Below the pieces are notes generated by a model that was not told where the DNA came from, did not search any database, and saw only the letters and a list, made by a program, of their open reading frames with translations. From IMG/VR virus record IMGVR_UViG_3300028607_003036, positions 4,039 to 68,038 of that record: a stretch of 64,000 bases of DNA, one strand, 5' to 3'. This stretch comes from a virus. Both the position numbers and the translations under genes were made by a program. Positions 1 to 64,000 of this stretch are shown in pieces. Numbering within the stretch: the stretch's first letter is position 1; each line of letters begins with the position of its first letter.

Positions 1-1552
1 TTCCTATTAACGATTGATCACTTAAATACAAGCCTCCAAAGCCTATCTGTTCTTGTCCATAATTTAAGTTTCTTGTCTGTTTTACAGCAAAATATCCAGA
101 AGTCTTATCAGGTCTTCCTAAAATATTCTCAATACACCACGTAACAAACTTTTCATTATCAGGAATATTAGGTATTTGAGATGGTGGTTGATGTAAATTT
201 ATTGGAGCGTCCCAGCTTGCATAAGGGGATTCATCAATTAATTTTTCCCATTTTTTAGAAACTTCATCCCAATTAAAATGTTTTAAAGCTCCTTGATGGG
301 CATCAAAACCTTTCTTTTTACGGATAGATTCTGGTAGTTGAAAAAATTTATATAATTTATTTGCAAAATCTTGATTATCAGGATATGCTCTATATGCACC
401 AGTTTCAGATTCTCTAAACATTTTTTGTACATCAATTAATGTACCCTTTAACTTAGGAATCACACTCTCCATCGCACTATAATTTGTCCCCATTACTGGA
501 ACACCACAACATGCAGACTCAATTTGTGGCATTCCTTGACCTTCACACATAGAATATTGTACATACAGATCCATACAGTTATAAATTTGAGCTAATACTT
601 GTGGAGGAATTTGTGTTTGTACATGTGGTAATCCACAAGAATCTGTTCCACATTTTTGACAAACTGTTCTAGCCCCGCTAAAATATGAGATAGATATGTG
701 GTTACATTTATCATTTCTACAAAAATAAGTAAATAATATTTTGTTTGAAATATCAAATTCTCTTACAAGTTTAGGTATATCCCATCCTATATCTGGATAG
801 CTTGTGTGACATAGTAGAAAAGATTTGTTGTATAATGTTTCGTTATTATTTTCTTTACATTTATCTAAATATAATCTAAATGCTTCAAATAAATCGGGAA
901 ACAGTTTACGTTTTTGATTACGCATTACTGTTCCCACTATTAATAGGTCAGGATCTAAATTGTAAAATTTGCGTAAATCCTTCTTTTGTGGGATTGGCTT
1001 GAATATATCATGATCTGCACACGGAGGAGCAATCCCTTTTAAATTAATTAATCCTCCTCCCTCTCTCTTTAACTGTTCTTGTGCCCAGTCAGTATAACTA
1101 AATACCATATCGCAATCATTAATCATCATATCAATCCATTCATCCATTTGTGGGATGGAATCACATGGGGCATTCCAAATCCATGAAAAATATTTTTTTA
1201 AGGGCGTCTCTGCAATATGAGCATCCATCCAATTATCACGCATTGATAAAACAATATCTGGTTTATAGTCTAATAAAACTTCTTCAAGTCTCCATTCTCC
1301 AAACTGATTACTAGGCTTTAACGCATATACTTTCTGACCTTTCTTATCGTTTGATTCTGGCAGATTACAATATATTTTCCATGGCACTGATTGTAGTCGA
1401 GGATCAGTAATATGGACATAGCTTGCAAACTCAGCAATTTCTATATTAGGATTTTTAGATAATCTTTGGAGTAGATTTTTCCCATACACAGAGTATCCTG
1501 TAGATAGTTCTGTAAATTCTCCACACCAGAGTATCCTTTTTTTTCTACTCAA
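1..1552 (-). CDS. Glycosyltransferase family 4 (GT-B), 3' end runs off the window
   Basis: Not in the ORF track. Translated by hand from a TTG at 1552 that overlaps the upstream TGA: MSRKKRILWCGEFTELSTGYSVYG...VMRNQKRK...EGQGMPQIESACCGVPV. The frame is open at position 2. Confidence 0.88.
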   Translation of the reverse strand, partial: MSRKKRILWCGEFTELSTGYSVYGKNLLQRLSKNPNIEIAEFASYVHITDPRLQSVPWKIYCNLPESNDKKGQKVYALKPSNQFGEWRLEEVLLDYKPDIVLSMRDNWMDAHIAETPLKKYFSWIWNAPCDSIPQMDEWIDMMINDCDMVFSYTDWAQEQLKREGGGLINLKGIAPPCADHDIFKPIPQKKDLRKFYNLDPDLLIVGTVMRNQKRKLFPDLFEAFRLYLDKCKENNNETLYNKSFLLCHTSYPDIGWDIPKLVREFDISNKILFTYFCRNDKCNHISISYFSGARTVCQKCGTDSCGLPHVQTQIPPQVLAQIYNCMDLYVQYSMCEGQGMPQIESACCGVPVMGTNYSAMESVIPKLKGTLIDVQKMFRESETGAYRAYPDNQDFANKLYKFFQLPESIRKKKGFDAHQGALKHFNWDEVSKKWEKLIDESPYASWDAPINLHQPPSQIPNIPDNEKFVTWCIENILGRPDKTSGYFAVKQTRNLNYGQEQIGFGGLYLSDQSLIG

Positions 1553-2436
1553 CTATTTGATCCTTCTTCTGTGACTACTTCTTCTGTTAATCTTAATCCA
1601 CGTGAATTCCACCAAACCATTGGTCCAACAATACTTCTCCTAATATAGGCGGATCTAATTCTATTTTTTAGTTGTTCATTTGTTTGATTTGGAGTTTGAT
1701 CACATGAAAAATAAACTGCATATCCTTTACTAAAGTAATTTGTATTTAAATTCCAGTAAGTCCATGGTGTTCCATATTGGTATTTAAATTCTTCGTTTGA
1801 TTGATATAAATTATTAGATGGAGTAATTTCTGGAAAAAAAAGACAATCTGGATACGTTTTTAAAAATAAACTTATGTATGATTCCATGTATTCTTGATTA
1901 CCTGGACTATCTAGATAGAAAAATCTCATCCCTAATGCATATGCCCAATCTATTCTAGGCTTAAGATAGTTAAAAACTAAATCTCTGTCTATTGGAACTT
2001 GACCTAGATAATATGGACATTCTCTAGTAAATACTCCACGTGGATAGCTAGTTGTTATTAAGCATCCTGGAATTAATCCTGCATCTAATAACATGTTCAT
2101 CATACGTTCAAATAATGGTTCTGGTGCATCAGTATCTCTCATACGATATTTTAAAGGTTCTGGTAACTGATCAGGATTTTGGTATTCAATTCTTTCTAAT
2201 TGTGGATAGTGCTTTGGAATAAATCTATTTGTTAAACTGTGTATATAAACACCCTGAGCATTAATTTTTTGGCAATTAGTAATTACTCTCTTTGTTTCAG
2301 TAATAGCATTTTTAATAAAACATTTTTCATCATCTACATTTGTTAATGAAAATAGACCATCAAGATTATTTTCAGTAACATTTCTAGCTATATGCCACAT
2401 TCCGATTGGCCGTCTATCATTCCATGTAAAATTCAT
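1549..2436 (-). CDS. Hypothetical protein, possible glycoside-hydrolase-like TIM barrel
   Basis: Segments NAQGVYIH, GLIPGCLI, AYALGMRFFYLDS and LFFPE resemble GH-like barrels; adjacent to GT4. Confidence 0.35.
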   Translation of the reverse strand: MNFTWNDRRPIGMWHIARNVTENNLDGLFSLTNVDDEKCFIKNAITETKRVITNCQKINAQGVYIHSLTNRFIPKHYPQLERIEYQNPDQLPEPLKYRMRDTDAPEPLFERMMNMLLDAGLIPGCLITTSYPRGVFTRECPYYLGQVPIDRDLVFNYLKPRIDWAYALGMRFFYLDSPGNQEYMESYISLFLKTYPDCLFFPEITPSNNLYQSNEEFKYQYGTPWTYWNLNTNYFSKGYAVYFSCDQTPNQTNEQLKNRIRSAYIRRSIVGPMVWWNSRGLRLTEEVVTEEGSNS

Positions 2437-2684
2437 AAACCCGTACCCATTATTTTTGTTGGTTCTGGATAACCATAAAAGGTTCCTGAAACTGGTATAT
2501 TATCTAAATTGTAACTTTTTCCCGTTGTTACTTCAAGTTTTAAAGAAAAATACTTATCTAATACCTTAGTGAGTACCCGTTCTAATTTTTCTTCAGAAGT
2601 TTCTGATAGACTTTTTTCTTCATCTTTACTAAAAGGAATTATAGGGGTTACTACCGCAGCCCCGAAGAAATGTCTACGATTCAT
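2433..2684 (-). CDS. Small protein with twin-arginine-like N-terminus (MNRRHFFGAAVV)
   Basis: The ATG at 2684 overlaps the ssb stop, so it is preferred over the 2741 start; RRxF motif. Confidence 0.6.
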   Translation of the reverse strand: MNRRHFFGAAVVTPIIPFSKDEEKSLSETSEEKLERVLTKVLDKYFSLKLEVTTGKSYNLDNIPVSGTFYGYPEPTKIMGTGL

Positions 2685-3051
2685 CGTTTGCATTCTCCGT
2701 TCTATTTTTATGAAGACGACGATATAGTTTATCGAACTCATTAACTCTAAATTTCATTTTTGATCGTTTCTCTCCAGTGTTACGATCTTCCCATTGATGA
2801 TTCTTCGCAGTACATTCCACTTCAATACGATCACCCTTATTAAAATTCTTTGCAATAAATTCCGCCCCTTCGGCCCAAACTTCTATTTCAATCCACGTTG
2901 TTTCACTACACTTTTCACCATTTTTCTTAGTATAGCTTCTATTAATAGCTAGAGGCATATTTAATACAGCTACATCATTTTCTCCAACACGCTTTAGTTC
3001 AGGATCACTACCTAAATTACCCTTAAAACGACAAGAATTTTCAAGTGACAT
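2674..3051 (-). CDS. ssb: Single-stranded DNA-binding protein
   Basis: GNLGSDPELK...LAINRSY...TTWIEIEVW...KGDRIEVE...WEDRNTGEKRS matches the SSB OB-fold. Confidence 0.95.
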   Translation of the reverse strand: MSLENSCRFKGNLGSDPELKRVGENDVAVLNMPLAINRSYTKKNGEKCSETTWIEIEVWAEGAEFIAKNFNKGDRIEVECTAKNHQWEDRNTGEKRSKMKFRVNEFDKLYRRLHKNRTENANDES

Positions 3052-3596
3052 TATACTTCTCCTTGTAAAATAGCTAACAAAATAACTGCCCCATCCACAA
3101 CATCTTTTTCTTCAGACAGTTCTATTAATTCATCTATATCAACTCCATTAATATAACCTAAAAATATTTCGTATAGATACATCTCCTTTAATTTTAGTTC
3201 ATTGTTTATATCTGGTATGATTTTAAATAATAATTCATATTTAGATGTGCTTTCTATATTTTTAGAATCAAAACATTTTATTAAATTAATATCATATCCA
3301 ATTGATAAACAATGTGCATAAATATCTGCCAAAATAATAAGTTTAGTTGAATAAGAAGAAATATTTATTTTAGCATTATATTCTGATATATTTGATATCA
3401 CTTCAATACTATGTGTTTCTTTGTTAATTACCGATATTTTATATTTAATTATTAATTTTTCTATCTGCTGTAATAGTAGTGAGTTTTGCGGAAAATGTAT
3501 CTCACATATATTTTCTCCACTTTTAAAATATGCATTTAGTGCATAATCATTATGTTCAAGGAAATCTTGCAATGGCTTTAGGTCAATTTGATACAT
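3051..3596 (-). CDS. Hypothetical protein, probably on a leaderless transcript
   Basis: 181-aa ORF; the ATG lies 6 nt after a consensus -10 box. Confidence 0.75.
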   Translation of the reverse strand: MYQIDLKPLQDFLEHNDYALNAYFKSGENICEIHFPQNSLLLQQIEKLIIKYKISVINKETHSIEVISNISEYNAKINISSYSTKLIILADIYAHCLSIGYDINLIKCFDSKNIESTSKYELLFKIIPDINNELKLKEMYLYEIFLGYINGVDIDELIELSEEKDVVDGAVILLAILQGEV

Positions 3597-3602
3597 TACT
3601 AT

Positions 3603-3630
3603 ATTATAACTCCTTATTCAATTTTGTCAA
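3603..3630 (-). promoter_or_regulatory. Sigma-70 promoter TTGACA-N16-TATAAT
   Basis: Minus strand reads TTGACA AAATTGAATAAGGAGT TATAAT ATAGTA ATG. Confidence 0.85.
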
Positions 3631-5268
3631 CTATCTGTTCCAAATTTTTGTAATAATAAATCCCCCCTTCTTACTAATCTGCACTTTCATTGTAACTACA
3701 GTATTTTCTTGTAATTCTAACTTATATTCTTCTAGTTGTGATGAAAAAATTACAAGTCCATCTAATGTGCAAGTTTTATCCGAAACTGTCACAAAAGCCA
3801 TTTTTGAACCTTTGTTTTTTCCATTTTTAATAATATAATCATTGATAGTTTGTATTTCTACACCAAGAATAATGTATTTAGATTGACATCCATCTAGTAA
3901 TTCCTTACATGTGTGTGTGACTCCTATAACATTATGTGTGTCTAATCTATCATAGGTGAGTGGTATACCTAATAAGTGATGTTCTTTATTAATAATCCAG
4001 TCTGGATCATCTTTTGTTGAACTTTCAGGATTTTTTAGTGATTGTACTTGACTTTTCACTATTTCAGAACGATTTTTATTATGTGTTCCACCGCCATTCT
4101 TTTTAGTAGGTAACAATTTTTCTAAAATATCAATAAATGACCCAATATCGAAATTTTCTTGAACCCATTCCTGCTCCTTTTTAGATAAGGATTTCCATAT
4201 TTTATATTCTGTCAACATTTGTGTTCTTGTTTTTTCAAAATAATCTAATGATCCTGATGAGATTAAAGCTTCTATTACTCTTGAACTCACTACATTAGAA
4301 TCATAAATTATAAATGATTCCCAATGAAAAAGCGAGTACTCGCATGTTTCTTGTATGGGATTACGTTGTAAACTTAGGGGAAGAGAAGAGATTGATAGGG
4401 CCATAGAATTAAAATATACTTCAGGCGATATCAATTTTTTAATAGATGATTCACCAACCCCTTTGATATGTGACAAGCCGTATGAAATTGTATTATCATG
4501 AATTTTAAAGTCAATATTTCCTTTAAGTAAATTTGGAGAATTAACTCTTATTCCTAAAAATTTAGCATCTTCAATTAATTCTCTAATTTCAGTATATTTA
4601 TCTTGCTTATTTTTTGCTCCGTTCAACCAAGAAACAAAGAACTCTATTTTTGAATGCGACTTAATATAAGCACACCAATAAGATTCTAATGCATAAGCTA
4701 TTGCGTGCGATTTATTAAAAGAGTAGCGTTGAGATTTTTCTATCCAATCAAAAAGTTCTTCTCCTTTCTCTTTTGATATTTTCCCAGATTTTTCACATCC
4801 ACTTATAAATTCTTCACGCAATACTGTCATATCCTTTGCTATCTTTTTACCAATTGCTTTTCTAAGTTTATCCGCTTGTTGAGCTGTGAAGTCAGCAATT
4901 TCCATAACAATTCTAATCGCCTGTTCTTGATAAGTGAGGATTCCATAAGTTTTCCTTAAAATAGAGTCTACTATAGGATGATATTCTGGTATTTCTTCTA
5001 GTCCATTTTTTCTATCTGAGAAATGGTGGGTTAAACTTTTTCCTTCCAGCTTAGATTTTAGAGTTCCTGGTCTAATTACACTTATGACGGCAGCAAGTTC
5101 TTCAATGGATCTTGGTTTAATATTTCGACACCACGTTTTACCTAAATTTGTCTCAAGTTGAAAAACTCCTTTCGTATATCCGCTACATAATAAATCCCAA
5201 ACTTTAGGACAATCAAGTGGAACCTTGGTTATATCTAATTTTGTTACATTGCAATAATCACAATTCAT
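3631..5268 (-). CDS. dnaE: DNA polymerase III alpha subunit, C-terminal half (fingers, HhH, OB fold)
   Basis: GVFQLE, IRPG, TYGILTYQEQ, LRKAIGKK, YSFNKSHAIAY, GLSHIKGVG, MAFVTVSD. Confidence 0.95.
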   Translation of the reverse strand: MNCDYCNVTKLDITKVPLDCPKVWDLLCSGYTKGVFQLETNLGKTWCRNIKPRSIEELAAVISVIRPGTLKSKLEGKSLTHHFSDRKNGLEEIPEYHPIVDSILRKTYGILTYQEQAIRIVMEIADFTAQQADKLRKAIGKKIAKDMTVLREEFISGCEKSGKISKEKGEELFDWIEKSQRYSFNKSHAIAYALESYWCAYIKSHSKIEFFVSWLNGAKNKQDKYTEIRELIEDAKFLGIRVNSPNLLKGNIDFKIHDNTISYGLSHIKGVGESSIKKLISPEVYFNSMALSISSLPLSLQRNPIQETCEYSLFHWESFIIYDSNVVSSRVIEALISSGSLDYFEKTRTQMLTEYKIWKSLSKKEQEWVQENFDIGSFIDILEKLLPTKKNGGGTHNKNRSEIVKSQVQSLKNPESSTKDDPDWIINKEHHLLGIPLTYDRLDTHNVIGVTHTCKELLDGCQSKYIILGVEIQTINDYIIKNGKNKGSKMAFVTVSDKTCTLDGLVIFSSQLEEYKLELQENTVVTMKVQISKKGGFIITKIWNR

Positions 5269-5740
5269 CTATCCAATCCTTATAAGCCGACCAAACTTTG
5301 GTATCATTTAATATTTCAGAACCCGTTTTGACGATTAGATCGTTGGGATAATGTAAGCGTCTATCTAAAAGATTTATAGCATTGTTTATTCCATTATATT
5401 TACATGCAATTAAAAATCCCATAGCTGATGACCGAGATACACCAGCCTGACAGCAAGAAACAAGTTCGTCCTTGTTTTCAGCCCAATCTAATGCGCTTTC
5501 TACATGAACTCTTGTTGGAAAAATTAAAGGTTTGCTAATGTGTCTAGATAAATAATCAAGTCTTCTTTTATAATTGTCTTTTATTCCATAGATATCATCA
5601 AACATCATATGAAAAATATTTGATTTATTAATATCTATAAAACGATCAGCATCATCTTCCCCTAAAAGAAGAGTTGGTAAATTAAGATTATTAAAATGTA
5701 ATATGTATGTAGCACGACTACATATATGTATAGTTTTCAT
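5258..5740 (-). CDS. Protein-tyrosine/dual-specificity phosphatase-like protein
   Basis: CX5R P-loop CQAGVSRSS; upstream FDDI general-acid loop. Confidence 0.8.
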   Translation of the reverse strand: MKTIHICSRATYILHFNNLNLPTLLLGEDDADRFIDINKSNIFHMMFDDIYGIKDNYKRRLDYLSRHISKPLIFPTRVHVESALDWAENKDELVSCCQAGVSRSSAMGFLIACKYNGINNAINLLDRRLHYPNDLIVKTGSEILNDTKVWSAYKDWIDEL

Positions 5741-6369
5741 TTATTTTTACCAAATTTTACATTAGCTGCACATCTCCTTGTTAACTTCATAAACTTTATA
5801 AATATCTCAGCAGTAACTTTTACATCATCAAGTGCCGAGTGATCTTTTCTCTTTTCCATTTCAAGTAATTCTATCATACTATCTAGTTTTAGATTTTTAA
5901 TAACTCCGGTGTCATAACACCAATGAAATATTAGAATCATAGTATCTAAATATTCGGGAATAAAAGAAAATAAAGATTGTCTATCATATTTTTTGTCCCA
6001 GGGACCGTATTTTTTACACAATATATTAAGAAATTTCAAGTCAAAAGCGACATTATGACCCATTATTATGGGAGCGGTCCAAGTAGTTCCTTTAGAATTA
6101 TATTTATTTACATAGGATACAAAACTTTCCCATGCAACCTTGGGATGGATTTTATCTTCTAAAGATTTTAATGTGATACCATGAACAGCTTCAGCTCCTT
6201 TTGACCAATTTGCTGGTTTTTGTGGTTTGATATAAACGTCAAAAGTATCATCTTTTATTTCCAGGGTTCGTGGATCTATTACACAGGCGGAAAGTTGAAT
6301 AATCTCATTATCTTTAATTGACAAGCCAGTAGTTTCTGTGTCTACACAAATTATATATTTATTATTCAT
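5737..6369 (-). CDS. dnaQ: DEDDh 3'-5' exonuclease (DnaQ/epsilon-like)
   Basis: VDTETTGL, GHNVAFDLKFL, HSALDDV. Confidence 0.92.
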   Translation of the reverse strand: MNNKYIICVDTETTGLSIKDNEIIQLSACVIDPRTLEIKDDTFDVYIKPQKPANWSKGAEAVHGITLKSLEDKIHPKVAWESFVSYVNKYNSKGTTWTAPIIMGHNVAFDLKFLNILCKKYGPWDKKYDRQSLFSFIPEYLDTMILIFHWCYDTGVIKNLKLDSMIELLEMEKRKDHSALDDVKVTAEIFIKFMKLTRRCAANVKFGKNK

Positions 6370-6447
6370 TATTTATTTTATCCAAAAATATTTCTAATAT
6401 TTGTTCTATATTTAAGCTCTGGATGTTTTATTGCTAGACAATTTTTT

Positions 6448-6678
6448 TTAATGACTTTGCCAATCGTACCATGGAGATAATTCTTGTAATGCTTCTAATT
6501 TGGATTTTGCAGATTCATAATTTTTAACTAATTCATTGGCACTTTCAACAATATCATTATGTTCTCCAATTCCGCATGGTGCGTCAATATAAACTAAAAA
6601 ATTTGTCTTAGCTTTTTGAGCCTCCGCTTCATATTGAGTTCTCAATGCATCAACTAGTCTTGTTTTATGTTCAGACAT
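6448..6678 (-). CDS. Hypothetical protein
   Basis: 76-aa ORF containing GIGEHNDIV, in operon orientation. Confidence 0.7.
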   Translation of the reverse strand: MSEHKTRLVDALRTQYEAEAQKAKTNFLVYIDAPCGIGEHNDIVESANELVKNYESAKSKLEALQELSPWYDWQSH

Positions 6679-6680
6679 TT

Positions 6681-6914
6681 TTAATCCTTTTCGTAATAAA
6701 TAAAGTATGTATTATTAACTTCTTGATATTTAATTTTTAGATGAGTTTTTCTTGTTTCCCAAATTACAGGAAATTCTTTTACTTTAGTAATTTCTCCTTT
6801 CCTATTATAAGTGAAGTAGTTATCACTTAATCCTTTTTCAATAAGAATTCGTTCTATACATTTAGCATCCTCTAGTTGTTGCTTTGTTAAAGATTTATCT
6901 ATTTCAATTTTCAT
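6681..6914 (-). CDS. Hypothetical protein
   Basis: 77-aa ORF, tightly packed with its neighbours. Confidence 0.6.
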   Translation of the reverse strand: MKIEIDKSLTKQQLEDAKCIERILIEKGLSDNYFTYNRKGEITKVKEFPVIWETRKTHLKIKYQEVNNTYFIYYEKD

Positions 6915-7116
6915 TGTCTACGACTACTAAATATGGATGTTCTACGAAAATTTCTACTTCTGGATTTATAACGAATATTACAACTTCTGCAAGTTCTCCA
7001 GCTTTTATATTCCATTCAACTTTTGAAATTCCTTCTATTAGTTCTCCAGTCTCTGCATTTACTATCTTTGTTCCTTCAGGACGCATTGATCCATCACTAA
7101 TAAGTTTAAGTTTCAT
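6904..7116 (-). CDS. Hypothetical protein
   Basis: 70-aa ORF overlapping the dnaE-N stop. Confidence 0.7.
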   Translation of the reverse strand: MKLKLISDGSMRPEGTKIVNAETGELIEGISKVEWNIKAGELAEVVIFVINPEVEIFVEHPYLVVVDNEN

Positions 7117-8872
7117 TAATTAGCTCTTGTGCATTTTTTAGTTTGTCTAGCGTATTTAGCCCAAGACAATCAAATTTAACTAATCCTACATCTTCACATT
7201 CGTTCATCTCAAATGATGTAATCATTTCATCACTTGATTTATCCTTAATCATTGGACAGATATCAGTAATTGGTTCGCTTGATACTATAACGCCGGCAGG
7301 ATGCTTTGACGAAGATTTGTATACTCCTTCTAGACGGTAAGCCTGTTCAAATCTTTTAGAATATTCTCCCTGATATTTACCATTCTCATCAAGATAACAC
7401 CACTCTTTTAAGTCGTTGCCTCTATGTTCAAGTGCCCACTGAATAATACTGGACTTTTTCCCATCTTGTCTCATAACTTCTAGCTCATCAGAAATGGAAG
7501 ATTCTTGTGGTAAGAATGATGTAATTTTGTTCATCTCGGCAAATCCACATGTATTATGTGCACGCAACACTTCTTTTAATGCTCCCCGTCCCATGAGACG
7601 ACCAAATGTGACCATCTGAGCTACATGATCGTGACCATATTTATCTCTTATATAAGTAATAGTTTTTTCCCGTTTGTCAACCTCAAAATCTATGTCAATA
7701 TCGGGAAGTGCCACCCTATCCTCTGTATTTCGCCCAGCATTATAAAATCTTTCAAAAATTAATCCATATTTTATTGGGTCAACATCCGTTATCTCTATTA
7801 AGTAGGCTACTAGACTTCCACCGACAGAACCTCTCGCTGTTCCCACTAATCCGTGTTTTTTAGCATCAATTACATAATCTTGAACAATAAGAAAATAACT
7901 AGCAAGATTAGCTCCCTCAATAATATTAAGTTCTTTTTTAACTCTATCGGCATATTCTATATTAGTGTTATCAATACCTTTTTCTTTCCAGCCATTTCTA
8001 CATAATTGTCGCAGATACTCATTGTCTGATTGATTATTAGGACACTTAAACTTAGGAAGCATAGGTCTATTTAGAATATCATACTCTTCACACATATCCG
8101 CAACAATTTGTGTATTATTAATCTCTTCATGAGTAAATCCCATGTTTTCTATTTCGTCCTGCGAATGCAGGTAATAATTTTTAGATGCGAAAAATCCTAT
8201 ATTTTCCATCTCTGACAATTTTTTACCTGCACTAAGTGCCAGTAATAGTCTATGATCATCAACATCTGTTCCGGGTGAGCAATAGTGAGGATTCGTAGTG
8301 GCTACACATTTTAAATCAAAAATCTCAGCCAGCTTTTTCATCATGTTTGATGCATATAGTTGTGCCGGCGTTTCTTCTATATCGTGTAGTTGGACTTCTA
8401 AGAAAACGTTCTCCTTACCAAATCTTTTGATGTATCCTTCAATATTTGTTGCAATATGTTCATCTGCATCTATATCAATATATTCTTTTATAGCATCTGC
8501 GTCTTTAAGATTATAGGCAATGGTTGGATTCGTAAACATCAAATCCGTAGTATGACAACCAATTCTACCTACAATACATATTAAGTTTTGTCCTAGTGGT
8601 TCTTCTAATCCTGATACAACTTTAATAAGTTTTTTCCAGCCATTTTTGTTTTTAGCAATTAGGACAAAGTCTTTAAACTTGGAACCGAGTAGGGGTTTAA
8701 TATTGGCTGCTTTCGCTGCCTTGAAAAACGGAACGGCTCCCGATATAGAAGTATCATCGGTTAAGGCTATTGAAGTATATCCTAATTCCTCAGCTCTTTC
8801 AACTATTTGTTTTGGTGTATTTAGACCCCGTAAAATACTGTAATGTGAATGAGAACATAGTAGATTAAACAT
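7106..8872 (-). CDS. dnaE: DNA polymerase III alpha subunit, N-terminal half (PHP and palm)
   Basis: HSHYSIL PHP motif, GTARGSVGGSLVAY, LPDIDIDF and KFDCLGL carry all three catalytic Asp; likely start MFNLL at 8872. Confidence 0.95.
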   Translation of the reverse strand: MFNLLCSHSHYSILRGLNTPKQIVERAEELGYTSIALTDDTSISGAVPFFKAAKAANIKPLLGSKFKDFVLIAKNKNGWKKLIKVVSGLEEPLGQNLICIVGRIGCHTTDLMFTNPTIAYNLKDADAIKEYIDIDADEHIATNIEGYIKRFGKENVFLEVQLHDIEETPAQLYASNMMKKLAEIFDLKCVATTNPHYCSPGTDVDDHRLLLALSAGKKLSEMENIGFFASKNYYLHSQDEIENMGFTHEEINNTQIVADMCEEYDILNRPMLPKFKCPNNQSDNEYLRQLCRNGWKEKGIDNTNIEYADRVKKELNIIEGANLASYFLIVQDYVIDAKKHGLVGTARGSVGGSLVAYLIEITDVDPIKYGLIFERFYNAGRNTEDRVALPDIDIDFEVDKREKTITYIRDKYGHDHVAQMVTFGRLMGRGALKEVLRAHNTCGFAEMNKITSFLPQESSISDELEVMRQDGKKSSIIQWALEHRGNDLKEWCYLDENGKYQGEYSKRFEQAYRLEGVYKSSSKHPAGVIVSSEPITDICPMIKDKSSDEMITSFEMNECEDVGLVKFDCLGLNTLDKLKNAQELINET

Positions 8873-9431
8873 TTTTACTTCTATCTTTTTGTAGGTATCT
8901 TTTAGCATTTTTAACAAAAGTCGCATCTTCTATGAAACCTAATCCTACATTACATCTATGACATAGCAATCCTCTCATATGACCTTTTTCATGACAATGG
9001 TCAACACGCCAATTCTCATGTTCAAATTCAATTTTACAAATATCACATGAATTATATTGGATAATAAGATATTTTTGTATAATTTGTCGTGCTAAAAATA
9101 CTTGATCCTTTGTCGTTAGTTGTTTATCTAGGTTGAAATAGCTATGTTTTATGTGTATATAAATTTTACAGTTTTTACACCGACCTTCCCTTCCATCTTT
9201 GTGCTCTTTGTGTATCACGAATTCCTTTATATCTTTTATTTTATTACAATACATACATTCTTTTGACCCCTCCATTTTTGGAGGATATTTTGGTGCTATA
9301 TTTCTAGCATATTCTTTCGCACAATTTTTACACGAATATTGAAATCCTGCACCTTTTTTATAAAAATATTCCGATGTTAAAAGAAATTCTTTTTTACACC
9401 CATAACATTTTCTAGTTTCCACTACTACCAA
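8865..9431 (-). CDS. Endonuclease VII-type HNH, probably a free-standing homing endonuclease
   Basis: CxxC repeats followed by CDIC...VDHCHEKGHMRGLLCHRCNVGLG. Confidence 0.9.
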   Translation of the reverse strand: MVVVETRKCYGCKKEFLLTSEYFYKKGAGFQYSCKNCAKEYARNIAPKYPPKMEGSKECMYCNKIKDIKEFVIHKEHKDGREGRCKNCKIYIHIKHSYFNLDKQLTTKDQVFLARQIIQKYLIIQYNSCDICKIEFEHENWRVDHCHEKGHMRGLLCHRCNVGLGFIEDATFVKNAKRYLQKDRSKNV

Positions 9432-9861
9432 AGCCTTTCCCCCCTCTGTTAGTATCAGTCAGTTCATCAACTTCTTCAATTATAGGTAATTCCACCTTCT
9501 GAATAATCATCTGTATAATTTTGTCACCTAAAAATATTTGCTTAATTTTGTCAGAATGGTTAAATAGGTATACTTTAATATCTCCCCTATAACTAGCATC
9601 AATTACACCAGCAAATCTGTGAATACCTTTACTACCCATTCCAGATCTATCCCAGAGAAGACCAACATACCCATCCCAAATCTCTACTGCGATACCTGTA
9701 GAGTATAACTTTCCAGTTCCAGGGTGTAATGACCAAGAAATATTTGAATAAAAATCCAAACCTGCATCCGTTGAATTAGTCCTAGTAGGAAGTTTTGCTG
9801 TTTCGGTTAATCTTTTAACCTTTAAACGTCTTATATAATCGTAATCATAATCAGACATCAC
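9412..9861 (-). CDS. dut: dUTP diphosphatase (trimeric)
   Basis: AGLDF, DRSG, GVIDASYRG, RGGKGFGSSG. Confidence 0.97.
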   Translation of the reverse strand: MMSDYDYDYIRRLKVKRLTETAKLPTRTNSTDAGLDFYSNISWSLHPGTGKLYSTGIAVEIWDGYVGLLWDRSGMGSKGIHRFAGVIDASYRGDIKVYLFNHSDKIKQIFLGDKIIQMIIQKVELPIIEEVDELTDTNRGGKGFGSSGN

Positions 9862-9884
9862 GTTCCTTTTACTTTAAATTAAGT

Positions 9885-10526
9885 TCAATTCCAGTTTTTC
9901 TTTTTATCATTTTTGATATACTTGATAGCATTTTTAATTTTTATTTTAAAGTCATCATTAACATTAGGAAATAATTTCCAATCAATTTTGTCATGTCCAG
10001 TATATACAAATAATTCTAAAATAGGTAATATATACATATTGCACGAATTACATAATATTCCTCTTACGTGACCATTACTATGACAATGGTCTATTTGACC
10101 TTTATTCTTAAAGACGTTTTTACAAATAGGACATATATTTTTTTGTTCTTTTCGTAACTTATTTACAATCTCTGAAACATAGTTTACCTTTTCTTTATTG
10201 GATTTAAATTGTATAGTTAAATGATTTAATGTTCTTTTTGCCGCTCCTAGATAATTACTACAATTTTTACAATATGATTGTCGTCCATCATTATTTGAAT
10301 AGTTTTTATTAAAAAGTGTTCTATGTTTTTTTTGTTCGCAATATATACATGTTTTATGTCCTGATGTTTGTGGTAAATGTCTAGGTTTACGTAGTTTGTT
10401 ATATCGTTTCCAACATTCTTTACATTTGTTATGAAATCCACACTTTTGACTTTTATCCCTATGATAGAAGGATATGGATAATGGAAATATTTTTTTGCAC
10501 TCAAAGCACTGTAAAGTTTGTGACAT
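9885..10526 (-). CDS. Endonuclease VII-type HNH
   Basis: CxxC repeats; CPIC...IDHCHSNGHVRGILCNSCN. Confidence 0.9.
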   Translation of the reverse strand: MSQTLQCFECKKIFPLSISFYHRDKSQKCGFHNKCKECWKRYNKLRKPRHLPQTSGHKTCIYCEQKKHRTLFNKNYSNNDGRQSYCKNCSNYLGAAKRTLNHLTIQFKSNKEKVNYVSEIVNKLRKEQKNICPICKNVFKNKGQIDHCHSNGHVRGILCNSCNMYILPILELFVYTGHDKIDWKLFPNVNDDFKIKIKNAIKYIKNDKKKNWN

Positions 10527-11475
10527 CTTTATGATACCTTTCTGTGGTTATGTTCATTCCTTCTTTTTTAATTTTTTCATGGACAGATTCACACATACAC
10601 TTGTTTTCATTAGGAAATGAGGTCTTAGCAAAAGAGCATAATTTTTTACAACGCCAATCTGTTCTATTATATGATAAGAGCTTTGGTTCCTCTATATCTC
10701 TAATTCTGTGAAACCTTTCTTTTAGTTTGTTCTCAACAAACTCTTTTTTCTGTTGATTGAACGGTTCTAAAGTAAAAGGGCCACCATCTTTAACATAGAA
10801 AATTGTTACAATAATTGTTTTGATATCAGGAAATAGGCGTGAAGCCGCATAACAATATATTAGAAGTTGCATATCTTTATTCAAATCGTCAATTGTTTTC
10901 TTTTTTCCTGTTTCCCAATTTTTTCGTTGTCCAGTTTTCCAGTCTACTATATGTATAACTCCTTTTTCAGGTATAGTAATCATATCAATAATACCACGCA
11001 TTCCGATATATCCAACTTCGCCTTCGTGTTCATATTTTGCCCAATCTTCCATGATTAGAAAATCAAAATATTTTTCCGTTTCAATTACATTGAGGTTTCT
11101 AGGGTCATACATTCCACAGTCAAGAACTTTATACATTAATCTTTTACATTCTTTTAAGTCTTTTTCATCATAATCATGGTGAGATAGAAATACACAGTGA
11201 GTATAGGCACGAAGAATTATATCATCTGGATCTACCGGAAGAACACATAAGCCAATATGGTCGTGTGTGAAAGATTTTTCCCCTTTAATTTGTGCAATTT
11301 TTTCTAGTCCTAGGCATTCTAATGCATCATGCACTATATTACCTATTTCTGCCTTTTTACCAGATGGTTCCCTATAGCCTAATCCATAAGATATATAGAA
11401 CTTTTGCTCACACCAAGATACCGCATTATAGGAACTAGGACTTAGTGATTTAACAATCATACTATCCAACCCCAT
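10501..11475 (-). CDS. PD-(D/E)XK exonuclease (RecB/AddB/Cas4-like)
   Basis: LSPSS...C, E...GIIDMI...IVDWKTG, QLLIY, terminal CxxxC. Confidence 0.88.
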   Translation of the reverse strand: MGLDSMIVKSLSPSSYNAVSWCEQKFYISYGLGYREPSGKKAEIGNIVHDALECLGLEKIAQIKGEKSFTHDHIGLCVLPVDPDDIILRAYTHCVFLSHHDYDEKDLKECKRLMYKVLDCGMYDPRNLNVIETEKYFDFLIMEDWAKYEHEGEVGYIGMRGIIDMITIPEKGVIHIVDWKTGQRKNWETGKKKTIDDLNKDMQLLIYCYAASRLFPDIKTIIVTIFYVKDGGPFTLEPFNQQKKEFVENKLKERFHRIRDIEEPKLLSYNRTDWRCKKLCSFAKTSFPNENKCMCESVHEKIKKEGMNITTERYHKDVTNFTVL

Positions 11476-12215
11476 TGAGTAAGAATTTCTTTAACATTCT
11501 GATTTTGTTGAGAAATAGTCATTTCGTGATTATCTATAATCCAATCAAAACTTTCGAAATCATCTAATGATATTTCACTAGCATGTGTATCTACGTGAAT
11601 ATTTCGTGCTAGTTTTATAACTTTTCCTCTAACTTTTTGAATACCAGTTACTTCATTTGGAAATCGACAATCGGTAATCAATGCTAGGGGCACCTGTTCA
11701 TATTTAATTTTATTCAGTGTTGACTGAATCCAGCAGTTATTAAATATTTTACGACACACATCTGTTCCCCACAGTTGAAGAAACTGTCTCGCCGTGATCT
11801 TTTTATTACCACATTCTTTTAGGTTTTTAAATCCAAACTTCTTTCTTATTTCTGGAAACATATCCTTCCAGTAATATTGTGTCTCACTATTTTTTTGTTC
11901 GTTTGTTCCGAAACATTGTTCTTCTGTTAATCCAAAAAGATTAATGCATATCTCCTTGAGAGTATCGGCAAAACTGTATAATTTAACAAAGGGCCAAATA
12001 TGCTCCTCTAACCACCTTTGCCACAGGGGATTACGTGATGTAAAATCTAAAACGCCCTCTTTATCAAATGTAGTTTCTGTTACTAGATTTCCATTGGCAT
12101 CTATGCGAAAATGTCTTAAAACTCCAAATGATATAAGTTCTTCACCGGCTATAAAATTAGCAGCGGTGTTCTTTCCAGACTGTTTTTTTCCAGCAAATGC
12201 TAGTATTCTTTGCAT
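11457..12215 (-). CDS. Deoxynucleoside monophosphate kinase
   Basis: GKKQSGKNT P-loop, SFADTLKE, RQFLQLWGTD, TDCRFPNE. Confidence 0.9.
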   Translation of the reverse strand: MQRILAFAGKKQSGKNTAANFIAGEELISFGVLRHFRIDANGNLVTETTFDKEGVLDFTSRNPLWQRWLEEHIWPFVKLYSFADTLKEICINLFGLTEEQCFGTNEQKNSETQYYWKDMFPEIRKKFGFKNLKECGNKKITARQFLQLWGTDVCRKIFNNCWIQSTLNKIKYEQVPLALITDCRFPNEVTGIQKVRGKVIKLARNIHVDTHASEISLDDFESFDWIIDNHEMTISQQNQNVKEILTQWGWIV

Positions 12216-13399
12216 TATTCACCTAACATTTCCTTATAAATATTTTTTATTAAATTAAATGATGGTGCTATATCTTTAGTAATTTCATCACTATTGAGCA
12301 GTCCTGGATCATTAGCATCAAATGTAGGAAAATATAGTCTATAAAGATTAGAATACTCTTTTCTAATTTTTTCGGATGCTATGCGTCCCGGTTCATCTTT
12401 ATCCAACATTATGATAAGTGTTAATACTCCTATTTTATTTAGCTTTACTAGCTGAGTATCGCTAAGAGTGGTGCCAAATATTCCAACAACATTTTTAATA
12501 CCATTTTCAACTAATCGTAAAACATCAGTTGGCCCCTCTGTTAGAACTGCACACTTTTTTTTCTTTATTTCTTCTTTGGCATACCAATAATTAAATAGAT
12601 GATCTTGTTTAAGAAATCCTTTGGAGTGTATCCACTTACTACTAATGAATTTATCATAATCATTTTGCGGGCAATTACCTTGATGATAATATTTACAATG
12701 ATTGCATAGTTTAAAAATGCTGCGCCCAGTGCATCCTAACATAAATTTACCATCATCATCATATACTGGTATTACTATACGATTATACATTGTGGGCTTA
12801 TGTTTATTTTTACAAAGCCCAATATCATATTTGTTAAGTAATTCGGCAGAAAATCCTCTATCAATATAGTACTGTGGCGGAATTGTTAACCTAGGCCTTA
12901 TCATTTCTCGTGTGATTCCAGTATTCTGTAAGCGTCCGTTATTTTCAAATGACGCAACCTGATTTATAAAGTTACGTTTTTCTAGTGCTTCTTCATCTAT
13001 TTTAAAAGTGTTATGATCTATTTTTAGTTTAGATTCAATATATTTTATTGTTTCAAAAAAGGAGGCTTTAGTGCCATTTATATTGGATAGAATGCCACGT
13101 ATAAGTCCTAATATACTTACTCCATATTCTTGGTGGCAAAGGTGTGTCCAACAAGCAAACGTTCCATAATATGGATCGTCTTTATCACACTTTACATTAC
13201 ACGCAGTTGGATTATCAGCTTCTTTATGTATAGGGCAAATTCCACGATACATTTTTCCAACTTTATGCATCTTAAAACCAAGTTCGTCCATGAATAGTTC
13301 AAAATTATCCATAGCCATATTTGACAATAGTATAAGTTTTTCTTTATCATAGTGATAATTTTTCGTCTGGTTTTTCAAATTTAAATTCTGATTGTACAT
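12215..13399 (-). CDS. dnaG: DNA primase (DnaG-like, Zn finger and TOPRIM)
   Basis: CPIH...ACW..C zinc finger, RIVIPV...GR, TEGPTDV, LDKDEPG. Confidence 0.92.
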   Translation of the reverse strand: MYNQNLNLKNQTKNYHYDKEKLILLSNMAMDNFELFMDELGFKMHKVGKMYRGICPIHKEADNPTACNVKCDKDDPYYGTFACWTHLCHQEYGVSILGLIRGILSNINGTKASFFETIKYIESKLKIDHNTFKIDEEALEKRNFINQVASFENNGRLQNTGITREMIRPRLTIPPQYYIDRGFSAELLNKYDIGLCKNKHKPTMYNRIVIPVYDDDGKFMLGCTGRSIFKLCNHCKYYHQGNCPQNDYDKFISSKWIHSKGFLKQDHLFNYWYAKEEIKKKKCAVLTEGPTDVLRLVENGIKNVVGIFGTTLSDTQLVKLNKIGVLTLIIMLDKDEPGRIASEKIRKEYSNLYRLYFPTFDANDPGLLNSDEITKDIAPSFNLIKNIYKEMLGE

Positions 13400-14765
13400 T
13401 CAGCTCACTTTTTGCTCCAACTTCCTGAATATCACAAATGTCACCACGAAAATTCATTGATACATAATCACCAAATGACATACCAGGACCGTGTCTCGTC
13501 ATCACTTGTACCATTTTTCTGTTTCCATTATTTGGCCCATCTTCTGCTAGTTCTTCTGGTGTCTTAGGTTTAAAAATACTAAACGAAGTACAAAACCACG
13601 AAAGCCTATCTGACATACCTATAACCGAGCTAGATTCTTCATTGATTCCATCTCTATTTAGTTGTAAAAATGATAGGCATGGTAATTTATACTGGATACA
13701 TAAATCATTTAATTCAGTTAGCTGAAATCCTAATACTTGATGTTCTTGTAGGGATGATGATATTCCTTTGGCATTCATTAATTTAAAATAATCGTATATT
13801 AATAATCCATTATTCCCCATTCCAACATTACGCATAAACCATCTACGAACAATGGATAATATGTCTTTAAAATCACGACCAGCAACACTAATATATTTAT
13901 ACGGTAAGGATTTTAATTCGCTGCCCGCATCTTTTATTAAGAGTTTTTTTCTAGAATCTTTTACATATTGTCCAGTTTCTATCTCATCTTTTGAAATCCT
14001 CGATAATTTAGCTAACATTCTATTCCAGTGTTCTTCAATTTCCATTTCTGTATCTAGTAAAAGAACTGGTATATTCAAGTTTTTTGATACATAGATTGCG
14101 GTATTATCTGCAATACTACTCTTTCCAACTTTTGCTCTTGCTCCTATTAGAGTAACGCCCGTTCTTACTCCACCACCAATTGATTGGTCATATCTTGGAT
14201 ATCCAGTGGGTATTCCCATTGATTGGGTTGGATTTTCTTCTAAATATTTTATATAATCTTCTATTCCATTGCCAAAAGTTACTGGTTCATTACTATTATC
14301 TGTCAAAGAATTACTAATCTCATAGATATTATTTTCTGCTATTCCTATAATATCTGATAACGATTCATCACCCCGAATTTGTGATATTTTACTTTTAGAA
14401 TCTTCTAATTTTATTAAAAGTTTTCGAGCAATTTCTAATCGTTTTATTCTTTTAGCAAAGTCTCTAACATTAGATAGTTCTACCTGTGTAGAAATTATTG
14501 CTTTGAGATGTTTTTTTTCTAAGGACTTTTCAAAGAATGATTTGAACCCAAGGGAGTTAGCAACTGATATAATAGTTAAAATATCTATAGTTTTAGGTTG
14601 ACTATCTTTATAGATATGGTTTAAACAGGTAAATAAATATTGATTAGACTCTATTGTGAAAGATTGACTATTTAGAAGATCGCTACAATCAATGTATCCA
14701 TCTAATCCGTGCTGAATTATTCCAGCTAAAACGCCCCTCTCTGAAGCAGCATCACTTAAAAGCAT
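13347..14765 (-). CDS. dnaB: Replicative DNA helicase DnaB-like
   Basis: AERGVLAGI N-domain, GARAKVGKS, DTEM, IYDYFKLM, QLNR; no intein seen. Confidence 0.95.
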   Translation of the reverse strand: MLLSDAASERGVLAGIIQHGLDGYIDCSDLLNSQSFTIESNQYLFTCLNHIYKDSQPKTIDILTIISVANSLGFKSFFEKSLEKKHLKAIISTQVELSNVRDFAKRIKRLEIARKLLIKLEDSKSKISQIRGDESLSDIIGIAENNIYEISNSLTDNSNEPVTFGNGIEDYIKYLEENPTQSMGIPTGYPRYDQSIGGGVRTGVTLIGARAKVGKSSIADNTAIYVSKNLNIPVLLLDTEMEIEEHWNRMLAKLSRISKDEIETGQYVKDSRKKLLIKDAGSELKSLPYKYISVAGRDFKDILSIVRRWFMRNVGMGNNGLLIYDYFKLMNAKGISSSLQEHQVLGFQLTELNDLCIQYKLPCLSFLQLNRDGINEESSSVIGMSDRLSWFCTSFSIFKPKTPEELAEDGPNNGNRKMVQVMTRHGPGMSFGDYVSMNFRGDICDIQEVGAKSELNVQSEFKFEKPDEKLSL

Positions 14766-14768
14766 AAT

Positions 14769-15254
14769 TTACCCCTGTCCACAACAACTACTGCAACGAT
14801 ATTTTACTTTATCTCCATAATATAATGTAGATGCAATTACTTCTTTTTTAGAACACACCCCGCATGTTACTTTAACAAATCCAGCCTTTGGTCTATGATG
14901 AATATTTCCAGGGGCACCAAGATGGGGTTTTATAGAAACTCTTAGCTCTGGAGAAATACTGAAATCATCATTAAACTTATTTTGCCTTGGTTTTGCTACA
15001 AATAGCTCTTTTCTTCCATAATTTTTTTCTTTTTCTTCAACTAGTTGTTTGCCAGTTTTGAGCTCTTCTGTCGTCACATTTCCCGGTGGCGGCATTTTAA
15101 CAATATTTTTTATATACGGTTCTAAATCTGGCTTAGGTTCCGGCGGTGGTGGAGGAAGAGTTGCTGTTTGCTGCTGTTTAATCAAATCTATTAAAATATC
15201 CAGTTTTTCTTCTACGTCGTTTTGCCGCTGTGTTAGTGTTTTTTTCTTAGTCAT
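14769..15254 (-). CDS. Hypothetical protein with polyproline tract and C-terminal Zn ribbon
   Basis: PPPPPEP; CGVC...CSSC. Confidence 0.7.
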   Translation of the reverse strand: MTKKKTLTQRQNDVEEKLDILIDLIKQQQTATLPPPPPEPKPDLEPYIKNIVKMPPPGNVTTEELKTGKQLVEEKEKNYGRKELFVAKPRQNKFNDDFSISPELRVSIKPHLGAPGNIHHRPKAGFVKVTCGVCSKKEVIASTLYYGDKVKYRCSSCCGQG

Positions 15255-15304
15255 TTATTTCTTCTTTATATTTATATGCGACTAATATTTTTGTAAAACT
15301 TCTT

Positions 15305-15796
15305 CTATCCATTTCTTACTCCCATAATTCCCGAATAAATCTTAGAATGAAACGATACACGTGTCGATAAAAAATCTATCGTGTTTAGTTTTGCCCTTGC
15401 CACCCCTTGTATCTGATATAGTTTTCTGGTATAGTCATTTGCTTTTATTGCCTTCATTTTCCGTTCTTGATATGAGTATCCCTGATATTGGTCTACTTGA
15501 TCTGCTATAGTTATATTAATTAAACTTTCAGCCCAGTCAATCGTTGATTTTTGTGTATTTTGTTCACTTTGTAAAAACATAGCAAATCTACTCAAAATAA
15601 CGGCAGCTTCTGCATTTTCATCTCTAGAAAGCTTCTTAATCTTTCCCGCTTCTATATTCAGGTAGAAATCTACTTTAGACTCTTTTTTGTAAGTTGGTAG
15701 ATTGAGTGAATTCTTATAATCCTGTAACATCTTATCCACACGAGACTTATGCTCTTCAGCTAGTGAGGATTGCTCCCCATTCTTTTTGTCTATCAT
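15305..15796 (-). CDS. Hypothetical helical protein, possibly a UvsY-like recombination mediator
   Basis: Helical; lies between recA and dnaB. The function is inferred from context only. Confidence 0.35.
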   Translation of the reverse strand: MIDKKNGEQSSLAEEHKSRVDKMLQDYKNSLNLPTYKKESKVDFYLNIEAGKIKKLSRDENAEAAVILSRFAMFLQSEQNTQKSTIDWAESLINITIADQVDQYQGYSYQERKMKAIKANDYTRKLYQIQGVARAKLNTIDFLSTRVSFHSKIYSGIMGVRNG

Positions 15797-16157
15797 AGGG
15801 AAATACCACTAAACGAATTTTGTTTAAATTGCACCACTGCTCCTTCTTCAGATCTCGATTCTGTGATTTATAATATGCTAGTTTGTCATTAAAGAAATGA
15901 GGGTTGAACTTATAGTGTTGTTCACCATGGACCTCGATTGCTAAATTTTTATTACAAATATAAAAATCTATATATAAGCTTTCACCGGGAATTGGAACTT
16001 CTTCGGCAATTAGATACATAGAAAATTGTAACTTCAACAGTGCTCTAGCTTTAAGGTGAAGTTGTGATCTAGGTCTTTCATCATTGGATTTTGGTAGATA
16101 TTTTGATAGATTTAAAAAATGTTGTTTACCGCTAAGATCTTTTACAAACATTATCAT
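15756..16157 (-). CDS. Vsr/DUF559-like PD-(D/E)XK endonuclease
   Basis: IDFY...LAIEVHGEQHY...RDLKKEQWC...IRL. Confidence 0.85.
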   Translation of the reverse strand: MIMFVKDLSGKQHFLNLSKYLPKSNDERPRSQLHLKARALLKLQFSMYLIAEEVPIPGESLYIDFYICNKNLAIEVHGEQHYKFNPHFFNDKLAYYKSQNRDLKKEQWCNLNKIRLVVFPYDRQKEWGAILTS

Positions 16158-16249
16158 TCTATATTTTTTGATTTTATCCAGAATAAAAATTTTTGTTTAT
16201 TATATTTATCTTTTTTACTAAGATTCTCTAATTTACATGGAACTTTCAC
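16154..16249 (-). CDS. 31-aa coupled ORF (MKVPCKLENLSKKDKYNKQKFLFWIKSKNIE), possible HNH tail remnant
   Basis: The GTG overlaps the recA stop and the TGA overlaps the next ATG. Confidence 0.4.
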   Translation of the reverse strand: MKVPCKLENLSKKDKYNKQKFLFWIKSKNIE

Positions 16250-17289
16250 ATCAATATCTCCTTAATTTTAGTTTCTAAAAGCATATAAGCCTCTGAATTT
16301 TTTAGTAGGAACTGATACATCTTCTCTTTTCCCTGTATTATAAATTCTTTCTTATCTTCAGATAATTTATCTAAAAATGGAGAAGTGATCCATGCACCCT
16401 TTTGTACTAAGATTCCACAATCAAGACCAATATTCATAACTTCATACATCTTATCTAATCCAATGCCATATCTTATAAATCCCGTAATTTCATTTCCTGG
16501 GCCACAAAGCGGGGAGCACTCACAAATCCAAGTAAGTTCTTGACCAACTGGTTTATCACTATTTTTAACAAAGGAGAATTTCTTAATCTTAAGTTTAGTA
16601 TCAGTAATATACCGAATCGCATTTCCAGATTTTTCTACCATGCTAGCACCATATCCGGAAGGATTCGCTTGTAATTGTAAGATACAGATAAATATAACAT
16701 CTTGGACCGGCAATAAATTAGAAATCTTACGACAGAATTTTGCTAATAACTTAGGACCATCCGCCCGTTGCATTTCATCCATTCCAGCGGTTAGTTCCGC
16801 ATTGGTACAAATAGCACCGGCACTATCTAAGATGATTACGCATCCAGGATGACTCTTAATTAGATGTTCAGCAATAGCTAGATATTTTTCGCCCGTTAGA
16901 AGATTTCCTTTTTGAGACTCAATAATTGTAAATCTCTTTGGATCTAATCCTTTAATTCCAAGGAGGTCTCTACTACGGAGCCTAGCCTCTACATTTAAAT
17001 AATAAACCCATCTATTACCATATTCGGATTTTTGACAGTTGGATGCTATAGATAAAGAGGTCAAGCTTTTTCCAGCTTTTGGGGGACCAGATAATGTGAT
17101 GAAAGACCCACTAATAATACCCCCTGTAATTAGGTCAAGTGCGGGTGAAATTGGAATGACTTCCTGTTTCTTACTTACTAAGTCAAATCCTGTTGTGAGT
17201 TTAACTCCATAATCTTTTGATATTTCTTTTTTAATTTTTTCCAGTGGATCAATAATAGGTTCAGGCTCTACCGTTTTAGTTTGACTCAT
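16246..17289 (-). CDS. recA: RecA/UvsX recombinase
   Basis: GPPKAGKS Walker A, IILDSAGA, QLQ, GNAIRY...LKI. Confidence 0.95.
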   Translation of the reverse strand: MSQTKTVEPEPIIDPLEKIKKEISKDYGVKLTTGFDLVSKKQEVIPISPALDLITGGIISGSFITLSGPPKAGKSLTSLSIASNCQKSEYGNRWVYYLNVEARLRSRDLLGIKGLDPKRFTIIESQKGNLLTGEKYLAIAEHLIKSHPGCVIILDSAGAICTNAELTAGMDEMQRADGPKLLAKFCRKISNLLPVQDVIFICILQLQANPSGYGASMVEKSGNAIRYITDTKLKIKKFSFVKNSDKPVGQELTWICECSPLCGPGNEITGFIRYGIGLDKMYEVMNIGLDCGILVQKGAWITSPFLDKLSEDKKEFIIQGKEKMYQFLLKNSEAYMLLETKIKEILM

Positions 17290-17714
17290 AATTCATCCTT
17301 AATACTATGCTTAGCAAATCTTTTACGGGGCTTCGTATCTTTAGATACAGGCTTTTTATTCCAAGTTTTTGACAGAGATTTCAGTGTTTCATCATATTTC
17401 TTCTGCTCAATTTTAATAAGTGGTTCTAATATAAAATTAGCCCCTAATGAATACACGTTTCTCGTTTCACGTTTATTGAGAGATTTAACAATGGGGGCAA
17501 TATCGTATTTTTTTAGTAGCCTATTAGCATGTAAGATTTGAAGCTTAAACGTCTTCTTCCATTCCGGAAGATTCCAGAATTTATTAGGCAAGGCTTTTTT
17601 ATCTTTTTTCGCTACTTTTTCACAAACAAGTTCTACTAAATATGCGGCAGGAGTTATCCAACCTCCACCATGACGAGATTCAAAACAGCACTTATCCGTT
17701 CTTTTTGTAGCCAT
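17286..17714 (-). CDS. Hypothetical protein
   Basis: 142-aa basic ORF coupled to recA. Confidence 0.75.
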   Translation of the reverse strand: MATKRTDKCCFESRHGGGWITPAAYLVELVCEKVAKKDKKALPNKFWNLPEWKKTFKLQILHANRLLKKYDIAPIVKSLNKRETRNVYSLGANFILEPLIKIEQKKYDETLKSLSKTWNKKPVSKDTKPRKRFAKHSIKDEL

Positions 17715-17786
17715 AATTTTTAAAATATTCTCCTATGTCAAATAAATCTTTAGAAGTTAATGACTCATTCTAGGAAATTTCTTCTA

Positions 17787-18176
17787 TCATTCATGATAAT
17801 TCCTTATTAAAAGTTTCTCGTACCTAGAAACGGGACGCACTTCTTTTCTTTCGGGAATATGTGTTAATCCCGGTAATCTCCACCAATTTACATGAACAAG
17901 GTTGCCACGTAATTTGCCTACCACATAATAATTATGAGGAGTTTCCCCAGGATGGGCGGATAAACCCTTAGAAAATGTATATCCATCAGCGGAACCGCTG
18001 ATTTTTATGGTATTGTTATTATAATTGAAAGATAGTTTTACAATTGACAGGTTGTTACTTTCAACGTAGTTTTTGAGGTCTAACCATATATGACCATTAT
18101 TAAGGTTAAGATGATTCCAAAGTTGATCGTCTTCATGAAATACTGAGTTATCTGAAAGTTTTACTGTCCAACACAA
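17787..18176 (-). CDS. Hypothetical protein
   Basis: TTG start preceded by GGGGA. Confidence 0.7.
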   Translation of the reverse strand: MCWTVKLSDNSVFHEDDQLWNHLNLNNGHIWLDLKNYVESNNLSIVKLSFNYNNNTIKISGSADGYTFSKGLSAHPGETPHNYYVVGKLRGNLVHVNWWRLPGLTHIPERKEVRPVSRYEKLLIRNYHE

Positions 18177-18233
18177 GATAATCCCCTAATTAAATATCAT
18201 CATTTATAATATTCATCACACATAATTCCTTGA

Positions 18234-18581
18234 TTATTTTATTTTATGAATATTATTTTTATATTTAGTTTCTAGGGATGTTTGTTCTTTTCTTCTAAGA
18301 TCACTATATTCTGATGCCCCTTCTGTTAAAATCGTTACACCTTCAATATGTTCTTTATTTTCAAGACTCATCATCTTTTCCATACGACTTTTCTCCGTAG
18401 CATTCTTAACCTTGGTGATTTCATCCTTTCTCTTATCACTCAATGTTTCTAAATACTTGTTTATTTGTGGAACGGTCCTATGTATATCATCTGCTATAAC
18501 TTCAATAGATAATATTTTAATTTGACTATCAATATAGAATTTTTCGGATTTTGAGAGTGGACCTCTTCGTCTTTCAGCCAT
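18234..18581 (-). CDS. Hypothetical protein, possible HTH
   Basis: LSKSEKFYI...IADDIHRTVPQINKYL. Confidence 0.55.
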   Translation of the reverse strand: MAERRRGPLSKSEKFYIDSQIKILSIEVIADDIHRTVPQINKYLETLSDKRKDEITKVKNATEKSRMEKMMSLENKEHIEGVTILTEGASEYSDLRRKEQTSLETKYKNNIHKIK

Positions 18582-18592
18582 TGATATTTCTC

Positions 18593-19057
18593 CTATTTAA
18601 TTTTGTGGATGTCACTATTATATTTTGTATCTAATGATAATTCTGCTTTTGTAGGATTTACATTCTCATAGGCATTAATATTTTTCCTTTGTTCTACAGC
18701 ACGTAGAAATCTAGGATTTTTAGTTTTAAGAAACTTAATATAGATATCAAAAGTAGGCCGAGAAACTTCTCTAAATTTCCAGTATTTATCTCCCATTCGC
18801 CTATTTTTACTTGCCATACCCGTTTCTTTATTTGTTGGATCAAATACTTCACCACGCTTTCCAACCATGATATGAAAGAAATATTTATCGTTTAAAATAG
18901 ATAGGACAGCATGAATATCTTTAGGAGGATCTAATATTTCACCCATAGGAAGAAACTCTGTCATCACAGAAGTTCCACAACTATTAAAATAAGTTCTAGA
19001 AATTGATTCTTCTTCGATCTCGGTTAGTCTTCCGGTTTTTGGATTAATAAAACTCAT
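18593..19057 (-). CDS. Hypothetical protein
   Basis: 154-aa ORF in operon. Confidence 0.7.
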   Translation of the reverse strand: MSFINPKTGRLTEIEEESISRTYFNSCGTSVMTEFLPMGEILDPPKDIHAVLSILNDKYFFHIMVGKRGEVFDPTNKETGMASKNRRMGDKYWKFREVSRPTFDIYIKFLKTKNPRFLRAVEQRKNINAYENVNPTKAELSLDTKYNSDIHKIK

Positions 19058-19452
19058 TATATTCTTCCCGTCTTAATATAATTTTCTTTTTCTTTTTTCG
19101 TAGCTCGTTGTAGCTTCTTTTTTGGTTTGTCGTCTCTATACCATGGACGCTTAGTACTTAGTTCAACTCTTTCCATTCCAGAAGGTAGTTCCGATGGATG
19201 TTTATATGATTTATCATTTTGAGCCCTCTTTTTATCTTCAAGCTCATATGTTCCCATCTTATCAGTATTTCTTGCTGCATGTAGTCCCAGCGTTTTAGCA
19301 TCGTTATAGACATAAACATGTGGTGCAAATATTACCCTATGAAGCTTGGGCAACTTACATTCTGGACATTTACGCTTAGCTCTAGCGTGATAATCTTGTT
19401 TTAGCTCAAAATTGTATTTACAGTTATCACATTGATATTCATATATGGGAAT
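19057..19452 (-). CDS. FmdB-family zinc-ribbon protein with ATT start codon
   Basis: In-frame extension gives (M)PIYEYQCDNC...F...CPEC..LHRVIFAP. There is an in-frame TGA upstream and no ATG/GTG/TTG; a GGAAGG SD-like sequence precedes the ATT. Confidence 0.8.
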   Translation of the reverse strand: MPIYEYQCDNCKYNFELKQDYHARAKRKCPECKLPKLHRVIFAPHVYVYNDAKTLGLHAARNTDKMGTYELEDKKRAQNDKSYKHPSELPSGMERVELSTKRPWYRDDKPKKKLQRATKKEKENYIKTGRI

Positions 19453-19514
19453 TTTATTTATCCTTCCACACTTTATTATTACTAATCATTTACTGATTCT
19501 TCTTTCATAATACT

Positions 19515-20039
19515 TTATACCCCGGAAAATAACCTACGTCCCGTTTTTGAGACTAACGTCCAATTTTCCTGTTTATGTTTTGTAGCAAATCTCATATTTT
19601 TAACTGGAACTCCAAAAAACGTTTCATTCTTTGTGTATATGGTATTTTTCTTGTAAGTATCATATTCAATAAGTTGTTTCCGTAAGATAAATGCTGCTGT
19701 ATCGTAGGTTGCATTAAACATTAATACAAATTCAGCTTTACTATCTATATACTTAATAGCTGGGAAATCTATAGTTTTCCATTGGGGCTGCCAAGATCCA
19801 GATTTCTTCCAGCCCCGCTTACATTCTACCTCTATTGCAAGAAGTCCGGGACCACCAAGAGGATTTTTTAGTTGAAGAGGGTCTAGTATCATTACTTCAA
19901 TGTCAAAGTTTTTAAAATTTTCTTTTTTAGGTAGATGAGCATCTGCAACGCAAAGCGTTGTTATAAAGTCTATAGCGGCAAGTTTGCCTTTTTCATCGTA
20001 TTTATTGTATAATTTTTGACTAAACGCTTTTCGTTTCAT
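19515..20039 (-). CDS. PD-(D/E)XK restriction-endonuclease-like protein
   Basis: FDIEV...AIEVECKRGW. Confidence 0.6.
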   Translation of the reverse strand: MKRKAFSQKLYNKYDEKGKLAAIDFITTLCVADAHLPKKENFKNFDIEVMILDPLQLKNPLGGPGLLAIEVECKRGWKKSGSWQPQWKTIDFPAIKYIDSKAEFVLMFNATYDTAAFILRKQLIEYDTYKKNTIYTKNETFFGVPVKNMRFATKHKQENWTLVSKTGRRLFSGV

Positions 20040-20383
20040 ACTTCTTTATGCTCTATTGAAAGTGGAGAGAAGAACGTTGTTACAAAATCTATACACTTAA
20101 ATGGTGTAAATGATTTGCACGTATAAATATCTATTGTAATAAATTTTTGTTTTTCGTAAGTATAAAACATCACACCCGAAGTTACCCAGTTACCCCATCC
20201 ACACCATCCCCAATCTAAGTGGTGTTCAATAATAGGATCTCTGATAAGAATCATATCTAGTTCAACAGATAAATCTTTTAGAAATTCATATATTTCAGTA
20301 GGTCCAGGATTATGATCTAGATTCGCTTCGATTATTAATCTTTGACGAAAAATATCTGGTTGTAAGTCTTTCATTTTATGCAC
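20036..20383 (-). CDS. speD: S-adenosylmethionine decarboxylase-like proenzyme
   Basis: RQRLIIE, GWCGWGNWVTSGVMFYTY, IDIYTCKSF; Ser retained at the ESH-equivalent site. Confidence 0.75.
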   Translation of the reverse strand: MHKMKDLQPDIFRQRLIIEANLDHNPGPTEIYEFLKDLSVELDMILIRDPIIEHHLDWGWCGWGNWVTSGVMFYTYEKQKFITIDIYTCKSFTPFKCIDFVTTFFSPLSIEHKEV

Positions 20384-20434
20384 TTGTGTTCATAATAATT
20401 GACTGAGGAACATGGACTAGTGGATAACATCTAC

Positions 20435-20989
20435 TTAAACTTTCACTGAAATTACAGTCCACTTATCGTTTATACGCATAACCCGAACATATGATCCAGG
20501 ATTAACGTGTATTCCTTCTGAGACATCAACATTCATATAGTGAAAAACTTCTATATCATCTCTGTCTTCTTTAAGTGTTGCTTTTACCTCTAAGTTGTTA
20601 TTTGCATTATTTACTGTATATGAAACTGAACTTAGAGTTCCATAAATCGCTTTATTATTGCATACCTGATTAGGAATAGTATATGCCGTAAAATCGTTGC
20701 CAGCAGTTAAAAGAACATGCCAACCATTGTCGTTCATCTTTTTAGTAAATCCGCCTTCTAGTACTTCCATAGATATATACTTTTGTTTTTCACCAAAACT
20801 AGTCCATACACCACGCCTTTCGTTCCAGCGTAAATAATGTCCATTTACTACCATCGTGGGTATTGGTACAGTTGGTGCTGGAGGCATTGATGATATAAGT
20901 GGTCCAGTCTTCCAAACTGTTTCACCCCTAAAAAGAAATAATCCAGCTAGTGATGCAACTGCTGACTTAAAAAAGTTTCGTCGTTCCAT
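20435..20989 (-). CDS. Protein with twin-arginine-like signal (MERRNFFKSAVASLAGLFLF)
   Basis: GGAG SD before the ATG at 20989; RRxFF followed by a hydrophobic stretch. Confidence 0.7.
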   Translation of the reverse strand: MERRNFFKSAVASLAGLFLFRGETVWKTGPLISSMPPAPTVPIPTMVVNGHYLRWNERRGVWTSFGEKQKYISMEVLEGGFTKKMNDNGWHVLLTAGNDFTAYTIPNQVCNNKAIYGTLSSVSYTVNNANNNLEVKATLKEDRDDIEVFHYMNVDVSEGIHVNPGSYVRVMRINDKWTVISVKV

Positions 20990-21009
20990 TTTATTTCTCC
21001 TGCGTAATA

Positions 21010-23439
21010 CTATGAACACTTAGTCCAGCCACACGAACATGAAATACAGCCCGAATCTCTTATTAAATCTTCTGTCCCACATTCAGGACAGGACTCTCCA
21101 GTTACTTTTTCTCCATTTCCAATGTATTTTTTAAGTGCACGAGAAATTGATCTCGCAAATCCAGATAAATCTCCCGTTGTCTTTTCTAGTTGATGTACAA
21201 TATACTTAATATGCACGCCGTGACGAAGACTCGTAGAAATCAAACGTGTTACAGCTTCTTCCTCAGCATCACATAAATCGGTAATACTATCTATAAGCGT
21301 TTCTTGATTATCTGAAGATAATAATTTATAAAATCCCCTTTTTACTTTAAGAATTTTACCAGAAATAACGTTGTTAAATTTAGAGGTATCTCCATTTGGA
21401 CCTGCAAGTACTTCATATGGATCACCATCTATAAGTCCAACAATTACAAAATACTTTTTTCTTTGTACAGAGATATGATATACATCACAGGGGATTTCTC
21501 TTGGTCTAGAAACACCTTCCGTCTTATGTATTTTAGCTGTATTTTTCGATTTGTCAATCAAAACTCCTGTGCGACAGTTTTTTCTGTAGATTGTTATCCC
21601 CTTGCATCCAGACTCCCATGCAGTTTCATAAATTTTTGCAACTTCTTCTACAGTAACATCTTCGGGTAAATTTAGGGTAGAACTAATAGAATGGTCTACA
21701 TGTTTCTGTACCTTGGATTGTAATTTTATTCTTTGTTGCCAGTCTAAATCTTCGGCACAACTTCCAAACCACGGTGATTCTTCAAGTTTAGTATTATTAG
21801 TTACATCCATCCACATCTTAATTTTTGGATGGTAAACCTCAAACTCCTGCCATTTATCTCCTAAATTATCAACAAAATCTACTCTGGCATTTTTATCATT
21901 AGGATTAATTTTTTTTCTTCTAGTATAAGATAACATAAAGACGGGTTCTATACCAGATGTTGTTTGGGTTAAGATACTTACAGAACCGGCGGGAGCCGTA
22001 GTTAATAATGATATGTTTCGTCTTCCATATTTTTGCATATCTTTATATAATTGTTCATCTTCTTCTTTTATTCTTAGTAGGAATTCACAATTCTTTTCCT
22101 TGTTTTTATTCCAAACTGGAAATGCTCCTAGTTCTTTAGCTATATCGACTGAAGATCGATAGCAGGCAAGCTTAAGTGTTTTATATATCTTTTCTGATAG
22201 ATTAATTCCTTTATTTGAGGAGTATGGTATATTCAGTGCTGCAAGCGTATCTCCAAGGGCAGTATTTCCGGTGCCGGTTCTTCTACCGTTTTCACAAGTT
22301 GTTTTTATATCTTGCCACATCATTTTTTCTTGAAGTTTAATTATCTTATCTTCTGGATCAGATGAAATCTTTTTTATGATTTTCTCTATTGATTCAAGTT
22401 CTAGATCTACTAAATCATCCATTAGTCTCTGAGCAATTTTACAATCTTCATAATATTTTTCAAAATTAAATAATGCTTTACTTGTGAAATGATTTTCTAC
22501 ATAATAAAATAGATTAAGAAGTAAAAGTCTACAAGAGTCATTTTCACAAAGAGGAAGTTCACTACATGGGTTTGTACAGGTTGTTTCAAATCCATCATCT
22601 GCATAACAATCTGCGGGACTTTCTGAAATAATAATATCCCAAAATAATAAACCTGGTTCTGCCATAGAGTGAGCGTTTTTAATAATCTCTTTCCAGATAG
22701 TAGTAGCATCTACCATATTAGATATGGTTGGAGACTCTGAATCTACTGGAAATCTTTGCTCATATTCTTTATTCTTCTTTACTGCTGTTAGAAACTCGTT
22801 AGTTAGTCTGATAGATATATTAGCGCCGGTTACCTTTGTTAGATCATTCTTTACTTTTATGAAATCTAAAATTTGTGGATGGTGTACAGAAATGGTGATC
22901 ATAAGTGCGCCACGACGACCATTCTGACCAACTTCTCTAATCGAGTTAGAGAATCGTTCCATAAATGGAATTATACCGGTGCTAGTTTGTGAGGCGTTAG
23001 TTGTTATACTATTAGCGGGGCGAAGCTTTGAGATATCTAATCCAATTCCACCACGACGTTTACTAATTTGAACTAGTTTTTGATCGGTATCTAAAATTCC
23101 CCCATAGCTATCTTCGGGGGCTGTAATTACATAACAATTGCTAAGAGAAATATATTGATATGGATTTCCTATACCAAACATAGGAGATCCTTGTGGAATA
23201 ATTCTTTTGAAATGGTCTAAATATTCAAAAATTTCTTTTTCTGAGAGGGGATTTTTAAACTTTTTCTTTTCTATTCTAGCAAATTCAGACGCTATCCTAT
23301 GGTGCATATCTTCTGGAGTTTTTTCCAATAGATTGTTATTATTATCACGCAAAGCATATTTGTCAAGAAAAACTTTTGTTGCTAAATCATCTCCGTCGAA
23401 ATATTCCATAGAAGCATTAAAAGCTTCTTTGTAGCTCAT
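21010..23439 (-). CDS. nrdJ: Class II (adenosylcobalamin) ribonucleotide reductase
   Basis: QGSP, LSNCY, RRGA, TNPCSE, TAPAGSVS, KGITIYR, C-terminal TSCPD-like region and CPEC...CISC; no beta subunit nearby. Confidence 0.92.
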   Translation of the reverse strand: MSYKEAFNASMEYFDGDDLATKVFLDKYALRDNNNNLLEKTPEDMHHRIASEFARIEKKKFKNPLSEKEIFEYLDHFKRIIPQGSPMFGIGNPYQYISLSNCYVITAPEDSYGGILDTDQKLVQISKRRGGIGLDISKLRPANSITTNASQTSTGIIPFMERFSNSIREVGQNGRRGALMITISVHHPQILDFIKVKNDLTKVTGANISIRLTNEFLTAVKKNKEYEQRFPVDSESPTISNMVDATTIWKEIIKNAHSMAEPGLLFWDIIISESPADCYADDGFETTCTNPCSELPLCENDSCRLLLLNLFYYVENHFTSKALFNFEKYYEDCKIAQRLMDDLVDLELESIEKIIKKISSDPEDKIIKLQEKMMWQDIKTTCENGRRTGTGNTALGDTLAALNIPYSSNKGINLSEKIYKTLKLACYRSSVDIAKELGAFPVWNKNKEKNCEFLLRIKEEDEQLYKDMQKYGRRNISLLTTAPAGSVSILTQTTSGIEPVFMLSYTRRKKINPNDKNARVDFVDNLGDKWQEFEVYHPKIKMWMDVTNNTKLEESPWFGSCAEDLDWQQRIKLQSKVQKHVDHSISSTLNLPEDVTVEEVAKIYETAWESGCKGITIYRKNCRTGVLIDKSKNTAKIHKTEGVSRPREIPCDVYHISVQRKKYFVIVGLIDGDPYEVLAGPNGDTSKFNNVISGKILKVKRGFYKLLSSDNQETLIDSITDLCDAEEEAVTRLISTSLRHGVHIKYIVHQLEKTTGDLSGFARSISRALKKYIGNGEKVTGESCPECGTEDLIRDSGCISCSCGWTKCS

Positions 23440-23454
23440 TAACTATCTTAAATC

Positions 23455-25818
23455 CTAAAGAGTAATAGTTTGTTCGTTCTTAACATTATCATCAGCATCA
23501 TAAAATTTAAAAGTATAATCTCCTGGAGGAAGTGCATATCCAAACCAATTTTCATATACATCCTTACCGAACAATAAATTATATCTTGCTATTTGATTTT
23601 GCATGGAGAAAAATCCATTAAACGGTATGCCGTGTAATCCTGCTGCTCGTTGTCCTTCTGATTTATCTACTGGGGTAATGGAAACAGTAATAGCACGGAA
23701 TCCAGGTTTTAATTCAAAGAAAACGGCTTTAGGTGGTTTACCATCTAATATTTTCCACACCTCTGATTTGCTCATAGTATTAACACTTTCGGGCAAATCT
23801 GTTCCTTCAAATCCGTTAAAATCACTATTCGTTGACGAATAGGCGGTATATGTTCCTAGAGTAGTTACTGATTCTCCATCAGCAGCAGCTATTTGTCCTG
23901 AGCAGTTGACAAATTCTATTAGGGATGGGAATGCATTAACGGCAAAGTTACCTGCACTTCGTCCTGCGAAACTCCAGAATCCTTCTACATTACAATTTTC
24001 AAAAATATAATGAAATTGCATTGGAAGGGCACTAAACCCATGAACCACTGCTGTCTTGATGGTTGAATTTCTTACATATCCAACACAATTTCTACCCAAA
24101 TTAACAATTAAATGTTCTGTTAAGAACAAGCAGTTATCAACAACGTGTTCAAATCCACCCCAAGTTGTAATTCCTCCTCCAATTAGTACAAACTTACATC
24201 CTGTTATATGTACATCTCTTTGTAATGGACTTCTTCGGAAAACTGGAGGGAAAGTGGTGATAAATGCATGATTAGAATAAACCACTACACAATCTTCAAG
24301 AATTCCCCGTGCAGAAGTCCACAATCCATATGAAACATTTGGTTGATAGCGGTCTCGTGTTCCCATAACGACATGTCTTGTAATTTTAAGTTGTCTACTA
24401 AAATCGGTAGTTTCAGGACGATGTTGTAATGCTATTCCATTCTGGCATCCGTGAGATACATTATCTTCTGCTATAGCCGTATCCCATAACCAAAATCCTG
24501 CACTTGTTCCATCAATATAACTAATTAATCCTTTTACTGGAATATCTTCAAATCGTATACATTTAGAAGAAATATTTCTTTTATATATGTTGCGTTCTTC
24601 TGCACCATCTTCTTCAAAATATCCCATTCCTTTGGATAGATATCCAACATTATCGGTAATGATCATGTCATTACTACGATGAATAACAACAAATCTATTT
24701 CCTGGATCTTTACAATCTTGCCAAATAGAATTTCCTATGAATGAATCTTCGTGGAAAGCGGAGGCATGATGTCTATGGAGAGGGTATCTTCCTAGTTTTT
24801 TACGAGGTCCACAATTTCTAACTTCACAATAGTCAATATGTCCATGGGCACCCTTCATAAATATTGTATGTGCACGATGATTTGGATCACCTTCGACTGC
24901 TAGAGTGGATATAATTTTAATAGAACGAGTTAGATTAACAACAATAGGTGATACTATATGCTCTATTACATCATCATTGTTCATCCAAAACAGAGATGGT
25001 GCATCGAAAGTAACATTGTTGAATGTTATATTATTCCCATCTATAGAAAGCAATTTAGCGATAACTTCTGAACCATCTAATTTCAATAGTAAAAGGTTAT
25101 CACCAACCCACCAATTATTTGGAATATTACTTAATGTTGCTTGTCCATTTTGGATGGCAGATTGGGTGTGAGTACCAAGCGGAGATAAATCAAGTTTATC
25201 ACCTCGTTGGAAATTTTTAGATAACTGAAACTCTGTAACAAGGTTAAAATCTCCAGCCGATGTTACATAGTCCCAACTGGTTTTTTTAATTCCTTGTAGC
25301 TTTGTTGTACCCGCTGGCATGGTCCATAAGCCAATATCTTCTGGATGATAATCCGGCATCATAATATTTGGTCCGGGTTCAACATTACCAATAAATTTTG
25401 TATCGTCTGGAACAAAGAAGTGAATATTGGCGTTTACTTGTTGTCCTAATAAAGTAGACCTTACAACTATAGAACCATAAGTATTCCATACTGAATTATT
25501 CGTTAATACTGTAATTCCAGAATTAATGTGAGCTTCTTTAGATGTTAATGTATCTATATTTAAATTATGTTCTATAATTATATTAGTACTTGCGTGTGGA
25601 ACTGAGCCATTTTCCCATACTGTCGGATCAGATGCTAATCCCGATTTAACCGTTTTTATAAATTCTTTTGGTAAAACTGGACCTCCAGAAGGAGGTGGTG
25701 GTGGATCATTACCGCTTGGAGGAGTGTCGTCTATTGGTGCTATATTTATTTCTATATGAATAGTTTCTGGACCATCTACAACAAATTCTTGTTTCGGAAC
25801 AGTGATTTTATTAGACAT
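23455..25818 (-). CDS. G8/CEMIP-like parallel beta-helix protein
   Basis: VVNLTRSIKI, LGRYPLHRH, GNSIW...NRFVVIHRSN...DNVGY...YFEEDGAEERN. Confidence 0.8.
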   Translation of the reverse strand: MSNKITVPKQEFVVDGPETIHIEINIAPIDDTPPSGNDPPPPPSGGPVLPKEFIKTVKSGLASDPTVWENGSVPHASTNIIIEHNLNIDTLTSKEAHINSGITVLTNNSVWNTYGSIVVRSTLLGQQVNANIHFFVPDDTKFIGNVEPGPNIMMPDYHPEDIGLWTMPAGTTKLQGIKKTSWDYVTSAGDFNLVTEFQLSKNFQRGDKLDLSPLGTHTQSAIQNGQATLSNIPNNWWVGDNLLLLKLDGSEVIAKLLSIDGNNITFNNVTFDAPSLFWMNNDDVIEHIVSPIVVNLTRSIKIISTLAVEGDPNHRAHTIFMKGAHGHIDYCEVRNCGPRKKLGRYPLHRHHASAFHEDSFIGNSIWQDCKDPGNRFVVIHRSNDMIITDNVGYLSKGMGYFEEDGAEERNIYKRNISSKCIRFEDIPVKGLISYIDGTSAGFWLWDTAIAEDNVSHGCQNGIALQHRPETTDFSRQLKITRHVVMGTRDRYQPNVSYGLWTSARGILEDCVVVYSNHAFITTFPPVFRRSPLQRDVHITGCKFVLIGGGITTWGGFEHVVDNCLFLTEHLIVNLGRNCVGYVRNSTIKTAVVHGFSALPMQFHYIFENCNVEGFWSFAGRSAGNFAVNAFPSLIEFVNCSGQIAAADGESVTTLGTYTAYSSTNSDFNGFEGTDLPESVNTMSKSEVWKILDGKPPKAVFFELKPGFRAITVSITPVDKSEGQRAAGLHGIPFNGFFSMQNQIARYNLLFGKDVYENWFGYALPPGDYTFKFYDADDNVKNEQTITL
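24898..24966. repeat. 69-bp segment identical to the reverse complement of 41634-41702
   Basis: Base-by-base comparison; the flanking bases mismatch on both sides. Confidence 0.95.
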
Positions 25819-25871
25819 TTGAATTCTTTTTATTATTTTGTATTATGAATATCTTAAAAGGCCCATATCGT

Positions 25872-25881
25872 ATTATACACC
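25872..25881 (-). promoter_or_regulatory. GGTGTATAAT motif, putative phage promoter
   Basis: About 53 nt upstream of the G8 gene; also at 31132 and 32590. Confidence 0.55.
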
Positions 25882-26577
25882 ATAATATTTAGAAGAATGT
25901 TCTATAATTTCAACGTCTGCGACGTTTAACATGGGTCTGGATTGTGGTGATTGTGGCGAATAATCCTCTCCCTCTACAGATAGACAATAGATTCTTTTGA
26001 TTCTTGAATTAATTATAGCCTTACTACAATCCATACATGGAAGACAACAATAGCAAAATATATAGCAGTTTTGTGTAGATGTTTGAGAGTTGTAAATTGC
26101 GTTGCGTTCAGAATGCTCACACGTGCAAAGTTCTGTTCGTTCTCCGCTAGGTATATTTAGCAATCTCCTTGGACATTTATTTTTATAAAAATCAGTTTTA
26201 CATATTTTTTCTTTTAAAGTATCTTTTTCAGCTATTTGTCCAAATTCTATCTTTAATTTTTCACAATCTTTTGTGTTGAATAAATGGGAAGATATGCACC
26301 GTTTAATATCTAAAAATTCTTCAAAACTGAGTGGATGTAGACCCAAGATGAGAGACTTTTCTATTCTTGAAATGTTGTCCCATACTATATTTTTAATATG
26401 CCATTCACTATCACAATGAGGAACCCCTTTGGGTGGACTATTATAACCAGTTCCAACAATAGAATTTGTTTCAGGATTTACAATAACACTACCAATTTTT
26501 CTACTAAAGCATGGATTTTCACATTCTCCAACTACTTTAGCAATATTCATATATTTCCGTATAAATTTATCTTTCAT
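25873..26577 (-). CDS. dCMP deaminase with long insertion
   Basis: CFSRKIGSVIV, TGYNSPP, HSERNAI, LPCMDCSKAII. Confidence 0.92.
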   Translation of the reverse strand: MKDKFIRKYMNIAKVVGECENPCFSRKIGSVIVNPETNSIVGTGYNSPPKGVPHCDSEWHIKNIVWDNISRIEKSLILGLHPLSFEEFLDIKRCISSHLFNTKDCEKLKIEFGQIAEKDTLKEKICKTDFYKNKCPRRLLNIPSGERTELCTCEHSERNAIYNSQTSTQNCYIFCYCCLPCMDCSKAIINSRIKRIYCLSVEGEDYSPQSPQSRPMLNVADVEIIEHSSKYYGV

Positions 26578-27080
26578 TTAAACGGCTCCTCTAGTAATAG
26601 TCCTAGAAATCTTTTGATTTCCTGATATTTCTTTGTCTTCTTAGATAACTTAAACTTCTTTAAGCCTTTGCTGTCAACCCACTTATGAATATCATTACCA
26701 AATTCATTACTACGGGCATACCAATCACAAACAAGTTCTGCTATGTATACAGAGGGCATATTTGCAATGCCATTCCAATACTCCGGATGATGATAATTTG
26801 TATTGATATGTTGTTCTACTGCGGCTTTCCATTCAATGGGGTGTTCTTCATATGAACTTTGTCGTAAATATTTCCATTCACAACCAAAAAACTTGGAGTA
26901 ATCATGTATACGACCGTTAGCTATTAGTTGTATTCCTAGTTTTTCTTTTTTTTGAAGAATTAATCGTTGTCCTAATAATTCACATGATTCAGATACATTT
27001 TTTACATGTCTTAATAATGATTGTAAGTGTTGATCATTACCGTTGGGCATCTTTTCGCATCCTTTTAATGACACATGCAC
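26574..27080 (-). CDS. HD-like DUF5662-type protein
   Basis: HDYSKF, H...NYHHPEYW, ELVCDWYA. Confidence 0.8.
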   Translation of the reverse strand: MHVSLKGCEKMPNGNDQHLQSLLRHVKNVSESCELLGQRLILQKKEKLGIQLIANGRIHDYSKFFGCEWKYLRQSSYEEHPIEWKAAVEQHINTNYHHPEYWNGIANMPSVYIAELVCDWYARSNEFGNDIHKWVDSKGLKKFKLSKKTKKYQEIKRFLGLLLEEPFK

Positions 27081-27204
27081 AATATTTTATTTTTTCTATA
27101 ATTTCTAATCTAGTAGGTTTACTATATATTTGAAACCCTTTCCCGTTACATTTCCTGCATCCTGGCTTAGCATAGTACCGTGCTTTATTTTCATCAAATG
27201 CCAT
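27037..27204 (-). CDS. Small Cys-rich protein
   Basis: AAGGA SD and ATG at 27204; CRKCNGKG...CAC. Confidence 0.7.
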   Translation of the reverse strand: MAFDENKARYYAKPGCRKCNGKGFQIYSKPTRLEIIEKIKYCACVIKRMRKDAQR

Positions 27205-27225
27205 AATAATCCTTGTATACAGGAT

Positions 27226-27262
27226 AAAAAAGTTCCCCAACCTGTAATACAGGTTGAGGAAC
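27226..27262 (-). terminator. Rho-independent terminator
   Basis: GTTCCTCAACCTG-TATTA-CAGGTTGGGGAAC followed by T6. Confidence 0.85.
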
Positions 27263-27290
27263 TGTGAGCGGAAGTACTCCAAGACAGTCT

Positions 27291-27318
27291 ATTATAGTAG
27301 ATTTTTTAGTTTTGTCAA
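27291..27318 (-). promoter_or_regulatory. Sigma-70 promoter TTGACA-N16-TATAAT
   Basis: Minus strand reads TTGACA AAACTAAAAAATCTAC TATAAT. Confidence 0.85.
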
Positions 27319-27608
27319 TCTCTCCAAGGGTCTTTTTTCACATCTGGAACTACTGGAGTAACAGATATATTTCCTTCTTTTTCAACTATATGTACTTCAG
27401 GATCTCCAAGAAATTCAAATTTTCCATCTGCGACTGAACGTAGAATTCCCATATGGACGGGAATATCAAAAGTTTCTTCATCTTCATAATATGTCACAGT
27501 GTCTGTTATTGTAATTAGATCACCACGATGAAACTTGAAATCTAAAATATCTCCATCAACATCTTCTAATTCACAATTATACGGTAAAATAAATTGTACT
27601 CTAGCCAT
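27315..27608 (-). CDS. Hypothetical acidic protein
   Basis: 97-aa ORF. Confidence 0.75.
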   Translation of the reverse strand: MARVQFILPYNCELEDVDGDILDFKFHRGDLITITDTVTYYEDEETFDIPVHMGILRSVADGKFEFLGDPEVHIVEKEGNISVTPVVPDVKKDPWRD

Positions 27609-27620
27609 TATAGTTTCCTT

Positions 27621-28442
27621 TTAAAGGATAGTTTCACGAGCACGACGTTCATGAGTTTCTCCTGGAGATTCTGTGCTATGTCCACCCCCAACTAGAGGAG
27701 ATTCAACACCTTTGCCCACAGGAATTGTAACAGTGGTTATTGGACGCATACGATCTTCTGTAAAGAATGCAGTATAAGGATGTTCAATTTCTTCAATTTG
27801 AGGAATATGAATAGGATTATATGCATCAACTTCAGCTTGGGTTAATCGAAAATCAACTTTTGCAGCTACTTCTGCTTTAACCAAGAAAAGTTCTACAGCC
27901 ATTAAGCGATAGGCTTCTCTAGGAAGCAATTTCATTAAATCTGCTGAACTTTCTAAAAAGTCATTAGTCCAAGTATTAGCTTCGTCCATTTGAACCCACT
28001 GACCTAATGCATAAAGGTATAACTCTGTCCATCGACGAGTAAATCGATTTTGTTGATCAAAATATCTAATAGGATAGAGTTTAAATTTACGACGATTAGG
28101 TGTGATATGTGGAACATCTAGTCGTGGCTGTTGATAATTTTTAGTTCTAGCATCAATAAATGCTATTAATTGTACATAACAATTGTGATGTCGTTTAATC
28201 ATATCAATAGTTGGAGGACCAGGAGTAAAACAATCTCTTAGGTTGGACATACCTTGTACATAACGACAGGTCATTTCAAATAGTTCTGCCATACCAGCAT
28301 TTTCTGTTTCTGTATTGTCTCCTAAATTAGGTACAGCCCATCTTACACCTTCAAAATCGAAAGGTAAAATAGCATCATGTACGGGAACAATAGAGGTAAC
28401 ATCTACTTCAAGATTACTACTATATTCGGTGTCTTCAAGCAT
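27621..28442 (-). CDS. Hypothetical protein
   Basis: 273-aa ORF coupled to the protease gene. Confidence 0.8.
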   Translation of the reverse strand: MLEDTEYSSNLEVDVTSIVPVHDAILPFDFEGVRWAVPNLGDNTETENAGMAELFEMTCRYVQGMSNLRDCFTPGPPTIDMIKRHHNCYVQLIAFIDARTKNYQQPRLDVPHITPNRRKFKLYPIRYFDQQNRFTRRWTELYLYALGQWVQMDEANTWTNDFLESSADLMKLLPREAYRLMAVELFLVKAEVAAKVDFRLTQAEVDAYNPIHIPQIEEIEHPYTAFFTEDRMRPITTVTIPVGKGVESPLVGGGHSTESPGETHERRARETIL

Positions 28443-30270
28443 CTTTTTTTCTCCCTCTAAATGGTGCTTCTAAAAAGTTTTTTAGTAACGAAGGTAATGT
28501 GTTTAAATTAATTTCTAATGGATGTTGACGAGCAATTTCATCTATTGCATTTAATATATCATGTTTTTGATATTTGTGCAAAGGGTGATTAGGTGGTACT
28601 GGGCCATATCCAGTTGGAAGTTTCGGAACATTTACTGTTTTATAAGTATTTGGTCTAACCATTGGTGGTGGCACTTTAGCGTCAGTAGCCCCTGTTTCAA
28701 CAACTGATTGTGTTTTTTCACCTAATACTTGATCAACATATCTAACAATCTTTGGCCAAAGAATTCTATCAATAATTATATCGTCTATTGGACCAGGAAT
28801 ATTGTCTGTTATTCTATCTACTATCTTTCCTAGACCTTTTTTGCTTTTGTTCCATAACATCAGTAAAACTCCCCCTAAAATTCCAAATCCTAAAAAGATC
28901 GCACGTTCTAACAATACACCATTTCCGTTAGTAATTGTATCAAGTGGATGAATTAACTTTTCCTTTAATCTAGATATTATAGATATTTTACCTTTTATAT
29001 TTTCATTTATCAAACCTAGTTTTCCTAGTAGCCCTTTATTATTTTCGTCTAAATGTTCATTTCTTTCAGCCAATGCTTTGTTTTCAACCGATTTATCGGT
29101 TAGATATTGTGCTAGACCTCCGTTAGCATTTTTTTCTATATCAAGTAATTCTTTTAATGAGACTATATCTTCTATTAGTTTATTTTTTTCAATAATAGAA
29201 ACGTCAAGATCATTCTTAATATGATTATATTCTTCAGTAAGTTCTTTTATTTTAGCTTCCAGCTCAGTTATTTTATCATTAGGTACTGGTTCAGTAGGAT
29301 CTTCTCCCCCAGGAGGAGTAGGCCATGGAGCAGGATTTTGTTCACCACCATTATCGGGTGGCTTTTGCCTACCTCCACCACCAAACCACTCAAATGGATT
29401 ACAACTTCCTCCAGGACAAGGACCGGCATGAGGACAGTAATATTGCCCGTTTTTTTTGGTGTGCTGTCTAAATGAATGCCCACATGTTCCACAATTAGGT
29501 AGTTTCGTTGGTTTATTAGCACGTGTAGATGGTAATGGTTTTATAACTCTTTGATAATAGCTGGGTAAGTTTATATTACTTATTACTTGTCCCAGTCTAA
29601 TCTTATGAATTAATTTGTTAGATAAGCCAGCCCCCCTATCTTGCGTACTCCATGCTAAAAGTATAGCTACTCTTGTTTGCATTTCTCCATTTTTATCAGG
29701 TATATCTACAACAATACCCGTTCCAGATTCCCCTCCTATAGTTTTTGGGAAAAATTCAGTAGCTCCACTACTTTCATAAGCTGTAGTAATATGTCCTGTC
29801 CAACCCCTTGCCCAACCACCATTTGCACATCCAACAGCCCTAATTATTTGTCCATTTTTTAACTCATAATCGGCAGGGGCTAATGGAATTACACGAGGAT
29901 GATTTATATTATTGAATATAGATTGAGGAATCCAAAGTAAAGCAATATCTATTGATGTATTCCCATTAAATCTTCTCCAAATTACTTTAGCTGAAATGGG
30001 GTTAGAAATACGTCCATTACGGAAAAATTCTATAGATACTGTATTATCATTTCCGACTACATGATAATTTGTCTGACAGAAAAATCCAGGAGGATAATTC
30101 ACGCCTTTATAGGTAAAGGGCAGCGTTTTTTTGATTACTGTAGCAGTTCCACGCCCATTTGATGAAGAAACTCTTGCTGTTGCCTCAGATATTTGTTCTA
30201 AAGTTAATGATTTACCATAACCTATTGCTGGCATTAACAATATTATGAGGGATATAGTTATGTTTCTCAT
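28435..30270 (-). CDS. Exported trypsin-like serine protease with Cys/Pro linker, coiled coil and TM helix
   Basis: Signal peptide; TNYHVV, DIALL, GESG catalytic triad; TM AIFLGFGILGGVLLMLW. Confidence 0.8.
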   Translation of the reverse strand: MRNITISLIILLMPAIGYGKSLTLEQISEATARVSSSNGRGTATVIKKTLPFTYKGVNYPPGFFCQTNYHVVGNDNTVSIEFFRNGRISNPISAKVIWRRFNGNTSIDIALLWIPQSIFNNINHPRVIPLAPADYELKNGQIIRAVGCANGGWARGWTGHITTAYESSGATEFFPKTIGGESGTGIVVDIPDKNGEMQTRVAILLAWSTQDRGAGLSNKLIHKIRLGQVISNINLPSYYQRVIKPLPSTRANKPTKLPNCGTCGHSFRQHTKKNGQYYCPHAGPCPGGSCNPFEWFGGGGRQKPPDNGGEQNPAPWPTPPGGEDPTEPVPNDKITELEAKIKELTEEYNHIKNDLDVSIIEKNKLIEDIVSLKELLDIEKNANGGLAQYLTDKSVENKALAERNEHLDENNKGLLGKLGLINENIKGKISIISRLKEKLIHPLDTITNGNGVLLERAIFLGFGILGGVLLMLWNKSKKGLGKIVDRITDNIPGPIDDIIIDRILWPKIVRYVDQVLGEKTQSVVETGATDAKVPPPMVRPNTYKTVNVPKLPTGYGPVPPNHPLHKYQKHDILNAIDEIARQHPLEINLNTLPSLLKNFLEAPFRGRKKDA

Positions 30271-30271
30271 T

Positions 30272-31030
30272 TTATATCTCTTTATTTATATCTGATTTGA
30301 AGCTATTGCCAAAATATTCCTCCATGCGTTGTTCTCCTAAAAATAGGCCTATATCATAAAGAAGTGCACTTTTGCCCATATATGGGATGGGCATTCCATT
30401 CCATGTTACTATTTGGACATTAATTCCTATTAGTTCATAATCTTTATTAAACAGAGGTCCACCAGAATTTCCATAAAAAATATGAGTATCGTGTTGCAGA
30501 TAAATACTTTTATTTGGCAATCTGGTTATATGACCAACACCAATTCTTAGATCTCCTAGTGGATATCCTATCGAATAAACCTTATCGAATAGGGCTATTT
30601 GATTAGTAAAATATGACTTAGCAACTGGAAACAAGTTTTTTCCCGTTTGTATCTTAAAAATTGCTATATCTAATTCAACGTCCGAAACTACTAAATGTCC
30701 CACCGTTGTTATTCGTTTGATTGGATGACCAAGTTCATCATAATTATACCATCTGCAAGGTAGTATCTTTTTGGTTCTAGATCTCAGTTGATAACCTGTG
30801 TAAACATGATTTGCCGTTATAGCATATGCAAAATTTTTTGTTCTTTTTGTTCCATCACGAATGATAATTTCCTCATTCCATGACTTGATAACTATACCCG
30901 AACCACCCATAAACTGAACTGTAGGATAAAGCATATCCTGATGTTTATGATGGGTGTTTGGATCAATTGCGTAAATAGGCGTACAAAATAAAGCTATTAA
31001 AGTCAATAGTAGTAAAGTCTTATGTCGCAT
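30272..31030 (-). CDS. Exported trypsin-like serine protease
   Basis: Signal peptide; TANHV, DIAIF, GNSGGPL. Confidence 0.92.
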   Translation of the reverse strand: MRHKTLLLLTLIALFCTPIYAIDPNTHHKHQDMLYPTVQFMGGSGIVIKSWNEEIIIRDGTKRTKNFAYAITANHVYTGYQLRSRTKKILPCRWYNYDELGHPIKRITTVGHLVVSDVELDIAIFKIQTGKNLFPVAKSYFTNQIALFDKVYSIGYPLGDLRIGVGHITRLPNKSIYLQHDTHIFYGNSGGPLFNKDYELIGINVQIVTWNGMPIPYMGKSALLYDIGLFLGEQRMEEYFGNSFKSDINKEI

Positions 31031-31048
31031 TATGTTCTCAGTTAAAAG

Positions 31049-31122
31049 TGGCAGATGCAGGAATCGAACCTACTTCAACTCTAGCTTATGAAGCCTGAGA
31101 GATAACCAACCTTCCACCTGCG
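31049..31122 (-). tRNA. tRNA with CAT anticodon (Met, initiator-like), CCA not encoded
   Basis: CGCAGGT/ATCTGCC acceptor stem with a 1:72 mismatch, TTCATAA loop, GTAGG-TTCGATT-CCTGC T arm. Confidence 0.85.
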
Positions 31123-31131
31123 ATACTCTAT

Positions 31132-31141
31132 ATTATACACC
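31132..31141 (-). promoter_or_regulatory. GGTGTATAAT motif upstream of the tRNA
   Basis: TATAAT ends 9 nt before the tRNA 5' end; no TTGACA at -35. Confidence 0.6.
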
Positions 31142-31192
31142 GAAATTAGTACTCATAATGAAAATATCTAGCATATTAGAATTGGATTTTCT

Positions 31193-31834
31193 TCATCCAT
31201 CTTTTAAAATTGTAAAAAGATAATTGGTTAATGGGGAACGGGATATATCTGCGGGAGACGTTCTTTTATCTGGAGCAAAATGAACCAAATCTGTAAAATT
31301 ATCTCTAACACAGTAAGAAATAGCACTTGAACATATAGGGTATACTTTCCTATTTTCCTCAAAGTCCCAAGGCATAAAAAATCTTAAAATTGGAATGTGA
31401 CGTGCCCAAATTTCACAAATCCTTTTGTAACCATAATTTATACCACTAAGATTTCTCAAACAATTAGATACTAATCTACCATCGTATTCTAGTTTTATCT
31501 TTTCTATTTGTAAAATGTAGTTTTCATCTATCTTTGATTTATATTTATAAACAGGTGAACTTATTCTATAAACGTCTATACCATTAGTATTAGAATTAAC
31601 TGCATTTTTTAGTACTATTGTCCTACCACCGTACCATTCACGAATTTCTGTTAACTCTAATATATCTTCTCCATTATAACTCCAAGTCGCCATGCCAATA
31701 TGAGAATATTTTCCATTTGTAAGCGTTTGAATAATAAATGCAATAATTCCTTTATTTCTAAATAAAAGAATATCACCCTCTTTAATTAATTTTTTTTCTA
31801 AAATTTTAGAAAATGGTATATAAATGTATTTCAT
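31193..31834 (-). CDS. Permuted papain-like amidase (YiiX/YaeF, C92, NlpC/P60 superfamily)
   Basis: GDILLFR, YSHIGM, YGY, ICSSAISY. Confidence 0.85.
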   Translation of the reverse strand: MKYIYIPFSKILEKKLIKEGDILLFRNKGIIAFIIQTLTNGKYSHIGMATWSYNGEDILELTEIREWYGGRTIVLKNAVNSNTNGIDVYRISSPVYKYKSKIDENYILQIEKIKLEYDGRLVSNCLRNLSGINYGYKRICEIWARHIPILRFFMPWDFEENRKVYPICSSAISYCVRDNFTDLVHFAPDKRTSPADISRSPLTNYLFTILKDG

Positions 31835-31876
31835 TAGTTGTTTTGTGCTATGAGTTTACAAAGACTCAGTGGCCAT

Positions 31877-31906
31877 AAAAAAATACTCCCCATAAAAATG
31901 GGGAGT
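31877..31906 (-). terminator. Rho-independent terminator
   Basis: ACTCCCCA-TTTTTA-TGGGGAGT then A and T7, just after the 31917 stop. Confidence 0.85.
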
Positions 31907-31916
31907 TTTAAAAAGA

Positions 31917-32528
31917 TTATCTAGTTGTTTTAACCTCATAGTCACCTGACGCTGGCAAAGGTCCGCCTTCCAAAAAGGCAAGTTCTCCTGGAATAAAACT
32001 TACAGAACTAGAACCGGCTCTTGCCGCATCATCATTTCCGAATGCATCATTAGTATTAAATATACTAGGATGAGTCAAATCTGACAAAGGTTTTCCAGTT
32101 GAATAAGAATAACCGGCAGTTACGACATGAGTTGATCTAATAGTTTCAACAAAGTTGACGCCTCTTCTTTTCCCACTATCAGCACCCGTAGTATTTAGTA
32201 CATCATCAGTAGCACCAGCAACGGACATTCCGCCCTGACCCATCATGATATAATTTCCTTCAACTTGATCGTTGAAAGTTCTACTAGAAATTGCTGCGTG
32301 AGCTAGGTTATTAGCCAAATCTCCACTAGCAGTTGTAGATTGAGTTTGAACTTTATTGTCTGGATTTCTATCCAGTGACGCAAGAGTAGCATTACTTGGA
32401 GCTACGGTTACAACGTCAGTTGAATCAATCGCTCCTCCACGAGCGACGGTTGCTCCATTCAAGCGGATGTTATTAGCTGAAATTACTTTACGTGTACCAT
32501 CGGAAGCATTACTCATAATTTTATCCAC
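31917..32528 (-). CDS. Gly/Ala/Ser/Thr-rich protein, possibly a virion component
   Basis: Composition, plus its own promoter-like motif and terminator. Confidence 0.55.
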   Translation of the reverse strand: MDKIMSNASDGTRKVISANNIRLNGATVARGGAIDSTDVVTVAPSNATLASLDRNPDNKVQTQSTTASGDLANNLAHAAISSRTFNDQVEGNYIMMGQGGMSVAGATDDVLNTTGADSGKRRGVNFVETIRSTHVVTAGYSYSTGKPLSDLTHPSIFNTNDAFGNDDAARAGSSSVSFIPGELAFLEGGPLPASGDYEVKTTR

Positions 32529-32577
32529 GCATATGTGTTATTTTTATCTCCTTGTTAAGTTCCTTTACTTAAAATCC

Positions 32578-33129
32578 TTATTCCTTATAATTATACACCA
32601 AATCTTTGATTTTGTAATCCCATATACCATCAATAAGTTTTAAACTTTTAGCTTTATCTGCAATCATGTATTCACCACTATTGCGAATATCTTTTAATTT
32701 TTGAATAGAAATTTTTATTCTTTTAGATAAGGATTTAATATATTTTGATTCTTGTATGTTTATATGTTTAGATAAGCTTTGATATTCTTTTCTTGGACCT
32801 TCTAAACCCATTGAGACTTCATGAAACATAATAGTACTATTTGATGATGCATATCTATAATCTCCAGCAAGTAAGATCTCTGCCCCCATTGAGCAAGCTT
32901 CGCCTAAAACTATAGTATATATTACAGATTTACAATTCCTTATACAGTCAATAATTGAAAATCCATCGTAAATATTGCCACCATCACTATTTATATAGAT
33001 AAAGATGGGCAATTCGGAATTTTTATAATCTAATAAATGTAAAGATTTATTTATACTAAGTGCTAATTCTGTCTCAATTTCACCATAAATAAATATTTCT
33101 CTATATTTTAGAAGATGATCATCTTTCAT
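32578..33129 (-). CDS. clpP: ClpP-like protease
   Basis: YINSDGG, ACSMGA (Ser), IMFHEV (His). Confidence 0.92.
   Translation of the reverse strand: MKDDHLLKYREIFIYGEIETELALSINKSLHLLDYKNSELPIFIYINSDGGNIYDGFSIIDCIRNCKSVIYTIVLGEACSMGAEILLAGDYRYASSNSTIMFHEVSMGLEGPRKEYQSLSKHINIQESKYIKSLSKRIKISIQKLKDIRNSGEYMIADKAKSLKLIDGIWDYKIKDLVYNYKE
32590..32599 (-). promoter_or_regulatory. GGTGTATAAT motif
   Basis: Within the last codons of clpP, about 62 nt upstream of 32528. Confidence 0.5.
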
Positions 33130-33785
33130 TTTTTATTATCCAGATATGATTGTAAAACTCCTCCCACATTAAGGATTGCTAAATTATAGATTGAAATTTT
33201 GTTTGTGAAATCGTCAGATAGTGTATTATCTCCAATAAAGTCTATTTTTTCATTTGGTAGTACTAATATTGCCCAATATTTATACTTTTTAGATAATTTA
33301 TTTCTAGTACGTGTAACTTTTGCTTTTAGCTTTCCTTTGATTTCTATATTATATTGATCAACTACTTCTAAATCATGTGTTAATTCATTATGTAATCCAC
33401 ACAACTTATTTTCAATACCAATCCTTATTTTTCTGAATTCAGAAGCATTTTCCCATAACTTTCCAATAATAATACGAAACTCATATTTTGAAACTCTTTC
33501 AACCACATCCACACCAGGAACGCTGTGTATTTTTTGTATAGAGTAAGGAGTAATCTCAAAATTAGTATGTCCAATCCACATATCTGGATCTATAAATTTA
33601 GAATTTTCAACACGTTGTTGCATCATCATAGGAATCATAAAGTCCATGGGTGGGTGAATCATTATTTCATTGTCTTCAGACCATTCTTCTTCATTTGTTT
33701 CTTTAAATTTATTATCATTTTCCATTTTTTCTATCATTTGTTTGAATGGGTCTATCCAATGAACCCAGGAAACCTGTTTATTCAT
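33126..33785 (-). CDS. Hypothetical protein
   Basis: 219-aa ORF with an acidic, Met-rich N-terminus. Confidence 0.75.
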   Translation of the reverse strand: MNKQVSWVHWIDPFKQMIEKMENDNKFKETNEEEWSEDNEIMIHPPMDFMIPMMMQQRVENSKFIDPDMWIGHTNFEITPYSIQKIHSVPGVDVVERVSKYEFRIIIGKLWENASEFRKIRIGIENKLCGLHNELTHDLEVVDQYNIEIKGKLKAKVTRTRNKLSKKYKYWAILVLPNEKIDFIGDNTLSDDFTNKISIYNLAILNVGGVLQSYLDNKK

Positions 33786-34669
33786 GAATTTTCCTTTATT
33801 AGTTGTTCGAAGTAAGAGGAATCTTTCGCATCTGCAAGATTTAGAGTGTAGTCTTTTATTTCTGGTTCTTCTAGTTTATTCTGAAACTCAGTTCTTTCTC
33901 TTTTACTTAAATTTGTACTTTCACTACTCTTTATTTCACACAATGAAGCCAACAACTTTCTCTCTTCCCTACTATAAGATACACCGTAAAGAACATAGTC
34001 TTCAAACGCTTCCCAAGCAAGAGGACAAATTTCTTTAACCATTACTGCTATTTTTTCAGCATATTGTCTAATTTCCCATTGTGCATGTTTGTCTAATCGT
34101 AACATCAAAAAGTTAAATAAGCTGCGAAGATTAATTTGCCAATAAAAGTAGGTATAAGTAGTTAATGGAAGATCCATTCTTGCTAATTCTCGTGTTACAC
34201 CCTTGTCTAACATACATTTGTATAAATCTGTCGTATCTTGTCGTTGCATTTCTAAATTTGTAATAATATTTCGATATTCATCATCATCTAATTTTTCTAC
34301 ATCCTGTCCCTGCTTATTAGATTTCGACTGTTTCTTTAGGTTTTCCTGTTTAGGAGTATAATATAGTTGTGGCATGATAGAATATCTACCACTGTATTCG
34401 TTCACCGAACTTATTCTATGACGGATTAATTGTCGCATTACAAGAATTGGACATGCAATGTGAAATTTAAACATCGGCATTTCTAGTGGAGAACCGTGGT
34501 TGTGTCGTATTAAATATCTAATTAATCCACGATCATCGCTTCTCTTTTTGGTTCCGGCCCCGTATGATACTCTTGCCGCTTGTACTATAGAATCATCGCC
34601 ACCCATATAATCTTTGAGAGCTATAAATCCATGATCTAATACTGGAAAGTATTTATCAAGTATATCCAT
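33782..34669 (-). CDS. thyX: FAD-dependent thymidylate synthase
   Basis: HGSPLE, RQLIRHRISSVNEYSGRY, RELARMDLP, HAQWEIR; AGGAG SD before 34669. Confidence 0.97.
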   Translation of the reverse strand: MDILDKYFPVLDHGFIALKDYMGGDDSIVQAARVSYGAGTKKRSDDRGLIRYLIRHNHGSPLEMPMFKFHIACPILVMRQLIRHRISSVNEYSGRYSIMPQLYYTPKQENLKKQSKSNKQGQDVEKLDDDEYRNIITNLEMQRQDTTDLYKCMLDKGVTRELARMDLPLTTYTYFYWQINLRSLFNFLMLRLDKHAQWEIRQYAEKIAVMVKEICPLAWEAFEDYVLYGVSYSREERKLLASLCEIKSSESTNLSKRERTEFQNKLEEPEIKDYTLNLADAKDSSYFEQLIKENS

Positions 34670-34670
34670 T

Positions 34671-34904
34671 TTACTCCTTTTGATATATATGTTCTGTTTT
34701 AAAATGAATACATCCAAAATTCTCCCCTGTTATAAAACTAGCATCATAACATTCATTATCACAATAAAGAAGACTGTCTTTTGGTTGATCATCAATTAAG
34801 CAAAACATGAAGTTGTTGTCATATATAAATTTTTTATTACTACATATTCCAAAACAAGATTCATCCTGTCTTTCCCAAAACTTACAAATGTTACATTTGT
34901 TCAT
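34671..34904 (-). CDS. Cys-rich hypothetical protein, paralog of 37359-37772
   Basis: CxxCKFW...FGICSNKK...YCDNE...TGENFGCIHF. Confidence 0.75.
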   Translation of the reverse strand: MNKCNICKFWERQDESCFGICSNKKFIYDNNFMFCLIDDQPKDSLLYCDNECYDASFITGENFGCIHFKTEHIYQKE

Positions 34905-35320
34905 AATATTTGACCCACTTCATTAATAATTTCTAATTCATACTTATCAAATTTTTCATCTTCTAATATCTCGGTAAATGATATCCACTTGAATGGTTCT
35001 TGTGGTTTGGCATCTACTAAAATTATAGTTCCGTACACTATATTAATCTCTTTTTCTAAACTTTCTGAACAGTCCAGTCCAGTTATCATTCTATCTTTTA
35101 CTTTTTTAAGTGGAATTTGACTTTTACCCAACCATTTTGTTTTAAAATTAAAAATATTAAAAATTAGTTCATTAACTAAATCCTCTATAGATATTTTATA
35201 ATCACGCAGATTAGCAAATGGGAGTTTATTTATTTCACTATTTATTAAATACATCGGTTCATTAGGATGACCCATATCTATTTTAGCTAATAGCAACACT
35301 AGATGAGCATCAATCTGCAT
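34901..35320 (-). CDS. Hypothetical protein
   Basis: 139-aa ORF. Confidence 0.65.
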   Translation of the reverse strand: MQIDAHLVLLLAKIDMGHPNEPMYLINSEINKLPFANLRDYKISIEDLVNELIFNIFNFKTKWLGKSQIPLKKVKDRMITGLDCSESLEKEINIVYGTIILVDAKPQEPFKWISFTEILEDEKFDKYELEIINEVGQIL

Positions 35321-35927
35321 TTTTCTTTAGCCTTTCTACTATCCGATTATACATTTGATGAGCATTTTGTCTAGTCTTATTTTGTATTTTCCCTATTTCT
35401 TTAAAAGTTTTACCTTCTACACGATATTTTATACAGAGTTTTTGACTATCTGTTAGTTTACTTTTATCTATCATAATTTCATTTAATTCATTTTCTTCTT
35501 GAATAATTAGATTTTCAAGTGGTTCTAATTCTCCGCTAGCTACCGTATCATATAGTCTAAAATTGTCTTTCATAGCAAAGTCTAGGCTTTTATTTTTTTT
35601 ATTTTTTAACTTATAAGCACTAGTAAAATAACTCTTAATAGAAAGTTGAGCACAATACATACGATAACTACTTTTATTCCTATGTTTTCCTGGACGATCC
35701 GGCGACCATCTCCAATCAGCCATCATAATATCATGGGCTACTTTTGATATAGCGTCTTCACTTTTTAACATTTTAGAAATTAAATCATATTTATTATTTT
35801 GAACACCATAATACTTGATATTTTTTTCTGCTAATTCTAAATACTCTGATAAATCAAGAAACTTGATATCTTTAGGATCTTGATACTTAATTCGTTGACT
35901 ATTAATATTTTGAATGTCGTAGTGCAT
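35310..35927 (-). CDS. Sigma-70-family RNA polymerase sigma factor
   Basis: Region-2-like EDAIS...ADWRWSPDR...SSYRMY; region-4 HTH LTDSQK...GKTFKEIGKIQNKTRQNAHQ. Confidence 0.75.
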   Translation of the reverse strand: MHYDIQNINSQRIKYQDPKDIKFLDLSEYLELAEKNIKYYGVQNNKYDLISKMLKSEDAISKVAHDIMMADWRWSPDRPGKHRNKSSYRMYCAQLSIKSYFTSAYKLKNKKNKSLDFAMKDNFRLYDTVASGELEPLENLIIQEENELNEIMIDKSKLTDSQKLCIKYRVEGKTFKEIGKIQNKTRQNAHQMYNRIVERLKKNAD

Positions 35928-35936
35928 TTTTACTCC

Positions 35937-37028
35937 TTATGATATGGCTTCTATGAGTTTCTCCGCCGTATTTTTCCATGAAAACTCCTTTGCCGTTTGA
36001 ATGCTACCAGTGTTGGAGATTAGCTCATCTTTATTATTATATGCATATCTCATATGAAAAATCAACTGTTCTTTTTGCGAATCATCAAATTTAGCCCAGT
36101 TTCCCACGTCACCATGAAACCACACCCCATCAAAAGCTGGTTCCATTTCATCTATTTGAATTAAAAGAGCGTTTCCTTCATTTACAAACTCCGTATGTCC
36201 TGAGAAATCAGTAGCAATTACATGCTTTCCACACGACATCATTTCAAGTAGTTCAAGATTCCACGCCTCAGCCTTAGCAGGAAATACTCCGCAGTCAGAT
36301 TCTTTCATTACTGCCGCAACTTCTTGCTGCGTCTGTACATATGGCAACAACTTGATTTTATCGGCAAGCTTAGAATTTTCTACCATTATTTTCCACTCTG
36401 GTAGTTGCTCCTGAATTTTAGGATGAGGACTTTCCCACATCATCCAGAGCTCAACATTATCAGTGGTTTCAAATGTATCGTTAAAACATTCTATGATTAT
36501 ATCCGACGATTTCCTTAACTCGATTTTCCCAACATTTAAAAACACATATGGCTTATCATTTTGTTTTTTGTTTATTGGAATGATATTTTTGTGTTCATTG
36601 AATATAGTTCGATCAACTCCCAATGGAACAACATGAATTTCATCGGGGGCTAAGCTTGTTTCTCTTTGCACTATCCATTTTGCCCATCCAGATGATACTA
36701 TAATTTCGTCACAGGATTCCATATGATTTTTTTCATTGGGACGAAATTTATCCAACTCAAAAAATGTAAAACCATATCTTTTTCCTCTTCCTACGTGTTG
36801 AGCTAGGTCAAATTGGTGCCATAACCTTATAGACGGTGCATTTGCATCAAATGTTTCTTGGTTCTTAATTAATTTTTGTAATAATTCGTGATGACAATTA
36901 TCAGCATCAATGCCAGCTATAGGCCACCAAGAAACTTTGTGTCCTAATTTATCTAGAGACAGAAGAATATTTAAGCCTGAAACACCGAATCCTGTTCGAT
37001 TACATGGTCCTGTGAAGTTTATATTCAT
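35937..37028 (-). CDS. Glycosyltransferase family 4
   Basis: NRTGFG, LNVGKIELRK, EAWNLELLEMMSCGK..IATDFSGHTE. Confidence 0.9.
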   Translation of the reverse strand: MNINFTGPCNRTGFGVSGLNILLSLDKLGHKVSWWPIAGIDADNCHHELLQKLIKNQETFDANAPSIRLWHQFDLAQHVGRGKRYGFTFFELDKFRPNEKNHMESCDEIIVSSGWAKWIVQRETSLAPDEIHVVPLGVDRTIFNEHKNIIPINKKQNDKPYVFLNVGKIELRKSSDIIIECFNDTFETTDNVELWMMWESPHPKIQEQLPEWKIMVENSKLADKIKLLPYVQTQQEVAAVMKESDCGVFPAKAEAWNLELLEMMSCGKHVIATDFSGHTEFVNEGNALLIQIDEMEPAFDGVWFHGDVGNWAKFDDSQKEQLIFHMRYAYNNKDELISNTGSIQTAKEFSWKNTAEKLIEAIS

Positions 37029-37126
37029 TATAAATTTTCCATTTTCTTTCTAATCTCGTTAATTTGTAGTTACTTTGTCTCTGAAATATTTTGTTCCACA
37101 CTAAATCTGTCTTTAAGCATTATATT

Positions 37127-37336
37127 CTACCCTTCCCCTCCGCAACACGCAGCCGTGCATAAGTCGGGGTTTTCCAATGGATCACAGCAGACCTGCTGCT
37201 TTTGAAGTTCGATTAGTCGGTCAAGGCGAACAACAACCAAAGAAGTTGAATATGCGATACCAATTAGTGCACCAAGAACAACACCCAAAATTATAAGAAT
37301 ATAGAAAAAAAGTAAAATATTACTGAAAAGTTTCAT
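37127..37336 (-). CDS. Small membrane protein
   Basis: Hydrophobic N-terminus and a Cys-rich tail. Confidence 0.65.
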   Translation of the reverse strand: MKLFSNILLFFYILIILGVVLGALIGIAYSTSLVVVRLDRLIELQKQQVCCDPLENPDLCTAACCGGEG

Positions 37337-37358
37337 CTACTCACCTCATTTTTTGATG

Positions 37359-37772
37359 TTATATTTTTTTATCAGTTTTAATTAAAACCGTCCCGTACCA
37401 TAGTTCCATTTGCTTCTCAAAATGTACACATCCAAATTCTTCGCCTGTATAATGGTATGCTCCATAAGCTTCGTTATCTGAATAAATTAACATATCAGTA
37501 GTAACAAGCTCAGATAAATCATCATCTTCTATATGTCCACCCGCACTAGTATAATGTATCTTTTCATTGCTACATTCACCAAAACTTGTAGGAATTTTTT
37601 CTGATTTTATTAATTTGGCTGATCCATTACGAGGTTTAGAAGTTCTATCATAATCTTTATATTTATGTATAGTTGTTTTATCTTTCCAACCCAAAATTTC
37701 TACTGTATTAAGAAATATCTTATTTCTTTTCCAGAATTTACAGTTCTTACACACCTCTTTCATGATGGTCAA
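37359..37772 (-). CDS. Cys-rich hypothetical protein, paralog of 34671-34904
   Basis: CxxCKFW...FGECSNEK...YSDNE...TGEEFGCVHF. Confidence 0.75.
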   Translation of the reverse strand: MTIMKEVCKNCKFWKRNKIFLNTVEILGWKDKTTIHKYKDYDRTSKPRNGSAKLIKSEKIPTSFGECSNEKIHYTSAGGHIEDDDLSELVTTDMLIYSDNEAYGAYHYTGEEFGCVHFEKQMELWYGTVLIKTDKKI

Positions 37773-37793
37773 TCGCTTTCCAGACTTTCGTCT

Positions 37794-38378
37794 TCAAGTG
37801 AATAAATAATCTATTGGTATTCTTAAATCTAGAGTATCAGCTAAAAATTTATAATCCCAGTGTGATAGTTCAACTTCTTTATTAAAAATTGAGAGTAGTA
37901 TTAAATCTATCCGTTTATAAAATACATAAGTATATCTTTTATCAAAGAACTCTAAATCTTTTTTGGGTATTGCCATATAGAATAAATCATGCCACGTTTT
38001 TTCTGATTCATTTACTTTTCCATCACCAAAACTACCACGAGTATTAATTTGCCATTCGTCATTCCAGTAATATAATAGAATTAGAGATTCGTCGTGCTTT
38101 TCTTGGCATTCAAATGCCAACCAATTAAACTTTTTAAAATGTTGGCGAACCTCTCCCACATTGAAAAATCGTGAAAATGCACGTGCTACTAGATCTCCAG
38201 TCTGTTTATTTAATACAAGCCCTCTACATTCTTTTACTATTGGACTTAGCTTCGGAGAATCTTTAGTATAGTTTAAGATGACCCTGTCATCAGTTGGATG
38301 GTAGCACGCACGAAGCGTGTATTTGTCTATGATCTTTTCAAGAGGAGCTTTTTTTAACATTCTTTGTATTTTTAACAT
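37794..38378 (-). pseudogene. Truncated or degenerate T4 Rnl1-like RNA ligase
   Basis: ECRGLVL, RAFSRFFN, TRGSF are present; motif I reads EKHDES; motif III Glu and motifs IV/V are absent; 194 aa. Confidence 0.65.
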
Positions 38379-39040
38379 TTTGGAAATAAATCCTCCATTA
38401 AACTTTTGTTTCTAGGATGTTTTCCTATTTTAAACCAACTACCTATATACTCTGAATACTTCGGAGGTACAGCCTCCGCAATAGAATGTTTGTTCTTAGT
38501 CCAGTGGATTTCCATAGCATCTTGCCACACAGATAGTTTATTAGAGCCGTTTCCACCATGACCGGCACATGTTATGTAATATTTTTCTTTAACTGTACCT
38601 GCATGTTTTATATGTTTAGGTTGTGGAACTTTAAATCCTTCAATTTCAAAGTGTCTATGTCTGATTACTCTGATTTTAAACATTTCTCCACACAACATCA
38701 AGTCTCGGCGGATTGGTGCTCGTGGTACATTCTCTATAACCCATGGTTTTCTAGACTTCAATAATAGTTGTCGTGTAGGATCTACAAGATCAGGATAAAC
38801 TTTACCACACCTAATATGTTTTATTGAACCAAAACTATAAAGTTGACATGGTGGTGATGCCCAAATAAAATCGAATTTCTGAAGAAATTCTGTAGTTAAT
38901 TCTAATACATCCCCCTTGATGAAGTTAAACGGATAATCTGGTTGATCTTCTTTATCTATTCCGGTAATATCAGTTAGGCCAGCGTTTTTTAATCCTGTTG
39001 CCGCACCACCGGCACCACAATATAGGTCTAATATTTTCAT
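38372..39040 (-). CDS. C5 cytosine DNA methyltransferase (short phage type)
   Basis: LDLYCGAGG, ASPPCQ, IENV, terminal EAVPP. Confidence 0.9.
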   Translation of the reverse strand: MKILDLYCGAGGAATGLKNAGLTDITGIDKEDQPDYPFNFIKGDVLELTTEFLQKFDFIWASPPCQLYSFGSIKHIRCGKVYPDLVDPTRQLLLKSRKPWVIENVPRAPIRRDLMLCGEMFKIRVIRHRHFEIEGFKVPQPKHIKHAGTVKEKYYITCAGHGGNGSNKLSVWQDAMEIHWTKNKHSIAEAVPPKYSEYIGSWFKIGKHPRNKSLMEDLFPKC

Positions 39041-39053
39041 AATATTTTTTAAT

Positions 39054-39179
39054 CTATTTTTTATTTAATAATTTTGAAAATCTATTAGATAAACTAGATT
39101 TATATTGTCTTCTCCAACATCTACTAGCTTTACGTCGTGTTTTTTTAGCACTTATCTTATATTGATGTTTTTTACTCAT
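39054..39179 (-). CDS. 41-aa highly basic peptide
   Basis: MSKKHQYKISAKKTRRKASRCWRRQYKSSLSNRFSKLLNKK; the start overlaps the upstream gene end. Confidence 0.5.
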   Translation of the reverse strand: MSKKHQYKISAKKTRRKASRCWRRQYKSSLSNRFSKLLNKK

Positions 39180-39591
39180 TCCAGGGAACCTTTCCAATTA
39201 GTTTTTTATAGTGGTCACTCCATCTTAATTTTCCAAGTTCTATCATAAGGCGAAATTTGGGTATTGCGAACGACATCCAAGTTACTGCCCAAACAGTTCC
39301 TAATTCTATTGGCTTAATACCAAAATTAACTAAAGAAATATATGACGCTAATGTATATATTATAAATCTAGTTGGTGCTACTCCAAATGTTACAATATAT
39401 AGTGTGATTTGATCTTTGTCACATCCATACCAAAATCCTAACATCCAAGTTAAATTAGCAAAAAATGTTGCGGCCCCCATTATTAATAAAGATGTTTCAC
39501 CCAGTGAAACTACTATAATTATCCAAATAAAAACTATAAAAGTTAATTCAATTATACATTTACGAAGTATTATATTTTTATTAATATTCAA
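39172..39591 (-). CDS. Multi-pass membrane protein
   Basis: About four hydrophobic segments. Confidence 0.7.
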   Translation of the reverse strand: MNINKNIILRKCIIELTFIVFIWIIIVVSLGETSLLIMGAATFFANLTWMLGFWYGCDKDQITLYIVTFGVAPTRFIIYTLASYISLVNFGIKPIELGTVWAVTWMSFAIPKFRLMIELGKLRWSDHYKKLIGKVPWNE

Positions 39592-39872
39592 TTTTTCAAT
39601 TTCCTAATACTAACTACTGCATCGGTGCAAAAGATTCCTAATCTTGTCATATGCCTCATTATTTGGATAGGATATCCCACCGTTATATATCCTACTTTAA
39701 CTATTTTTTCTTCAATCAGTGCTCCATTAATAGTTACTGTTTCATTTATTAGTACTGATATTGTGCCCGTTTTACTTTTGTTTCCTATTGTAGTTATTAT
39801 AAATTCAGTTGTTTTCGTCTTTACTTTTAATTTAAGGGGTCTTTTGTGTTCCGCTAGATTTATTTCTTTCAT
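39588..39872 (-). CDS. Hypothetical protein
   Basis: 94-aa coupled ORF. Confidence 0.6.
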   Translation of the reverse strand: MKEINLAEHKRPLKLKVKTKTTEFIITTIGNKSKTGTISVLINETVTINGALIEEKIVKVGYITVGYPIQIMRHMTRLGIFCTDAVVSIRKLKN

Positions 39873-40059
39873 TTTGTAACCATTTCCAGTCTACTCTTTT
39901 TATAGAATTTAATAGAAAATATTTTATAATATGTAAAGGATATGCATTTTGCAATGAATTTGCTACTTGTTCTATATCTGATTTTAACTTTATGGGGCTT
40001 ACATCACAATGTTCGAGATAAGTTTTGATTAGACTGGTTTCTAAATTTGGTTCTTTCAA
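39832..40059 (-). CDS. Hypothetical protein
   Basis: 75-aa ORF. Confidence 0.55.
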   Translation of the reverse strand: MKEPNLETSLIKTYLEHCDVSPIKLKSDIEQVANSLQNAYPLHIIKYFLLNSIKRVDWKWLQNERNKSSGTQKTP

Positions 40060-40082
40060 TTCGTTTCACTCACTTTCAATAT

Positions 40083-40110
40083 AAAAAGAGGAGGAGAATC
40101 CTTTCCCCTC
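40083..40110 (-). terminator. Probable Rho-independent terminator
   Basis: GAGGGGA-AAGGAT-TCTCCTC then CTC and T5, after the 40124 stop. Confidence 0.6.
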
Positions 40111-40123
40111 CCGTATTTCTAAG

Positions 40124-40333
40124 TTACACTGGTTGCAACTTATTTTGCTTAGCCGCACACTTTAGGGCACGGGTTAGATTACGCTTATTAACTCGTGAAA
40201 ATACACGACGACTTCCGTCACGTACCATTTGGACTCGTTCCACACTAAAATCACCATTAACATCCTGGGTAACAGTGACATTAAATTCCTTCTTACTAGT
40301 GCTGGAACTACAACGTGGTTGACTATTAGACAT
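40124..40333 (-). CDS. Small basic protein in a stand-alone unit
   Basis: AGGAG SD, long upstream spacer, downstream terminator. Confidence 0.8.
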   Translation of the reverse strand: MSNSQPRCSSSTSKKEFNVTVTQDVNGDFSVERVQMVRDGSRRVFSRVNKRNLTRALKCAAKQNKLQPV

Positions 40334-40512
40334 AATAAAAATCTCCTAAAAAGTTATCCTAGTAAATACGACTCACTCAAGTCAGATTGTGTTATGCTTC
40401 AACATTTTCTCCTTTGTTTTCGAACGTTTGGGGAATTGTACTGGTCCGCTTAGTTGTCCTATATTTGCGACAATATTCAATATAATCTTTTAGACTACCT
40501 AATAAGTTTCGT

Positions 40513-41409
40513 CTATTCATAGATAAACTCCAGTGTTCTTTCTAATCCGAGCCCCTTAAAATTAGTATCAGAAAAATGTCGTATAGTAATCATAGAGGGA
40601 TTAATAAAGTGTTTTGTAAATTTACGTCTTTGCATCTTAATATTTAATGAAATATGTTCGCTTTGAGGGTCATTAGGACCACCCCACCCCTCATATCTAC
40701 CAATTAAATGAGCAATCTTATAAATTCCAATGCCCCCAAAGCAAGAGCGGACTGGAATTGGTGATTTACCCCTTTGTAATTCCGAGACCAAATCCCCTTT
40801 CTTATCTAGAAAGTGATAAAATTTTCTTCTCTCATTATTAGGCATAATCACAGGAAAACAGTCATAAAAAACTGGTTTATCATTTACAAATTGTAATCCG
40901 TTAGATCCAATCATTGAGAAATCTGGTATAGCAAAACTATTAGCAACACCATCAATACTCCAACCGCCATGAAGATCAGGATCAACCACCACCATATAAT
41001 CAAAATTACTGTATTGACTATAGACTTTATCAAGGTATTTATTTCTATACTTCGCCATAAGTTGAACACGTTGTAAATCCTCACCCCTAATATTAGGATT
41101 ATTTAGATCTTCCATTTCTAAATCTAAATTTGGATCTTGCTTTTCCCAACTACTTAAAAACTGTTTTGTATCATCAGTTGAATCACTTTCGTAGATTATA
41201 ATTTTGTAATTTTTAAAGTACGATGCAAGCTTTTCAATACGTGCTTTAGAATAAGGAAATATCTCTGCAATATTTCTAATGCAACAACATATTACGGCAG
41301 ACGATGATTTCATACAGCTATAACCATTTTGTACATCTGCATAGTAAGATTCGTTGCTACCATCAACTGGAAACTTTAATTCTGGAAAAAAAGATAAATC
41401 TCTACTCAT
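40513..41409 (-). CDS. GT-A glycosyltransferase (CAP59/GT69-like)
   Basis: IYESDSTDDT, MAKYRNKYL, VVDPDL, PVRSCFGGIGIY. Confidence 0.8.
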   Translation of the reverse strand: MSRDLSFFPELKFPVDGSNESYYADVQNGYSCMKSSSAVICCCIRNIAEIFPYSKARIEKLASYFKNYKIIIYESDSTDDTKQFLSSWEKQDPNLDLEMEDLNNPNIRGEDLQRVQLMAKYRNKYLDKVYSQYSNFDYMVVVDPDLHGGWSIDGVANSFAIPDFSMIGSNGLQFVNDKPVFYDCFPVIMPNNERRKFYHFLDKKGDLVSELQRGKSPIPVRSCFGGIGIYKIAHLIGRYEGWGGPNDPQSEHISLNIKMQRRKFTKHFINPSMITIRHFSDTNFKGLGLERTLEFIYE

Positions 41410-41606
41410 TTTTTAGTACCCATAAGTGTATTGAAAAAGGATCTCTGTGATTTACCATCCATATCATATACTAGAGCCTGGAAAAATGCAAACATACATG
41501 ACTCACACATATCTACAACGTCTGGTACATTTTGAAAAGACATTTGTCTAGTTGAGGTAGAATAAACCTTATTCTTTATACATATATCACATACTGTTAT
41601 TTTCAT
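41406..41606 (-). CDS. Small Cys-containing hypothetical protein
   Basis: Start at 41606 after AGGAG; CDIC...CESC. Confidence 0.65.
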   Translation of the reverse strand: MKITVCDICIKNKVYSTSTRQMSFQNVPDVVDMCESCMFAFFQALVYDMDGKSQRSFFNTLMGTKK

Positions 41607-41633
41607 TTTTCCTTTTCTCCTACTACTATGTTC

Positions 41634-41702
41634 ATAGAGCATATAGTATCACCTATTGTTGTTAATCTAACTCGTTCTATTAAAATTATATCCACTCTAG
41701 CA
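41634..41702. repeat. Intergenic 69-bp inverted copy of a G8 gene segment
   Basis: Exact reverse complement of 24898-24966. Confidence 0.95.
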
Positions 41703-41713
41703 AGTGTCTTCAA
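41685..41713 (-). promoter_or_regulatory. Hybrid sigma-70-like promoter TTGAAG-N17-TATAAT
   Basis: The -35 comes from the neuA stop region and the -10 from the duplicated 69-bp piece. Confidence 0.45.
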
Positions 41714-42411
41714 GAATCTTTTTTTCTCCATATAATAGCTTCTGCAATCCAAAAATCGTCTTCGTTATCTATATCATGTGCTTCAATTTTATCAATATAA
41801 AATGGATATATATAATCTGTAAAAAAGTGTTGACATTTAATAAAATCTTCAAATTTTGCACCATATAATCCTGTAGGTCTTAATGGGAAATAATGATCCT
41901 GCCTCCTTGTATTTTTTTTGTGAAAGTTTTCATGATCTAAATATGGTATTAAACATTTATTATCGTTTGAAAGTGATAGTGTTGGTGGAAAGTCTACTTC
42001 TGTTACGGCTATTATTGATGTATAAGCTAGATCTAAAGTGATTAATTGATTAAACGATTTAACAAATTTATTCACTGTTTCATTTTTAATCATTACATAT
42101 GGTGGTAGAATCCAATAAATTTGATCAAACTTTTCGTAAAGTTTACTTTTTGCAACACTACATACCATATCTACAGCAGTTTTTTCAGATAATCTTTTAG
42201 AAGTTTCCGGGTATGATGAATGTTGCTTAGCTACATCTAAAATATCCTGTGAATCAGATGCGACTATTACTTCTGTAAAATTATTTTGTGCTGCGTCTAA
42301 ACAATAATATATAAGTGGTTGTCCACATAGATCTCGTATATTCTTGTCTTTGACACCAACAGAACCGCCACGTGTTGGAATAACGCAAAGGGATTTTATA
42401 ATATTATCCAT
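41710..42411 (-). CDS. neuA: Acylneuraminate cytidylyltransferase (NeuA/PseF/LegF type)
   Basis: IPTRGGSVGVKDKNIR.L.G.PLIYY, ASDS, DIDNEDDF. Confidence 0.88.
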   Translation of the reverse strand: MDNIIKSLCVIPTRGGSVGVKDKNIRDLCGQPLIYYCLDAAQNNFTEVIVASDSQDILDVAKQHSSYPETSKRLSEKTAVDMVCSVAKSKLYEKFDQIYWILPPYVMIKNETVNKFVKSFNQLITLDLAYTSIIAVTEVDFPPTLSLSNDNKCLIPYLDHENFHKKNTRRQDHYFPLRPTGLYGAKFEDFIKCQHFFTDYIYPFYIDKIEAHDIDNEDDFWIAEAIIWRKKDS

Positions 42412-43027
42412 GGAAAATTATTTTCCTTTCTTGTTCCATTTTGATTAACAAGTTTCTTTCTAAATTATAGTCGTGGCAAGCTGGTTTTGCTTTGGGCTTG
42501 TTCCAGTGATAGTGCCCCGTTAAAACATTCTTATCTTTTTTTGACCCGAATCCAAAAACGTGTGGAGAGATACCCGATTGAACCAGTAACGATATGATAA
42601 ATGCTCCCATAGACATATGTATGGAAATATTGTATTTAAAAAGATTTTGGTGGACCCATCTATTTGAGTGAAATACTTCTAATGACTCATCTAAATTTTC
42701 ACCATATTCTGCTAAAATTTTTGGCTCACAATCAACCAATACTTTAGTACCTCGCAGTTCTTTAATAAAATTTTTACCCGGCTGTTCTATACCATTTCTT
42801 ATGTCGGGAGAAGCTTTTAGAACATGAAGGTTGACACATCTTAAAGTAACTTTTTTACCAACATCTTTCTCAAATCCTAGAGTCGTAGCTCTATTAAATC
42901 TAACGACTTCGTCGTGTGAATCTATTTCCATACCTTGGCCAGCATGTAATAAACTATCAGCAGATCCAATAATAGCTACATCTTCATTAAGATATAAATC
43001 TGGCTTTATAAATAATATTCTTATCAT
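42404..43027 (-). CDS. GT29 sialyltransferase-like
   Basis: Sialylmotif L VAIIGS...G.EIDSHDEVVRFN.A...GFEKDVG.K.T; S-like SMGAFII; HY; VS-like HDYNLE. Confidence 0.88.
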   Translation of the reverse strand: MIRILFIKPDLYLNEDVAIIGSADSLLHAGQGMEIDSHDEVVRFNRATTLGFEKDVGKKVTLRCVNLHVLKASPDIRNGIEQPGKNFIKELRGTKVLVDCEPKILAEYGENLDESLEVFHSNRWVHQNLFKYNISIHMSMGAFIISLLVQSGISPHVFGFGSKKDKNVLTGHYHWNKPKAKPACHDYNLERNLLIKMEQERKIIFHG

Positions 43028-43485
43028 TGTTTTATTCTTTTTATTACTATTATTCTATCTTCAATCCAGCTAACATTAAAACCTTTTTGTTCTACATAAG
43101 GTAGAATTTTACAATCATCGCTTTTAGCGTTATCTATACATACAATTGCATGAGGATATAAAAATCTTTCTATCAGAAGATATTCTTGTAAACTATAATC
43201 TGTATTAAGTAGGACAAAGTCAAGTGGTGAATGTAAGAGTTTTAAGAGATTTAGACTATCTCCTCCTGATAAATAAACATAATCAAGGAGACTCTTGGTT
43301 TCCAGATATTCTTCACATACTAATGTATCTATACTTATTGCTACATAATCATGTTCATATTTAGAATTTTTAATAAAATTACAAATGTGTTCTGTTGAAT
43401 GTGCGGTACATCCAGTTTCTAAGATTATTAAGTCTCGTTGTAGTTTATCTTCTAACTCTTGAAGAAGGGGTATTAACCTCTGCAT
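43024..43485 (-). CDS. Class I SAM methyltransferase-like
   Basis: ILETG, GDSL..L, LDFVLL, IVCIDN. Confidence 0.55.
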   Translation of the reverse strand: MQRLIPLLQELEDKLQRDLIILETGCTAHSTEHICNFIKNSKYEHDYVAISIDTLVCEEYLETKSLLDYVYLSGGDSLNLLKLLHSPLDFVLLNTDYSLQEYLLIERFLYPHAIVCIDNAKSDDCKILPYVEQKGFNVSWIEDRIIVIKRIKQ

Positions 43486-44516
43486 GCTGTCCTCATAAAT
43501 GAAAGTTCTTGTTCGGGGGTTAGTTCAAAAGGGGGTTGTGCTGTGATTGGATCTTGTTGCTTTGGATTAATGTTATTTAAAGTGTCTTCGATATCATCAA
43601 ATAATTTTATATTTAATTCACGAGCAAAAAATGCAGCTTCTTCTAGTCGTGGTTTAATAATATTATTCATTTCTGGATTCTTAATAAGATATGAGTCACA
43701 AAATGAATTTTGTCCATCTCTTATAGAGATACTATCATTCCAAGATATACATGCTCCTATAGCAACAATCATTTTTTTAAAATTTTCTATCCAATGATCT
43801 GATTTCACCCATTCATGCTTGTCTCCAAAATACTGTGCACCTATTCCTGGAGAATTAGACTGGTGTAACATATATGGATAATCGTCTCGGTTACTATTGC
43901 CAGATACAGAATTTAAAAATCCATAAATTTGCTCGGTGAATCTAAAACAGGATGGATTAACCACGTTTGTTATTTTAGCTGTGCACTGTAAGTCTTTGGT
44001 ACGTATAACATTATGCCATGCCCCGTGCCACAACTTTGATTGCTCGGCAATTCTTGCTGTGGCTGTGTCTCCAATTATACTTGGTCGCTTGTACAACTTT
44101 CCTTTTTGAGTTACTTCACCATAGCATCCACCAGAAACAATAAACTTGTCAACACTGCCCCTTGAAGAAACGTAAGTCGGATGGGTTCTTAGGAATTCTA
44201 TATCTCTAGCCACTCCAGATAAGAAAAAGAAATCATCATTATCTACACAAAGTGTCAGCGGAGTACCAATATAATCAACTATGGTTGCAATTTTGTGATG
44301 AAATTCTGTTAAAGTTTTGTCTGGACCAAAATAGTGATATTCATACTCAAGATTTGGTAGTGTATCAAGTTGTGTCAACCAAGATATTTCTTCTTGACCC
44401 CCGTCTGCTACAATTATTTTCCACGGACATTGCACCATATCCATATAATGGAAGAACCGTTTGGTGTATTGTTGCCTCCCACAAAGAATCAATAAAATAG
44501 TTAGGTTACTTTTCAT
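43473..44516 (-). CDS. TIGR00180-like glycosyltransferase
   Basis: R..YTKRFF.Y, IIVADGG, TPLTLCVDNDDF. Confidence 0.75.
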   Translation of the reverse strand: MKSNLTILLILCGRQQYTKRFFHYMDMVQCPWKIIVADGGQEEISWLTQLDTLPNLEYEYHYFGPDKTLTEFHHKIATIVDYIGTPLTLCVDNDDFFFLSGVARDIEFLRTHPTYVSSRGSVDKFIVSGGCYGEVTQKGKLYKRPSIIGDTATARIAEQSKLWHGAWHNVIRTKDLQCTAKITNVVNPSCFRFTEQIYGFLNSVSGNSNRDDYPYMLHQSNSPGIGAQYFGDKHEWVKSDHWIENFKKMIVAIGACISWNDSISIRDGQNSFCDSYLIKNPEMNNIIKPRLEEAAFFARELNIKLFDDIEDTLNNINPKQQDPITAQPPFELTPEQELSFMRTACRG

Positions 44517-44629
44517 CTTAACATCCGTCCAAATAATATTAAAATATAACCTGATATATAGTACATAATGCTTATAAAAACTATTGTATAAATTGTGACA
44601 GAGACTATATCTTTAATTAGATTCCACAC
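44513..44629 (-). CDS. 38-aa membrane peptide
   Basis: MWNLIKDIVSVTIYTIVFISIMYYISGYILILFGRMLR; the TGA overlaps the next ATG. Confidence 0.5.
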   Translation of the reverse strand: MWNLIKDIVSVTIYTIVFISIMYYISGYILILFGRMLR

Positions 44630-44665
44630 GGCTTATAATTTTATATCTTCTACAAAGTATCATGG

Positions 44666-45547
44666 TTAATTAATATTTTCTTGATTTTTAACTTGTTCTA
44701 TACTTAATGCGTATTCTCTGTCAAGATTTGAATGTGGTTCTGGTGAGAAAAGGGCAATTTGAAATCTTCCTAGGTTTATATTATTCCACATATCGGTTTC
44801 AATAGAAGTTTGCGACGTTGTAAGAAATGTTGGTATATCCACACCGTGGTACATACTTGTAGTGAATATTATCATACATGTGCCCATTGCGTATTCATCT
44901 AAATACACTTTTTCTTCTCTTGAATTCAAAACATAGAATCCGCCATTTTCATAGTTACCTTTTGGATGTTTATCGGTTAATGTAATTCCACCAATAATTT
45001 TTTGGTTTTTAGGACTGTCCACGTGTGTTGAAATTTTCCCTGCAAATAAAGGGTAGTGTATGGCTCTAATACGATCAATCGTACCATCACTTGGAATATT
45101 GCTTTTAAACTCATCTGGTTTAAATCCACTAATCACTTTTAATTGACTCCAAGCTTCATCAACATATGGAAATATATTTACCTCATCTTTGTTCCATCTG
45201 AAAAAGTAATACGCATGATCAATAGATTCATAGCCTCCAGCGGGTCCAATGGGTGAATCTACAATAATATGATGATTAGGACATTCATCTAGAATTTTAT
45301 GGCTTTGTGGAGGAATAGATTTTCCCCAATTAAAAATTCGTTTTCTTAAACTTGTTGCTTCATCTTTAGTTAAAACATTTTGGATGATATAAATATCACC
45401 AGAATAAAAATTATCAATCATATCTAAGATTTCAGAAGGTAATAAATTAATATATCTTTCAAACTCCATCACATGGAGGTCTCTTACAAACCTCGGATAT
45501 GATACTATGCTTTCTAAATAATTCCATCTTTCTTTACATGGGTTCAT
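44666..45547 (-). CDS. 2OG-Fe(II) oxygenase
   Basis: HYP...THVD...NGGF...YHGV...RF (HxD...H...R). Confidence 0.8.
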   Translation of the reverse strand: MNPCKERWNYLESIVSYPRFVRDLHVMEFERYINLLPSEILDMIDNFYSGDIYIIQNVLTKDEATSLRKRIFNWGKSIPPQSHKILDECPNHHIIVDSPIGPAGGYESIDHAYYFFRWNKDEVNIFPYVDEAWSQLKVISGFKPDEFKSNIPSDGTIDRIRAIHYPLFAGKISTHVDSPKNQKIIGGITLTDKHPKGNYENGGFYVLNSREEKVYLDEYAMGTCMIIFTTSMYHGVDIPTFLTTSQTSIETDMWNNINLGRFQIALFSPEPHSNLDREYALSIEQVKNQENIN

Positions 45548-46566
45548 TTAAATCTCTTTACTATCTTGAGAATTTTTGCTATTTCGTCCTGAGACTCTTG
45601 TTTAAAAATAGGAAACAAATCTTGTGGGTTTTCACATCGTGCAAACTGTTTCATTTTATTTAGGCGTTGTGACTGTATGATATATCCTTCTATCTTTAGA
45701 TTTTTACATCTTAGCGATGCATCAGTATAATGCTCTTTGAATATAGAATTTTTATGACTACCGATATTTAAAGCCAATTCTTTTAGGTCTTTAGACTTAA
45801 AATCATCCTCATTAATTAAATTGATTAGTGGGGCCAAGTCAAGATCTAAAAAGTTAGGTTTAAATGGAATATCATTAGCTGTTTTGTCTGCTGTAAAATT
45901 AACTTTGGTAGATTGTTCTAAACTTCTAATCTGAAAGAATTCTGGTAATATATGTATCTTACCACGAAGTGCAAGAATTAATCCTAATACTTTGTCAAAG
46001 TAACGAAGTCCCCAAATCTCAGGATACTTGAGATGAAACTTATGTATCTTTTTTTGAACATCCGTCCTAATTATATTATGATTTTTAGCTGAAAATGTAT
46101 TCCAATGATGTTTTATTCTTTCTAGAGGATCGTCGTGATCTATCATCTCTACGAGATATTCAACTGTTTCATAGTCAAGACTGTCTTCATAGAGTGCGGC
46201 GCCATGACCACCTACAGCCACACATTCTGGGTGTTTATCTAAATATTTCAAACACTTAGGAATTGCCGGAAGTAATGTAAAATCGTCATCACAAGTGATT
46301 AACGTGTAGTCTGTGTCTACCATGTCTAACATCATATCAATTTTTTTGCAGTAGCTCCAGTTACAATTCCAATTATATTCAATATTATATTCATCTACAA
46401 TATTATCATTGTTAGAAATTATTAGTGGTTTTTCTGGAGTAGAATCAGCAACTATAATCTTACCAGGAAAATCTTTGTAATATTCAAGACAACGTCTCAA
46501 TGTTTTCCACCTATATTTTATTGGAATTATTATTGTTAAGTTCATTGCATCATATACTCTACACAT
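45544..46566 (-). CDS. TIGR00180-like glycosyltransferase
   Basis: IIPIKYR...RRCLEYY, IVADST, TDY.LITCDDDF, CLKYLDKHP. Confidence 0.85.
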   Translation of the reverse strand: MCRVYDAMNLTIIIPIKYRWKTLRRCLEYYKDFPGKIIVADSTPEKPLIISNNDNIVDEYNIEYNWNCNWSYCKKIDMMLDMVDTDYTLITCDDDFTLLPAIPKCLKYLDKHPECVAVGGHGAALYEDSLDYETVEYLVEMIDHDDPLERIKHHWNTFSAKNHNIIRTDVQKKIHKFHLKYPEIWGLRYFDKVLGLILALRGKIHILPEFFQIRSLEQSTKVNFTADKTANDIPFKPNFLDLDLAPLINLINEDDFKSKDLKELALNIGSHKNSIFKEHYTDASLRCKNLKIEGYIIQSQRLNKMKQFARCENPQDLFPIFKQESQDEIAKILKIVKRFK

Positions 46567-47510
46567 TCTTGTAGTTCAGATTTATATTCACTTTGTTTGA
46601 CTGAATTGTTAGAAAAAATAGAATATGGAAAATTATACGATAGATCAATCTTTGATGTAAAATTTTCTGTTTCAAAGTGATTCTTAATTAGATTATATAA
46701 TGTATTTTTGGATATATCACAATAATTGGCTAACGAGAGTAGATCTTCAGCTTCTAATAATCTTAAAGGAGTTGTATTTTTCATTTCTTCTTTAATTTTT
46801 GGTTGATTTATCACTCTTGATTGTGTGCTTCTAATTTGATATAAGATTGGTAACGTTTTTACATTTCCCAGTTTAGATAATATTACTAATAATAATCTCT
46901 CCAAATAATTAATTTTTGCTAAAGACTTGTTCTCTTGAAAAAATTTAAAACACTTTAATATTATGTCACTCCTAAAACAGGCGTGGTTTCTAGCATAGAA
47001 TGATTTATTTAAAATATTTTCTATTCTTCCAAGAGTATTATCTGAATAGAACTGTTCATTTGTACAACTAATATATGCTTCTGGATATTTAACTTTTACA
47101 TCTACCCCGTCGTGTGATAAATTGTTCTTAAACTCATCTGGTTGAAATCCACTTTGTGGAACATGAATATATAAATCAGAATATTGACCATCAACACATA
47201 CATAATCTAAATTTTTATCTAAAAACTCTACACATTTTGATATAGCTGATTTTATAACTAAATCGTCATCAGCACATTCTATTGTATATTTAGTGTCTAT
47301 GGTTTTGTAAACATTATACATTTTATCAAAGTAATTCATTTTTGGATAATATTGATATTCAATCCAGTTGCACCGTTCTATTCCTTTAATTGGTTCATCT
47401 GAAGATTCTGCTAAGATTATTTTAAATGACTCGTTTTTATAAAAATGAAGTATACGATTTACATTTTCTTTTCTATTTTTTACAGTTATTATTAATGTTA
47501 AGTCTAGCAT
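46542..47510 (-). CDS. TIGR00180-like glycosyltransferase
   Basis: ITVKNR...RILHFY, LAESS, TKY.IECADDD, CVEFLDKNLDY. Confidence 0.85.
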   Translation of the reverse strand: MLDLTLIITVKNRKENVNRILHFYKNESFKIILAESSDEPIKGIERCNWIEYQYYPKMNYFDKMYNVYKTIDTKYTIECADDDLVIKSAISKCVEFLDKNLDYVCVDGQYSDLYIHVPQSGFQPDEFKNNLSHDGVDVKVKYPEAYISCTNEQFYSDNTLGRIENILNKSFYARNHACFRSDIILKCFKFFQENKSLAKINYLERLLLVILSKLGNVKTLPILYQIRSTQSRVINQPKIKEEMKNTTPLRLLEAEDLLSLANYCDISKNTLYNLIKNHFETENFTSKIDLSYNFPYSIFSNNSVKQSEYKSELQECVEYMMQ

Positions 47511-47537
47511 AATTCACATTTAGTTACAAATATCCAA

Positions 47538-48464
47538 TTATTCATAATCTTTTACCAATTTAATTATTTTCTTAATATCTTCACTTGAAAGTTTATGATG
47601 TAGTGGCAAGCTTACAGTCTTGCTTGATTCTCTCTCAGATTTCTGAAACTGATATAATTGAATTTGATTCTTAAATGATGGGTGGTATATCTTATTTTTA
47701 TGAAGGCATGGGTAGTGAATTCCGCATGTAATACCATTTTCTTTCATATACTTAACAAATTTTTCATTGTTGTCAACCTGAATCCTATAGAGATGATCAC
47801 TTTTATTTTGATAATTTAATGCATCATTATATATGGTACGTACTTCCGCAATTTTCTCTTTTCGTTCGTCAAGTGTTTTTAATTGCTGAAACGCTGCATA
47901 CACTTGAGGAACAATCATATAATTGTTATATCCAATCATCAATTGGCGACCATGACTAAAATCTAAACCACTCATAGCCTTTTGACGAAACCAATCTATA
48001 CGACCTTTATCGTTGGACACGACGGCAGCACCACATAATGCTCCACATATTTTTGTGGGATAAAAACTGTATATAATAATATCACTACTATGTTTGACTT
48101 CGTCAAACTGATTTCTATCCAATCGGTGTGCCGAGTCAATGATACCGGGATATAATTGGTAAGACCACCCTACCCATTCAGTATCTTCTACAAAATTAAG
48201 AAAGTTATCCGAATTTATAATTGCATTAGCTACAACATATGGAAGTATTGTTGGTACACTTATTGATTTTTTATATACATATTTTTGTTGTAGTGCTAAG
48301 GTGATGGCTGTGGTGGCGTTACTGATTAATGCCACGTATTTAGCGTTGGTATATTTGCAGAAAGCTTCTTCAAACTCAGGGACTACATCGTCGTATATTA
48401 AGTTTTTAAACTTAGAGCAATCTATGTTTCCATCGTATACTGGAAAAAGATTAATCACTAGCAT
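47538..48464 (-). CDS. DegT/DnrJ/EryC1/StrS sugar aminotransferase (compact)
   Basis: SNATTAI.LAL, IDSAH, SFYPTKI (PLP Lys), GIHYP, VSLPLH. Confidence 0.88.
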   Translation of the reverse strand: MLVINLFPVYDGNIDCSKFKNLIYDDVVPEFEEAFCKYTNAKYVALISNATTAITLALQQKYVYKKSISVPTILPYVVANAIINSDNFLNFVEDTEWVGWSYQLYPGIIDSAHRLDRNQFDEVKHSSDIIIYSFYPTKICGALCGAAVVSNDKGRIDWFRQKAMSGLDFSHGRQLMIGYNNYMIVPQVYAAFQQLKTLDERKEKIAEVRTIYNDALNYQNKSDHLYRIQVDNNEKFVKYMKENGITCGIHYPCLHKNKIYHPSFKNQIQLYQFQKSERESSKTVSLPLHHKLSSEDIKKIIKLVKDYE

Positions 48465-48735
48465 TCTCCGAGTACATCAATCTTCTAAGAGCATGAACTG
48501 CTTTACCAGTTTTACAATCTTCATAATGACCACGCTCATCTGTTAAGTCTGCTTCGCATTCTATACAAAGATTAGTAGGATTTGTTAATAAATAACCACC
48601 TTGTAATAGTTCATCAAATTTTTCAGCAATTTTCCAGAGATCTTCTAGTTCTTTTACAGCCGAATCTATACATGGTTCATCTTCTCTTCTACAAAATCCT
48701 GCAAGTGTTAGTTTACTACTATCTAAATCAAACAT
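48451..48735 (-). CDS. Hypothetical protein
   Basis: C..C...H..C motif. Confidence 0.6.
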   Translation of the reverse strand: MFDLDSSKLTLAGFCRREDEPCIDSAVKELEDLWKIAEKFDELLQGGYLLTNPTNLCIECEADLTDERGHYEDCKTGKAVHALRRLMYSENASD

Positions 48736-49201
48736 TATGATTTCTCCGTATAATTATCGTATAAATATTTACCAATATATCTCATTTCCTCTATTGAAAT
48801 TTTCTGGTCTAGTCTTGACTGATTAGGATCTGTGAAATCTGATTTAAATAGATTATCATACCAATCTGCTACACTAAATAATATGCTTTTATTATAATCA
48901 TTATATTGTATTGCATATACAGAAAATCCTGTTGGCCTGTAATAACATGAATAATTTAGAGTTATAGAATGGTTATGTATACATATATCTTTACCAATGG
49001 GGCCAATATTCATATTTATGAAATATTCTTGTGGAAAATACGAACCTATAAAAGTTTCTATTCCTATTTCATGATCAGGTTCAAAAAACTTTATTCCTTC
49101 TTGTAAAATCTCTTGAGCGTGTTGCCCTAATTTAAATTCTGGCTTAGGTAATTTTACAAATGGAATTAAACTAAGCGACGCTAGGAAACCTCTTCTAATC
49201 A

Positions 49202-49202
<1 letters not shown>
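48735..49202 (-). CDS. Protein with twin-arginine-like N-terminus (MIRRGFLASLSLIPF)
   Basis: RRxFL motif. Confidence 0.7.
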
Positions 49203-51179
<1,977 letters not shown>

Positions 51180-51186
<7 letters not shown>

Positions 51187-51467
51187 TATTCTCCCGTAAT
51201 AGTAGTTCCATTTGATTTAACAGCAAGGTAGTGATTTCTATCTACAAATATTTTAGACTCATTTATAGGAATGTCAAATATTATAGCGTCGTCTATCCCA
51301 TCTGCTAATCCAAAATCTTTTCCGTAATAGTTTAATGAAACCTCTGAGAATCTTTTAATATCATCTACATAAATTATTTCTATTTGCCACTCCATATGTT
51401 CAATGATATCTAGAAAGATAACAAATTTTGATTTATTATAAGTTTTACCATTTGTTTTATAGCTCAT
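51180..51467 (-). CDS. Hypothetical protein
   Basis: 95-aa ORF. Confidence 0.6.
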
Positions 51468-52105
51468 ATTTTTTTAAGGAATCTGGCCGGATTCCCCACC
51501 CAAATTTCGTTATCTGGTACATCATGTAAAACGACACTGCCGGCACCTACTATTGAATTTTCTCCTATTGTAACGCCGGGAATTACTGTTGCTCCAGCAC
51601 ATATCCAGGCATTTTCTTTAACAGTAACACATCCACATAGTGTAGCATTTGGAGCGATTTCTACACCATCTTCTAATATACACTCGTGATCTATAGAACA
51701 ACACTGATTTAGTATGACCCAGTTACCTATCTTAACTTTGGTTCCTATTGTTACACGGGGTGATATTTGTAATCCTTTTCCAAGTTTTAGATCATAGTTA
51801 GTAACGGTACTTTTATGTGCAAGAAGATGTGGTTTTAATCCCCATTTTTCTAGTCTTTCTGATATTAGTCTGCGTTCTTTTGCATATGGATTTCCAATAG
51901 TTACACAGAAATAATCAACCCCATCTTTATCTAGTCGTTTTTGTAATCCACAACATTTATCACTAAATACTTCTTGCCCCTCGTATTCTCTTTTATATCT
52001 ATCTATCATATGAGATATGGTTAAATCATAATTGTAGAGAGCTATAGGTTTCATTATTTCAAACTGACCACCTATCCCGTAAAATACAATATATTTCATA
52101 ACCAA
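51464..52105 (-). CDS. NeuD/PglD/PerB-family sugar acetyltransferase
   Basis: TIGNP..K..I, hexapeptide repeats, SIDHEC, VGNPAR. Confidence 0.92.
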   Translation of the reverse strand: MVMKYIVFYGIGGQFEIMKPIALYNYDLTISHMIDRYKREYEGQEVFSDKCCGLQKRLDKDGVDYFCVTIGNPYAKERRLISERLEKWGLKPHLLAHKSTVTNYDLKLGKGLQISPRVTIGTKVKIGNWVILNQCCSIDHECILEDGVEIAPNATLCGCVTVKENAWICAGATVIPGVTIGENSIVGAGSVVLHDVPDNEIWVGNPARFLKKI

Positions 52106-52133
52106 TCTACTGTGTCTGACATTGGTATTAACA

Positions 52134-53102
52134 TCATAGATTAATATTTCTTAAAGCTTTTAGGGTTTCTTCTATACATTCATATACTGAGCCTTGGGGA
52201 AGAAGTCTTTTATGATATATACGTGGATCATAATAATCCTTTGCACCAAAGTTGGGAAATGCAAATAGTTTTCTCATTTTTGAGCTGGAAACTTTGTAAT
52301 TATATTGATTTATTAATGGAGAATCAACCCACTCTATATCAAAGTATTTTTGTACAGATAACATTGATAAAATCCGCTTAAGAGTATAATTTTTTGTTAA
52401 AATATTTAAAGTTTCATTTTTATATTTACTATATGTGGCACATATATGAACAACTTCTAAACAATCAGTCAAACAAAGATAAGGTCTATAAAAATTGAGA
52501 GCTTCGGTCCAGACTGGAAGTGGCTTTCGCATTATTGAATTAAAACAAAATTTGTTGACGGCTGTCTGATTTCTCCACCCCGGCGACCACCCACAAATAG
52601 TTCCAAATCTAAGTATCATATAATCCATATCTCTTTGAATATCTTTTCTTAAATATTTTTCAACTTCAAACTTACCGTCAGCATAGGGTGATTGAGGATT
52701 AATTGTTCCTTCGTCAAATTCTTTAATTGGAGTATCATCTTGAGATAAACCATAAATACTTGTGCTTGAGGGGAAGATAAATTTTTGAACCTTTGCTAAT
52801 GTACACTTATCTATAAAATCAATAGTATCATCAACATTAACCTGTTTTACCAAAACTTCGTTATCAAATGATTTAGACGCATCTACAATAGCTGCTAGAT
52901 GAATAACTGTATCGAATTGTCTCAAAAAATCTATAGATAGATCTTGAAAGGATGACTCTACAAAATTTATACTGCGTGGCAGATTAAATAAAGAACAATA
53001 TCTTTGAGTATGAAAATTATCAACGGCGGTTATATCTGTTTTCCAATTATGGAGAAGATAGCTACCAATGTAGCCTGCGGCTCCAGTTAAAAGAGTTCTC
53101 AT
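52134..53102 (-). CDS. NAD-dependent epimerase/dehydratase (extended SDR)
   Basis: TGAAGYIG, HLAA, PSSTSIYG, YADGK, LRFGT. Confidence 0.93.
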   Translation of the reverse strand: MRTLLTGAAGYIGSYLLHNWKTDITAVDNFHTQRYCSLFNLPRSINFVESSFQDLSIDFLRQFDTVIHLAAIVDASKSFDNEVLVKQVNVDDTIDFIDKCTLAKVQKFIFPSSTSIYGLSQDDTPIKEFDEGTINPQSPYADGKFEVEKYLRKDIQRDMDYMILRFGTICGWSPGWRNQTAVNKFCFNSIMRKPLPVWTEALNFYRPYLCLTDCLEVVHICATYSKYKNETLNILTKNYTLKRILSMLSVQKYFDIEWVDSPLINQYNYKVSSSKMRKLFAFPNFGAKDYYDPRIYHKRLLPQGSVYECIEETLKALRNINL

Positions 53103-53545
53103 TTTAATTCCTCAATAATATATAAAAGGTATTCTTGCCAGCTATTAATATAATCTTCTTTACTATACTTTCGATCCCAAAATACTAACAAAGACGTATC
53201 TCTTGTATAATATATCTCCTCACTCCAAACCATATATGGAACTAAAATAGAATCTCCCGGTTTTAATATATATTTAGTAAATTTTTCATATAAATCTCTA
53301 CATGTTACTTGAATAGTTCCATTTAAACATATCATTAATTGAGAAGTATTAAGATGAGCGTGTTTTCCCCGTATTTCTCCGGGATCTACTCTTACTACTG
53401 AAAAACAATGTATAGGTTTAAATGGCATAGTGGAAAAATCATAAGCAGTTAATGTTCCTCCACCACTTGAAAATCCAGGAAAACCACTTAATTGTACATC
53501 ATTTATAGTGGGATATTGTTTTTGTTTTTTCATAAATCTTTTCAT
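53099..53545 (-). CDS. FdtA/QdtA/WxcM-like sugar 3,4-ketoisomerase (cupin)
   Basis: RGKHAH...Q..ICLNG, YMVWSEE, DYI. Confidence 0.88.
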   Translation of the reverse strand: MKRFMKKQKQYPTINDVQLSGFPGFSSGGGTLTAYDFSTMPFKPIHCFSVVRVDPGEIRGKHAHLNTSQLMICLNGTIQVTCRDLYEKFTKYILKPGDSILVPYMVWSEEIYYTRDTSLLVFWDRKYSKEDYINSWQEYLLYIIEELK

Positions 53546-53572
53546 TGTTTTTTTTTGGATATTGATCTATAT

Positions 53573-54028
53573 TTATCTATTTTCTAGACTCCAATTTTCA
53601 CCAAAGCTTCCAACAGGAAGTTTAAAATCATCATTTGGTGTCCACTTTTTATCTAACCAATAAAGCAAAATAGCTTCCTCGCTGCCAATATTCATATAAC
53701 CATGGTAAGAATGGTATGGTAGTTCAAGAACTTGTGGGTTTTTATCTGATAGATAATGAAATTTCATTTCATATAAATCTGAACACCAACCTCCTATACT
53801 TTTTGATATTACTTCTTTACATGCAAAAATTGTACTTTCTGGATGTATGGACTCAGCAATTCCAACTTTTAACTGTCCCTTAATTAAAAACCAATAATCT
53901 AAATATTCATGAGCGTGCCATGCAGAAATAGATCCATTAGCAGGAATGTAGGACACATTAACTTGTCCATGATCCATAGGAAATATATCCATGAGAGATT
54001 GTTTTCTATCATCTTGAAAAAATTTCAT
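53573..54028 (-). CDS. RmlC-like cupin (sugar epimerase-like)
   Basis: DDR, AWHAH, GQLKVG, YHGYMN. Confidence 0.75.
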   Translation of the reverse strand: MKFFQDDRKQSLMDIFPMDHGQVNVSYIPANGSISAWHAHEYLDYWFLIKGQLKVGIAESIHPESTIFACKEVISKSIGGWCSDLYEMKFHYLSDKNPQVLELPYHSYHGYMNIGSEEAILLYWLDKKWTPNDDFKLPVGSFGENWSLENR

Positions 54029-54035
54029 AGTTTCG

Positions 54036-54122
54036 CTACTTCAGCCATTTAATACAGGCGGCAACTCCAAGGGTAACTGCGAAAACGATTAAACATATCA
54101 TACCTATTGCTAAAAAATCCAT
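54036..54122 (-). CDS. 28-aa membrane peptide
   Basis: MDFLAIGMICLIVFAVTLGVAACIKWLK; the ATG abuts the upstream stop. Confidence 0.5.
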   Translation of the reverse strand: MDFLAIGMICLIVFAVTLGVAACIKWLK

Positions 54123-54829
54123 TATAATACCTCGTTCTTATCTACAGAATATTTAATAATACTAGGATCTAACACAAATCTCGAAATAATACCGTCCCAA
54201 TCATATCCAAATAATTGACATTCTCTATCACAACATAGAGAGACAAGCTGTTTCGTATTATAGTTATAGAATGATTTATAATCTGTTTTATTAGTAGAAG
54301 CGTTAATTTTTTCTTTTTTCCCAACTTTAATATCAATACTATCACAAAGATTGTATAACTCTTCACTTAGATTCTCGGTACGAAGTATAAAATCTGGTAC
54401 ACAATCTCCTTTCACATTGAATAGATTATAGTATAAGAAGTTTTTTTGATAATATTGGAAGCTGTCATTATTAAACCGCTGAGAATAGAAATTTTTAACA
54501 AATTGAGGAAATGTTTCTCCATATACATTCTCATGTTCTTTTGGTCCGGACATAATCCAGCGGAATGCTACAAGTTTTCCACGTGCAGGATTAGATTGGT
54601 GTTTCTTGGTCCACCAACTTACCAACAAATCATAGGGGTTTCTTATCGTCGTAAAACAAACGGCTTTCCCTTGATCTTTTTCTCTATAAAATTGCTCATA
54701 TAACTTAATACGATCTTCTAGTTTTTCACTTTCATCAAAATAAAAAAATCTGTGGCCTTTTTCGTGTTCAAGAACCTTTTTACAATATGTACTGCCGGTT
54801 CTTGGTATGGCTAGATAATAGAGATTCAT
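54122..54829 (-). CDS. Sulfotransferase family 2 (carbohydrate sulfotransferase-like)
   Basis: 5'-PSB IPRTGST, 3'-PB RNPYDLLVSW, DFILRTENL, INAS...DYKSFY. Confidence 0.88.
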   Translation of the reverse strand: MNLYYLAIPRTGSTYCKKVLEHEKGHRFFYFDESEKLEDRIKLYEQFYREKDQGKAVCFTTIRNPYDLLVSWWTKKHQSNPARGKLVAFRWIMSGPKEHENVYGETFPQFVKNFYSQRFNNDSFQYYQKNFLYYNLFNVKGDCVPDFILRTENLSEELYNLCDSIDIKVGKKEKINASTNKTDYKSFYNYNTKQLVSLCCDRECQLFGYDWDGIISRFVLDPSIIKYSVDKNEVL

Positions 54830-55039
54830 TTAATCTTCTCCAAACACTCTGTCCTGACATTTCTGACACATCTTAGATATATTCCATTCCTTGCGAGAGA
54901 TTTTATTTCTAAATCCATCTTCAGATTGTTTTTTTCCACATTGAGAGCAGTGATTTTGATGATTATCATAACCATGTGGAGCTATCTTGTTTAGAAATGC
55001 TTCCATTTCAGGTGATTTCATTTTTAACCTCATGTACAT
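54830..55039 (-). CDS. Small Zn-binding phage protein
   Basis: CSQC...FRNKISRKEW.IS.MCQKCQD. Confidence 0.75.
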   Translation of the reverse strand: MYMRLKMKSPEMEAFLNKIAPHGYDNHQNHCSQCGKKQSEDGFRNKISRKEWNISKMCQKCQDRVFGED

Positions 55040-56264
55040 AGGGCTGTGTGGTTATCCAAGTTCCCTTAAAATTATTGTGTTTCTTAAGGATCTCATCCTG
55101 ATAGTTAGGAGCGGCAAGATAAATAACATCTGCTACTTCATTTAAATCTTCTGGTTCCTTTACGATGGGAATATGTGTTAGTGAAGTAAATTTACCAATT
55201 TTTTCTAAAGTTGTATCTGTAATACATTCAATCAGATCTCGTGAATAATTCATATCCATTTTTGTTTTATCAGCATCTTCATGACCGTTTATTACATAAT
55301 TTAAATATGAATAGATAGTACTAGATTTACTTGTTGCACCAAAAGCCATTTTTCTTTTACCAAAATTATTTTCTAAATATTCATAGAATTTTTCTATATT
55401 CCCTCTTACCTGTTCAGCAAATCTAAAATATGTTTCCAGTTCTTGTAATTTTGCGGTACTTTCTTCATATCCGAGCAATCCATTCATATCATCATCATAA
55501 GGAATATTAAAATTTCCTTTTTCAAAGAAGTATCGTTGAGAACCCATATGAATATCTGGTAATTCCTGTATCTTTACTAATCTTAACCCATGGTTATATG
55601 AGATTTTCTCTAATGCTATTCCTGAAAATATATAATGATGTTCATCATAAAATTGAGAATATGCACAACTCTTGATTGTATGTGATAATGATGGATCTTC
55701 AGTAATTAAAACTCCGCCATCTTTTAATGCTATGAAACACGCTTCAAAGAATTCATCTATATCTGAAACATGACACGCACAATTAGTCGCATAAATTAAA
55801 TCAAATTGACCACACTCTTCTTTTACTATCTTTGCATTTGATATATTCCAGAAAAATGGATAACACCTGTATCCTTCATTGTTTAGCTGATCGCAAAAGT
55901 TTTCACATGGTTCTACAGAAACTGCCTGATTTGTTAGAAAATTCTTTAGGAAAGTTCCATCGTTGCTACCAATTTCTAGTATTTTTTCACATTCAAAATT
56001 CTGTTTGATATAATCGGCAGCACTTTTAAAATGTCGTCTCATTGTTTGAGAACCACCAGTACGGTACGGGTAGTCTTTATTAAACATTAGCTTTGCATCA
56101 GGTTGCTCAACTAGTGAGACTAAGTAGTTCTCGGTATTAAATTGAACTTTAAGAGGAAAAGAATATTCAGTTGCTTTACCACTTTCGTAGGAGTCTTTCT
56201 CTTCTTTTGTAATGAACTTGTTTGAAAGGGGTTGAATTCCTAGGTCCAAAAATGTATGTTTCAT
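55008..56264 (-). CDS. NDP-sugar C-methyltransferase family
   Basis: LG.QPLSN, EIGSNDGTFL, NCACH, YDEH..IFS, FGATSK. Confidence 0.9.
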   Translation of the reverse strand: MKHTFLDLGIQPLSNKFITKEEKDSYESGKATEYSFPLKVQFNTENYLVSLVEQPDAKLMFNKDYPYRTGGSQTMRRHFKSAADYIKQNFECEKILEIGSNDGTFLKNFLTNQAVSVEPCENFCDQLNNEGYRCYPFFWNISNAKIVKEECGQFDLIYATNCACHVSDIDEFFEACFIALKDGGVLITEDPSLSHTIKSCAYSQFYDEHHYIFSGIALEKISYNHGLRLVKIQELPDIHMGSQRYFFEKGNFNIPYDDDMNGLLGYEESTAKLQELETYFRFAEQVRGNIEKFYEYLENNFGKRKMAFGATSKSSTIYSYLNYVINGHEDADKTKMDMNYSRDLIECITDTTLEKIGKFTSLTHIPIVKEPEDLNEVADVIYLAAPNYQDEILKKHNNFKGTWITTQPYVHEVKNEIT

Positions 56265-56265
56265 T

Positions 56266-56577
56266 TTATTTTTCCTTCAAGTTATGACTTTGTAATTCTT
56301 GATGTTGTTTATATGCATGATCAAACATTTCTTTATAAGCCCTGTTTAATAATTTTAGTTCCCTCTTTTGGTTTCTGACCTTATGTTCTAAATGTCCAAT
56401 ATACTCTATACGATTTATATTTGGTTCATTCGTAGTTGCCAGTAACATTTCTACTAACACTTCTTTGTTTTTATATTTTTGGCACAGCCTATCATATTCA
56501 TAGTTGACACGATCATTCCAGCACAGCTTTTGGTTGTGATTCCATCTTAGATATTTTCCTATTAACCATTTAATCAT
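56266..56577 (-). CDS. Hypothetical protein
   Basis: 103-aa ORF. Confidence 0.6.
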   Translation of the reverse strand: MIKWLIGKYLRWNHNQKLCWNDRVNYEYDRLCQKYKNKEVLVEMLLATTNEPNINRIEYIGHLEHKVRNQKRELKLLNRAYKEMFDHAYKQHQELQSHNLKEK

Positions 56578-56619
56578 TGTTTGTTTGTAGTTTGTGATAA
56601 TAATTTATCTTTTTTAGGA

Positions 56620-57453
56620 TTAAATAATTTTGAAGTCATGTAAATGTTCATCCTCTTTAAAAATAAATGGAAGCTGTTCACCGAATTTATTCTTGTTATA
56701 AAACGATTCTGTAAAATGCATGCCTTCTTTTCCAATATATATAGCACGATTCATACAGAAACGATAGCGTTTCATGTCATTTTGAGCTATTGCCCATTCT
56801 TTTCCACAATCTTGCCCTGTGACGTTAGACTTCCAATGACCCATTTTTTTAAAGAACTCAGAAATTTTAGCATGTGGTCGCTGTCTATATTCTACGTTAC
56901 GCACAAGATCATAATATTGATCAAATAGAGGGCGTATTCTTACGTGGTTGGATGATATGAATATCTCTGCAAAATGATGGTGATTATCGGATACTAAAGT
57001 GTCTAATTCTCTTGATTCATTATCCATCTTTCGGAAACCGGGGCTGAATGAGAAAATCGTTTCCTCATGCTCATCAAGATAGGGGATTAGTTCTAGTGCC
57101 AGCTTAAACCAGTGTGGACTTAATACTACATCATCTTCTAATAACATTACATAATCATAGTGGTTAGTGAGATAACAGAGTCCTTCATATTGATTAACTG
57201 CAAGACCTACATTATCTTTATCTCTTGAGTGAACTTCTTTATTTGGAATAGAAGATTCTTCAAATATTAGTGTGCAATTTATACAATCCATTGGTTTTGC
57301 TACAAGAACTCCAAGAGTTTTAGACATGTGACCATCTTGGAAGAGATGAAATTCAAAGTTATCAAGGTGTGAAGCACTTTCTATTGATTTAATCTGTTGT
57401 TTTAAATAGTTTGGTCTGTTGAAACTAAATATTCCTACTCCAATTTTTACCAT
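56620..57453 (-). CDS. GT-A glycosyltransferase (GT2-like)
   Basis: FSFNRPNYL, FQDG, MLLEDDVV. Confidence 0.85.
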   Translation of the reverse strand: MVKIGVGIFSFNRPNYLKQQIKSIESASHLDNFEFHLFQDGHMSKTLGVLVAKPMDCINCTLIFEESSIPNKEVHSRDKDNVGLAVNQYEGLCYLTNHYDYVMLLEDDVVLSPHWFKLALELIPYLDEHEETIFSFSPGFRKMDNESRELDTLVSDNHHHFAEIFISSNHVRIRPLFDQYYDLVRNVEYRQRPHAKISEFFKKMGHWKSNVTGQDCGKEWAIAQNDMKRYRFCMNRAIYIGKEGMHFTESFYNKNKFGEQLPFIFKEDEHLHDFKII

Positions 57454-57527
57454 TTACTTATCCACCTCTTTTTCTCTATCAACTCCAGCCACTGAATTGT
57501 TAAGACTAGATTCCATCAATATATTTC

Positions 57528-58244
57528 CTATCTAGAATGACTTCTAGCAATAACTCTTTTAGTACCTTCCTCTTTAAGAAAGCCTCCAAAATGAAACATA
57601 GAACTGTGAAAGAAAAACATAGAACCGGCACTTCCTTCAATAGGAATTAGTTTATCTTCTATGGGGGCAAGTTCGGGATAATCCTTAACCTTATTTCTTA
57701 TCTTTGCATAATCAGACGTTTCCTTTAATGCATTCTGCCTGACTCTTTCTCCTAGGACTTGAGAACCTGGAATACAATGAAACGCACCATTTTCTACAGT
57801 TACATCATTAACATATATAAACGATTTACAGGTGGGGGTTTTGTCTACATGTGTAAACATATTAGGACTCCATTCATCTTCTGGAATCACATTTGTTTCT
57901 TCTGTGAGAAATATTTCTTCTGCAAAAGAAAAATTAGAACGATCTATCCACTCTCTATAAATATCATATTGCCAATCTGAACAAAATGTTTTATAAATCA
58001 TCGGATATTTTAGTCTTATATCTGTTTTATCTTTAGTTTTCATCCTACATGCACGACCAGGACTATAACTGGCTGCCAACTTTTCATACTCAAAACACTG
58101 AAAGACTTCCTGCTGAAATCCTGCTAAGTCTTCTCCTTCTAAAAAGGATGGAATAAAACAGATTCCAAATTCTCGTATAATATCTACAACTTTATTTGGA
58201 TTTTCTAGTGCTAATTGTTTATCTATAGTAAATTTATAATTCAT
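57528..58244 (-). CDS. PhyH-family 2OG-Fe(II) dioxygenase
   Basis: THVD, IYVNDVTVENGAFHCIPGSQ, GSAGS.FFF.S..FH.G. Confidence 0.88.
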   Translation of the reverse strand: MNYKFTIDKQLALENPNKVVDIIREFGICFIPSFLEGEDLAGFQQEVFQCFEYEKLAASYSPGRACRMKTKDKTDIRLKYPMIYKTFCSDWQYDIYREWIDRSNFSFAEEIFLTEETNVIPEDEWSPNMFTHVDKTPTCKSFIYVNDVTVENGAFHCIPGSQVLGERVRQNALKETSDYAKIRNKVKDYPELAPIEDKLIPIEGSAGSMFFFHSSMFHFGGFLKEEGTKRVIARSHSR

Positions 58245-58606
58245 TAGCGTTTATCCCATATTATTTTGTTTATCTTGTAATATGATTTTGGTATAGTTCG
58301 TTCGTATATTTTTTGTCTTTTTACTAAGTGAGAAATATCTATTTGCCATTTATTATCTTTTAAACGTTTTATTTCTATCATATCTTCTCTAGCTTTTTGT
58401 GGTACAAACATTTCTATTGCAGCTTCAGAATCTATCCAACAGTGTAAATCTTTGTCTATAACCATTTGCCAATGAGGAATCCATGCAGCTTCAAGAACGT
58501 CTAAATCTTTTACATGTCTATTTAATTTTTCAATAGGGAATTTATCATGAGCAAAAGTAGTACTAGCAATTATACAAATAATAAGTGGGGCTAGAACTTT
58601 TCTCAT
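58244..58606 (-). CDS. Exported hypothetical protein
   Basis: Signal peptide MRKVLAPLIICIIASTTFA. Confidence 0.7.
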   Translation of the reverse strand: MRKVLAPLIICIIASTTFAHDKFPIEKLNRHVKDLDVLEAAWIPHWQMVIDKDLHCWIDSEAAIEMFVPQKAREDMIEIKRLKDNKWQIDISHLVKRQKIYERTIPKSYYKINKIIWDKR

Positions 58607-59391
58607 GATGTCACCTTCTGGATTAGTTGTTGTTTCTCAATCAGACCTCTCATCTGAGATAACTCTATCTGACAATCAGCATCTGAAATAGCTTCACTTG
58701 GATTAGGATGACACTCAGCAAAAATACCGTCAAAATCGAAAATACTCGATGCTAAGAAGTATTTCTTAGCAAGTTCTCTGTTGCCCCCGGTAAAACCATC
58801 TCTTGTGTATTGCGTGGAGTGGGTGCAATCAATTATGACCTTATCCCAGTGTTTCCGCATATGTTCAACACCACCTAAATCTAGAACAAGTCTATCATAT
58901 CCAAAAAATGTTCCACGATCTGTAATCCACGCTTCACAATGGGGATTTGTCTTTTTAATCTTATCTATCCATTTGCAGGATTGAGTAGGACTAGCCCACT
59001 GGCCTTTTTTAACATTGACTTTATTAAAATACTTTGCTGCTTCAATTAACATGTCTGTTTGACGACATAAAAATGCTGGTATTTGTATTAAATCTATTAC
59101 TGGTGCTAAGTCTACTGCCTGCCAAGGCTCGTGAAAATCTGTTGTTAATTGTATCTCTGGCAATTCTTTTTTAATTGCTTTAAAGCATTCTATGCCATAT
59201 TCTAAATTGAAGTCAGTATCTTGTGATATACCTCTTCTACCCTTTATAGAAGTTCTATTAGCTTTACAAAATGATATTTTATAAAACCATGTTTTAATTC
59301 CAAGATCATTCATTAATGATGAAAGATATTTACCTGTTTCTAAATAAGATTGTTTGGATTCTAATCCACACATACCTAATATATAATGCAT
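58603..59391 (-). CDS. kdsA: KdsA-like 3-deoxy-ulosonate phosphate synthase
   Basis: KANRTS, TTDFHE, QIPAFLCRQTD, NVKKGQW, DRG, DCTHS, ECHPNP..A.SDA. Confidence 0.9.
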   Translation of the reverse strand: MHYILGMCGLESKQSYLETGKYLSSLMNDLGIKTWFYKISFCKANRTSIKGRRGISQDTDFNLEYGIECFKAIKKELPEIQLTTDFHEPWQAVDLAPVIDLIQIPAFLCRQTDMLIEAAKYFNKVNVKKGQWASPTQSCKWIDKIKKTNPHCEAWITDRGTFFGYDRLVLDLGGVEHMRKHWDKVIIDCTHSTQYTRDGFTGGNRELAKKYFLASSIFDFDGIFAECHPNPSEAISDADCQIELSQMRGLIEKQQLIQKVTS

Positions 59392-59392
59392 A

Positions 59393-59535
59393 TTACACCT
59401 TATTTAATCTAGAGTATTCACCAAATATTTCAGTGGCTTTATTGTTGTAAACTATTGCTGCTTCTTTTGGATCTTTAAAATATTCTAGATAGTAGTTTTG
59501 TTCTTTGGTTCTTAATTCTGCTGTATATCCTCTAA
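59393..59535 (-). pseudogene. AP2-domain remnant of an HNH-AP2 endonuclease
   Basis: Frame without a start codon: RGYTAELRTKEQNYYLEYFKDPKEAAIVYNNKATEIFGEYSRLNKV*. Confidence 0.75.
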
Positions 59536-60156
59536 TTTCTCCATATGTATAGAAGGAGCGATTGGTCCTAAATCATAACCATCTTCACTAAGAGAAAAAC
59601 TTCCAAACCCTTTACCTTCTTGACCATTTTTACCAGTTGATTCATTTCCGTCACCACTTCCGTTACCTCTACCGAAACCATTTCCATTACCTTTTCCGTT
59701 TCCTTGACCTTTTTTAGATCCCTTTTTACCCTTTTTAGTTCCCACTACAATTTCGCCATTCTTTAATCTTTTAATTATATCTTCCATTAACTCATGTAGC
59801 TTTCTTTCATATGGAACTTTATATGTTCGTGGCTCATTGCTTTCGTAATCAAGAATACCAGATTTTGATTTAACTAGTGGTGTAACCCATAAAAATATAG
59901 CTCCGGGATTACCAATCTGTTTATTTTCCTCGTGTACGATAACCCAGTGAATTAAGAATTTATCTGGTAGTGATTGTTCTGTAGCAAATCCCTTGTATGA
60001 ATCTATTGAGTGCCATACGATAAATCCAATCCAAGTAGAAAATGCTATAGTTAGGATTTTTAAAGTCCAGTGACCCTTGCCTCCGATAATAAAATATAGT
60101 AGTAAAACTACTAAACATGTTATTACAAAGGGAATACTTAAAGATGTTAATTCCAT
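59512..60156 (-). CDS. Membrane protein (2 TM, exported domain, Gly/Lys-rich tail), partner of the ExbBD-like pair
   Basis: Hydrophobic N-terminus; GKKGKKGSKKGQGNGKGNG tract. Confidence 0.75.
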   Translation of the reverse strand: MELTSLSIPFVITCLVVLLLYFIIGGKGHWTLKILTIAFSTWIGFIVWHSIDSYKGFATEQSLPDKFLIHWVIVHEENKQIGNPGAIFLWVTPLVKSKSGILDYESNEPRTYKVPYERKLHELMEDIIKRLKNGEIVVGTKKGKKGSKKGQGNGKGNGNGFGRGNGSGDGNESTGKNGQEGKGFGSFSLSEDGYDLGPIAPSIHMEKLEDIQQN

Positions 60157-60800
60157 TAATGAAACTCCCTTGGAGTAGATCCAGGTCTTTGTGTAGCTAA
60201 TAATTTTTGCAATTCGTTAATTCCGTGTACTTTGCCTTCCATATCCACCGAAAATCTAAAAGCAGTTTGTTCTTCTCCGTGATGAGTAAACTTCATCTTC
60301 TTAATATGTACCAAGCTATAACTATTCATCTTTTCAAGTTTTATAATTACTTCTAGCGGCTTTGTTTCTCTCCATGTCCAAGCATGAGCATTAATTGTAA
60401 ATTCAGTAGGCAGAATGCCACGTATATATACGTGTTCTACATTTTTTGTAATTGTGAATATTTCACCCTGTTCTGTCGTGAATGTATCAGAATATTTGCC
60501 AGTATCATCCTGTTCTAGGTGTAGAAATCCTTGTTCTCTTCTTCTAAATCCAACTAAATTACCATATCCATCCTCAACCCATAGATCCATATCAGTTTCA
60601 CTATCGTCATACCAACTCATGGTAATGATAAATTCAGCTTTACTTTCTGTGTTTTGTGACTTCTTATCTTCAACTGTGATAAGTAGAAAAGATAAGATGA
60701 ATAGTACCATTAATCCTAGTACTAGACTAAATAACATATCCAAAAAAGATGTATCAGCACTATATTTATTTTGCATTTTTTTATCTAATGAAATATCCAT
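60156..60800 (-). CDS. ExbD/MotB-like single-TM protein with a YfaP/DUF2135-like exported domain
   Basis: FLDMLF at the TM start (conserved Asp); DMDLWV...G...HLEQDD...E. Confidence 0.65.
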   Translation of the reverse strand: MDISLDKKMQNKYSADTSFLDMLFSLVLGLMVLFILSFLLITVEDKKSQNTESKAEFIITMSWYDDSETDMDLWVEDGYGNLVGFRRREQGFLHLEQDDTGKYSDTFTTEQGEIFTITKNVEHVYIRGILPTEFTINAHAWTWRETKPLEVIIKLEKMNSYSLVHIKKMKFTHHGEEQTAFRFSVDMEGKVHGINELQKLLATQRPGSTPREFH

Positions 60801-60879
60801 ATATTAGAAAAAATATAATTTCAATCCAAGCCGCCATCTCAGAATCAATCAGAAAACTTAGAAGTGAATCTATTTTCAT
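60781..60879 (-). CDS. 32-aa membrane peptide between the motA-like and exbD-like genes
   Basis: MKIDSLLSFLIDSEMAAWIEIIFFLIYGYFIR; ATGA overlap with the motA-like stop. Confidence 0.45.
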   Translation of the reverse strand: MKIDSLLSFLIDSEMAAWIEIIFFLIYGYFIR

Positions 60880-61382
60880 TTTTTATTCTTTTCTAAGAAA
60901 TTATTTCTAATGAATCGAACCTCATTTTCCAACATAAAATATTCTAAACGAAGTAATAAAGAACAAATAATTCCTGTGATGGTAGTGATTAAGGCGGTTG
61001 ATATACCACCGGCAATTTGTTGAATTAGCATTTTCATCTCTAGTGGATTAGATACATCCATGTTTTCAAAGCCACTGAAACTTAACATTAATCCTATCAC
61101 GGTTCCTAACAATCCTAGGCTGATAACTTGAGCAGATACAAACCATCCCCATTCGCATAATCGTTCAGCACGATTACATGAGTACTCTGTATGATCTATT
61201 GCCCAGCATTTAAATCCACACCATATTGACATAAAATAGAACAATAACATTATTATGTAACTAATATGTGTTGAATCCCCTTCCCATATCGCTCCGTATA
61301 TCCCTAGTCTATAGAGAACTAGTGAAGATACAGAAATTAATGATATCAGAAGGAACCAGTAGAGAAATATTTTATGTTTCAT
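60876..61382 (-). CDS. MotA/TolQ/ExbB proton-channel family
   Basis: LGLLGTVIGL...F and GISTALITTITG helices. Confidence 0.9.
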   Translation of the reverse strand: MKHKIFLYWFLLISLISVSSLVLYRLGIYGAIWEGDSTHISYIIMLLFYFMSIWCGFKCWAIDHTEYSCNRAERLCEWGWFVSAQVISLGLLGTVIGLMLSFSGFENMDVSNPLEMKMLIQQIAGGISTALITTITGIICSLLLRLEYFMLENEVRFIRNNFLEKNKK

Positions 61383-61420
61383 TTTATTTTACCAGATATG
61401 TTATATATTATAGTTGATCA

Positions 61421-62335
61421 TTAATTTCCATAACTTTCCTTCATTTCTAAAATCATATCTTCTATTTCTAGATAATCTGCTTTTCGTAATTCTGGAAATG
61501 GTTTCTTATTACCTATTTCGAATCCTAAAGCTTTAATTGCATATCTTAAAGATATGTGCCATCCATATTTAGACATTACATCAAAAAATTTATCTTCAAG
61601 TTTTAACATCATATCAGGATGGTCGCTAGGTTTAGAAGAAAAAATTTGTTCTCCATTATAAATACATTCATATAAAGCGTTTTCTAATTTAGGAAATACA
61701 CTACCCAATCCAGAAAGATACGTATTTGCCCCGGCGTTTATACATAAAGAGAATCGTCTACCAGAACCACCAGCAACACAGATAGTAAAGTTATCATTAG
61801 CTAATCGAGATACCTGATAAGCTGTTTCATAGTGAAGTGACTCTTCTTTTAATCCCGTAATGTTAGGGTGCTCGCTCAACTTTTGAATAACATCTAGAGG
61901 ATAGTCTACCCATTTTAGTCCGTATCCAGAACGTAGTGGTTGTGCGTGTATCCATATTGGACATGGTGAATCATCGGCAACTTCAAAGAAGAAATCAATA
62001 ATAGTTTGTTCATCGTAAAGTCTATCTGGATAAAGAATTAAAGCAATATCATCATTTTTTACAGATCCTTTTATACATCTTAATAGACGTTTTGTTTCCG
62101 TTAAAGGCGCCGGAGATATACCTGATATTAGCTGTTTATCAAAATAATCATAACACCGCCAGTTAAAATTTATAATTTCGGCATTTGATAATAAATTATA
62201 CTGACTTGTTCCAGCCGTAGTCATTATTGTTTCAACGCCTTCACTACTAAGATATTTAAGATATCTTCCTAGTTCTTTATTGTTTAGACTTTCGTCTTCG
62301 TTATAGAACGGTGGTATGGGGACTATAGGACTCAT
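61421..62335 (-). CDS. DapA/NanA-family class I aldolase
   Basis: PIPPF, TAGTSQYNLLS..E, ITGLKEE Schiff-base Lys. Confidence 0.85.
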   Translation of the reverse strand: MSPIVPIPPFYNEDESLNNKELGRYLKYLSSEGVETIMTTAGTSQYNLLSNAEIINFNWRCYDYFDKQLISGISPAPLTETKRLLRCIKGSVKNDDIALILYPDRLYDEQTIIDFFFEVADDSPCPIWIHAQPLRSGYGLKWVDYPLDVIQKLSEHPNITGLKEESLHYETAYQVSRLANDNFTICVAGGSGRRFSLCINAGANTYLSGLGSVFPKLENALYECIYNGEQIFSSKPSDHPDMMLKLEDKFFDVMSKYGWHISLRYAIKALGFEIGNKKPFPELRKADYLEIEDMILEMKESYGN

Positions 62336-62349
62336 GAGATGAAAACCTT

Positions 62350-62394
62350 TTAATTGGGAAAATTAAGATAAGCAAATTTACTAAATAATTCTTT
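62350..62394 (-). pseudogene. Second AP2-domain tail remnant
   Basis: KELFSKFAYLNFPN* in an intergenic gap, with stop codons upstream. Confidence 0.55.
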
Positions 62395-62400
62395 TTAACA

Positions 62401-62598
62401 TTATTCATAATACTCCACTTCTATAGTAGCTCCGATTCTATCAACCGTAGACATAAATACGGATGTTCTAAATCTCATATTTTGGGGTTTTAAATCCTTG
62501 TATGCTATGCATGCTTTTGACGCAATTTTTTTGAGAATACTATCTAAAGTTTCTCCTGCGTCTATGTTTACCGAAGCTAATAATCGTCTCTTAACCAT
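62401..62598 (-). CDS. Hypothetical protein
   Basis: 65-aa ORF. Confidence 0.55.
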   Translation of the reverse strand: MVKRRLLASVNIDAGETLDSILKKIASKACIAYKDLKPQNMRFRTSVFMSTVDRIGATIEVEYYE

Positions 62599-62640
62599 TT
62601 ATAAATCTTATGGGAACCCATTCATTCATAGTATATTTGT

Positions 62641-63111
62641 TTATTTTTCCATCTCATGTTTATTCTCCCAGGGAAACGGAGTGTTTGGTTGCTCACATCC
62701 TAAAAAACTGCATAGAGTAGGCCAACTATGGAAATCTGAACATATATTCATTATTAGAAGACTATCACTTCTTTGAAAGAAGTATTGACTAACTTCACTT
62801 TCATATTTATGAATATTAAAATTTTCATTTGGACAAAATTTTTTTAACGACTTATTCCAGTTTTCTTTATCTCTTGTCGTAATAATAAATTTACTATTTG
62901 GATATGTGTAATCTAATCTCTTGTAGAAAAAAGATAAGATAGAACTAACTATTCCATCATATTTTTCTATATCATTACAAATACTACTCCAGGTATAATT
63001 TCCGCTTTGAATTGAACAATGATGAAATGTTTTATATCCTAAAATGTTTAGGGCGGAAGATAGTGAGGTAGTTCCCGTCCTTGAATATCCTATGCCGAAA
63101 ATTTTATTCAT
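62641..63111 (-). CDS. Sulfotransferase family 4-like
   Basis: KIFGIGYSRTGTTSL..AL..LGY, IITTRD..W..S, WPTLCSFLG...P..PFP..N. Confidence 0.88.
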   Translation of the reverse strand: MNKIFGIGYSRTGTTSLSSALNILGYKTFHHCSIQSGNYTWSSICNDIEKYDGIVSSILSFFYKRLDYTYPNSKFIITTRDKENWNKSLKKFCPNENFNIHKYESEVSQYFFQRSDSLLIMNICSDFHSWPTLCSFLGCEQPNTPFPWENKHEMEK

Positions 63112-63114
63112 TAA

Positions 63115-63546
63115 TTATTCTTCTGTTATAGGTTTAGAAATAAGTTTATAAAACTCATTTACACTCATATATCCAGGACTAGGAGAGATTTTAACTACCT
63201 TTTTTGAATAGGGATTAATCCACGAATAATCAGGAATGCCACGTTTCGGATATTTATCTCCGTGCGGTTTTACTCTAACAAAAATATAGTGCTTTTTTAG
63301 AAAAGATCGTATCTTTATATTGGGTAACACGTTCCTTTCCATCATTACACATGGTTTACAGTAACTTGGGTCGGTCCACATGACAAGAACATACTTTTTT
63401 TGTTTTTGTCCAGCTTGAATGCCAAGTTCAATGTTTGAAAATTCCCACTTTGGTTCAGCGGTTTGCTCATAGGATACTGGTATTCTTGTTTTAGAATTAC
63501 ATCCTATAAAAAATAGGCTGAGTAGAATGAGTAATATGCGAAACAC
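63115..63546 (-). CDS. Thioredoxin-fold lipoprotein
   Basis: Lipobox-like FIGC; YCKPC. Confidence 0.8.
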   Translation of the reverse strand: MFRILLILLSLFFIGCNSKTRIPVSYEQTAEPKWEFSNIELGIQAGQKQKKYVLVMWTDPSYCKPCVMMERNVLPNIKIRSFLKKHYIFVRVKPHGDKYPKRGIPDYSWINPYSKKVVKISPSPGYMSVNEFYKLISKPITEE

Positions 63547-63577
63547 TTTTCACCCCTAAAATAATTGCTTCTATTAC

Positions 63578-63605
63578 ATTATAGCTATATATGTTGACTT
63601 GTCAA
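63578..63605 (-). promoter_or_regulatory. Sigma-70 promoter TTGACA-N16-TATAAT with an inverted repeat over the -35
   Basis: TTGACA AGTCAACATATATAGC TATAAT; GTTGAC-AA-GTCAAC. Confidence 0.85.
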
Positions 63606-63608
63606 CTT

Positions 63609-64000
63609 TTAGAAAGAAATTTCTTCTTCATCATCTAACCACAGATTTATTATAGGCTTACCTATTTTTTTTGCGTATTGAATACAGGAAAAGGTTCCTC
63701 CAGATTGAAGTTCTGGATTCCAAATTGCAAGCAGGGTATCACATGTATTACACATTTCTTCATTTCTTAAAAACATTTTCTTAGGTGAAAATCCCCCATC
63801 CGAAACAACTTTTGTAAATCTACATTGACGTAAAATTTTATGGTATCTTTCTTGTGAATGTGACGGCCATTTCTTTTCTGAACCTGCAAAAGGTAGGTAT
63901 GCGTGTAAATCAATACCGAGAGATAGTGTAGCTTCTGCTAGCCAAAAGTCGTAACCTATAGACATGCCGGTAATAACATAATCTATATCTTTTTTATTTT
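63609..64000 (-). CDS. SLOG/YspA (DUF1273)-like protein, 5' end outside the window
   Basis: The frame extends upstream of the track start: DIDYVITGMSIGYDFW...RNEEM...LLAIW...GGT..C..YA. Confidence 0.85.
   Translation of the reverse strand, partial: NKKDIDYVITGMSIGYDFWLAEATLSLGIDLHAYLPFAGSEKKWPSHSQERYHKILRQCRFTKVVSDGGFSPKKMFLRNEEMCNTCDTLLAIWNPELQSGGTFSCIQYAKKIGKPIINLWLDDEEEISF

Follow-up and report, generated by a model that had tools for sequence, protein, structure and literature searches.

Why does a perfect, inverted copy of 69 bp from within the coding sequence of one phage gene lie in the intergenic space between two others, 16.7 kb away? The locus is found in a window of 64,000 nt (positions 4,039 to 68,038 of IMG/VR record IMGVR_UViG_3300028607_003036), part of a 77,532-bp contig that represents a fragment, approximately 26% of the genome, of a large uncultured marine phage. 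Both a repeat search and a string comparison returned the exact duplication described earlier: the segment at 41634 to 41702 (R2) is reverse complementary at 69 of 69 positions to that at 24898 to 24966 (R1), with BLAST E values of 1e-31 and 3e-32 and a separation of 16,667 bp. A self-BLAST for additional copies, also proposed earlier, revealed this pair as the sole long repeat in the contig. R1, on the minus strand, comprises codons 285 to 307 of a 787-aa ORF encoding a beta-helix protein (referred to as G8 below), i.e., exactly the 23 codons originally claimed (IEHIVSPIVVNLTRSIKIISTLA). R2 carries the G8-sense sequence on the plus strand, and the gene (minus) strand at this position is antisense to the G8 mRNA. 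As had been stated, R2 is intergenic, located 7 nt past the stop codon of a NeuA-like gene and 27 nt ahead of a 66-aa ORF that starts with the ATG at 41606.

The upstream neighbor (41710 to 42411, minus strand) encodes a NeuA-like cytidylyltransferase (Pfam PF02348, CTP_transf_3) for which no relatives besides itself were found among 5.8 billion proteins. The downstream neighbor, a 66-aa CxxC...CxxC ORF (41406 to 41606, minus strand), shares an ATGA overlap with a CAP59-like glycosyltransferase gene. Gene finders additionally called a 42-aa ORF (41603 to 41731, minus strand) that starts within neuA, runs through R2, and ends in an ATGA overlap with the 66-aa ORF; this ORF is probably spurious.

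R1 and R2 are not an assembly artifact. The window is a metagenome contig and the repeat is longer than the small k values that cause tangles in assembly graphs, circumstances that would suit an assembly or library chimera, with R2 absent from the real phage genome. However, all four junctions recur, without a mismatch, in contigs of three studies (dated 2018, 2021, and 2023). Logan contigs (k = 31) from runs X1, X3, and X5 break exactly 30 nt into the repeat, with 0 mismatches, at the points expected of a true 69-bp repeat at this k value; runs X1 and X3 jointly cover all four junctions, and X5 also shows three of them. Moreover, in five JGI samples (3300023192, 3300023215, 3300023216, 3300028612, and 3300028892), contigs that were assembled separately contain seven independent, complete spans over R1 or R2, with R2 being spanned by contigs L003, L004, and L006. 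Finally, run X3 yielded a separate 69-nt unitig with a depth of 89.6, compared to approximately 60 to 64 for the flanks summed in pairs. These observations make a chimera extremely improbable and, since the unitig is deeper than the pairwise flank sums, a third copy of the 69-mer may possibly exist elsewhere in the genome. All sampled genomes represent one near-clonal strain.

Which of the two copies is the source could be settled from sequence conservation. The G8 gene (23455 to 25818, minus strand) encodes a CEMIP-type beta-helix protein with a match to Pfam PF24606 at residues 316 to 419 (E value, 1.9e-18); the Pfam G8 domain itself (PF10162) is recorded solely in distant homologues and not on the 787-aa protein. 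In an alignment of 10 homologues (A1; 28 to 75% identity), residues L296 and R298 show no variation and S304 almost none, and the relative with 75% identity (P0002) has MEHVVFPIVANLTRSIQIVSVLA at the equivalent place. Because the 23 residues of R1 thus lie in a family block that is conserved down to 28% identity, the G8 gene is the donor of the 69-bp copy, a status not recognized in the original prediction. A candidate promoter motif for G8, GGTGTATAAT, is located at 25872 to 25881 (minus strand), 54 nt upstream of its start; three exact copies of this motif are present (0.20 expected), all on the gene strand.

The recipient site could be evaluated by comparison with a second, uninterrupted sequence in the same window. 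The junction into which R2 falls consists of an upstream half (J2a; 41703 to 41735, minus strand), containing the last codons and stop codon of the NeuA-like gene, and a downstream half (J2b; 41621 to 41633, minus strand). When R2 was deleted in silico, the match of this junction (J2) to a twin at 28415 to 28460 (J1; minus strand) grew from 29/32 to 41/46 nt. In J1, the stop codon of a 611-aa gene overlaps the start of a 273-aa gene (MLEDTEYSS). The twins are 89% identical and directly oriented, with 13.3 kb between them, and their 22-nt core has exactly two occurrences (0.01 expected). Since the flanks without R2 form a 46-nt sequence so closely matching J1, R2 is, as judged from this comparison, a clean insertion, with no target bases duplicated or lost relative to J1. 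Neither was any microhomology above chance detected between the donor flanks and the target at either junction; the best ungapped flank matches (6/15 and 7/15, allowing offsets of ±4 nt) equal the mode for random window pairs. Given that R2 and R1 are identical at 69/69 positions versus 89% for the twins, the insertion should be younger than the junction duplication or else be maintained by conversion. Where J1 has an ATG, J2a has an ATT (41717 to 41715), which was probably the ancestral start codon of the 66-aa ORF; read as I-LEDTEHSSRRKGK-MKITV, the sequence continues in frame into that ORF. Neither the clean insertion nor the uninterrupted twin had been noticed before.

With G8 as donor and a clean insertion facing an uninterrupted twin, R2 has the appearance of an insertion scar. 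We therefore lean, with modest confidence, toward R2 being a recent and probably neutral fragment capture at a break: an ectopic duplicate, in inverted orientation, of 69 bp from the beta-helix gene of this same phage, inserted cleanly and most likely without a selected function. Its target was the short stretch where the NeuA-like gene adjoins the small ORF, at the edge of a glycan-synthesis island. The most probable origin is that a small piece of double-stranded phage DNA was captured at a break in this junction, through joining that was independent of microhomology, with a template switch during replication as the alternative. Functions for cutting and recombining DNA are encoded in the contig, by two endonuclease-VII-fold genes and a RecA-like gene. 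SPDIR, MMBIR, and alt-EJ in their standard forms do not fit, since microhomology does not exceed chance at either junction. Translation of the 66-aa ORF would now simply start at an internal ATG, using an internal Shine-Dalgarno sequence. Three side effects are predicted: minus-strand transcripts over the junction would bear 69 nt perfectly complementary to the G8 mRNA, a sigma-70-like -10 element now lies 17 nt from a preexisting TTGAAG, and a RecA-like protein would have a 69-bp substrate on which rare inversions could break G8. Three in-register coincidences (R1 begins at a codon boundary, the copy is 23 codons long, and the insertion lies between codons of the old leader) could hint at selection, each alone having odds of 1 in 3. 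Against a designed element, the minimum free energy (-19.4 kcal/mol) is not better than that of shuffled sequences (-20.6 ± 3.3 kcal/mol; z, 0.37), an Rfam search of the whole window at the gathering score gave no match, the 77.5-kb contig has no match to invertase, resolvase, or integrase families (PF00239 and PF00589) or to reverse transcriptase (RVT_1), and one orientation was seen in all seven spans.

Two other readings would assign R2 a role in gene expression. It had been proposed that R2 captures a promoter, and the sequence TTGAAG-N17-TATAAT is indeed present at 41713 to 41685 on the minus strand, with the -35 element in J2a, overlapping the neuA stop codon, and the -10 element supplied by R2. 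The insertion would then have been kept since it gives the 66-aa ORF, the CAP59-like glycosyltransferase, and a 69-aa ORF their own sigma-70 promoter, making their expression independent of the upstream island genes. The site has a 10/12 match, a perfect -10 element, and 17-nt spacing, and is new, as J1 has the same TTGAAG without a -10 element at that spacing; a terminator-like hairpin at 40089 to 40112 would end such a unit. We estimate that sites with a perfect -10 element occur about once per 1.9 kb, corresponding to a chance of approximately 5% for one in this 100-nt junction. Nevertheless, this AT-rich region has promoter-like sites at chance level only (12 found, versus 15.0 ± 3.7 in shuffled sequences), and host-type promoters may matter little here, since the phage seems to have its own sigma-like factor (35310 to 35927; Sigma70_r4 match) and a different repeated motif. 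A promoter-capture function seems unlikely. That a perfect TATAAT came to be placed 17 nt from a TTGAAG is a further coincidence of this insertion. Alternatively, an mRNA of the glycan island, or a short RNA from the new promoter, would pair over 69 nt with the G8 mRNA, and host RNase III would cut the duplex, lowering or delaying G8 expression during island transcription. The complementarity claimed earlier is perfect, and the strand that carries it is the one transcribed in this tightly packed operon of co-oriented genes; the region would be accessible, as it has no competing structure (z, 0.37), and a promoter class of its own, as G8 seems to have (GGTGTATAAT), could allow the two RNAs to differ in timing. 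The 69/69 identity at an unconstrained intergenic site fits maintenance, but recent origin fits it equally well. A regulatory role, however, gained no support: in addition to the fold at shuffle level and the lack of an Rfam match in the window, no terminator delimits a small RNA (after the junction, the first terminator-like site is the hairpin at 40089 to 40112), no relative is available for a conservation test (the only neuA homologue being neuA itself), and one event in one clonal lineage has the look of a neutral scar. Antisense control in trans is hence improbable. Decidedly unlikely, too, is its boldest version, in which the phage would have made itself a regulator by an inverted microduplication in the leader of the last glycan-island genes, so that transcription of the island silences or delays a (possibly glycan-cleaving) beta-helix enzyme through a 69-bp RNA duplex; if true, the locus would parallel, in a bacterial virus, the birth of microRNA genes via inverted target duplication, at zero divergence.

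A phase switch was also suggested, in which recombination between the arms flips 24967 to 41633 and G8 alternates between an intact 787-aa form and a split form. The deduction itself is correct: R2 shares its frame with the ATG at 41628 on the plus strand, and the 317-aa and 505-aa parts follow from the coordinates. Perfect arms of 69 bp exceed what homologous recombination needs, and the phage encodes a RecA-like recombinase (16246 to 17289, minus strand; Pfam RecA, E value of 4.8e-16); no other recombination function capable of acting on the 69-bp repeats was found. Per-copy depths in run X3 are unbalanced (31.9/21.7 at R1 and 42.6/28 at R2), fitting mixed linkage or, equally, co-occurring strains, and Logan contigs at k = 31 are unable to phase a 69-bp repeat. 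Support for actual inversion, however, did not emerge, as parental flank pairs were found in 7/7 contig spans (five samples) and recombinant pairs in 0, albeit in contigs, which drop minor variants. Furthermore, no site-specific recombinase was found in the contig, nor any serine or tyrosine recombinase among the precomputed Pfam matches of the genes between R1 and R2. Inversion would reverse about 25 genes, including those for thymidylate synthase, ClpP, a tRNA, and the sigma-like factor, in an otherwise strictly one-stranded layout, would break the conserved G8 gene, and would leave the 505-aa ORF without a ribosome-binding site; unlike real tail-fiber switches, the locus offers no alternative C-terminal cassette. 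We therefore regard a phase switch as very unlikely.

If R2 is a scar of fragment capture, it would represent a clean natural example of the uptake of short ectopic patches by phage genomes, with donor, recipient, and empty-site twin all visible within one contig and with junctions that, for want of microhomology, known bacterial short-patch mechanisms explain poorly. Since the 69-bp inverted repeat persists in a phage with a RecA-like recombinase, it might also serve as a natural probe of the recombination load that the phage tolerates. Were the antisense or promoter reading true, a regulatory link would have been caught at birth, at zero divergence, but this is currently unsupported.

Among known systems, diversity-generating retroelements, with their template/variable repeat pairs, resemble the locus in that R2 is a noncoding duplicate of a stretch of a gene whose product is a putative carbohydrate-binding or -cleaving protein. 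However, R1 and R2 are identical, adenines included, inverted, and 16.7 kb apart, and the copied part of G8 is a conserved core block rather than a variable C terminus; with 69/69 identity and no RVT_1 match in the contig, such an element was rejected. A transposable element or MITE was rejected as well, on the basis of two copies only, one of them conserved coding sequence, and no duplicated target bases; the ends of R2 share merely a 5-nt TAGAG/CTCTA match. The site-specific invertible segments of Mu (Gin/G), P1 (Cin/C), and Salmonella (Hin) are, like the segment described here, bounded by inverted repeats, one arm lying in a beta-helix or fiber-like gene, such that inversion alters a protein. 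In contrast to those systems, the phage contig has no invertase gene, the perfect arms consist of 69 coding base pairs rather than short crossover sites, and the 16.7-kb segment holds about 25 housekeeping-type genes, has no alternative cassette, and was seen in a single orientation. The c4 RNA of phages P1 and P7 (Rfam RF01695) is a trans-acting antisense RNA sharing target sequence, and plant microRNA genes can be born by inverted duplication of a target gene. R2 shares with these an inverted copy of target-coding sequence in a transcribed noncoding stretch and perfect complementarity in trans, but unlike them it has no RNA family match, defined ends, structure, or conservation.

Closer to the favored reading, i.e., fragment capture, are the filler or templated insertions that occur at repaired breaks. 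Likewise, SPDIR microindels in Acinetobacter baylyi are short patches inserted ectopically, with the genome itself as their source (bioRxiv 10.1101/2023.11.22.568220). In both cases, as for R2, the inserted patch is tens of bases long, comes from an unrelated locus of the genome that receives it, can have either orientation, and is accompanied by neither target-site duplication nor mobile-element ends. A 69-bp patch is close to the upper end of SPDIR sizes. These mechanisms need microhomology at both junctions, whereas R2, although its template is from the same genome, shows none above chance and lost no target base. The twins, as opposed to the 69-mer, are reminiscent of PeSLs of T4-type phages, boundary cassettes with a strong early promoter and a terminator stem-loop that are present in many copies (Arbiol et al. 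2010, PMC2839356; PMC4122927). While J1 and J2 differ from PeSLs in being stop/start overlaps with a ribosome-binding site, present in two copies only, and lacking a stem-loop or, at J2, a terminator-like hairpin, they too are short direct repeats that mark gene boundaries within a variable region and could mediate deletion or shuffling of the intervening 13.3 kb.

The 69-nt segments at positions 24898 to 24966 (R1) and 41634 to 41702 (R2) are, as originally predicted, perfect reverse complements of each other (BLAST E values of 1e-31 to 3e-32). R1 spans exactly codons 285 to 307 of a minus-strand open reading frame (ORF; 23455 to 25818) for a 787-amino-acid (aa) protein with a CEMIP-type beta-helix (PF24606, residues 316 to 419), here called G8, and R2 is intergenic, with the stop codon of a NeuA-like gene (41710) on one side and the start of a 66-aa ORF (41606) on the other. 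When the whole contig was compared with itself (word size 11), no other repeat longer than 26 nt emerged, and meaningful terminal repeats are absent from the 69-mer. On balance, we favor the reading that R2 is a neutral insertion scar.

What points to an insertion is the sequence on either side of R2. A repeat search returned a direct match of 32 nt (91%) between 41704 to 41735, adjoining R2, and 28429 to 28460; the 22-nt core of this match occurs exactly twice in the window, against 0.01 occurrences expected even with three mismatches allowed. Similarity to the 28.4-kb sequence resumes beyond R2: after deletion of R2 in silico, the joined flanks (41621 to 41633 plus 41703 to 41735) form a stretch of 46 nt that is identical to 28460 to 28415 at 41 of 46 positions, and with R2 left in place the twin match ends at 32 nt. 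No target bases were lost or duplicated, the sole oddity being position 41703, which is T here and C in the twin. Microhomology between the donor and target flanks (6/15 and 7/15) was not above that of random pairs from the window.

The uninterrupted twin (28415 to 28460) is the stop/start overlap of two genes encoding proteins of 611 and 273 aa (GAT GCT TGA over ATG CTT GAA; protein start MLEDTEYSS). In the same frame, the interrupted twin reads I-LEDTEHSSRRKGK and continues in frame into MKITV..., the 66-aa ORF; judging from this continuity, that ORF probably once started within the junction, overlapping the neuA stop codon as in the twin. The former start position is now ATT, and the insertion puts a TAG into the old leader frame, with the 66-aa ORF keeping an internal AGGAG...ATG. 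The N termini of the 273-aa family are hypervariable and the 611-aa homologues are too distant at the C terminus to tell which junction twin is the older. The 273-aa protein itself (27621 to 28442) matches no Pfam family, and its relatives, found on many metagenome contigs at 42 to 76% identity, share a conserved core (HDAILP...GVxWA...NLGDNxETEN).

The direction of copying could be read from relatives of the beta-helix protein, homologues of which occur in metagenomes at 27 to 75% identity. In an alignment of ten homologues, the 23 residues encoded by R1 fall within a conserved block (xNLxRxIxIxS) in which L296 and R298 never vary and S304 hardly does, and the relative with 75% identity (P0002; ENA ERZ23486238), located on a syntenic 16-kb ENA contig, has MEHVVFPIVANLTRSIQIVSVLA at this position. 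Since these residues are conserved, the segment belongs natively to the beta-helix gene, from which the intergenic copy derives; the reverse case, in which G8 received the 69-mer in frame, is thereby ruled out. A word search among 5.8 billion proteins returned no relative of the NeuA-like protein other than itself. Viral contigs searched with the 42-nt repeat core, G8, neuA, and the CAP59-like transferase gene yielded no usable relative, a scan of metagenome contigs for the repeat core (which may omit near-identical records) gave no match, and a phage collection gave no DNA match.

That the duplication is an assembly or library artefact is extremely improbable, as its junctions recur in Logan contigs from three studies and both copies are spanned by contigs from five JGI samples. 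Logan contigs (k = 31) from sequencing runs X1, X3, and X5, belonging to three studies dated 2018, 2021, and 2023, show 0 mismatches to the window and break 30 nt into the repeat, the position at which a genuine 69-bp repeat is bound to interrupt a k = 31 graph; such breaks cover all four junctions in X1 and X3 together and three junctions in X5. Separately assembled JGI contigs fully cross R1 (3300023192, 3300023215, 3300028892, and 3300023216) and R2 (3300023192, 3300028612, and 3300023216). JGI and Logan sequences are 99.98 to 100% identical to the window and thus represent one near-clonal lineage, sampled repeatedly. In X3, the 69-mer forms a unitig of its own, with raised depth (89.6, versus about 60 to 64 for the summed flanks entering each repeat end); this may reflect a third copy within the three quarters of the genome missing from the assembly, or noise in the depth of so short a unitig. 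A 617-nt contig of a further run, X9, crosses R1 unbroken, but with a depth of about 3.5x and the R2 region barely assembled, this run is no evidence for or against a strain without R2.

Elsewhere in these data, every Logan contig breaks at 40430 to 40472, and other contigs in X1 and X3 share only these approximately 43 nt, diverging on both sides; in X3, the segment from 40435 to 41663 is twice as deep as its left neighbor (42.6 versus 21.7). The pattern resembles a recombination breakpoint at strain level, situated at the glycan island's edge. Joints between 28.4, 31.8, 35.6, and 39.9 kb, which have sides of 20 to 24 nt at 85% likeness and fall within A/T-rich ribosome-binding stretches, were taken to be other organisms or low complexity; several low-likeness joints of other-organism contigs touch the area of a perfect 20-nt palindrome (31794 to 31813) inside a 213-aa ORF (31193 to 31834).

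The original prediction had put forward trans-antisense control, promoter capture, and a phase-variable inversion; all three stand as possible consequences of the sequence, but none gained support. We regard antisense control of G8 as unlikely: complementarity to its mRNA is factual, pairing is feasible given the lack of structure in the local RNA (z = 0.37), and G8 appears, from its upstream sequence, to have its own promoter type, but no RNA family match was found and no terminator lies ahead of 40089 to 40112. As to that promoter type, GGTGTATAAT occurs in three exact copies (0.20 expected), all on the gene strand (minus), at 25872 to 25881, 54 nt before the G8 start, and at 31132 to 31141 and 32590 to 32599, ahead of the tRNA-Met/trypsin-like protease genes and a 199-aa gene; together with a sigma-70 region 4 protein (35310 to 35927, Pfam), these copies suggest a candidate phage-specific promoter class. 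The hairpin at 40089 to 40112, the only strong terminator-like one of the region, follows a relatively G+C-rich, basic 69-aa ORF (40124 to 40333), and the two probably mark the end of the transcription unit containing R2. Promoter creation by the insertion is likewise doubtful. The TTGAAG-N17-TATAAT site is present, matches at 10 of 12 positions, and is new in that the twin junction has no -10 element, but with 12 promoter-like sites in the region against 15.0 ± 3.7 in shuffles, the claim of a captured promoter is unsupported.

An inversion switch between R1 and R2 is more doubtful still, to the point of being very improbable. An ATG is indeed present on the plus strand at 41628, and inverting the segment would give products of 317 and 505 aa, but those products would break a conserved gene, and the segment between the arms carries, among others, genes with housekeeping-type functions and tRNA-Met. 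Parental flanks were paired in 7/7 contig spans, although contigs could miss a minor inverted fraction and Logan k = 31 contigs cannot link flanks across 69 bp. The contig encodes no resolvase, integrase, or reverse transcriptase; homologous recombination via the phage RecA-like protein is the only route that could act on the arms, and inverted products are expected to be rare by-products, not a programmed state.

The window (bases 4039 to 68038) belongs to a 77,532-bp IMG/VR contig that is 26% complete according to CheckV; its G+C content is 32%, and its genes lie nearly all on the minus strand, with stops overlapping starts. Pfam matches indicate that the source is a large tailed phage: they include a split DnaE, DnaB, a Toprim primase, and RecA-like protein, a class I/II-type ribonucleotide reductase, Thy1-type (ThyX) thymidylate synthase, dCMP deaminase, and ClpP, two Endonuclease-VII-fold proteins (8865 to 9275 and 9885 to 10526), and a long run of sugar-modifying enzymes, among which homologues of GT29 (a eukaryote-type sialyltransferase), a CAP59-type transferase, and the NeuA-like cytidylyltransferase adjoin in this one phage (40513 to 43027). 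Runs bearing the locus, among them SRR15144439, SRR7467835, SRR7467836, SRR24309842, and SRR17063093, are marine metagenomes (seawater, sediment, and plankton), with no RNA run among those listed. The DnaE N-half (7106 to 8926; PHP and NTPase domains) and C-half (3631 to 5268; finger and HhH) are separated by other genes. Just upstream of them, the Endonuclease-VII-fold pair is paralogous, which explains direct repeats D1 and D2, and may represent free-standing homing-type nucleases.

For the neutral scar, we infer an origin in which a short piece of DNA from the phage itself would have been captured, in inverse orientation, at a break in the junction between neuA and the small ORF; alternatively, a template switch might have copied it there. 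Such an origin would fit the fact that the contig carries genes for endonucleases and a recombinase. The insertion would be recent relative to the divergence of the junction twins (100% versus 89% identity), and the copy would then have become fixed in the lineage because it does little harm. The locus is a neat and well-documented example of micro-rearrangement in a marine phage that is uncultured; there is a small chance that it is a regulator at the moment of its birth. In bacteria, a short-patch mechanism with a microhomology rule, SPDIR, has been described (bioRxiv 10.1101/2023.11.22.568220); the origin proposed for R2 does not fit that rule. In T4-type phages, modules are shuffled by boundary cassettes (PMC2839356), which the 46-nt twins resemble in role but not in structure.

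Follow-up and report, generated by a model that had tools for sequence, protein, structure and literature searches.

The locus considered here raises two questions: whether a dense block of sugar genes truly belongs to the genome of a phage, and what its enzymes would build and on which acceptor. The window, by which we mean the whole 64,000-nucleotide stretch that was analysed, is part of a 77.5-kb contig (G000) representing ~26 per cent of a jumbo-phage genome by CheckV completeness; on that estimate, should it hold, the full genome would measure ~300 kb. An earlier note had read positions 40513–63111 as an island for a cytoplasmic glycan pathway acting on virion proteins, DNA, or host glycans.

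The island in its phage genome

The contig carries phage markers (a split DnaE, DnaB, primase, UvsX, RNR, ThyX, rIIA, and rIIB), and 95 per cent of it is covered by minus-strand ORFs; no structural genes lie within the 77.5-kb fragment. Its DnaE N-terminal half has at most 33 per cent identity to any GenBank phage. The island's DNA is present in at least three marine studies. The island is phage DNA, and its source is a marine jumbo phage that is uncultured and has a replicase of the DnaE type.

That the island might instead be bacterial DNA misassembled onto a phage contig, or a very recent capture from a host, is suggested by breaks in the short-read graph at 40430–40464 and at the following repeat:

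41634..41702, no strand: 69-bp perfect inverted copy of 24898–24966, an assembly-graph break point

The glycosyltransferase (GT) gene at 40513–41409 sits in a 1.2-kb segment of ~2x depth between graph branch points. Two runs show somewhat different depths for the left flank and the island (21.7 versus 28 and ~9 versus 16), although depth is equal in X3 (13.5 versus 13.9). An independent Logan contig of 32,810 bp, however, runs from 41703 through the island into rIIA/rIIB, and a host-derived chimera, the hazard named in the earlier note, is therefore unlikely. Further contigs from independent samples connect island genes with rII-side phage genes, composition is uniform (tetranucleotide correlation 0.97–0.98; GC content 31.7 per cent in the island and 32–33 per cent elsewhere), the closest KdsA and methyltransferase clusters are viral, and in the relatives G001 and G010 homologous glycan genes adjoin the same split DnaE. 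With this evidence, we regard both misassembly and very recent capture as exceedingly improbable.

The split DnaE and a GT4 cluster are common to all three contigs and syntenic. Two members of the cluster lie elsewhere in the window, as the earlier note had indicated, and two additional GT4 genes are situated immediately to its left (L001:1636–2571 and 2568–3677).

35937..37028, minus strand: GT4 (GT-B), outside the island, lineage-conserved core (Pfam and PHROG; 44 per cent identity to the syntenic G001 gene)
2..1552, minus strand: GT4-like (41–43 per cent identity, syntenic in G001 and G010)

By comparison, only six island genes are shared with G001 and G010, where they occupy a different position. 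The island is an integral yet variable part of the phage, and the GT4 cluster is the conserved core of the lineage.

Enzyme content and solubility

Of the island's 31 ORFs (minimum length 80 aa), which all run along the minus strand, 22 encode soluble sugar enzymes. Classes were assigned via the ESM Atlas and via sequence searches of Pfam, NCBIfam, and PDB, which bear out the earlier claim of more than 20 such enzymes in every class it had named: six GT-like genes, two aminotransferases, one acetyltransferase, one SDR, two cupins, three methyltransferases, two sulfotransferases, two 2OG/Fe oxygenases, two aldolase/synthases, and one CMP-transferase. The genes for amino and deoxysugars, tailoring, and GT-A enzymes are as follows:

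50074..51186, minus strand: DegT-family NDP-ketosugar aminotransferase (Pfam 1e-84; best PDB matches 7b0m and perosamine synthetases)
47538..48464, minus strand: short DegT-like PLP enzyme (Pfam 1.2e-25; alignment)
51464..52105, minus strand: NeuD/PglB/VioB-family sugar N-acetyltransferase, NeuD/PerB type (NCBIfam TIGR03570, 161.1 bits versus cut-off 160.8; top PDB match, perosamine N-acetyltransferase 4ea7)
52134..53102, minus strand: extended SDR, an NDP-sugar epimerase, dehydratase, or reductase (Pfam Epimerase 1.6e-26; NCBIfam and PDB matches all weak)
53099..53545, minus strand: FdtA-type 3,4-ketoisomerase-like cupin (Pfam FdtA 7e-26)
53573..54028, minus strand: weak cupin (Pfam Cupin_2 0.006)
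55008..56264, minus strand: NDP-sugar 3-C-methyltransferase, TcaB9/KijD1 type (Pfam Methyltransf_13, 23, and 14; PDB 5t6b 3e-42, full length)
49202..49942, minus strand: RMNT_CmcI-type sugar O-methyltransferase (Pfam 9e-52)
43024..43485, minus strand: small class I SAM O-methyltransferase-like (ESM Atlas features 0.92, TM 0.83–0.85 to Methyltransf_24/3 clusters, mostly viral)
57528..58244, minus strand: PhyH-type Fe/2OG dioxygenase (Pfam 2e-11; present in six loci)
44666..45547, minus strand: Fe/2OG dioxygenase-like (ESM Atlas features 0.97, structure TM 0.88 to Fe2OG clusters)
62641..63111, minus strand: sulfotransferase (Sulfotransfer_4), 156 aa, soluble (Pfam 8.6e-29); 173 aa in one JGI variant (L004)
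54122..54829, minus strand: sulfotransferase, Sulfotransfer_2-like (Pfam 1.7e-6)
45544..46566 and 46542..47510, minus strand: two GT2 paralogues (Pfam Glycos_transf_2 1.6e-5; paralogue cluster)
43473..44516, minus strand: third GT2-like paralogue (BLAST cluster with the preceding two)
56620..57453, minus strand: weak GT-A, GT2-like (Pfam Glycos_transf_2 1.9e-4, below cut-off)
40513..41409, minus strand: CAP59_mtransfer-like GT-A (Pfam 2.3e-9)

The short DegT-like protein has ~28 aa deleted but retains both the D..A motif and the lysine of SF..K, and it is 40 per cent identical to its G001 homologue; it represents a virus-conserved subfamily.

TM scans covered G000 and G001 and found no TM segment in any island sugar enzyme. 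Proteins with at least five TM segments are absent across the 77.5-kb contig. Neither the contig nor a 119-kb relative that is 79 per cent complete has a polytopic membrane protein, a phosphoglycosyl transferase, or an RmlA-type enzyme, and no Bac_transf, NTP_transferase, or APS kinase was found in G000, G001, or G010. The earlier note was therefore right that this is not a standard O-antigen or capsule locus: all pathway enzymes are soluble, and dedicated export and polymerisation machinery (flippase, polymerase, exporter), like an initiating transferase, is absent.

The picture of an enzyme-only island needs one correction, as there are also non-sugar genes, namely a MotA/ExbB-like trio and small secreted proteins:

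59512..61382, minus strand: MotA/ExbB-like 4-TM protein and two single-TM proteins (Pfam MotA_ExbB 6e-12; TM scan)
58244..58606, minus strand: 120-aa protein whose sequence has a hydrophobic, signal-like stretch at the N terminus (no match in a Pfam search)

A proposed ulosonic-acid module

The remaining sugar genes of the island are those proposed for an ulosonic acid:

58603..59391, minus strand: KdsA-like Kdo-8-phosphate synthase (NCBIfam 231.9 bits versus cut-off 242)
61421..62335, minus strand: DHDPS/NanA-superfamily class I aldolase (Pfam DHDPS 1e-10)
41710..42411, minus strand: CMP-ulosonic-acid synthetase (Pfam CTP_transf_3 1.8e-15)
42404..43027, minus strand: minimal GT29 sialyltransferase-fold enzyme, 207 aa, no TM (Pfam Glyco_transf_29 1.5e-20)

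The nearest Atlas clusters of the KdsA-like protein are 79–93 per cent viral, and its identity across five related loci is 42–52 per cent. The aldolase, which has homologues in nine related loci and an invariant Lys in the aligned VGIKEE motif, is a new subfamily of the DHDPS/NanA superfamily: its AF2 model (pLDDT 85) is equally similar to DHDPS, KDG aldolase, and NanA (TM 0.8; 14–20 per cent identity). The cytidylyltransferase (PseF 84 bits, below the NCBIfam cut-off; PDB match to the CMP-NeuAc synthetase 6ifd) has no match in GenBank phages; it is nearer to PseF/NeuA than to KdsB and is not a KdsB equivalog. Because of this, and because the KdsA-like enzyme scores just below the curated cut-off, the ulosonic acid may be other than Kdo itself.

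The GT29 assignment is supported by a profile match to ST3Gal-I (3.7e-16) that spans motifs L, S, III, and VS, and by an AF2 model (pLDDT 91) whose top 30 PDB matches are all GT29. Like CAZy GT29 sialyltransferases, the enzyme has these sialylmotifs and the GT-A variant fold, and like bacterial GT29-like sequences (PMC5811610) it has neither a TM segment nor conserved disulfide cysteines. It differs from the CAZy enzymes in being a minimal catalytic domain of ~200 aa with a putative donor and a KdsA-type, not NeuB-type, partner synthase. The CMP-transferase gene is the neighbour of GT29 in this phage and in 14 of 22 GT29 loci; KdsA is found in six loci and the DHDPS-like gene in nine. We propose that the GT29 enzyme is a CMP-ulosonate (Kdo-type) transferase; among plant enzymes of GT29, RCKT1 is likewise regarded as a putative CMP-Kdo transferase (PMC11288761).

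From this gene content we infer the substrates, order of steps, and acceptor of a wholly soluble cytoplasmic toolkit that would be fed by host NDP-hexose, PAPS, and SAM. It counts against this scheme that no KdsC, KdsD, RmlA, or clear 4,6-dehydratase was found; the host probably also supplies arabinose-5-P and Kdo-8-P phosphatase. The KdsA-like synthase, perhaps with the new aldolase, would make a Kdo-type 3-deoxy-ulosonic acid, to be activated by the NeuA/PseF-like cytidylyltransferase and transferred by the minimal GT29. The SDR, the FdtA-like cupins, the perosamine-synthase-like aminotransferase, the PerB/NeuD-like N-acetyltransferase, and the TcaB9-type 3-C-methyltransferase would convert host NDP-4-keto-6-deoxyhexose to an N-acetylated, possibly C-branched amino-dideoxy sugar. 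Five GT-A enzymes and the lineage-conserved GT4 enzymes outside the island would assemble a heteroglycan, and O-methyltransferases, two Fe/2OG oxygenases, and two sulfotransferases would tailor it to an acidic, methylated, and sulfated end product.

Related gene sets in other viruses

The earlier note had ranked the island as its leading candidate for an undescribed system, a view that we do not uphold. GT29 with an adjoining NeuA/PseF-like CMP-transferase, frequently accompanied by KdsA, the DHDPS/NanA-type aldolase, aminosugar enzymes, the C-methyltransferase, and sulfotransferases, was found in 21 contigs of IMG/VR and in three further contigs from metagenomes. More than 20 viral contigs besides this one thus share the island core.

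Similar sets have also been published for other large viruses. Cyanomyoviruses and pelagimyophages (PMC7029224) are likewise large lytic marine phages rich in GTs and nucleotide-sugar enzymes of predicted function: among the 22 cell-wall genes of S-SCSM2R are 13 GTs as well as kdsA and kdsB, and such genes also occur in P-SSM2 and S-SCSM1 (PMC12801897). S-SCSM2R further resembles the island in having a sulfotransferase beside thioredoxin, 2OG oxygenases, and a cupin. The phage described here, however, belongs to a different lineage with a split DnaE replicase, and its genes form one dense 22-kb block, whereas theirs are in scattered groups. It also has the GT29-like transferase, with a GenBank relative in only one uncultured phage, and a 3-C-methyltransferase with only five weak matches (24–27 per cent identity).

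Among giant viruses (CroV, Fadolivirus, and Mimivirus), soluble rare-sugar pathways with GTs and methyltransferases likewise occur without export genes, and gene content is likewise clade-specific. CroV has a 38-kb Kdo cluster in which KdsA is paired with a NeuA-like, not KdsB-like, cytidylyltransferase, and a Kdo pathway is predicted for Fadolivirus (PMC9614988); short GT29-like folds are present in Fadolivirus, Homavirus, and ChoanoV1. The island differs in its bacterial host, its lack of KdsC/KdsD fusions, and its sulfotransferases, and it is known from genes alone, whereas Mimivirus glycans have been chemically demonstrated on virion fibrils.

Candidate acceptors

Of the targets in the earlier note, the cytoplasmic pathway itself agrees with the all-soluble enzymes and the lack of export genes, but the DNA target does not stand up well. 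Glycan hypermodification of DNA would be of the T4 glucosyl-hmC type or more complex, and Pyle et al. reportedly described more complex DNA glycans in 2024. GT4 genes do lie near nucleotide-metabolism genes, and phage GTs are able to act on DNA, according to work cited in PMC12619734. Yet DNA is a very unlikely target because the sole thymidylate-synthase-type enzyme is an ordinary flavin-dependent ThyX (1e-72 to 6j61; Pfam Thy1), accompanied by dCMP deaminase, and because the search for a hydroxymethylase was negative, with the caveat that the contig is a fragment and absence is no proof. There is also no known DNA precedent for ulosonic-acid transfer, sulfation, or C-methyl aminosugars.

Enzymes such as the 3-C-methyltransferase, DegT, FdtA, and O-methyltransferases typically tailor deoxysugars in natural products, and no acceptor was identified, as would fit a soluble or small-molecule glycoconjugate, or mere redirection of host nucleotide-sugar pools, with no polymer on a defined macromolecule. 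The presence of at least nine GTs, of two sulfotransferases, and of a module for CMP-ulosonate transfer points instead to an oligo- or polysaccharide, and the contig has no aglycone pathway (PKS or NRPS); we consider this explanation improbable.

We tentatively favour a phage-made protein, of the virion or a fibre, as the most likely acceptor, by analogy with mycobacteriophages and giant viruses, because lipid-carrier initiation, flippase, polymerase, ligase, and exporter are missing from the phage and its 79 per cent complete relative and the GT4 cluster is the lineage core. In the account of PMC12619734, which cites Freeman et al. 2023 for virion glycosylation, the soluble GTs and methyltransferases of mycobacteriophages Che8, Corndog, and Myrna act in the cytoplasm to decorate the capsid and tail proteins of the phages themselves. 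Those actinobacteriophage cassettes are small and lie beside structural genes, whereas here ~22 enzymes, whose chemistry is acidic and sulfated, are found in a fragment with no structural gene. The G001 island is adjoined by a Ser-tract protein and giant ORFs, a possible acceptor, although these ORFs, with no Pfam or PHROG match and only a putative virion role, are not consistently adjacent in other GT29 loci. Other points also tell against a phage-made protein. Ordinary O-antigen loci usually have soluble GTs too, Kdo is a classic envelope sugar, and the product could leave the cell through Wzx, WaaL, or ABC systems of the host. The island's surroundings are genes of early/middle type, its strand is that of replication and rII, and it encodes envelope-directed proteins (ExbB-like, secreted, and lipoproteins).

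Some of these points fit a remodelling of the host envelope, in which the phage would contribute new nucleotide sugars together with peripheral GTs that work on undecaprenyl- or lipid A-core-linked intermediates of the host, and the altered LPS or capsule would leave via host flippase, ligase, or ABC systems. This is the usual reading of 'LPS/CWSM' genes in cyanomyoviruses and pelagimyophages (PMC12801897, PMC7029224). It agrees with the Kdo-type chemistry of the KdsA-like enzyme, the Sec/Tat-signal genes, the thioredoxin and sulfotransferase pair that is likewise adjacent in S-SCSM2R, and GT29-like genes in marine bacterial MAGs (Opitutales and Neptunomonas) and marine Gram-negative genomes (PMC5811610). 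Apart from the missing export and initiation genes, it is opposed by a transferase that is GT29-like and not WaaA/GT30, by a GT4 cluster that is the core of a lytic-type lineage and not a moron, and by the absence of any known experimental case of a lytic phage rebuilding host LPS with such a set. Decoration of a phage protein remains our preferred reading, and envelope remodelling is a credible alternative that we consider only somewhat less likely. If it is true, the surface of the infected cell would be altered, which might serve to keep out competing phages or to avoid re-adsorption.

Gene content of the island

Every gene of the window is on the minus strand, and the GC content is about 32 per cent throughout. 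The island (window 40513–63111) holds 31 ORFs of at least 80 aa, of which 22 were assigned to sugar metabolism by searches of Pfam, NCBIfam, PDB sequences and the ESM Atlas; the enzyme classes that an earlier note had listed from the sequence alone were thereby borne out.

Gene classes of the island (window 40513–63111, minus strand)
Glycosyltransferase (GT)-like genes: six (one CAP59/GT-A, one GT29, three GT2 paralogues and one weak GT2)
DegT-family PLP enzymes: two
NeuD/PerB-type N-acetyltransferase: one
Extended SDR: one
Cupins: two, one of FdtA type
Methyltransferases: three (a small O-methyltransferase, RMNT_CmcI and a TcaB9/KijD1-type sugar 3-C-methyltransferase)
Sulfotransferases: two
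Fe/2OG oxygenases: two
KdsA-like synthase, DHDPS/NanA-superfamily aldolase and CMP-transferase: one each
59512–61382: MotA/TolQ/ExbB-like 4-TM protein with two single-TM partners, a non-sugar trio amid the sugar genes

Several small proteins of the island have signal-like N-termini and are not sugar enzymes. Twin-arginine-like leaders (MNRRNLLGSL...) start small ORFs at 40490–40518 (minus strand) and also at 48735–49202, and one of these ORFs extends over the CAP59-like GT gene's stop. A thioredoxin-like gene directly adjoins the small sulfotransferase gene, both here (window 62641–63546) and in the unrelated cyanomyovirus S-SCSM2R (locus L011, 7127–7866); the two may constitute a conserved gene pair.

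Phage identity, relatives and assembly

The source is a single virus record of 77,532 bp, of which the window comprises positions 4039–68038; it has no terminal repeat, and 95 per cent of its length is covered by minus-strand ORFs. The rest of the record carries the following genes:
Replication and recombination: DnaE-type polymerase in two ORFs, exonuclease, primase, DnaB and a UvsX-like recombinase
Nucleotide metabolism: RNR, ThyX, dCMP deaminase and NAPRTase
Other: ClpP, a sigma-70 region-4 protein, an RNA ligase-like protein, rIIA, rIIB and tRNA-Met
Neither a structural gene nor a terminase was found in these 77.5 kb. CheckV completeness is 26 per cent, so the record is a fragment of an approximately 300-kb genome.

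The marine jumbo-phage group PGC_A has DnaE as its marker (PMC9123017), and in this phage DnaE is split:
Window 3631–8926, minus strand: DnaE-type polymerase, with the N-half at 7106–8926, the C-half at 3631–5268 and several genes between
The split and the gene order are kept at 44–49 per cent identity in three phage relatives, G001 (119 kb, GC 42 per cent), G010 and G006, with the replication module in synteny, and the split is thus a trait of the lineage rather than an error of assembly. Megablast of the island and of window 1–25000 against GenBank phages gave no match, and no close relatives were found with rIIA as the sole query.

The earlier note had also proposed comparing the gene set with that of related phages. 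A five-gene cluster with GT4 enzymes, sitting at the record's left end (27–3677 of L001, the DNA just left of the window, and window 2–1552), is conserved in place in G001 and G010, and the GT4 gene at 35937–37028 is likewise in a conserved position in G001. Only six island genes have homologs in G001 and G010 (FdtA, a short DegT, PhyH, sulfotransferase, CMP-transferase and GT29), at 23–40 per cent identity and in a different position, directly adjoining the GT4 cluster. With the GT4 cluster fixed and the six homologs displaced, the lineage therefore combines a GT4 core that is conserved with a tailoring island that is plastic and relocatable.

The earlier note had allowed that the island might be a host-derived misassembly. 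Its tetranucleotide correlation with the rest of the record is 0.97–0.98, and its GC content is 31.7 per cent, compared to 32–33 per cent elsewhere. Metagenomes of seawater, marine sediment and vents, produced by several studies, contain the same sequence. In independent JGI and Logan contigs, the island genes stay linked to phage genes of the rII side (thioredoxin-like, YpsA, NAPRTase), and one Logan contig leads from rIIA/rIIB into the island. A single contig of 32,810 bp starts at window 41703, spans the whole island and continues to rIIA and beyond. To the left, the short-read graphs are interrupted at 40430–40464 and 41634–41702; the pieces flanking these breaks overlap as they do in the window, and depths across them are equal in one run (13.5 vs 13.9) and moderately different in two others. 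Because the composition is uniform, the linkage recurs in independent contigs and homologous glycan genes adjoin the same split DnaE in the relatives, we reject misassembly, and an artefact is hardly credible.

The left edge of the island has further features. A 69-bp perfect inverted repeat (24898–24966 and 41634–41702), at which all short-read assembly graphs break, has one copy inside the gene for a 787-aa G8/CEMIP beta-helix protein and the other in the intergenic space between the CAP59-like GT and CMP-transferase genes; it could mediate inversion of the intervening 16.7-kb segment. The 1.2 kb at 40430–41663, which carry the CAP59-like GT gene, have about twice the depth of their flanks in sequencing run X2 and are bounded by a 35-bp node (40430–40464) that joins an alternative left flank, whose sequence, recovered from reads at 40430, is absent from the window. 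At the island edge, depth and node together point either to a recombination hot spot or to variants that co-occur. The 787-aa protein itself (window 23455–25818; CEMIP/G8 domain, Pfam 1.9e-18; no PHROG match) is possibly glycan-binding or glycan-cleaving.

A putative ulosonic-acid module

The GT29-like protein (window 42404–43027, minus strand) is 207 aa long, has a Pfam match of 1.5e-20, and contains sialylmotifs L, S, III (H-Y) and VS (H...E) in both alignments of its family (A1 and A4). Residues G32, D36, R43, G141 and Y173 are invariant in A4, and H185 and E190 are kept in at least 90 per cent of 27 aligned sequences. The family profile matches ST3Gal-I (2wnb) with an E-value of 3.7e-16 over all four sialylmotifs (L, S, III and VS). 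The AF2 model (pLDDT 91.4) has the GT-A variant sialyltransferase fold, and in a Foldseek search of the PDB ranks 1–30 are all GT29 (best 8e-11, TMq 0.6–0.7), followed by GT42 CstII. As judged from the alignments and the model, the protein is a minimal GT29 enzyme. Its putative donor is a CMP-activated ulosonic or sialic acid, used with inversion, a prediction whose only support is adjacency to a CTP_transf_3 gene, in this phage and in 14 of 22 loci. In the island, the two genes overlap by 8 bp.

The partner enzymes are less readily named. The cytidylyltransferase matches PseF best (84 bits; cut-off 206), scores at most 36 bits against KdsB models, and has a CMP-NeuAc synthetase as its best PDB match; on these scores it is closer to PseF/NeuA than to KdsB and is not a KdsB equivalog. 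The KdsA-like protein reaches 231.9 bits against NF003543 (cut-off 242) and 221 against TIGR01362 (cut-off 314), and its closest ESM Atlas clusters are mostly viral. The DHDPS-like aldolase has the invariant lysine in a VGIKEE context, and its model is equidistant from DHDPS, KDG aldolases, KDG dehydratases and NanA (14–20 per cent identity, TM about 0.8); we treat it provisionally as a new subfamily. No SIS or HAD Pfam match that would represent the KdsD isomerase or KdsC phosphatase was found among the island ORFs of this fragmentary contig. No NeuB-type synthase is present; KdsA and the aldolase are the only candidate sources of the acid. Their product would be activated by the cytidylyltransferase and transferred by GT29.

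GT29-like homologs occur on long metagenome contigs and likewise on 21 viral contigs from IMG/VR, with lengths of up to 200 kb, one of which carries a T4-type Gp23 capsid gene. Clustering of ORFs from 22 non-redundant GT29-like loci gave the recurrent partner genes.

Genes near the GT29-like gene in 22 non-redundant loci
CMP-transferase: 14 of 22
GT4: 12 of 22
SDR: 10 of 22
DHDPS-like aldolase: 9 of 22
DegT: 7 of 22
KdsA: 6 of 22
PhyH: 6 of 22
FdtA: 6 of 22
C-methyltransferase: 4 of 22

Three loci (L012, L014 and L016) share the tight order GT29–aldolase–KdsA. When 1.84 billion representative proteins were searched with a profile, 329 GT29-like clusters were returned at E ≤1e-30, mostly of about 200 aa; proteins of 400–900 aa with two or three GT29-like stretches were also seen. 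Contig L035 (IMGVR_UViG_3300035698_015077) has nine ORFs of the GT29-like cluster (3475–10594 and 19163–19774), eight of them within about 7 kb. Among GenBank phages, cyanophages and huge phages commonly have DegT, the C-methyltransferase has five weak matches, the cytidylyltransferase has none, and a GT29-like relative was found only in one uncultured 484-kb phage. Short GT29-like folds are present in BFVD for Fadolivirus, Homavirus, ChoanoV1 and uncultured Caudovirales. Bacterial matches (Opitutales and Neptunomonas MAGs) are not close to this phage.

Proposed aminosugar synthesis and chain assembly

The trio of ketoisomerase/cupin, DegT aminotransferase and LbH N-acetyltransferase (the FdtA/B/C or Per/PerB pathway) is complete in the island, its genes being contiguous at 50074–53545 (FdtA 7e-26, DegT 1e-84, TIGR03570 above cut-off). 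The block at 50074–54028, with its cupins, SDR, PerB/NeuD-type acetyltransferase and perosamine-synthase-like aminotransferase, would convert an NDP-4-keto-6-deoxyhexose into an N-acetylated amino-dideoxy sugar. The island SDR scores only 36 bits against RmlB, short of what identifies a 4,6-dehydratase. This NDP-amino-dideoxyhexose pathway has no nucleotidyltransferase of its own: PF00483 and an RmlA-type enzyme are absent from the whole record, G001 and G010, and an RmlA-type enzyme is present in one other GT29-bearing record (G004). A C-3 branch could come from the TcaB9-type C-methyltransferase (3e-42 over its full length). The chain would be assembled by GT-A and GT4 enzymes, then tailored by O-methyltransferases, oxygenases and sulfotransferases.

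Export and the possible glycan acceptor

A TM scan predicted no TM segment in any island enzyme, and no protein with at least five TM segments in either the 77.5-kb record or the 119-kb G001 (79 per cent complete); none of the five records searched has Bac_transf (PF02397) or APS kinase. In agreement with the earlier note, which had found no export genes, these scans and the PF02397 search revealed no initiating phosphoglycosyl transferase, Wzx/Wzy, ABC exporter or ligase of an O-antigen or capsule locus. As the record has neither an RmlA-type enzyme nor APS kinase, primary NDP-hexose and PAPS would be drawn from the host, and as it has no export machinery, every membrane step would depend on the host, if the product is exported at all. 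That the host envelope is the acceptor is a possibility we take seriously; a soluble product is improbable.

We tentatively favour phage proteins as the acceptor. Virion glycosylation has been described for mycobacteriophages, and DNA glycosylation is also on record (both as cited in PMC12619734). In cassettes of the mycobacteriophage type, GT genes lie beside structural genes and the capsid or tail is glycosylated, whereas the present fragment has no structural gene. The glycan block of G001 adjoins a divergent block, which also includes other large ORFs and a GT11 gene:
L038 (contig of G001, IMGVR_UViG_3300025277_002331), 80–19762: ORFs of 3885 aa and 1246 aa and a Cys-rich protein (294 aa) bearing a tract of 30 serine residues
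The large ORFs of this block have no Pfam or PHROG match, so they are not callable as virion proteins, and the serine-tract protein likewise falls into no recognisable family. That giant ORFs generally neighbour GT29 loci was also considered, and this was not supported. One Ser-tract protein was found in G001/G010, and no Ser-run protein in the contig of this phage.

Phage DNA is a very improbable acceptor: a T4-type hydroxymethyl-pyrimidine synthase (ThyA homolog) has so far not been found in the contig, a fragment, ThyX being its only thymidylate synthase, and DNA modification was rejected as unlikely once ThyX had been identified.

Precedents and implications

Related gene sets have been published. 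S-SCSM2R carries 22 genes for cell-wall synthesis or modification, including 13 GTs, kdsA and kdsB, and such genes are also found in the large cyanomyoviruses P-SSM2 and S-SCSM1 (PMC12801897); pelagimyophages carry LPS-related genes (PMC7029224). CroV has a 38-kb Kdo glycogene cluster with a NeuA-like cytidylyltransferase, an enzyme type that it shares with this island, and Fadolivirus has a Kdo pathway (PMC9614988). TM-less GT29-like proteins are known from bacteria (PMC5811610), and a putative CMP-Kdo transferase of a plant belongs to GT29 (PMC11288761). We found no paper describing a phage module of GT29, CMP-transferase, KdsA and aldolase. The earlier interpretation of a phage-borne, cytoplasmic pathway without export genes stands; given the published precedents, its claim to be the leading candidate for an undescribed system was overstated.

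It is conceivable, if rather doubtful, that a sulfated and methylated heteroglycan with Kdo, made by the phages themselves, coats the particles or fibres of the marine jumbo phages in this DnaE lineage and of many more uncultured phages; it would be built in the cytoplasm by 'Golgi-like' enzymes, with the minimal GT29 as a CMP-Kdo-type transferase common to phages and giant viruses. The 'Golgi-like' set would consist of the minimal GT29, CAP59/GT69-like, GT11 and carbohydrate sulfotransferase enzymes. If such coating is real, the ulosonic-acid module would be virus-borne and may have passed between viruses of bacteria and viruses of protists.

To our knowledge, virus-encoded glycan synthesis is chemically well documented only for giant viruses and a few mycobacteriophages, and the many 'LPS' genes of marine phages have never been assigned a target. 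With about 22 enzymes, the island is among the densest phage examples, and it ties a minimal GT29 enzyme of sialyltransferase fold to a KdsA/CMP-transferase module that recurs in phages and giant viruses. KdsA, the aldolase, the CMP-transferase and GT29 make a small, concrete set for expression and assay. Demonstration of a sulfated Kdo-type glycan on the phage particle, or of host LPS rewritten by infection, would resolve an issue that has stood open ever since the P-SSM2 genome and would be relevant to phage adsorption, to the aggregation and sinking of viral particles, and to the origin of eukaryotic sialyltransferases.

Follow-up and report, generated by a model that had tools for sequence, protein, structure and literature searches.

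The window analysed here, a stretch of 64,000 nucleotides, appears to carry, in scattered form, a conserved phage module that would make, activate and transfer a Kdo-type eight-carbon 3-deoxy-2-ulosonic acid; the whole serial route is given a probability of roughly one half. The window belongs to the 77,532-bp record (~77.5 kb, ~26% complete) of an uncultured large marine phage. The four genes concerned -- encoding a cytidylyltransferase, a glycosyltransferase of family GT29, a KdsA-like synthase and a DHDPS-like protein -- very probably form one functional module. All four open reading frames are intact and on the minus strand, with ends exactly as given in a preliminary description of this DNA, and no transmembrane segment was found in any enzyme of the island. 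In the window the module lies in three pieces across 20 kb, with unrelated genes, including an ExbB-like set, between them. Family membership, intact catalytic motifs and conserved linkage are observed; from them we infer which substrates are used, how the steps are ordered, exactly which sugar is made and on what acceptor it is placed.

The gene at 41710-42411 (minus strand, 233 aa), whose start overlaps the stop of the GT29 gene by 8 nt (ATGGATAA), encodes a predicted CMP-ulosonate synthetase. It matches Pfam CTP_transf_3 (PF02348) with 57.7 bits, and among the NCBIfam models PseF gives 84.2 bits over residues 8-225 while the KdsB models reach at most 36 bits, over the N-terminus only; it is therefore of the NeuA/PseF type and not the KdsB type, as first described. 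The pseudaminic-acid equivalog is ruled out as its identity, the PseF score falling well short of the cut-off of 205.7, and on sequence the enzyme is assigned, without commitment to a substrate, to the NeuA/PseF/LegF branch. Among PDB structures it comes closest to 6ifd, the CMP-NeuAc synthetase of Vibrio (E 6e-10), and its motifs include TRGGS (13), KDKN (21), RRQD (169) and DIDNEDD (213). In the tree it groups with the cytidylyltransferases of other KdsA-type loci (support 93/93), as the most divergent member of its clade (branch 1.53), with Val at the position of the first P-loop Lys of its relatives. The clade members in contigs L002, L018 and L019 score 114-130 bits with PseF, in full-length matches, against at most 58 with KdsB-type models.

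The adjoining gene (42404-43027, minus strand) encodes a 207-aa soluble protein that matches Pfam Glyco_transf_29 (PF00777) with 74.2 bits (cut-off 23) and, among PDB sequences, ST6Gal1/ST3Gal1 (E 8e-9). All four sialylmotifs are present: L at residues 17-66 (VAIIGS...RFN), S at 139-161 (SMGAF...FGFG), III at 172-175 (HYHW) and VS at 185-190 (HDYNLE); across 88 relatives, conservation is complete or at least 90% at R43, F44, N45, G141, H172, Y173, H185 and E190. The AlphaFold2 model (pLDDT 94.4) has the GT-A variant fold of the solved GT29 enzymes, and the top 30 Foldseek matches in the PDB are exclusively mammalian GT29 structures (ST8SiaIII, ST6GalNAc2, ST3Gal1, ST6Gal1; probability 1.0, TM 0.58-0.68), with the GT42 enzyme CstII next. 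There is no transmembrane segment that could serve as an animal-type membrane anchor, and VAIIGS occupies the position of the Cys in the animal enzymes, so that the L-S disulfide is missing; neither excludes membership, since published bacterial GT29 proteins are without both (PMC5811610). On profile, motifs and modelled fold the protein is thus a member of CAZy family GT29, and the concern raised earlier that it might fall outside the family is not borne out, though the remark that the family is best known from eukaryotes needs amending, bacterial members having been published as well (PMC5811610). With its CMP-binding and catalytic His/Glu motifs retained, it looks active.

A role as transferase of a CMP-activated ulosonic acid is predicted from its linkage: of 21 viral loci, 14 have a cytidylyltransferase gene within 4 kb of the minimal GT29 gene, and one other has it within 10 kb. 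GT29 is the sole CMP-sugar-type transferase family found in the record, where one GT29 and one cytidylyltransferase were seen and no KpsC/S-family or WaaA member was found across the 77.5 kb. The minimal GT29 group comprises 134 clusters (50% identity, E 1e-30 or better), mostly of 195-225 aa, phage-carried and tied to a cytidylyltransferase; bacterial relatives occur in MAGs of Opitutales and Neptunomonas, and one relative (P0020) is a GT29-methyltransferase fusion. Coupled upstream of the GT29 gene by a 4-nt overlap is an ORF of 153 aa (43024-43485, minus strand) with no Pfam or NCBIfam match; the gene overlap is what suggests that it could be an accessory of the module.

The putative metal-dependent synthase (58603-59391, minus strand, 262 aa) matches Pfam DAHP_synth_1 with 125.9 bits (cut-off 25.5), narrowly misses the KDO8P synthase equivalog model NF003543 (231.9 against 242) and also misses TIGR01362 (221.3 against 314). 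Aligned with Aquifex aeolicus KDO8PS (1fwn, 189 bits), it retains the metal-ligand positions Cys8, the His of THSTQ, the Glu of AECHP and the Asp of SDAD, as well as KANRT, FLCRQTD, VKKGQ and DRGT; all residues aligned with the metal, PEP and arabinose-5-phosphate-phosphate ligands of KDO8PS are present. These conserved active-site residues point to the synthesis of Kdo-8-phosphate from PEP and arabinose-5-phosphate, and since the synthase is of the KdsA (DAHP_synth_1) family an eight-carbon product from a five-carbon acceptor is expected. The Kdn or nonulosonate product suggested earlier is not favoured, because the arabinose-5-phosphate and metal ligands of KDO8P synthase are kept. Six-frame searches of the 77,532-bp record found no NeuB, KdsD/SIS, KdsC or NeuC, which agrees with the initial view that the KdsA-like protein is the sole visible ulosonate synthase and that no KdsD or KdsC is seen. 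The record also showed no homologue of the small HAD phosphatase that accompanies the module elsewhere; as the record is ~26% complete, these negatives speak for the record and not for the whole phage genome.

The fourth protein (61421-62335, minus strand, 304 aa) matches Pfam DHDPS with 41.4 bits (cut-off 22.1), and its model (AlphaFold2, pLDDT 85.8) is a TIM barrel equally similar, at TM ~0.8 and 14-20% identity, to DapA, HOGA, NanA and keto-deoxy-galactarate dehydratase. Like the DHDPS/NAL superfamily in general (DapA, NanA, KDG aldolase, HOGA, KdgD-type dehydratases), it has the Schiff-base Lys in a G-[ILM]-K-E-E strand -- Lys163, which aligns with the catalytic Lys of DapA and is invariant in 120 clusters -- together with the Ser/Thr and Tyr107 of the proton-relay triad. 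Unlike that superfamily, it has an invariant His130 in place of the catalytic Tyr (Tyr133 in DapA, Tyr137 in NanA), and at the SGN-DD site of DapA it reads GGSGRR (189-194), with Arg-Arg for the acidic pair (DD/DE) that binds the sugar or ASA; the NanA sequence at this site we take to be GYDE (GxDE motif). Arg105, Arg193 and Arg194 are conserved, so that the acidic pair holding the sugar tail in DapA and NanA is replaced. A NanA or DapA identity was rejected, given the missing Tyr and acidic pair and a DapA equivalog score of 39 against 206 (NCBIfam). Of the "DapA/NanA aldolase" of the preliminary description, the superfamily stands, but not the likeness to NanA in particular. On sequence and model it is a distinct, mostly viral subfamily, assigned at the superfamily level and set apart also by its gene context of CMP-ulosonate synthesis; it would be a core enzyme with no known role in such pathways.

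Two further genes of the window could tailor the sugar: a CmcI/rhamnosyl O-methyltransferase-family gene (49202-49942, minus strand; Pfam RMNT_CmcI, 176 bits), a candidate sugar O-methyltransferase, and a gene for a PhyH-family Fe(II)/2-oxoglutarate dioxygenase (57528-58244, minus strand; Pfam PhyH, 45 bits). A 40%-identical homologue of the former directly follows the KdsA-like gene in L002, and methyltransferases of other families lie inside the module in L008, L019, L059, L060 and a 315-kb contig; PhyH homologues are immediate neighbours of the cytidylyltransferase in L002 and directly precede GT29 in L059 and L060. The small HAD phosphatase is fused to the DHDPS-like protein in L026 and directly adjacent to it in L017, L018, L019, L020 and L058; its type is that of the EcbF/BcbF capsule phosphatases rather than KdsC.

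Nine other phage-like contigs carry the four-family set, at 33-52% identity and with the catalytic residues kept, which bears out the earlier observation of a NeuA-type enzyme and a GT29 coupled with a KdsA-like synthase. The genes are adjacent or within ~6 kb of one another in L002, L008, L019, L026, L058, L059, L060 and the 315-kb contig; in L005 the GT29, DHDPS-like and KdsA-like genes are present, and the stretch examined yielded no cytidylyltransferase. Often the GT29, DHDPS-like, KdsA-like and cytidylyltransferase genes are contiguous and overlap, and frequent companions are a small HAD phosphatase and enzymes of the methyltransferase and PhyH-dioxygenase types. Four of the nine contigs, three loci and the 315-kb contig, were selected via the DHDPS-like protein alone, and the whole set is present in each of them. 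That the window genes are spread out among unrelated ones, and that its cytidylyltransferase and GT29 both sit on long tree branches, would suit four genes that are unrelated, or in part inactive relics, within one large and mixed glycan island, their co-occurrence having no meaning; with every ORF intact and the conserved synteny of the other contigs contradicting it, such an explanation is highly improbable.

In its subgroup the DHDPS-like gene adjoins the KdsA-like gene in nine of the nine related loci examined. Because of this strict adjacency, near the cytidylyltransferase and GT29 genes, it is unlikely that the KdsA-like enzyme merely supplements the Kdo of host LPS. Other phages combine the same minimal GT29 and cytidylyltransferase with NeuB instead of the KdsA-like synthase: NeuB is present in 11 of the 12 other viral records checked that have the minimal GT29 and not the KdsA-like gene. 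No NeuB was found in the three KdsA-type records checked and no DAHP_synth_1 in five NeuB-type ones, so that the two synthases never co-occurred among the records checked. L060 additionally carries a gene of the KpsC/S family (Capsule_synth), which also supplies Kdo context for the route. Members of this family are CMP-Kdo-dependent transferases.

In the proposed route, the KdsA-like enzyme would first condense PEP with arabinose-5-phosphate from the host to give Kdo-8-phosphate. The DHDPS-like enzyme would then form a Schiff base at C2 of the still-phosphorylated 2-keto-3-deoxy acid and alter it, perhaps by retro-aldol/aldol epimerisation at C4 or by dehydration; this chemistry is conjectural and the weakest link. 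Two points place it before dephosphorylation: in relatives this enzyme has the HAD phosphatase fused to it or encoded next to it, and the acidic pair has given way to Arg105, Arg193 and Arg194. The small HAD phosphatase would next remove the phosphate, a step that here would fall to host KdsC or an unseen gene, since the record is without it. The NeuA/PseF-type enzyme would produce the CMP-sugar, and the soluble minimal GT29 would transfer the sugar, with inversion, to a cytoplasmic acceptor, which would be a protein of the phage or a glycan precursor of the host; the PhyH-type dioxygenase and the methyltransferases would probably tailor it.

Several observations count against this series: the role given to the DHDPS-like enzyme is a guess, an independent aldolase-type synthase being equally possible; the phosphatase was not found in the record and the module is split in three; and the window cytidylyltransferase is divergent, with Val for its first P-loop Lys. 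Also counting against it, the DHDPS-like/cytidylyltransferase pair occurs with NeuB, and not with the KdsA-like gene, in L018, L020 and the cyanobacterial chromosome L057, and L018, L059 and L060 each have two cytidylyltransferases, which would fit two parallel sugars. On that somewhat unlikely alternative, the DHDPS-like protein (with the HAD in relatives) would be a pyruvate-dependent aldolase synthase whose product passes to the adjacent cytidylyltransferase and then GT29, while the KdsA-like enzyme or NeuB would make a second sugar, in the KdsA case ordinary Kdo8P, destined for another transferase or for host LPS once finished by host KdsC and KdsB or by a second phage cytidylyltransferase. 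The constant unit would then be the cytidylyltransferase/DHDPS-like pair, which is found with either synthase and in bacteria (L056, L057). The cytidylyltransferases of KdsA-type L060 and NeuB-type L018 are 69% identical, so that the activated sugar may be set by the DHDPS-like enzyme rather than by KdsA, and in P0113 a minimal GT29 is fused to another pyruvate-aldolase-type TIM barrel (HMGL-like). Yet the invariable KdsA-like/DHDPS-like adjacency, often with overlap, argues for one pathway, as does the single cytidylyltransferase and GT29 in the 77.5 kb; moreover, an aldolase acting on pyruvate and arabinose-5-phosphate would duplicate KdsA, and the known NAL/DHDPS aldolases do not use His for the catalytic Tyr.

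The canonical KdsA-like active site would also suit unmodified CMP-Kdo: a NeuA-type enzyme would stand in for KdsB, GT29 would add ordinary Kdo to a glycan, and the DHDPS-like protein would either act as a lyase on surplus free ulosonic acid, trimming or recycling it, or have an unrelated role. GT29 members already linked to Kdo transfer (PMC11288761, PMC13171606), the KpsC/S-family gene near the module in L060 and the plain KdsA-KdsB pair of a cultured cyanophage are all in keeping with this. We consider it quite unlikely, as it leaves unexplained the NeuA-type activator, when a Gram-negative host already has KdsB, and the conserved DHDPS-like protein with its own HAD, the PhyH protein and the methyltransferases; it is also hard to see why a degradative lyase should be fused, as in L026, to a phosphatase of biosynthesis.

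The serial route resembles the canonical bacterial Kdo pathway (KdsD, KdsA, KdsC, KdsB, then the GT30 WaaA or KpsC/KpsS) in its KDO8P-synthase-type metal-dependent enzyme, its CMP activation and, in relatives, its small HAD phosphatase. It differs in having a NeuA/PseF-type activator instead of KdsB, GT29 instead of GT30 or KpsC/S, an EcbF/BcbF-type HAD instead of KdsC and the DHDPS-like protein as an extra core member, and in that no KdsD or KdsC is seen in the phage record. CMP-nonulosonic acid cassettes consist of NeuB/PseI/LegI, NeuA/PseF/LegF and a transferase, and the Kdn route of Bacteroides of a NeuB-type Kdn9P synthase, a HAD phosphatase and a CMP-Kdn synthetase. Common to these and the phage module are a PEP-dependent synthase, an optional HAD, a NeuA-type activator and a CMP-dependent transferase, and NeuB is indeed the synthase in the sister phage cassettes that have this GT29; the module differs in that its synthase is of the KdsA family (DAHP_synth_1) and no NeuB or NeuC was found.

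Phage-encoded KdsA is shared with cyanophage S-SCSM2R, which encodes a KdsA-KdsB pair (PMC12801897), and with a marine environmental viral genome for which NeuA and KdsA are listed together (PMC5332604), though neither paper describes a GT29/DHDPS-like module or a pathway beyond "LPS genes"; within 8 kb of the S-SCSM2R pair, whose activator is of the KdsB type, no GT29 or DHDPS-like gene was found. The bacterial GT29 sialyltransferase-like proteins of Petit et al. 2018 (PMC5811610) resemble the phage enzyme in having four sialylmotifs and neither membrane anchor nor disulfide cysteines, but come from proteobacterial genomes without pathway context, whereas the phage family is large and tied to a cytidylyltransferase. 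The plant GT29 RCKT1/MGP2 is needed for Kdo on RG-II (PMC11288761), and a predicted GT29-GT107 poly-Kdo protein links a GT29 domain to Kdo in E. coli K6 (PMC13171606). The plant enzyme is Golgi-resident, in a pathway with CMP-Kdo synthase (PMC5811610), and the K6 protein is a two-domain fusion, while the phage GT29 is soluble and stands alone as a 207-aa core that lacks the L- and S-motif cysteines of animal enzymes. The mismatch that was first noted holds insofar as a NeuA-type enzyme and a GT29 accompany a KdsA-like synthase, but is smaller than was thought, because links between GT29 and Kdo exist in E. coli K6 and in plants; for those enzymes, as for the phage module, the proposed donor is of the CMP-Kdo type and not CMP-sialic acid.

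All four module genes (a GT29 glycosyltransferase, a DHDPS-like enzyme, a KdsA-like enzyme and a cytidylyltransferase) were recovered at exactly the coordinates assigned in the preliminary description, each on the (-) strand. The 233-aa cytidylyltransferase (41710-42411) matches CTP_transf_3. Among the NCBIfam models it scores 84 bits against PseF over its whole length, as against at most 36 bits for the KdsB models, which align only with its N-terminal nucleotide loop, bearing out the earlier view of a NeuA-type rather than KdsB-type activator; among solved structures, a CMP-NeuAc synthetase is the best match. Its gene overlaps by 8 nt that of the 207-aa GT29 (42404-43027), which matches Glyco_transf_29 with 74 bits, aligns across sialylmotif L with ST6Gal1 and ST3Gal1, and also contains motifs S, III and VS. 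The AlphaFold2 model of the latter protein has a pLDDT of 94.4 and its top 30 Foldseek matches are mammalian GT29 structures only, with GT42 CstII next, so that the sialylmotifs noticed at the outset do lie in a member of GT29.

Word-based and profile searches place this protein in a family of minimal, free-standing GT29s of about 195-225 aa, with 134 clusters (50% identity) at E <= 1e-30 and 1321 at E <= 1e-10. Scanning IMG/VR with the single GT29 sequence gave no match and the alignment-based scan gave 21 further loci, in 14 of which a cytidylyltransferase lies within 4 kb of the GT29 as judged by local HMMs of the module's proteins. At about 205 aa, soluble and with no disulfides, the minimal GT29 is the smallest known GT29 catalytic core, and would be useful for structure-function work and glycoengineering alike. 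Several variants on the arrangement were seen. Two metagenome proteins are fusions of the minimal GT29, one of 409 aa (P0020) to a SAM methyltransferase and one of 527 aa (P0113) to an HMGL-like, pyruvate-aldolase-type TIM barrel; one locus (L035:4755-10594) has seven consecutive GT29-like ORFs beside one cytidylyltransferase, and another (L026:9488-11536) has two GT29 copies with a methyltransferase in between. A 239-aa ORF upstream of the GT29 in metagenome contig L005 was considered as a cytidylyltransferase and ruled out on alignment.

The 262-aa KdsA-like protein (58603-59391) scores 232 bits against the KDO8P-synthase equivalog model, slightly below its cut-off of 242, and 189 bits against the Aquifex KDO8P synthase. 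It retains all four residues aligned with the metal ligands of the Aquifex enzyme, the KANR(S/T) motif, and an Arg aligned with the one that holds the arabinose-5-P phosphate. The window spans bases 4039-68038 of a linear IMG/VR record of 77,532 bp (completeness about 26% by CheckV), and six-frame searches of that whole record found no NeuB, SIS/KdsD, KdsC, NeuC, KpsC/S or WaaA; the observation of a KdsA-like enzyme as the only visible ulosonate synthase, with no NeuB, KdsD or KdsC seen, holds across all 77.5 kb.

Family match and predicted structure identify the 304-aa product of 61421-62335 as a DHDPS-family TIM barrel. It is only 14-20% identical to every solved member, its model matches DapA, HOGA, NanA and keto-deoxy-galactarate dehydratase alike at a TM of about 0.8, and Foldseek allowed no functional subfamily to be assigned. 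The Schiff-base Lys163 is invariant in 120 clusters, and an invariant His130 occupies the position of the catalytic Tyr of DapA and NanA. The initial label of a NanA-like aldolase is therefore withdrawn. In the subgroup to which the window protein belongs, Arg193-Arg194 stand where DapA and NanA have an acidic pair in contact with the tail of the substrate, and Arg105 is also conserved; these residues suggest that the tail is anionic here, as it would be in, for example, a sugar phosphate. The family comprises 419 clusters (90% identity) at E <= 1e-10, and in the Atlas clusters containing it the members of known taxon are largely viral. This DHDPS/NAL subfamily with changed catalytic residues is new in kind, and is a candidate enzyme of ulosonic-acid biosynthesis.

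A HAD phosphatase of about 95 aa is fused to the N-terminus of the DHDPS-like enzyme in L026, and its gene directly adjoins the DHDPS-like gene in five other loci (L017, L018, L019, L020 and L058). This small protein goes unrecognized by Pfam and was identified through NCBIfam and a profile search of the PDB. It contains a DxDxT motif, matches 9iqw (E 5e-19), a PDB entry named "capsule biosynthesis protein", and also matches TIGR01689, weakly. No homolog of it was found in the 77.5-kb record of the window. The pairing of cytidylyltransferase and DHDPS-like genes also occurs together with NeuB, in L018, in L020 and on the chromosome of Cyanobacterium sp. Dongsha4 (L057), a possible organism for studying the DHDPS-like enzyme. 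In this cultured cyanobacterium (CP084098.1, 2008983-2029945) the pair is preceded by a 749-aa NeuB + SAF + AP_endonuc_2 protein and followed by a 2336-aa multi-domain glycosyltransferase.

The module recurs well beyond the window. Three distant GT29 relatives (36-38% identity), on long metagenome contigs (L002, L005 and L008), are each followed in order by DHDPS-like and KdsA-like genes, with a cytidylyltransferase within a few kb in L002 and L008, and the local HMMs detected the full KdsA-like and DHDPS-like set in L019 and L026 among the 21 IMG/VR loci. Using the DHDPS-like protein alone as a second entry point, the same gene set was seen in all four window-type contexts sampled. A 315-kb contig that also encodes TubZ carries GT29, methyltransferase, DHDPS-like, KdsA-like and cytidylyltransferase genes; L058 carries GT29, HAD, DHDPS-like, KdsA-like and cytidylyltransferase genes; and L059 and L060 carry DHDPS-like, KdsA-like, DUF6356, cytidylyltransferase, methyltransferase, PhyH and GT29 genes. 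A PhyH-type dioxygenase gene neighbors genes of the module in the window and in L002, L059 and L060. Ten instances are thus available including the window, and in all nine of the others the KdsA-like gene adjoins the DHDPS-like one, interrupted only in L005 by an inserted HNH-type ORF. (This Cys-rich ORF of 259 aa, L005:11542-12321, has an HNH-like motif and is probably a homing-endonuclease-type insertion.) The module of the window is itself broken up, with about 15 kb of other sugar genes between the KdsA-like gene and the GT29/cytidylyltransferase pair, and an ExbB-like gene set between the KdsA-like and DHDPS-like genes; since these two are adjacent in all of the related loci, it looks as though that set was inserted and so split the module. 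It lies at 59512-61382 (-) and consists of a MotA/ExbB-family protein (60876-61382, with four hydrophobic segments) and two membrane proteins.

Within 10 kb of the bacterial GT29 genes, which come from Opitutales and Neptunomonas MAGs, there are no relatives of the KdsA-like or DHDPS-like genes, so these loci shed no light on the pathway. The GT29 genes of two Opitutales MAGs (L009 and L010) nest within the phage GT29 clade (support 100/99), and one of these MAGs also includes an 8.7-kb contig (L056; 35% GC) with a cytidylyltransferase/DHDPS-like pair; these could be phage contigs that were binned with the MAGs, result from gene transfer, or hint at the host.

Of 12 other viral records with a minimal GT29 and no KdsA-like gene, 11 encode a NeuB-family protein, usually immediately next to the GT29 and cytidylyltransferase. 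No NeuB was found in the three KdsA-type records searched whole (77.5, 55 and 82 kb), and no DAHP_synth_1 in five NeuB-type records. The activation and transfer unit accordingly stays constant while the PEP-dependent synthase above it is either NeuB or KdsA-like, which makes for a testable case of enzyme exchange; as all of the records are fragments, this exclusivity is a strong trend, not proof. In the GT29 tree, NeuB-type and KdsA-type members are not sorted apart, and the idea of a cytidylyltransferase clade tracking KdsA or NeuB is weakened by the KdsA-type enzyme of L060, which is 69% identical to that of the NeuB-type L018. The NeuB of L020 (10631-11503) is just 290 aa long, matches its model to position 274 of 329, and seems to lack the C-terminal SAF domain. 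The mismatch between synthase and activator that had been taken to signal an unusual sugar is thus real, recurs regularly in a phage subgroup and is not peculiar to one genome; apart from NanA, the outline first proposed was largely right.

The reading we favor, at a probability of roughly 0.5, is a serial route. The KdsA-like enzyme would make Kdo8P, the DHDPS-like enzyme would modify it before the phosphate is lost, the HAD enzyme (or a host KdsC) would strip the phosphate, the NeuA-type enzyme would form the CMP-sugar, and the GT29 would attach the sugar from that donor; the PhyH-type dioxygenase and recurrent methyltransferases, including the GT29-methyltransferase fusion, suggest added tailoring steps. 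Such a route leaves none of the conserved genes without a function, explains the association of the phosphatase with the DHDPS-like rather than the KdsA-like gene, and accounts for a phage-owned activator and transferase despite the KdsB and WaaA of a Gram-negative host. The main rival, which we consider rather unlikely, is that the DHDPS-like protein is an independent aldolase-type synthase and the KdsA-like enzyme feeds a second sugar; the close identity of the L060 and L018 activators, the presence of two cytidylyltransferases in some loci and the fusion of one minimal GT29 to an HMGL-like aldolase barrel all speak for it. The serial route can be carried further, to a more speculative and rather unlikely proposal: that the His-for-Tyr enzyme is a new biosynthetic Schiff-base enzyme converting Kdo-8-phosphate, perhaps by C4 epimerization via retro-aldol/aldol chemistry or by dehydration, to an undescribed octulosonic acid requiring its own NeuA-type activator and a minimal GT29, with large marine phages placing the methylated or hydroxylated acidic sugar on their particles or on a re-coated host. 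Such a product on virions or host surfaces would bear on phage-host recognition and marine glycan chemistry.

None of the island enzymes has a TM segment and the window contains no Wzx/Wzy/WaaL-like membrane protein, which argues for transfer in the cytoplasm; the acceptor reached there may be either a phage protein or a host precursor.

Other sugar genes surround the module. A second route at 50074-56264 (-) comprises a DegT aminotransferase, hexapeptide acyltransferase, SDR epimerase/dehydratase, FdtA-like isomerase, second cupin and sugar C-methyltransferase, and points to a C-methylated amino-dideoxyhexose as part of the same glycan. Homologs of several of these genes occur close to the module in L002, L005 and L020 (35-50% identity), and L058 has members of the same families. 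Two paralogs with a TIGR04440 glycosyltransferase domain in NCBIfam (43473-44516 and 46542-47510, both (-); 108 and 106 bits) have a GT2 between them and a 293-aa ORF of no recognized family nearby. Just upstream of the module, at 62641-63546 (-), a thioredoxin-like gene adjoins a Sulfotransfer_4 gene; the contig encoding metagenome protein P0008 has this pair ahead of its GT29 as well (L049:127-866), and a thioredoxin/sulfotransferase pair is annotated near KdsA in cyanophage S-SCSM2R.

The window has a GC content of about 32%, with almost every gene on the (-) strand, and elsewhere encodes a split DnaE-type polymerase, a Toprim-domain (primase-like) protein, DnaB, RecA and ribonucleotide reductase; it derives from a large tailed phage and not from a eukaryotic giant virus. 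The region matched none of 50,697 phage records by megablast, and none of the deposited phages is closely related. The DnaB-like helicase has only distant tblastn matches (< 30% identity), to phages of Bacillus and Geobacillus, which leaves lineage and host unassigned. Promoter and terminator scanning gave a signal not above shuffled background, and operon boundaries were therefore not obtained.

GT29 enzymes beyond the eukaryotes have been published for proteobacteria (PMC5811610), and the family has been linked to Kdo through plant RCKT1/MGP2 (PMC11288761) and the E. coli K6 GT29-GT107 protein (PMC13171606). NeuA and KdsA have been listed among the "LPS genes" of a marine environmental viral genome (PMC5332604). 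No paper was found describing phage GT29 modules or the module as such, a widespread, unstudied phage gene set for acidic-sugar glycans. In cyanophage S-SCSM2R a phage KdsA has been reported together with KdsB (PMC12801897); unlike the window module, that locus has neither a GT29 nor a DHDPS-like gene within 8 kb. The module is a variant of the CMP-ulosonic-acid cassette, and what is new in kind, besides the DHDPS/NAL subfamily, is the linkage of a minimal phage GT29 with a KdsA-type synthase.
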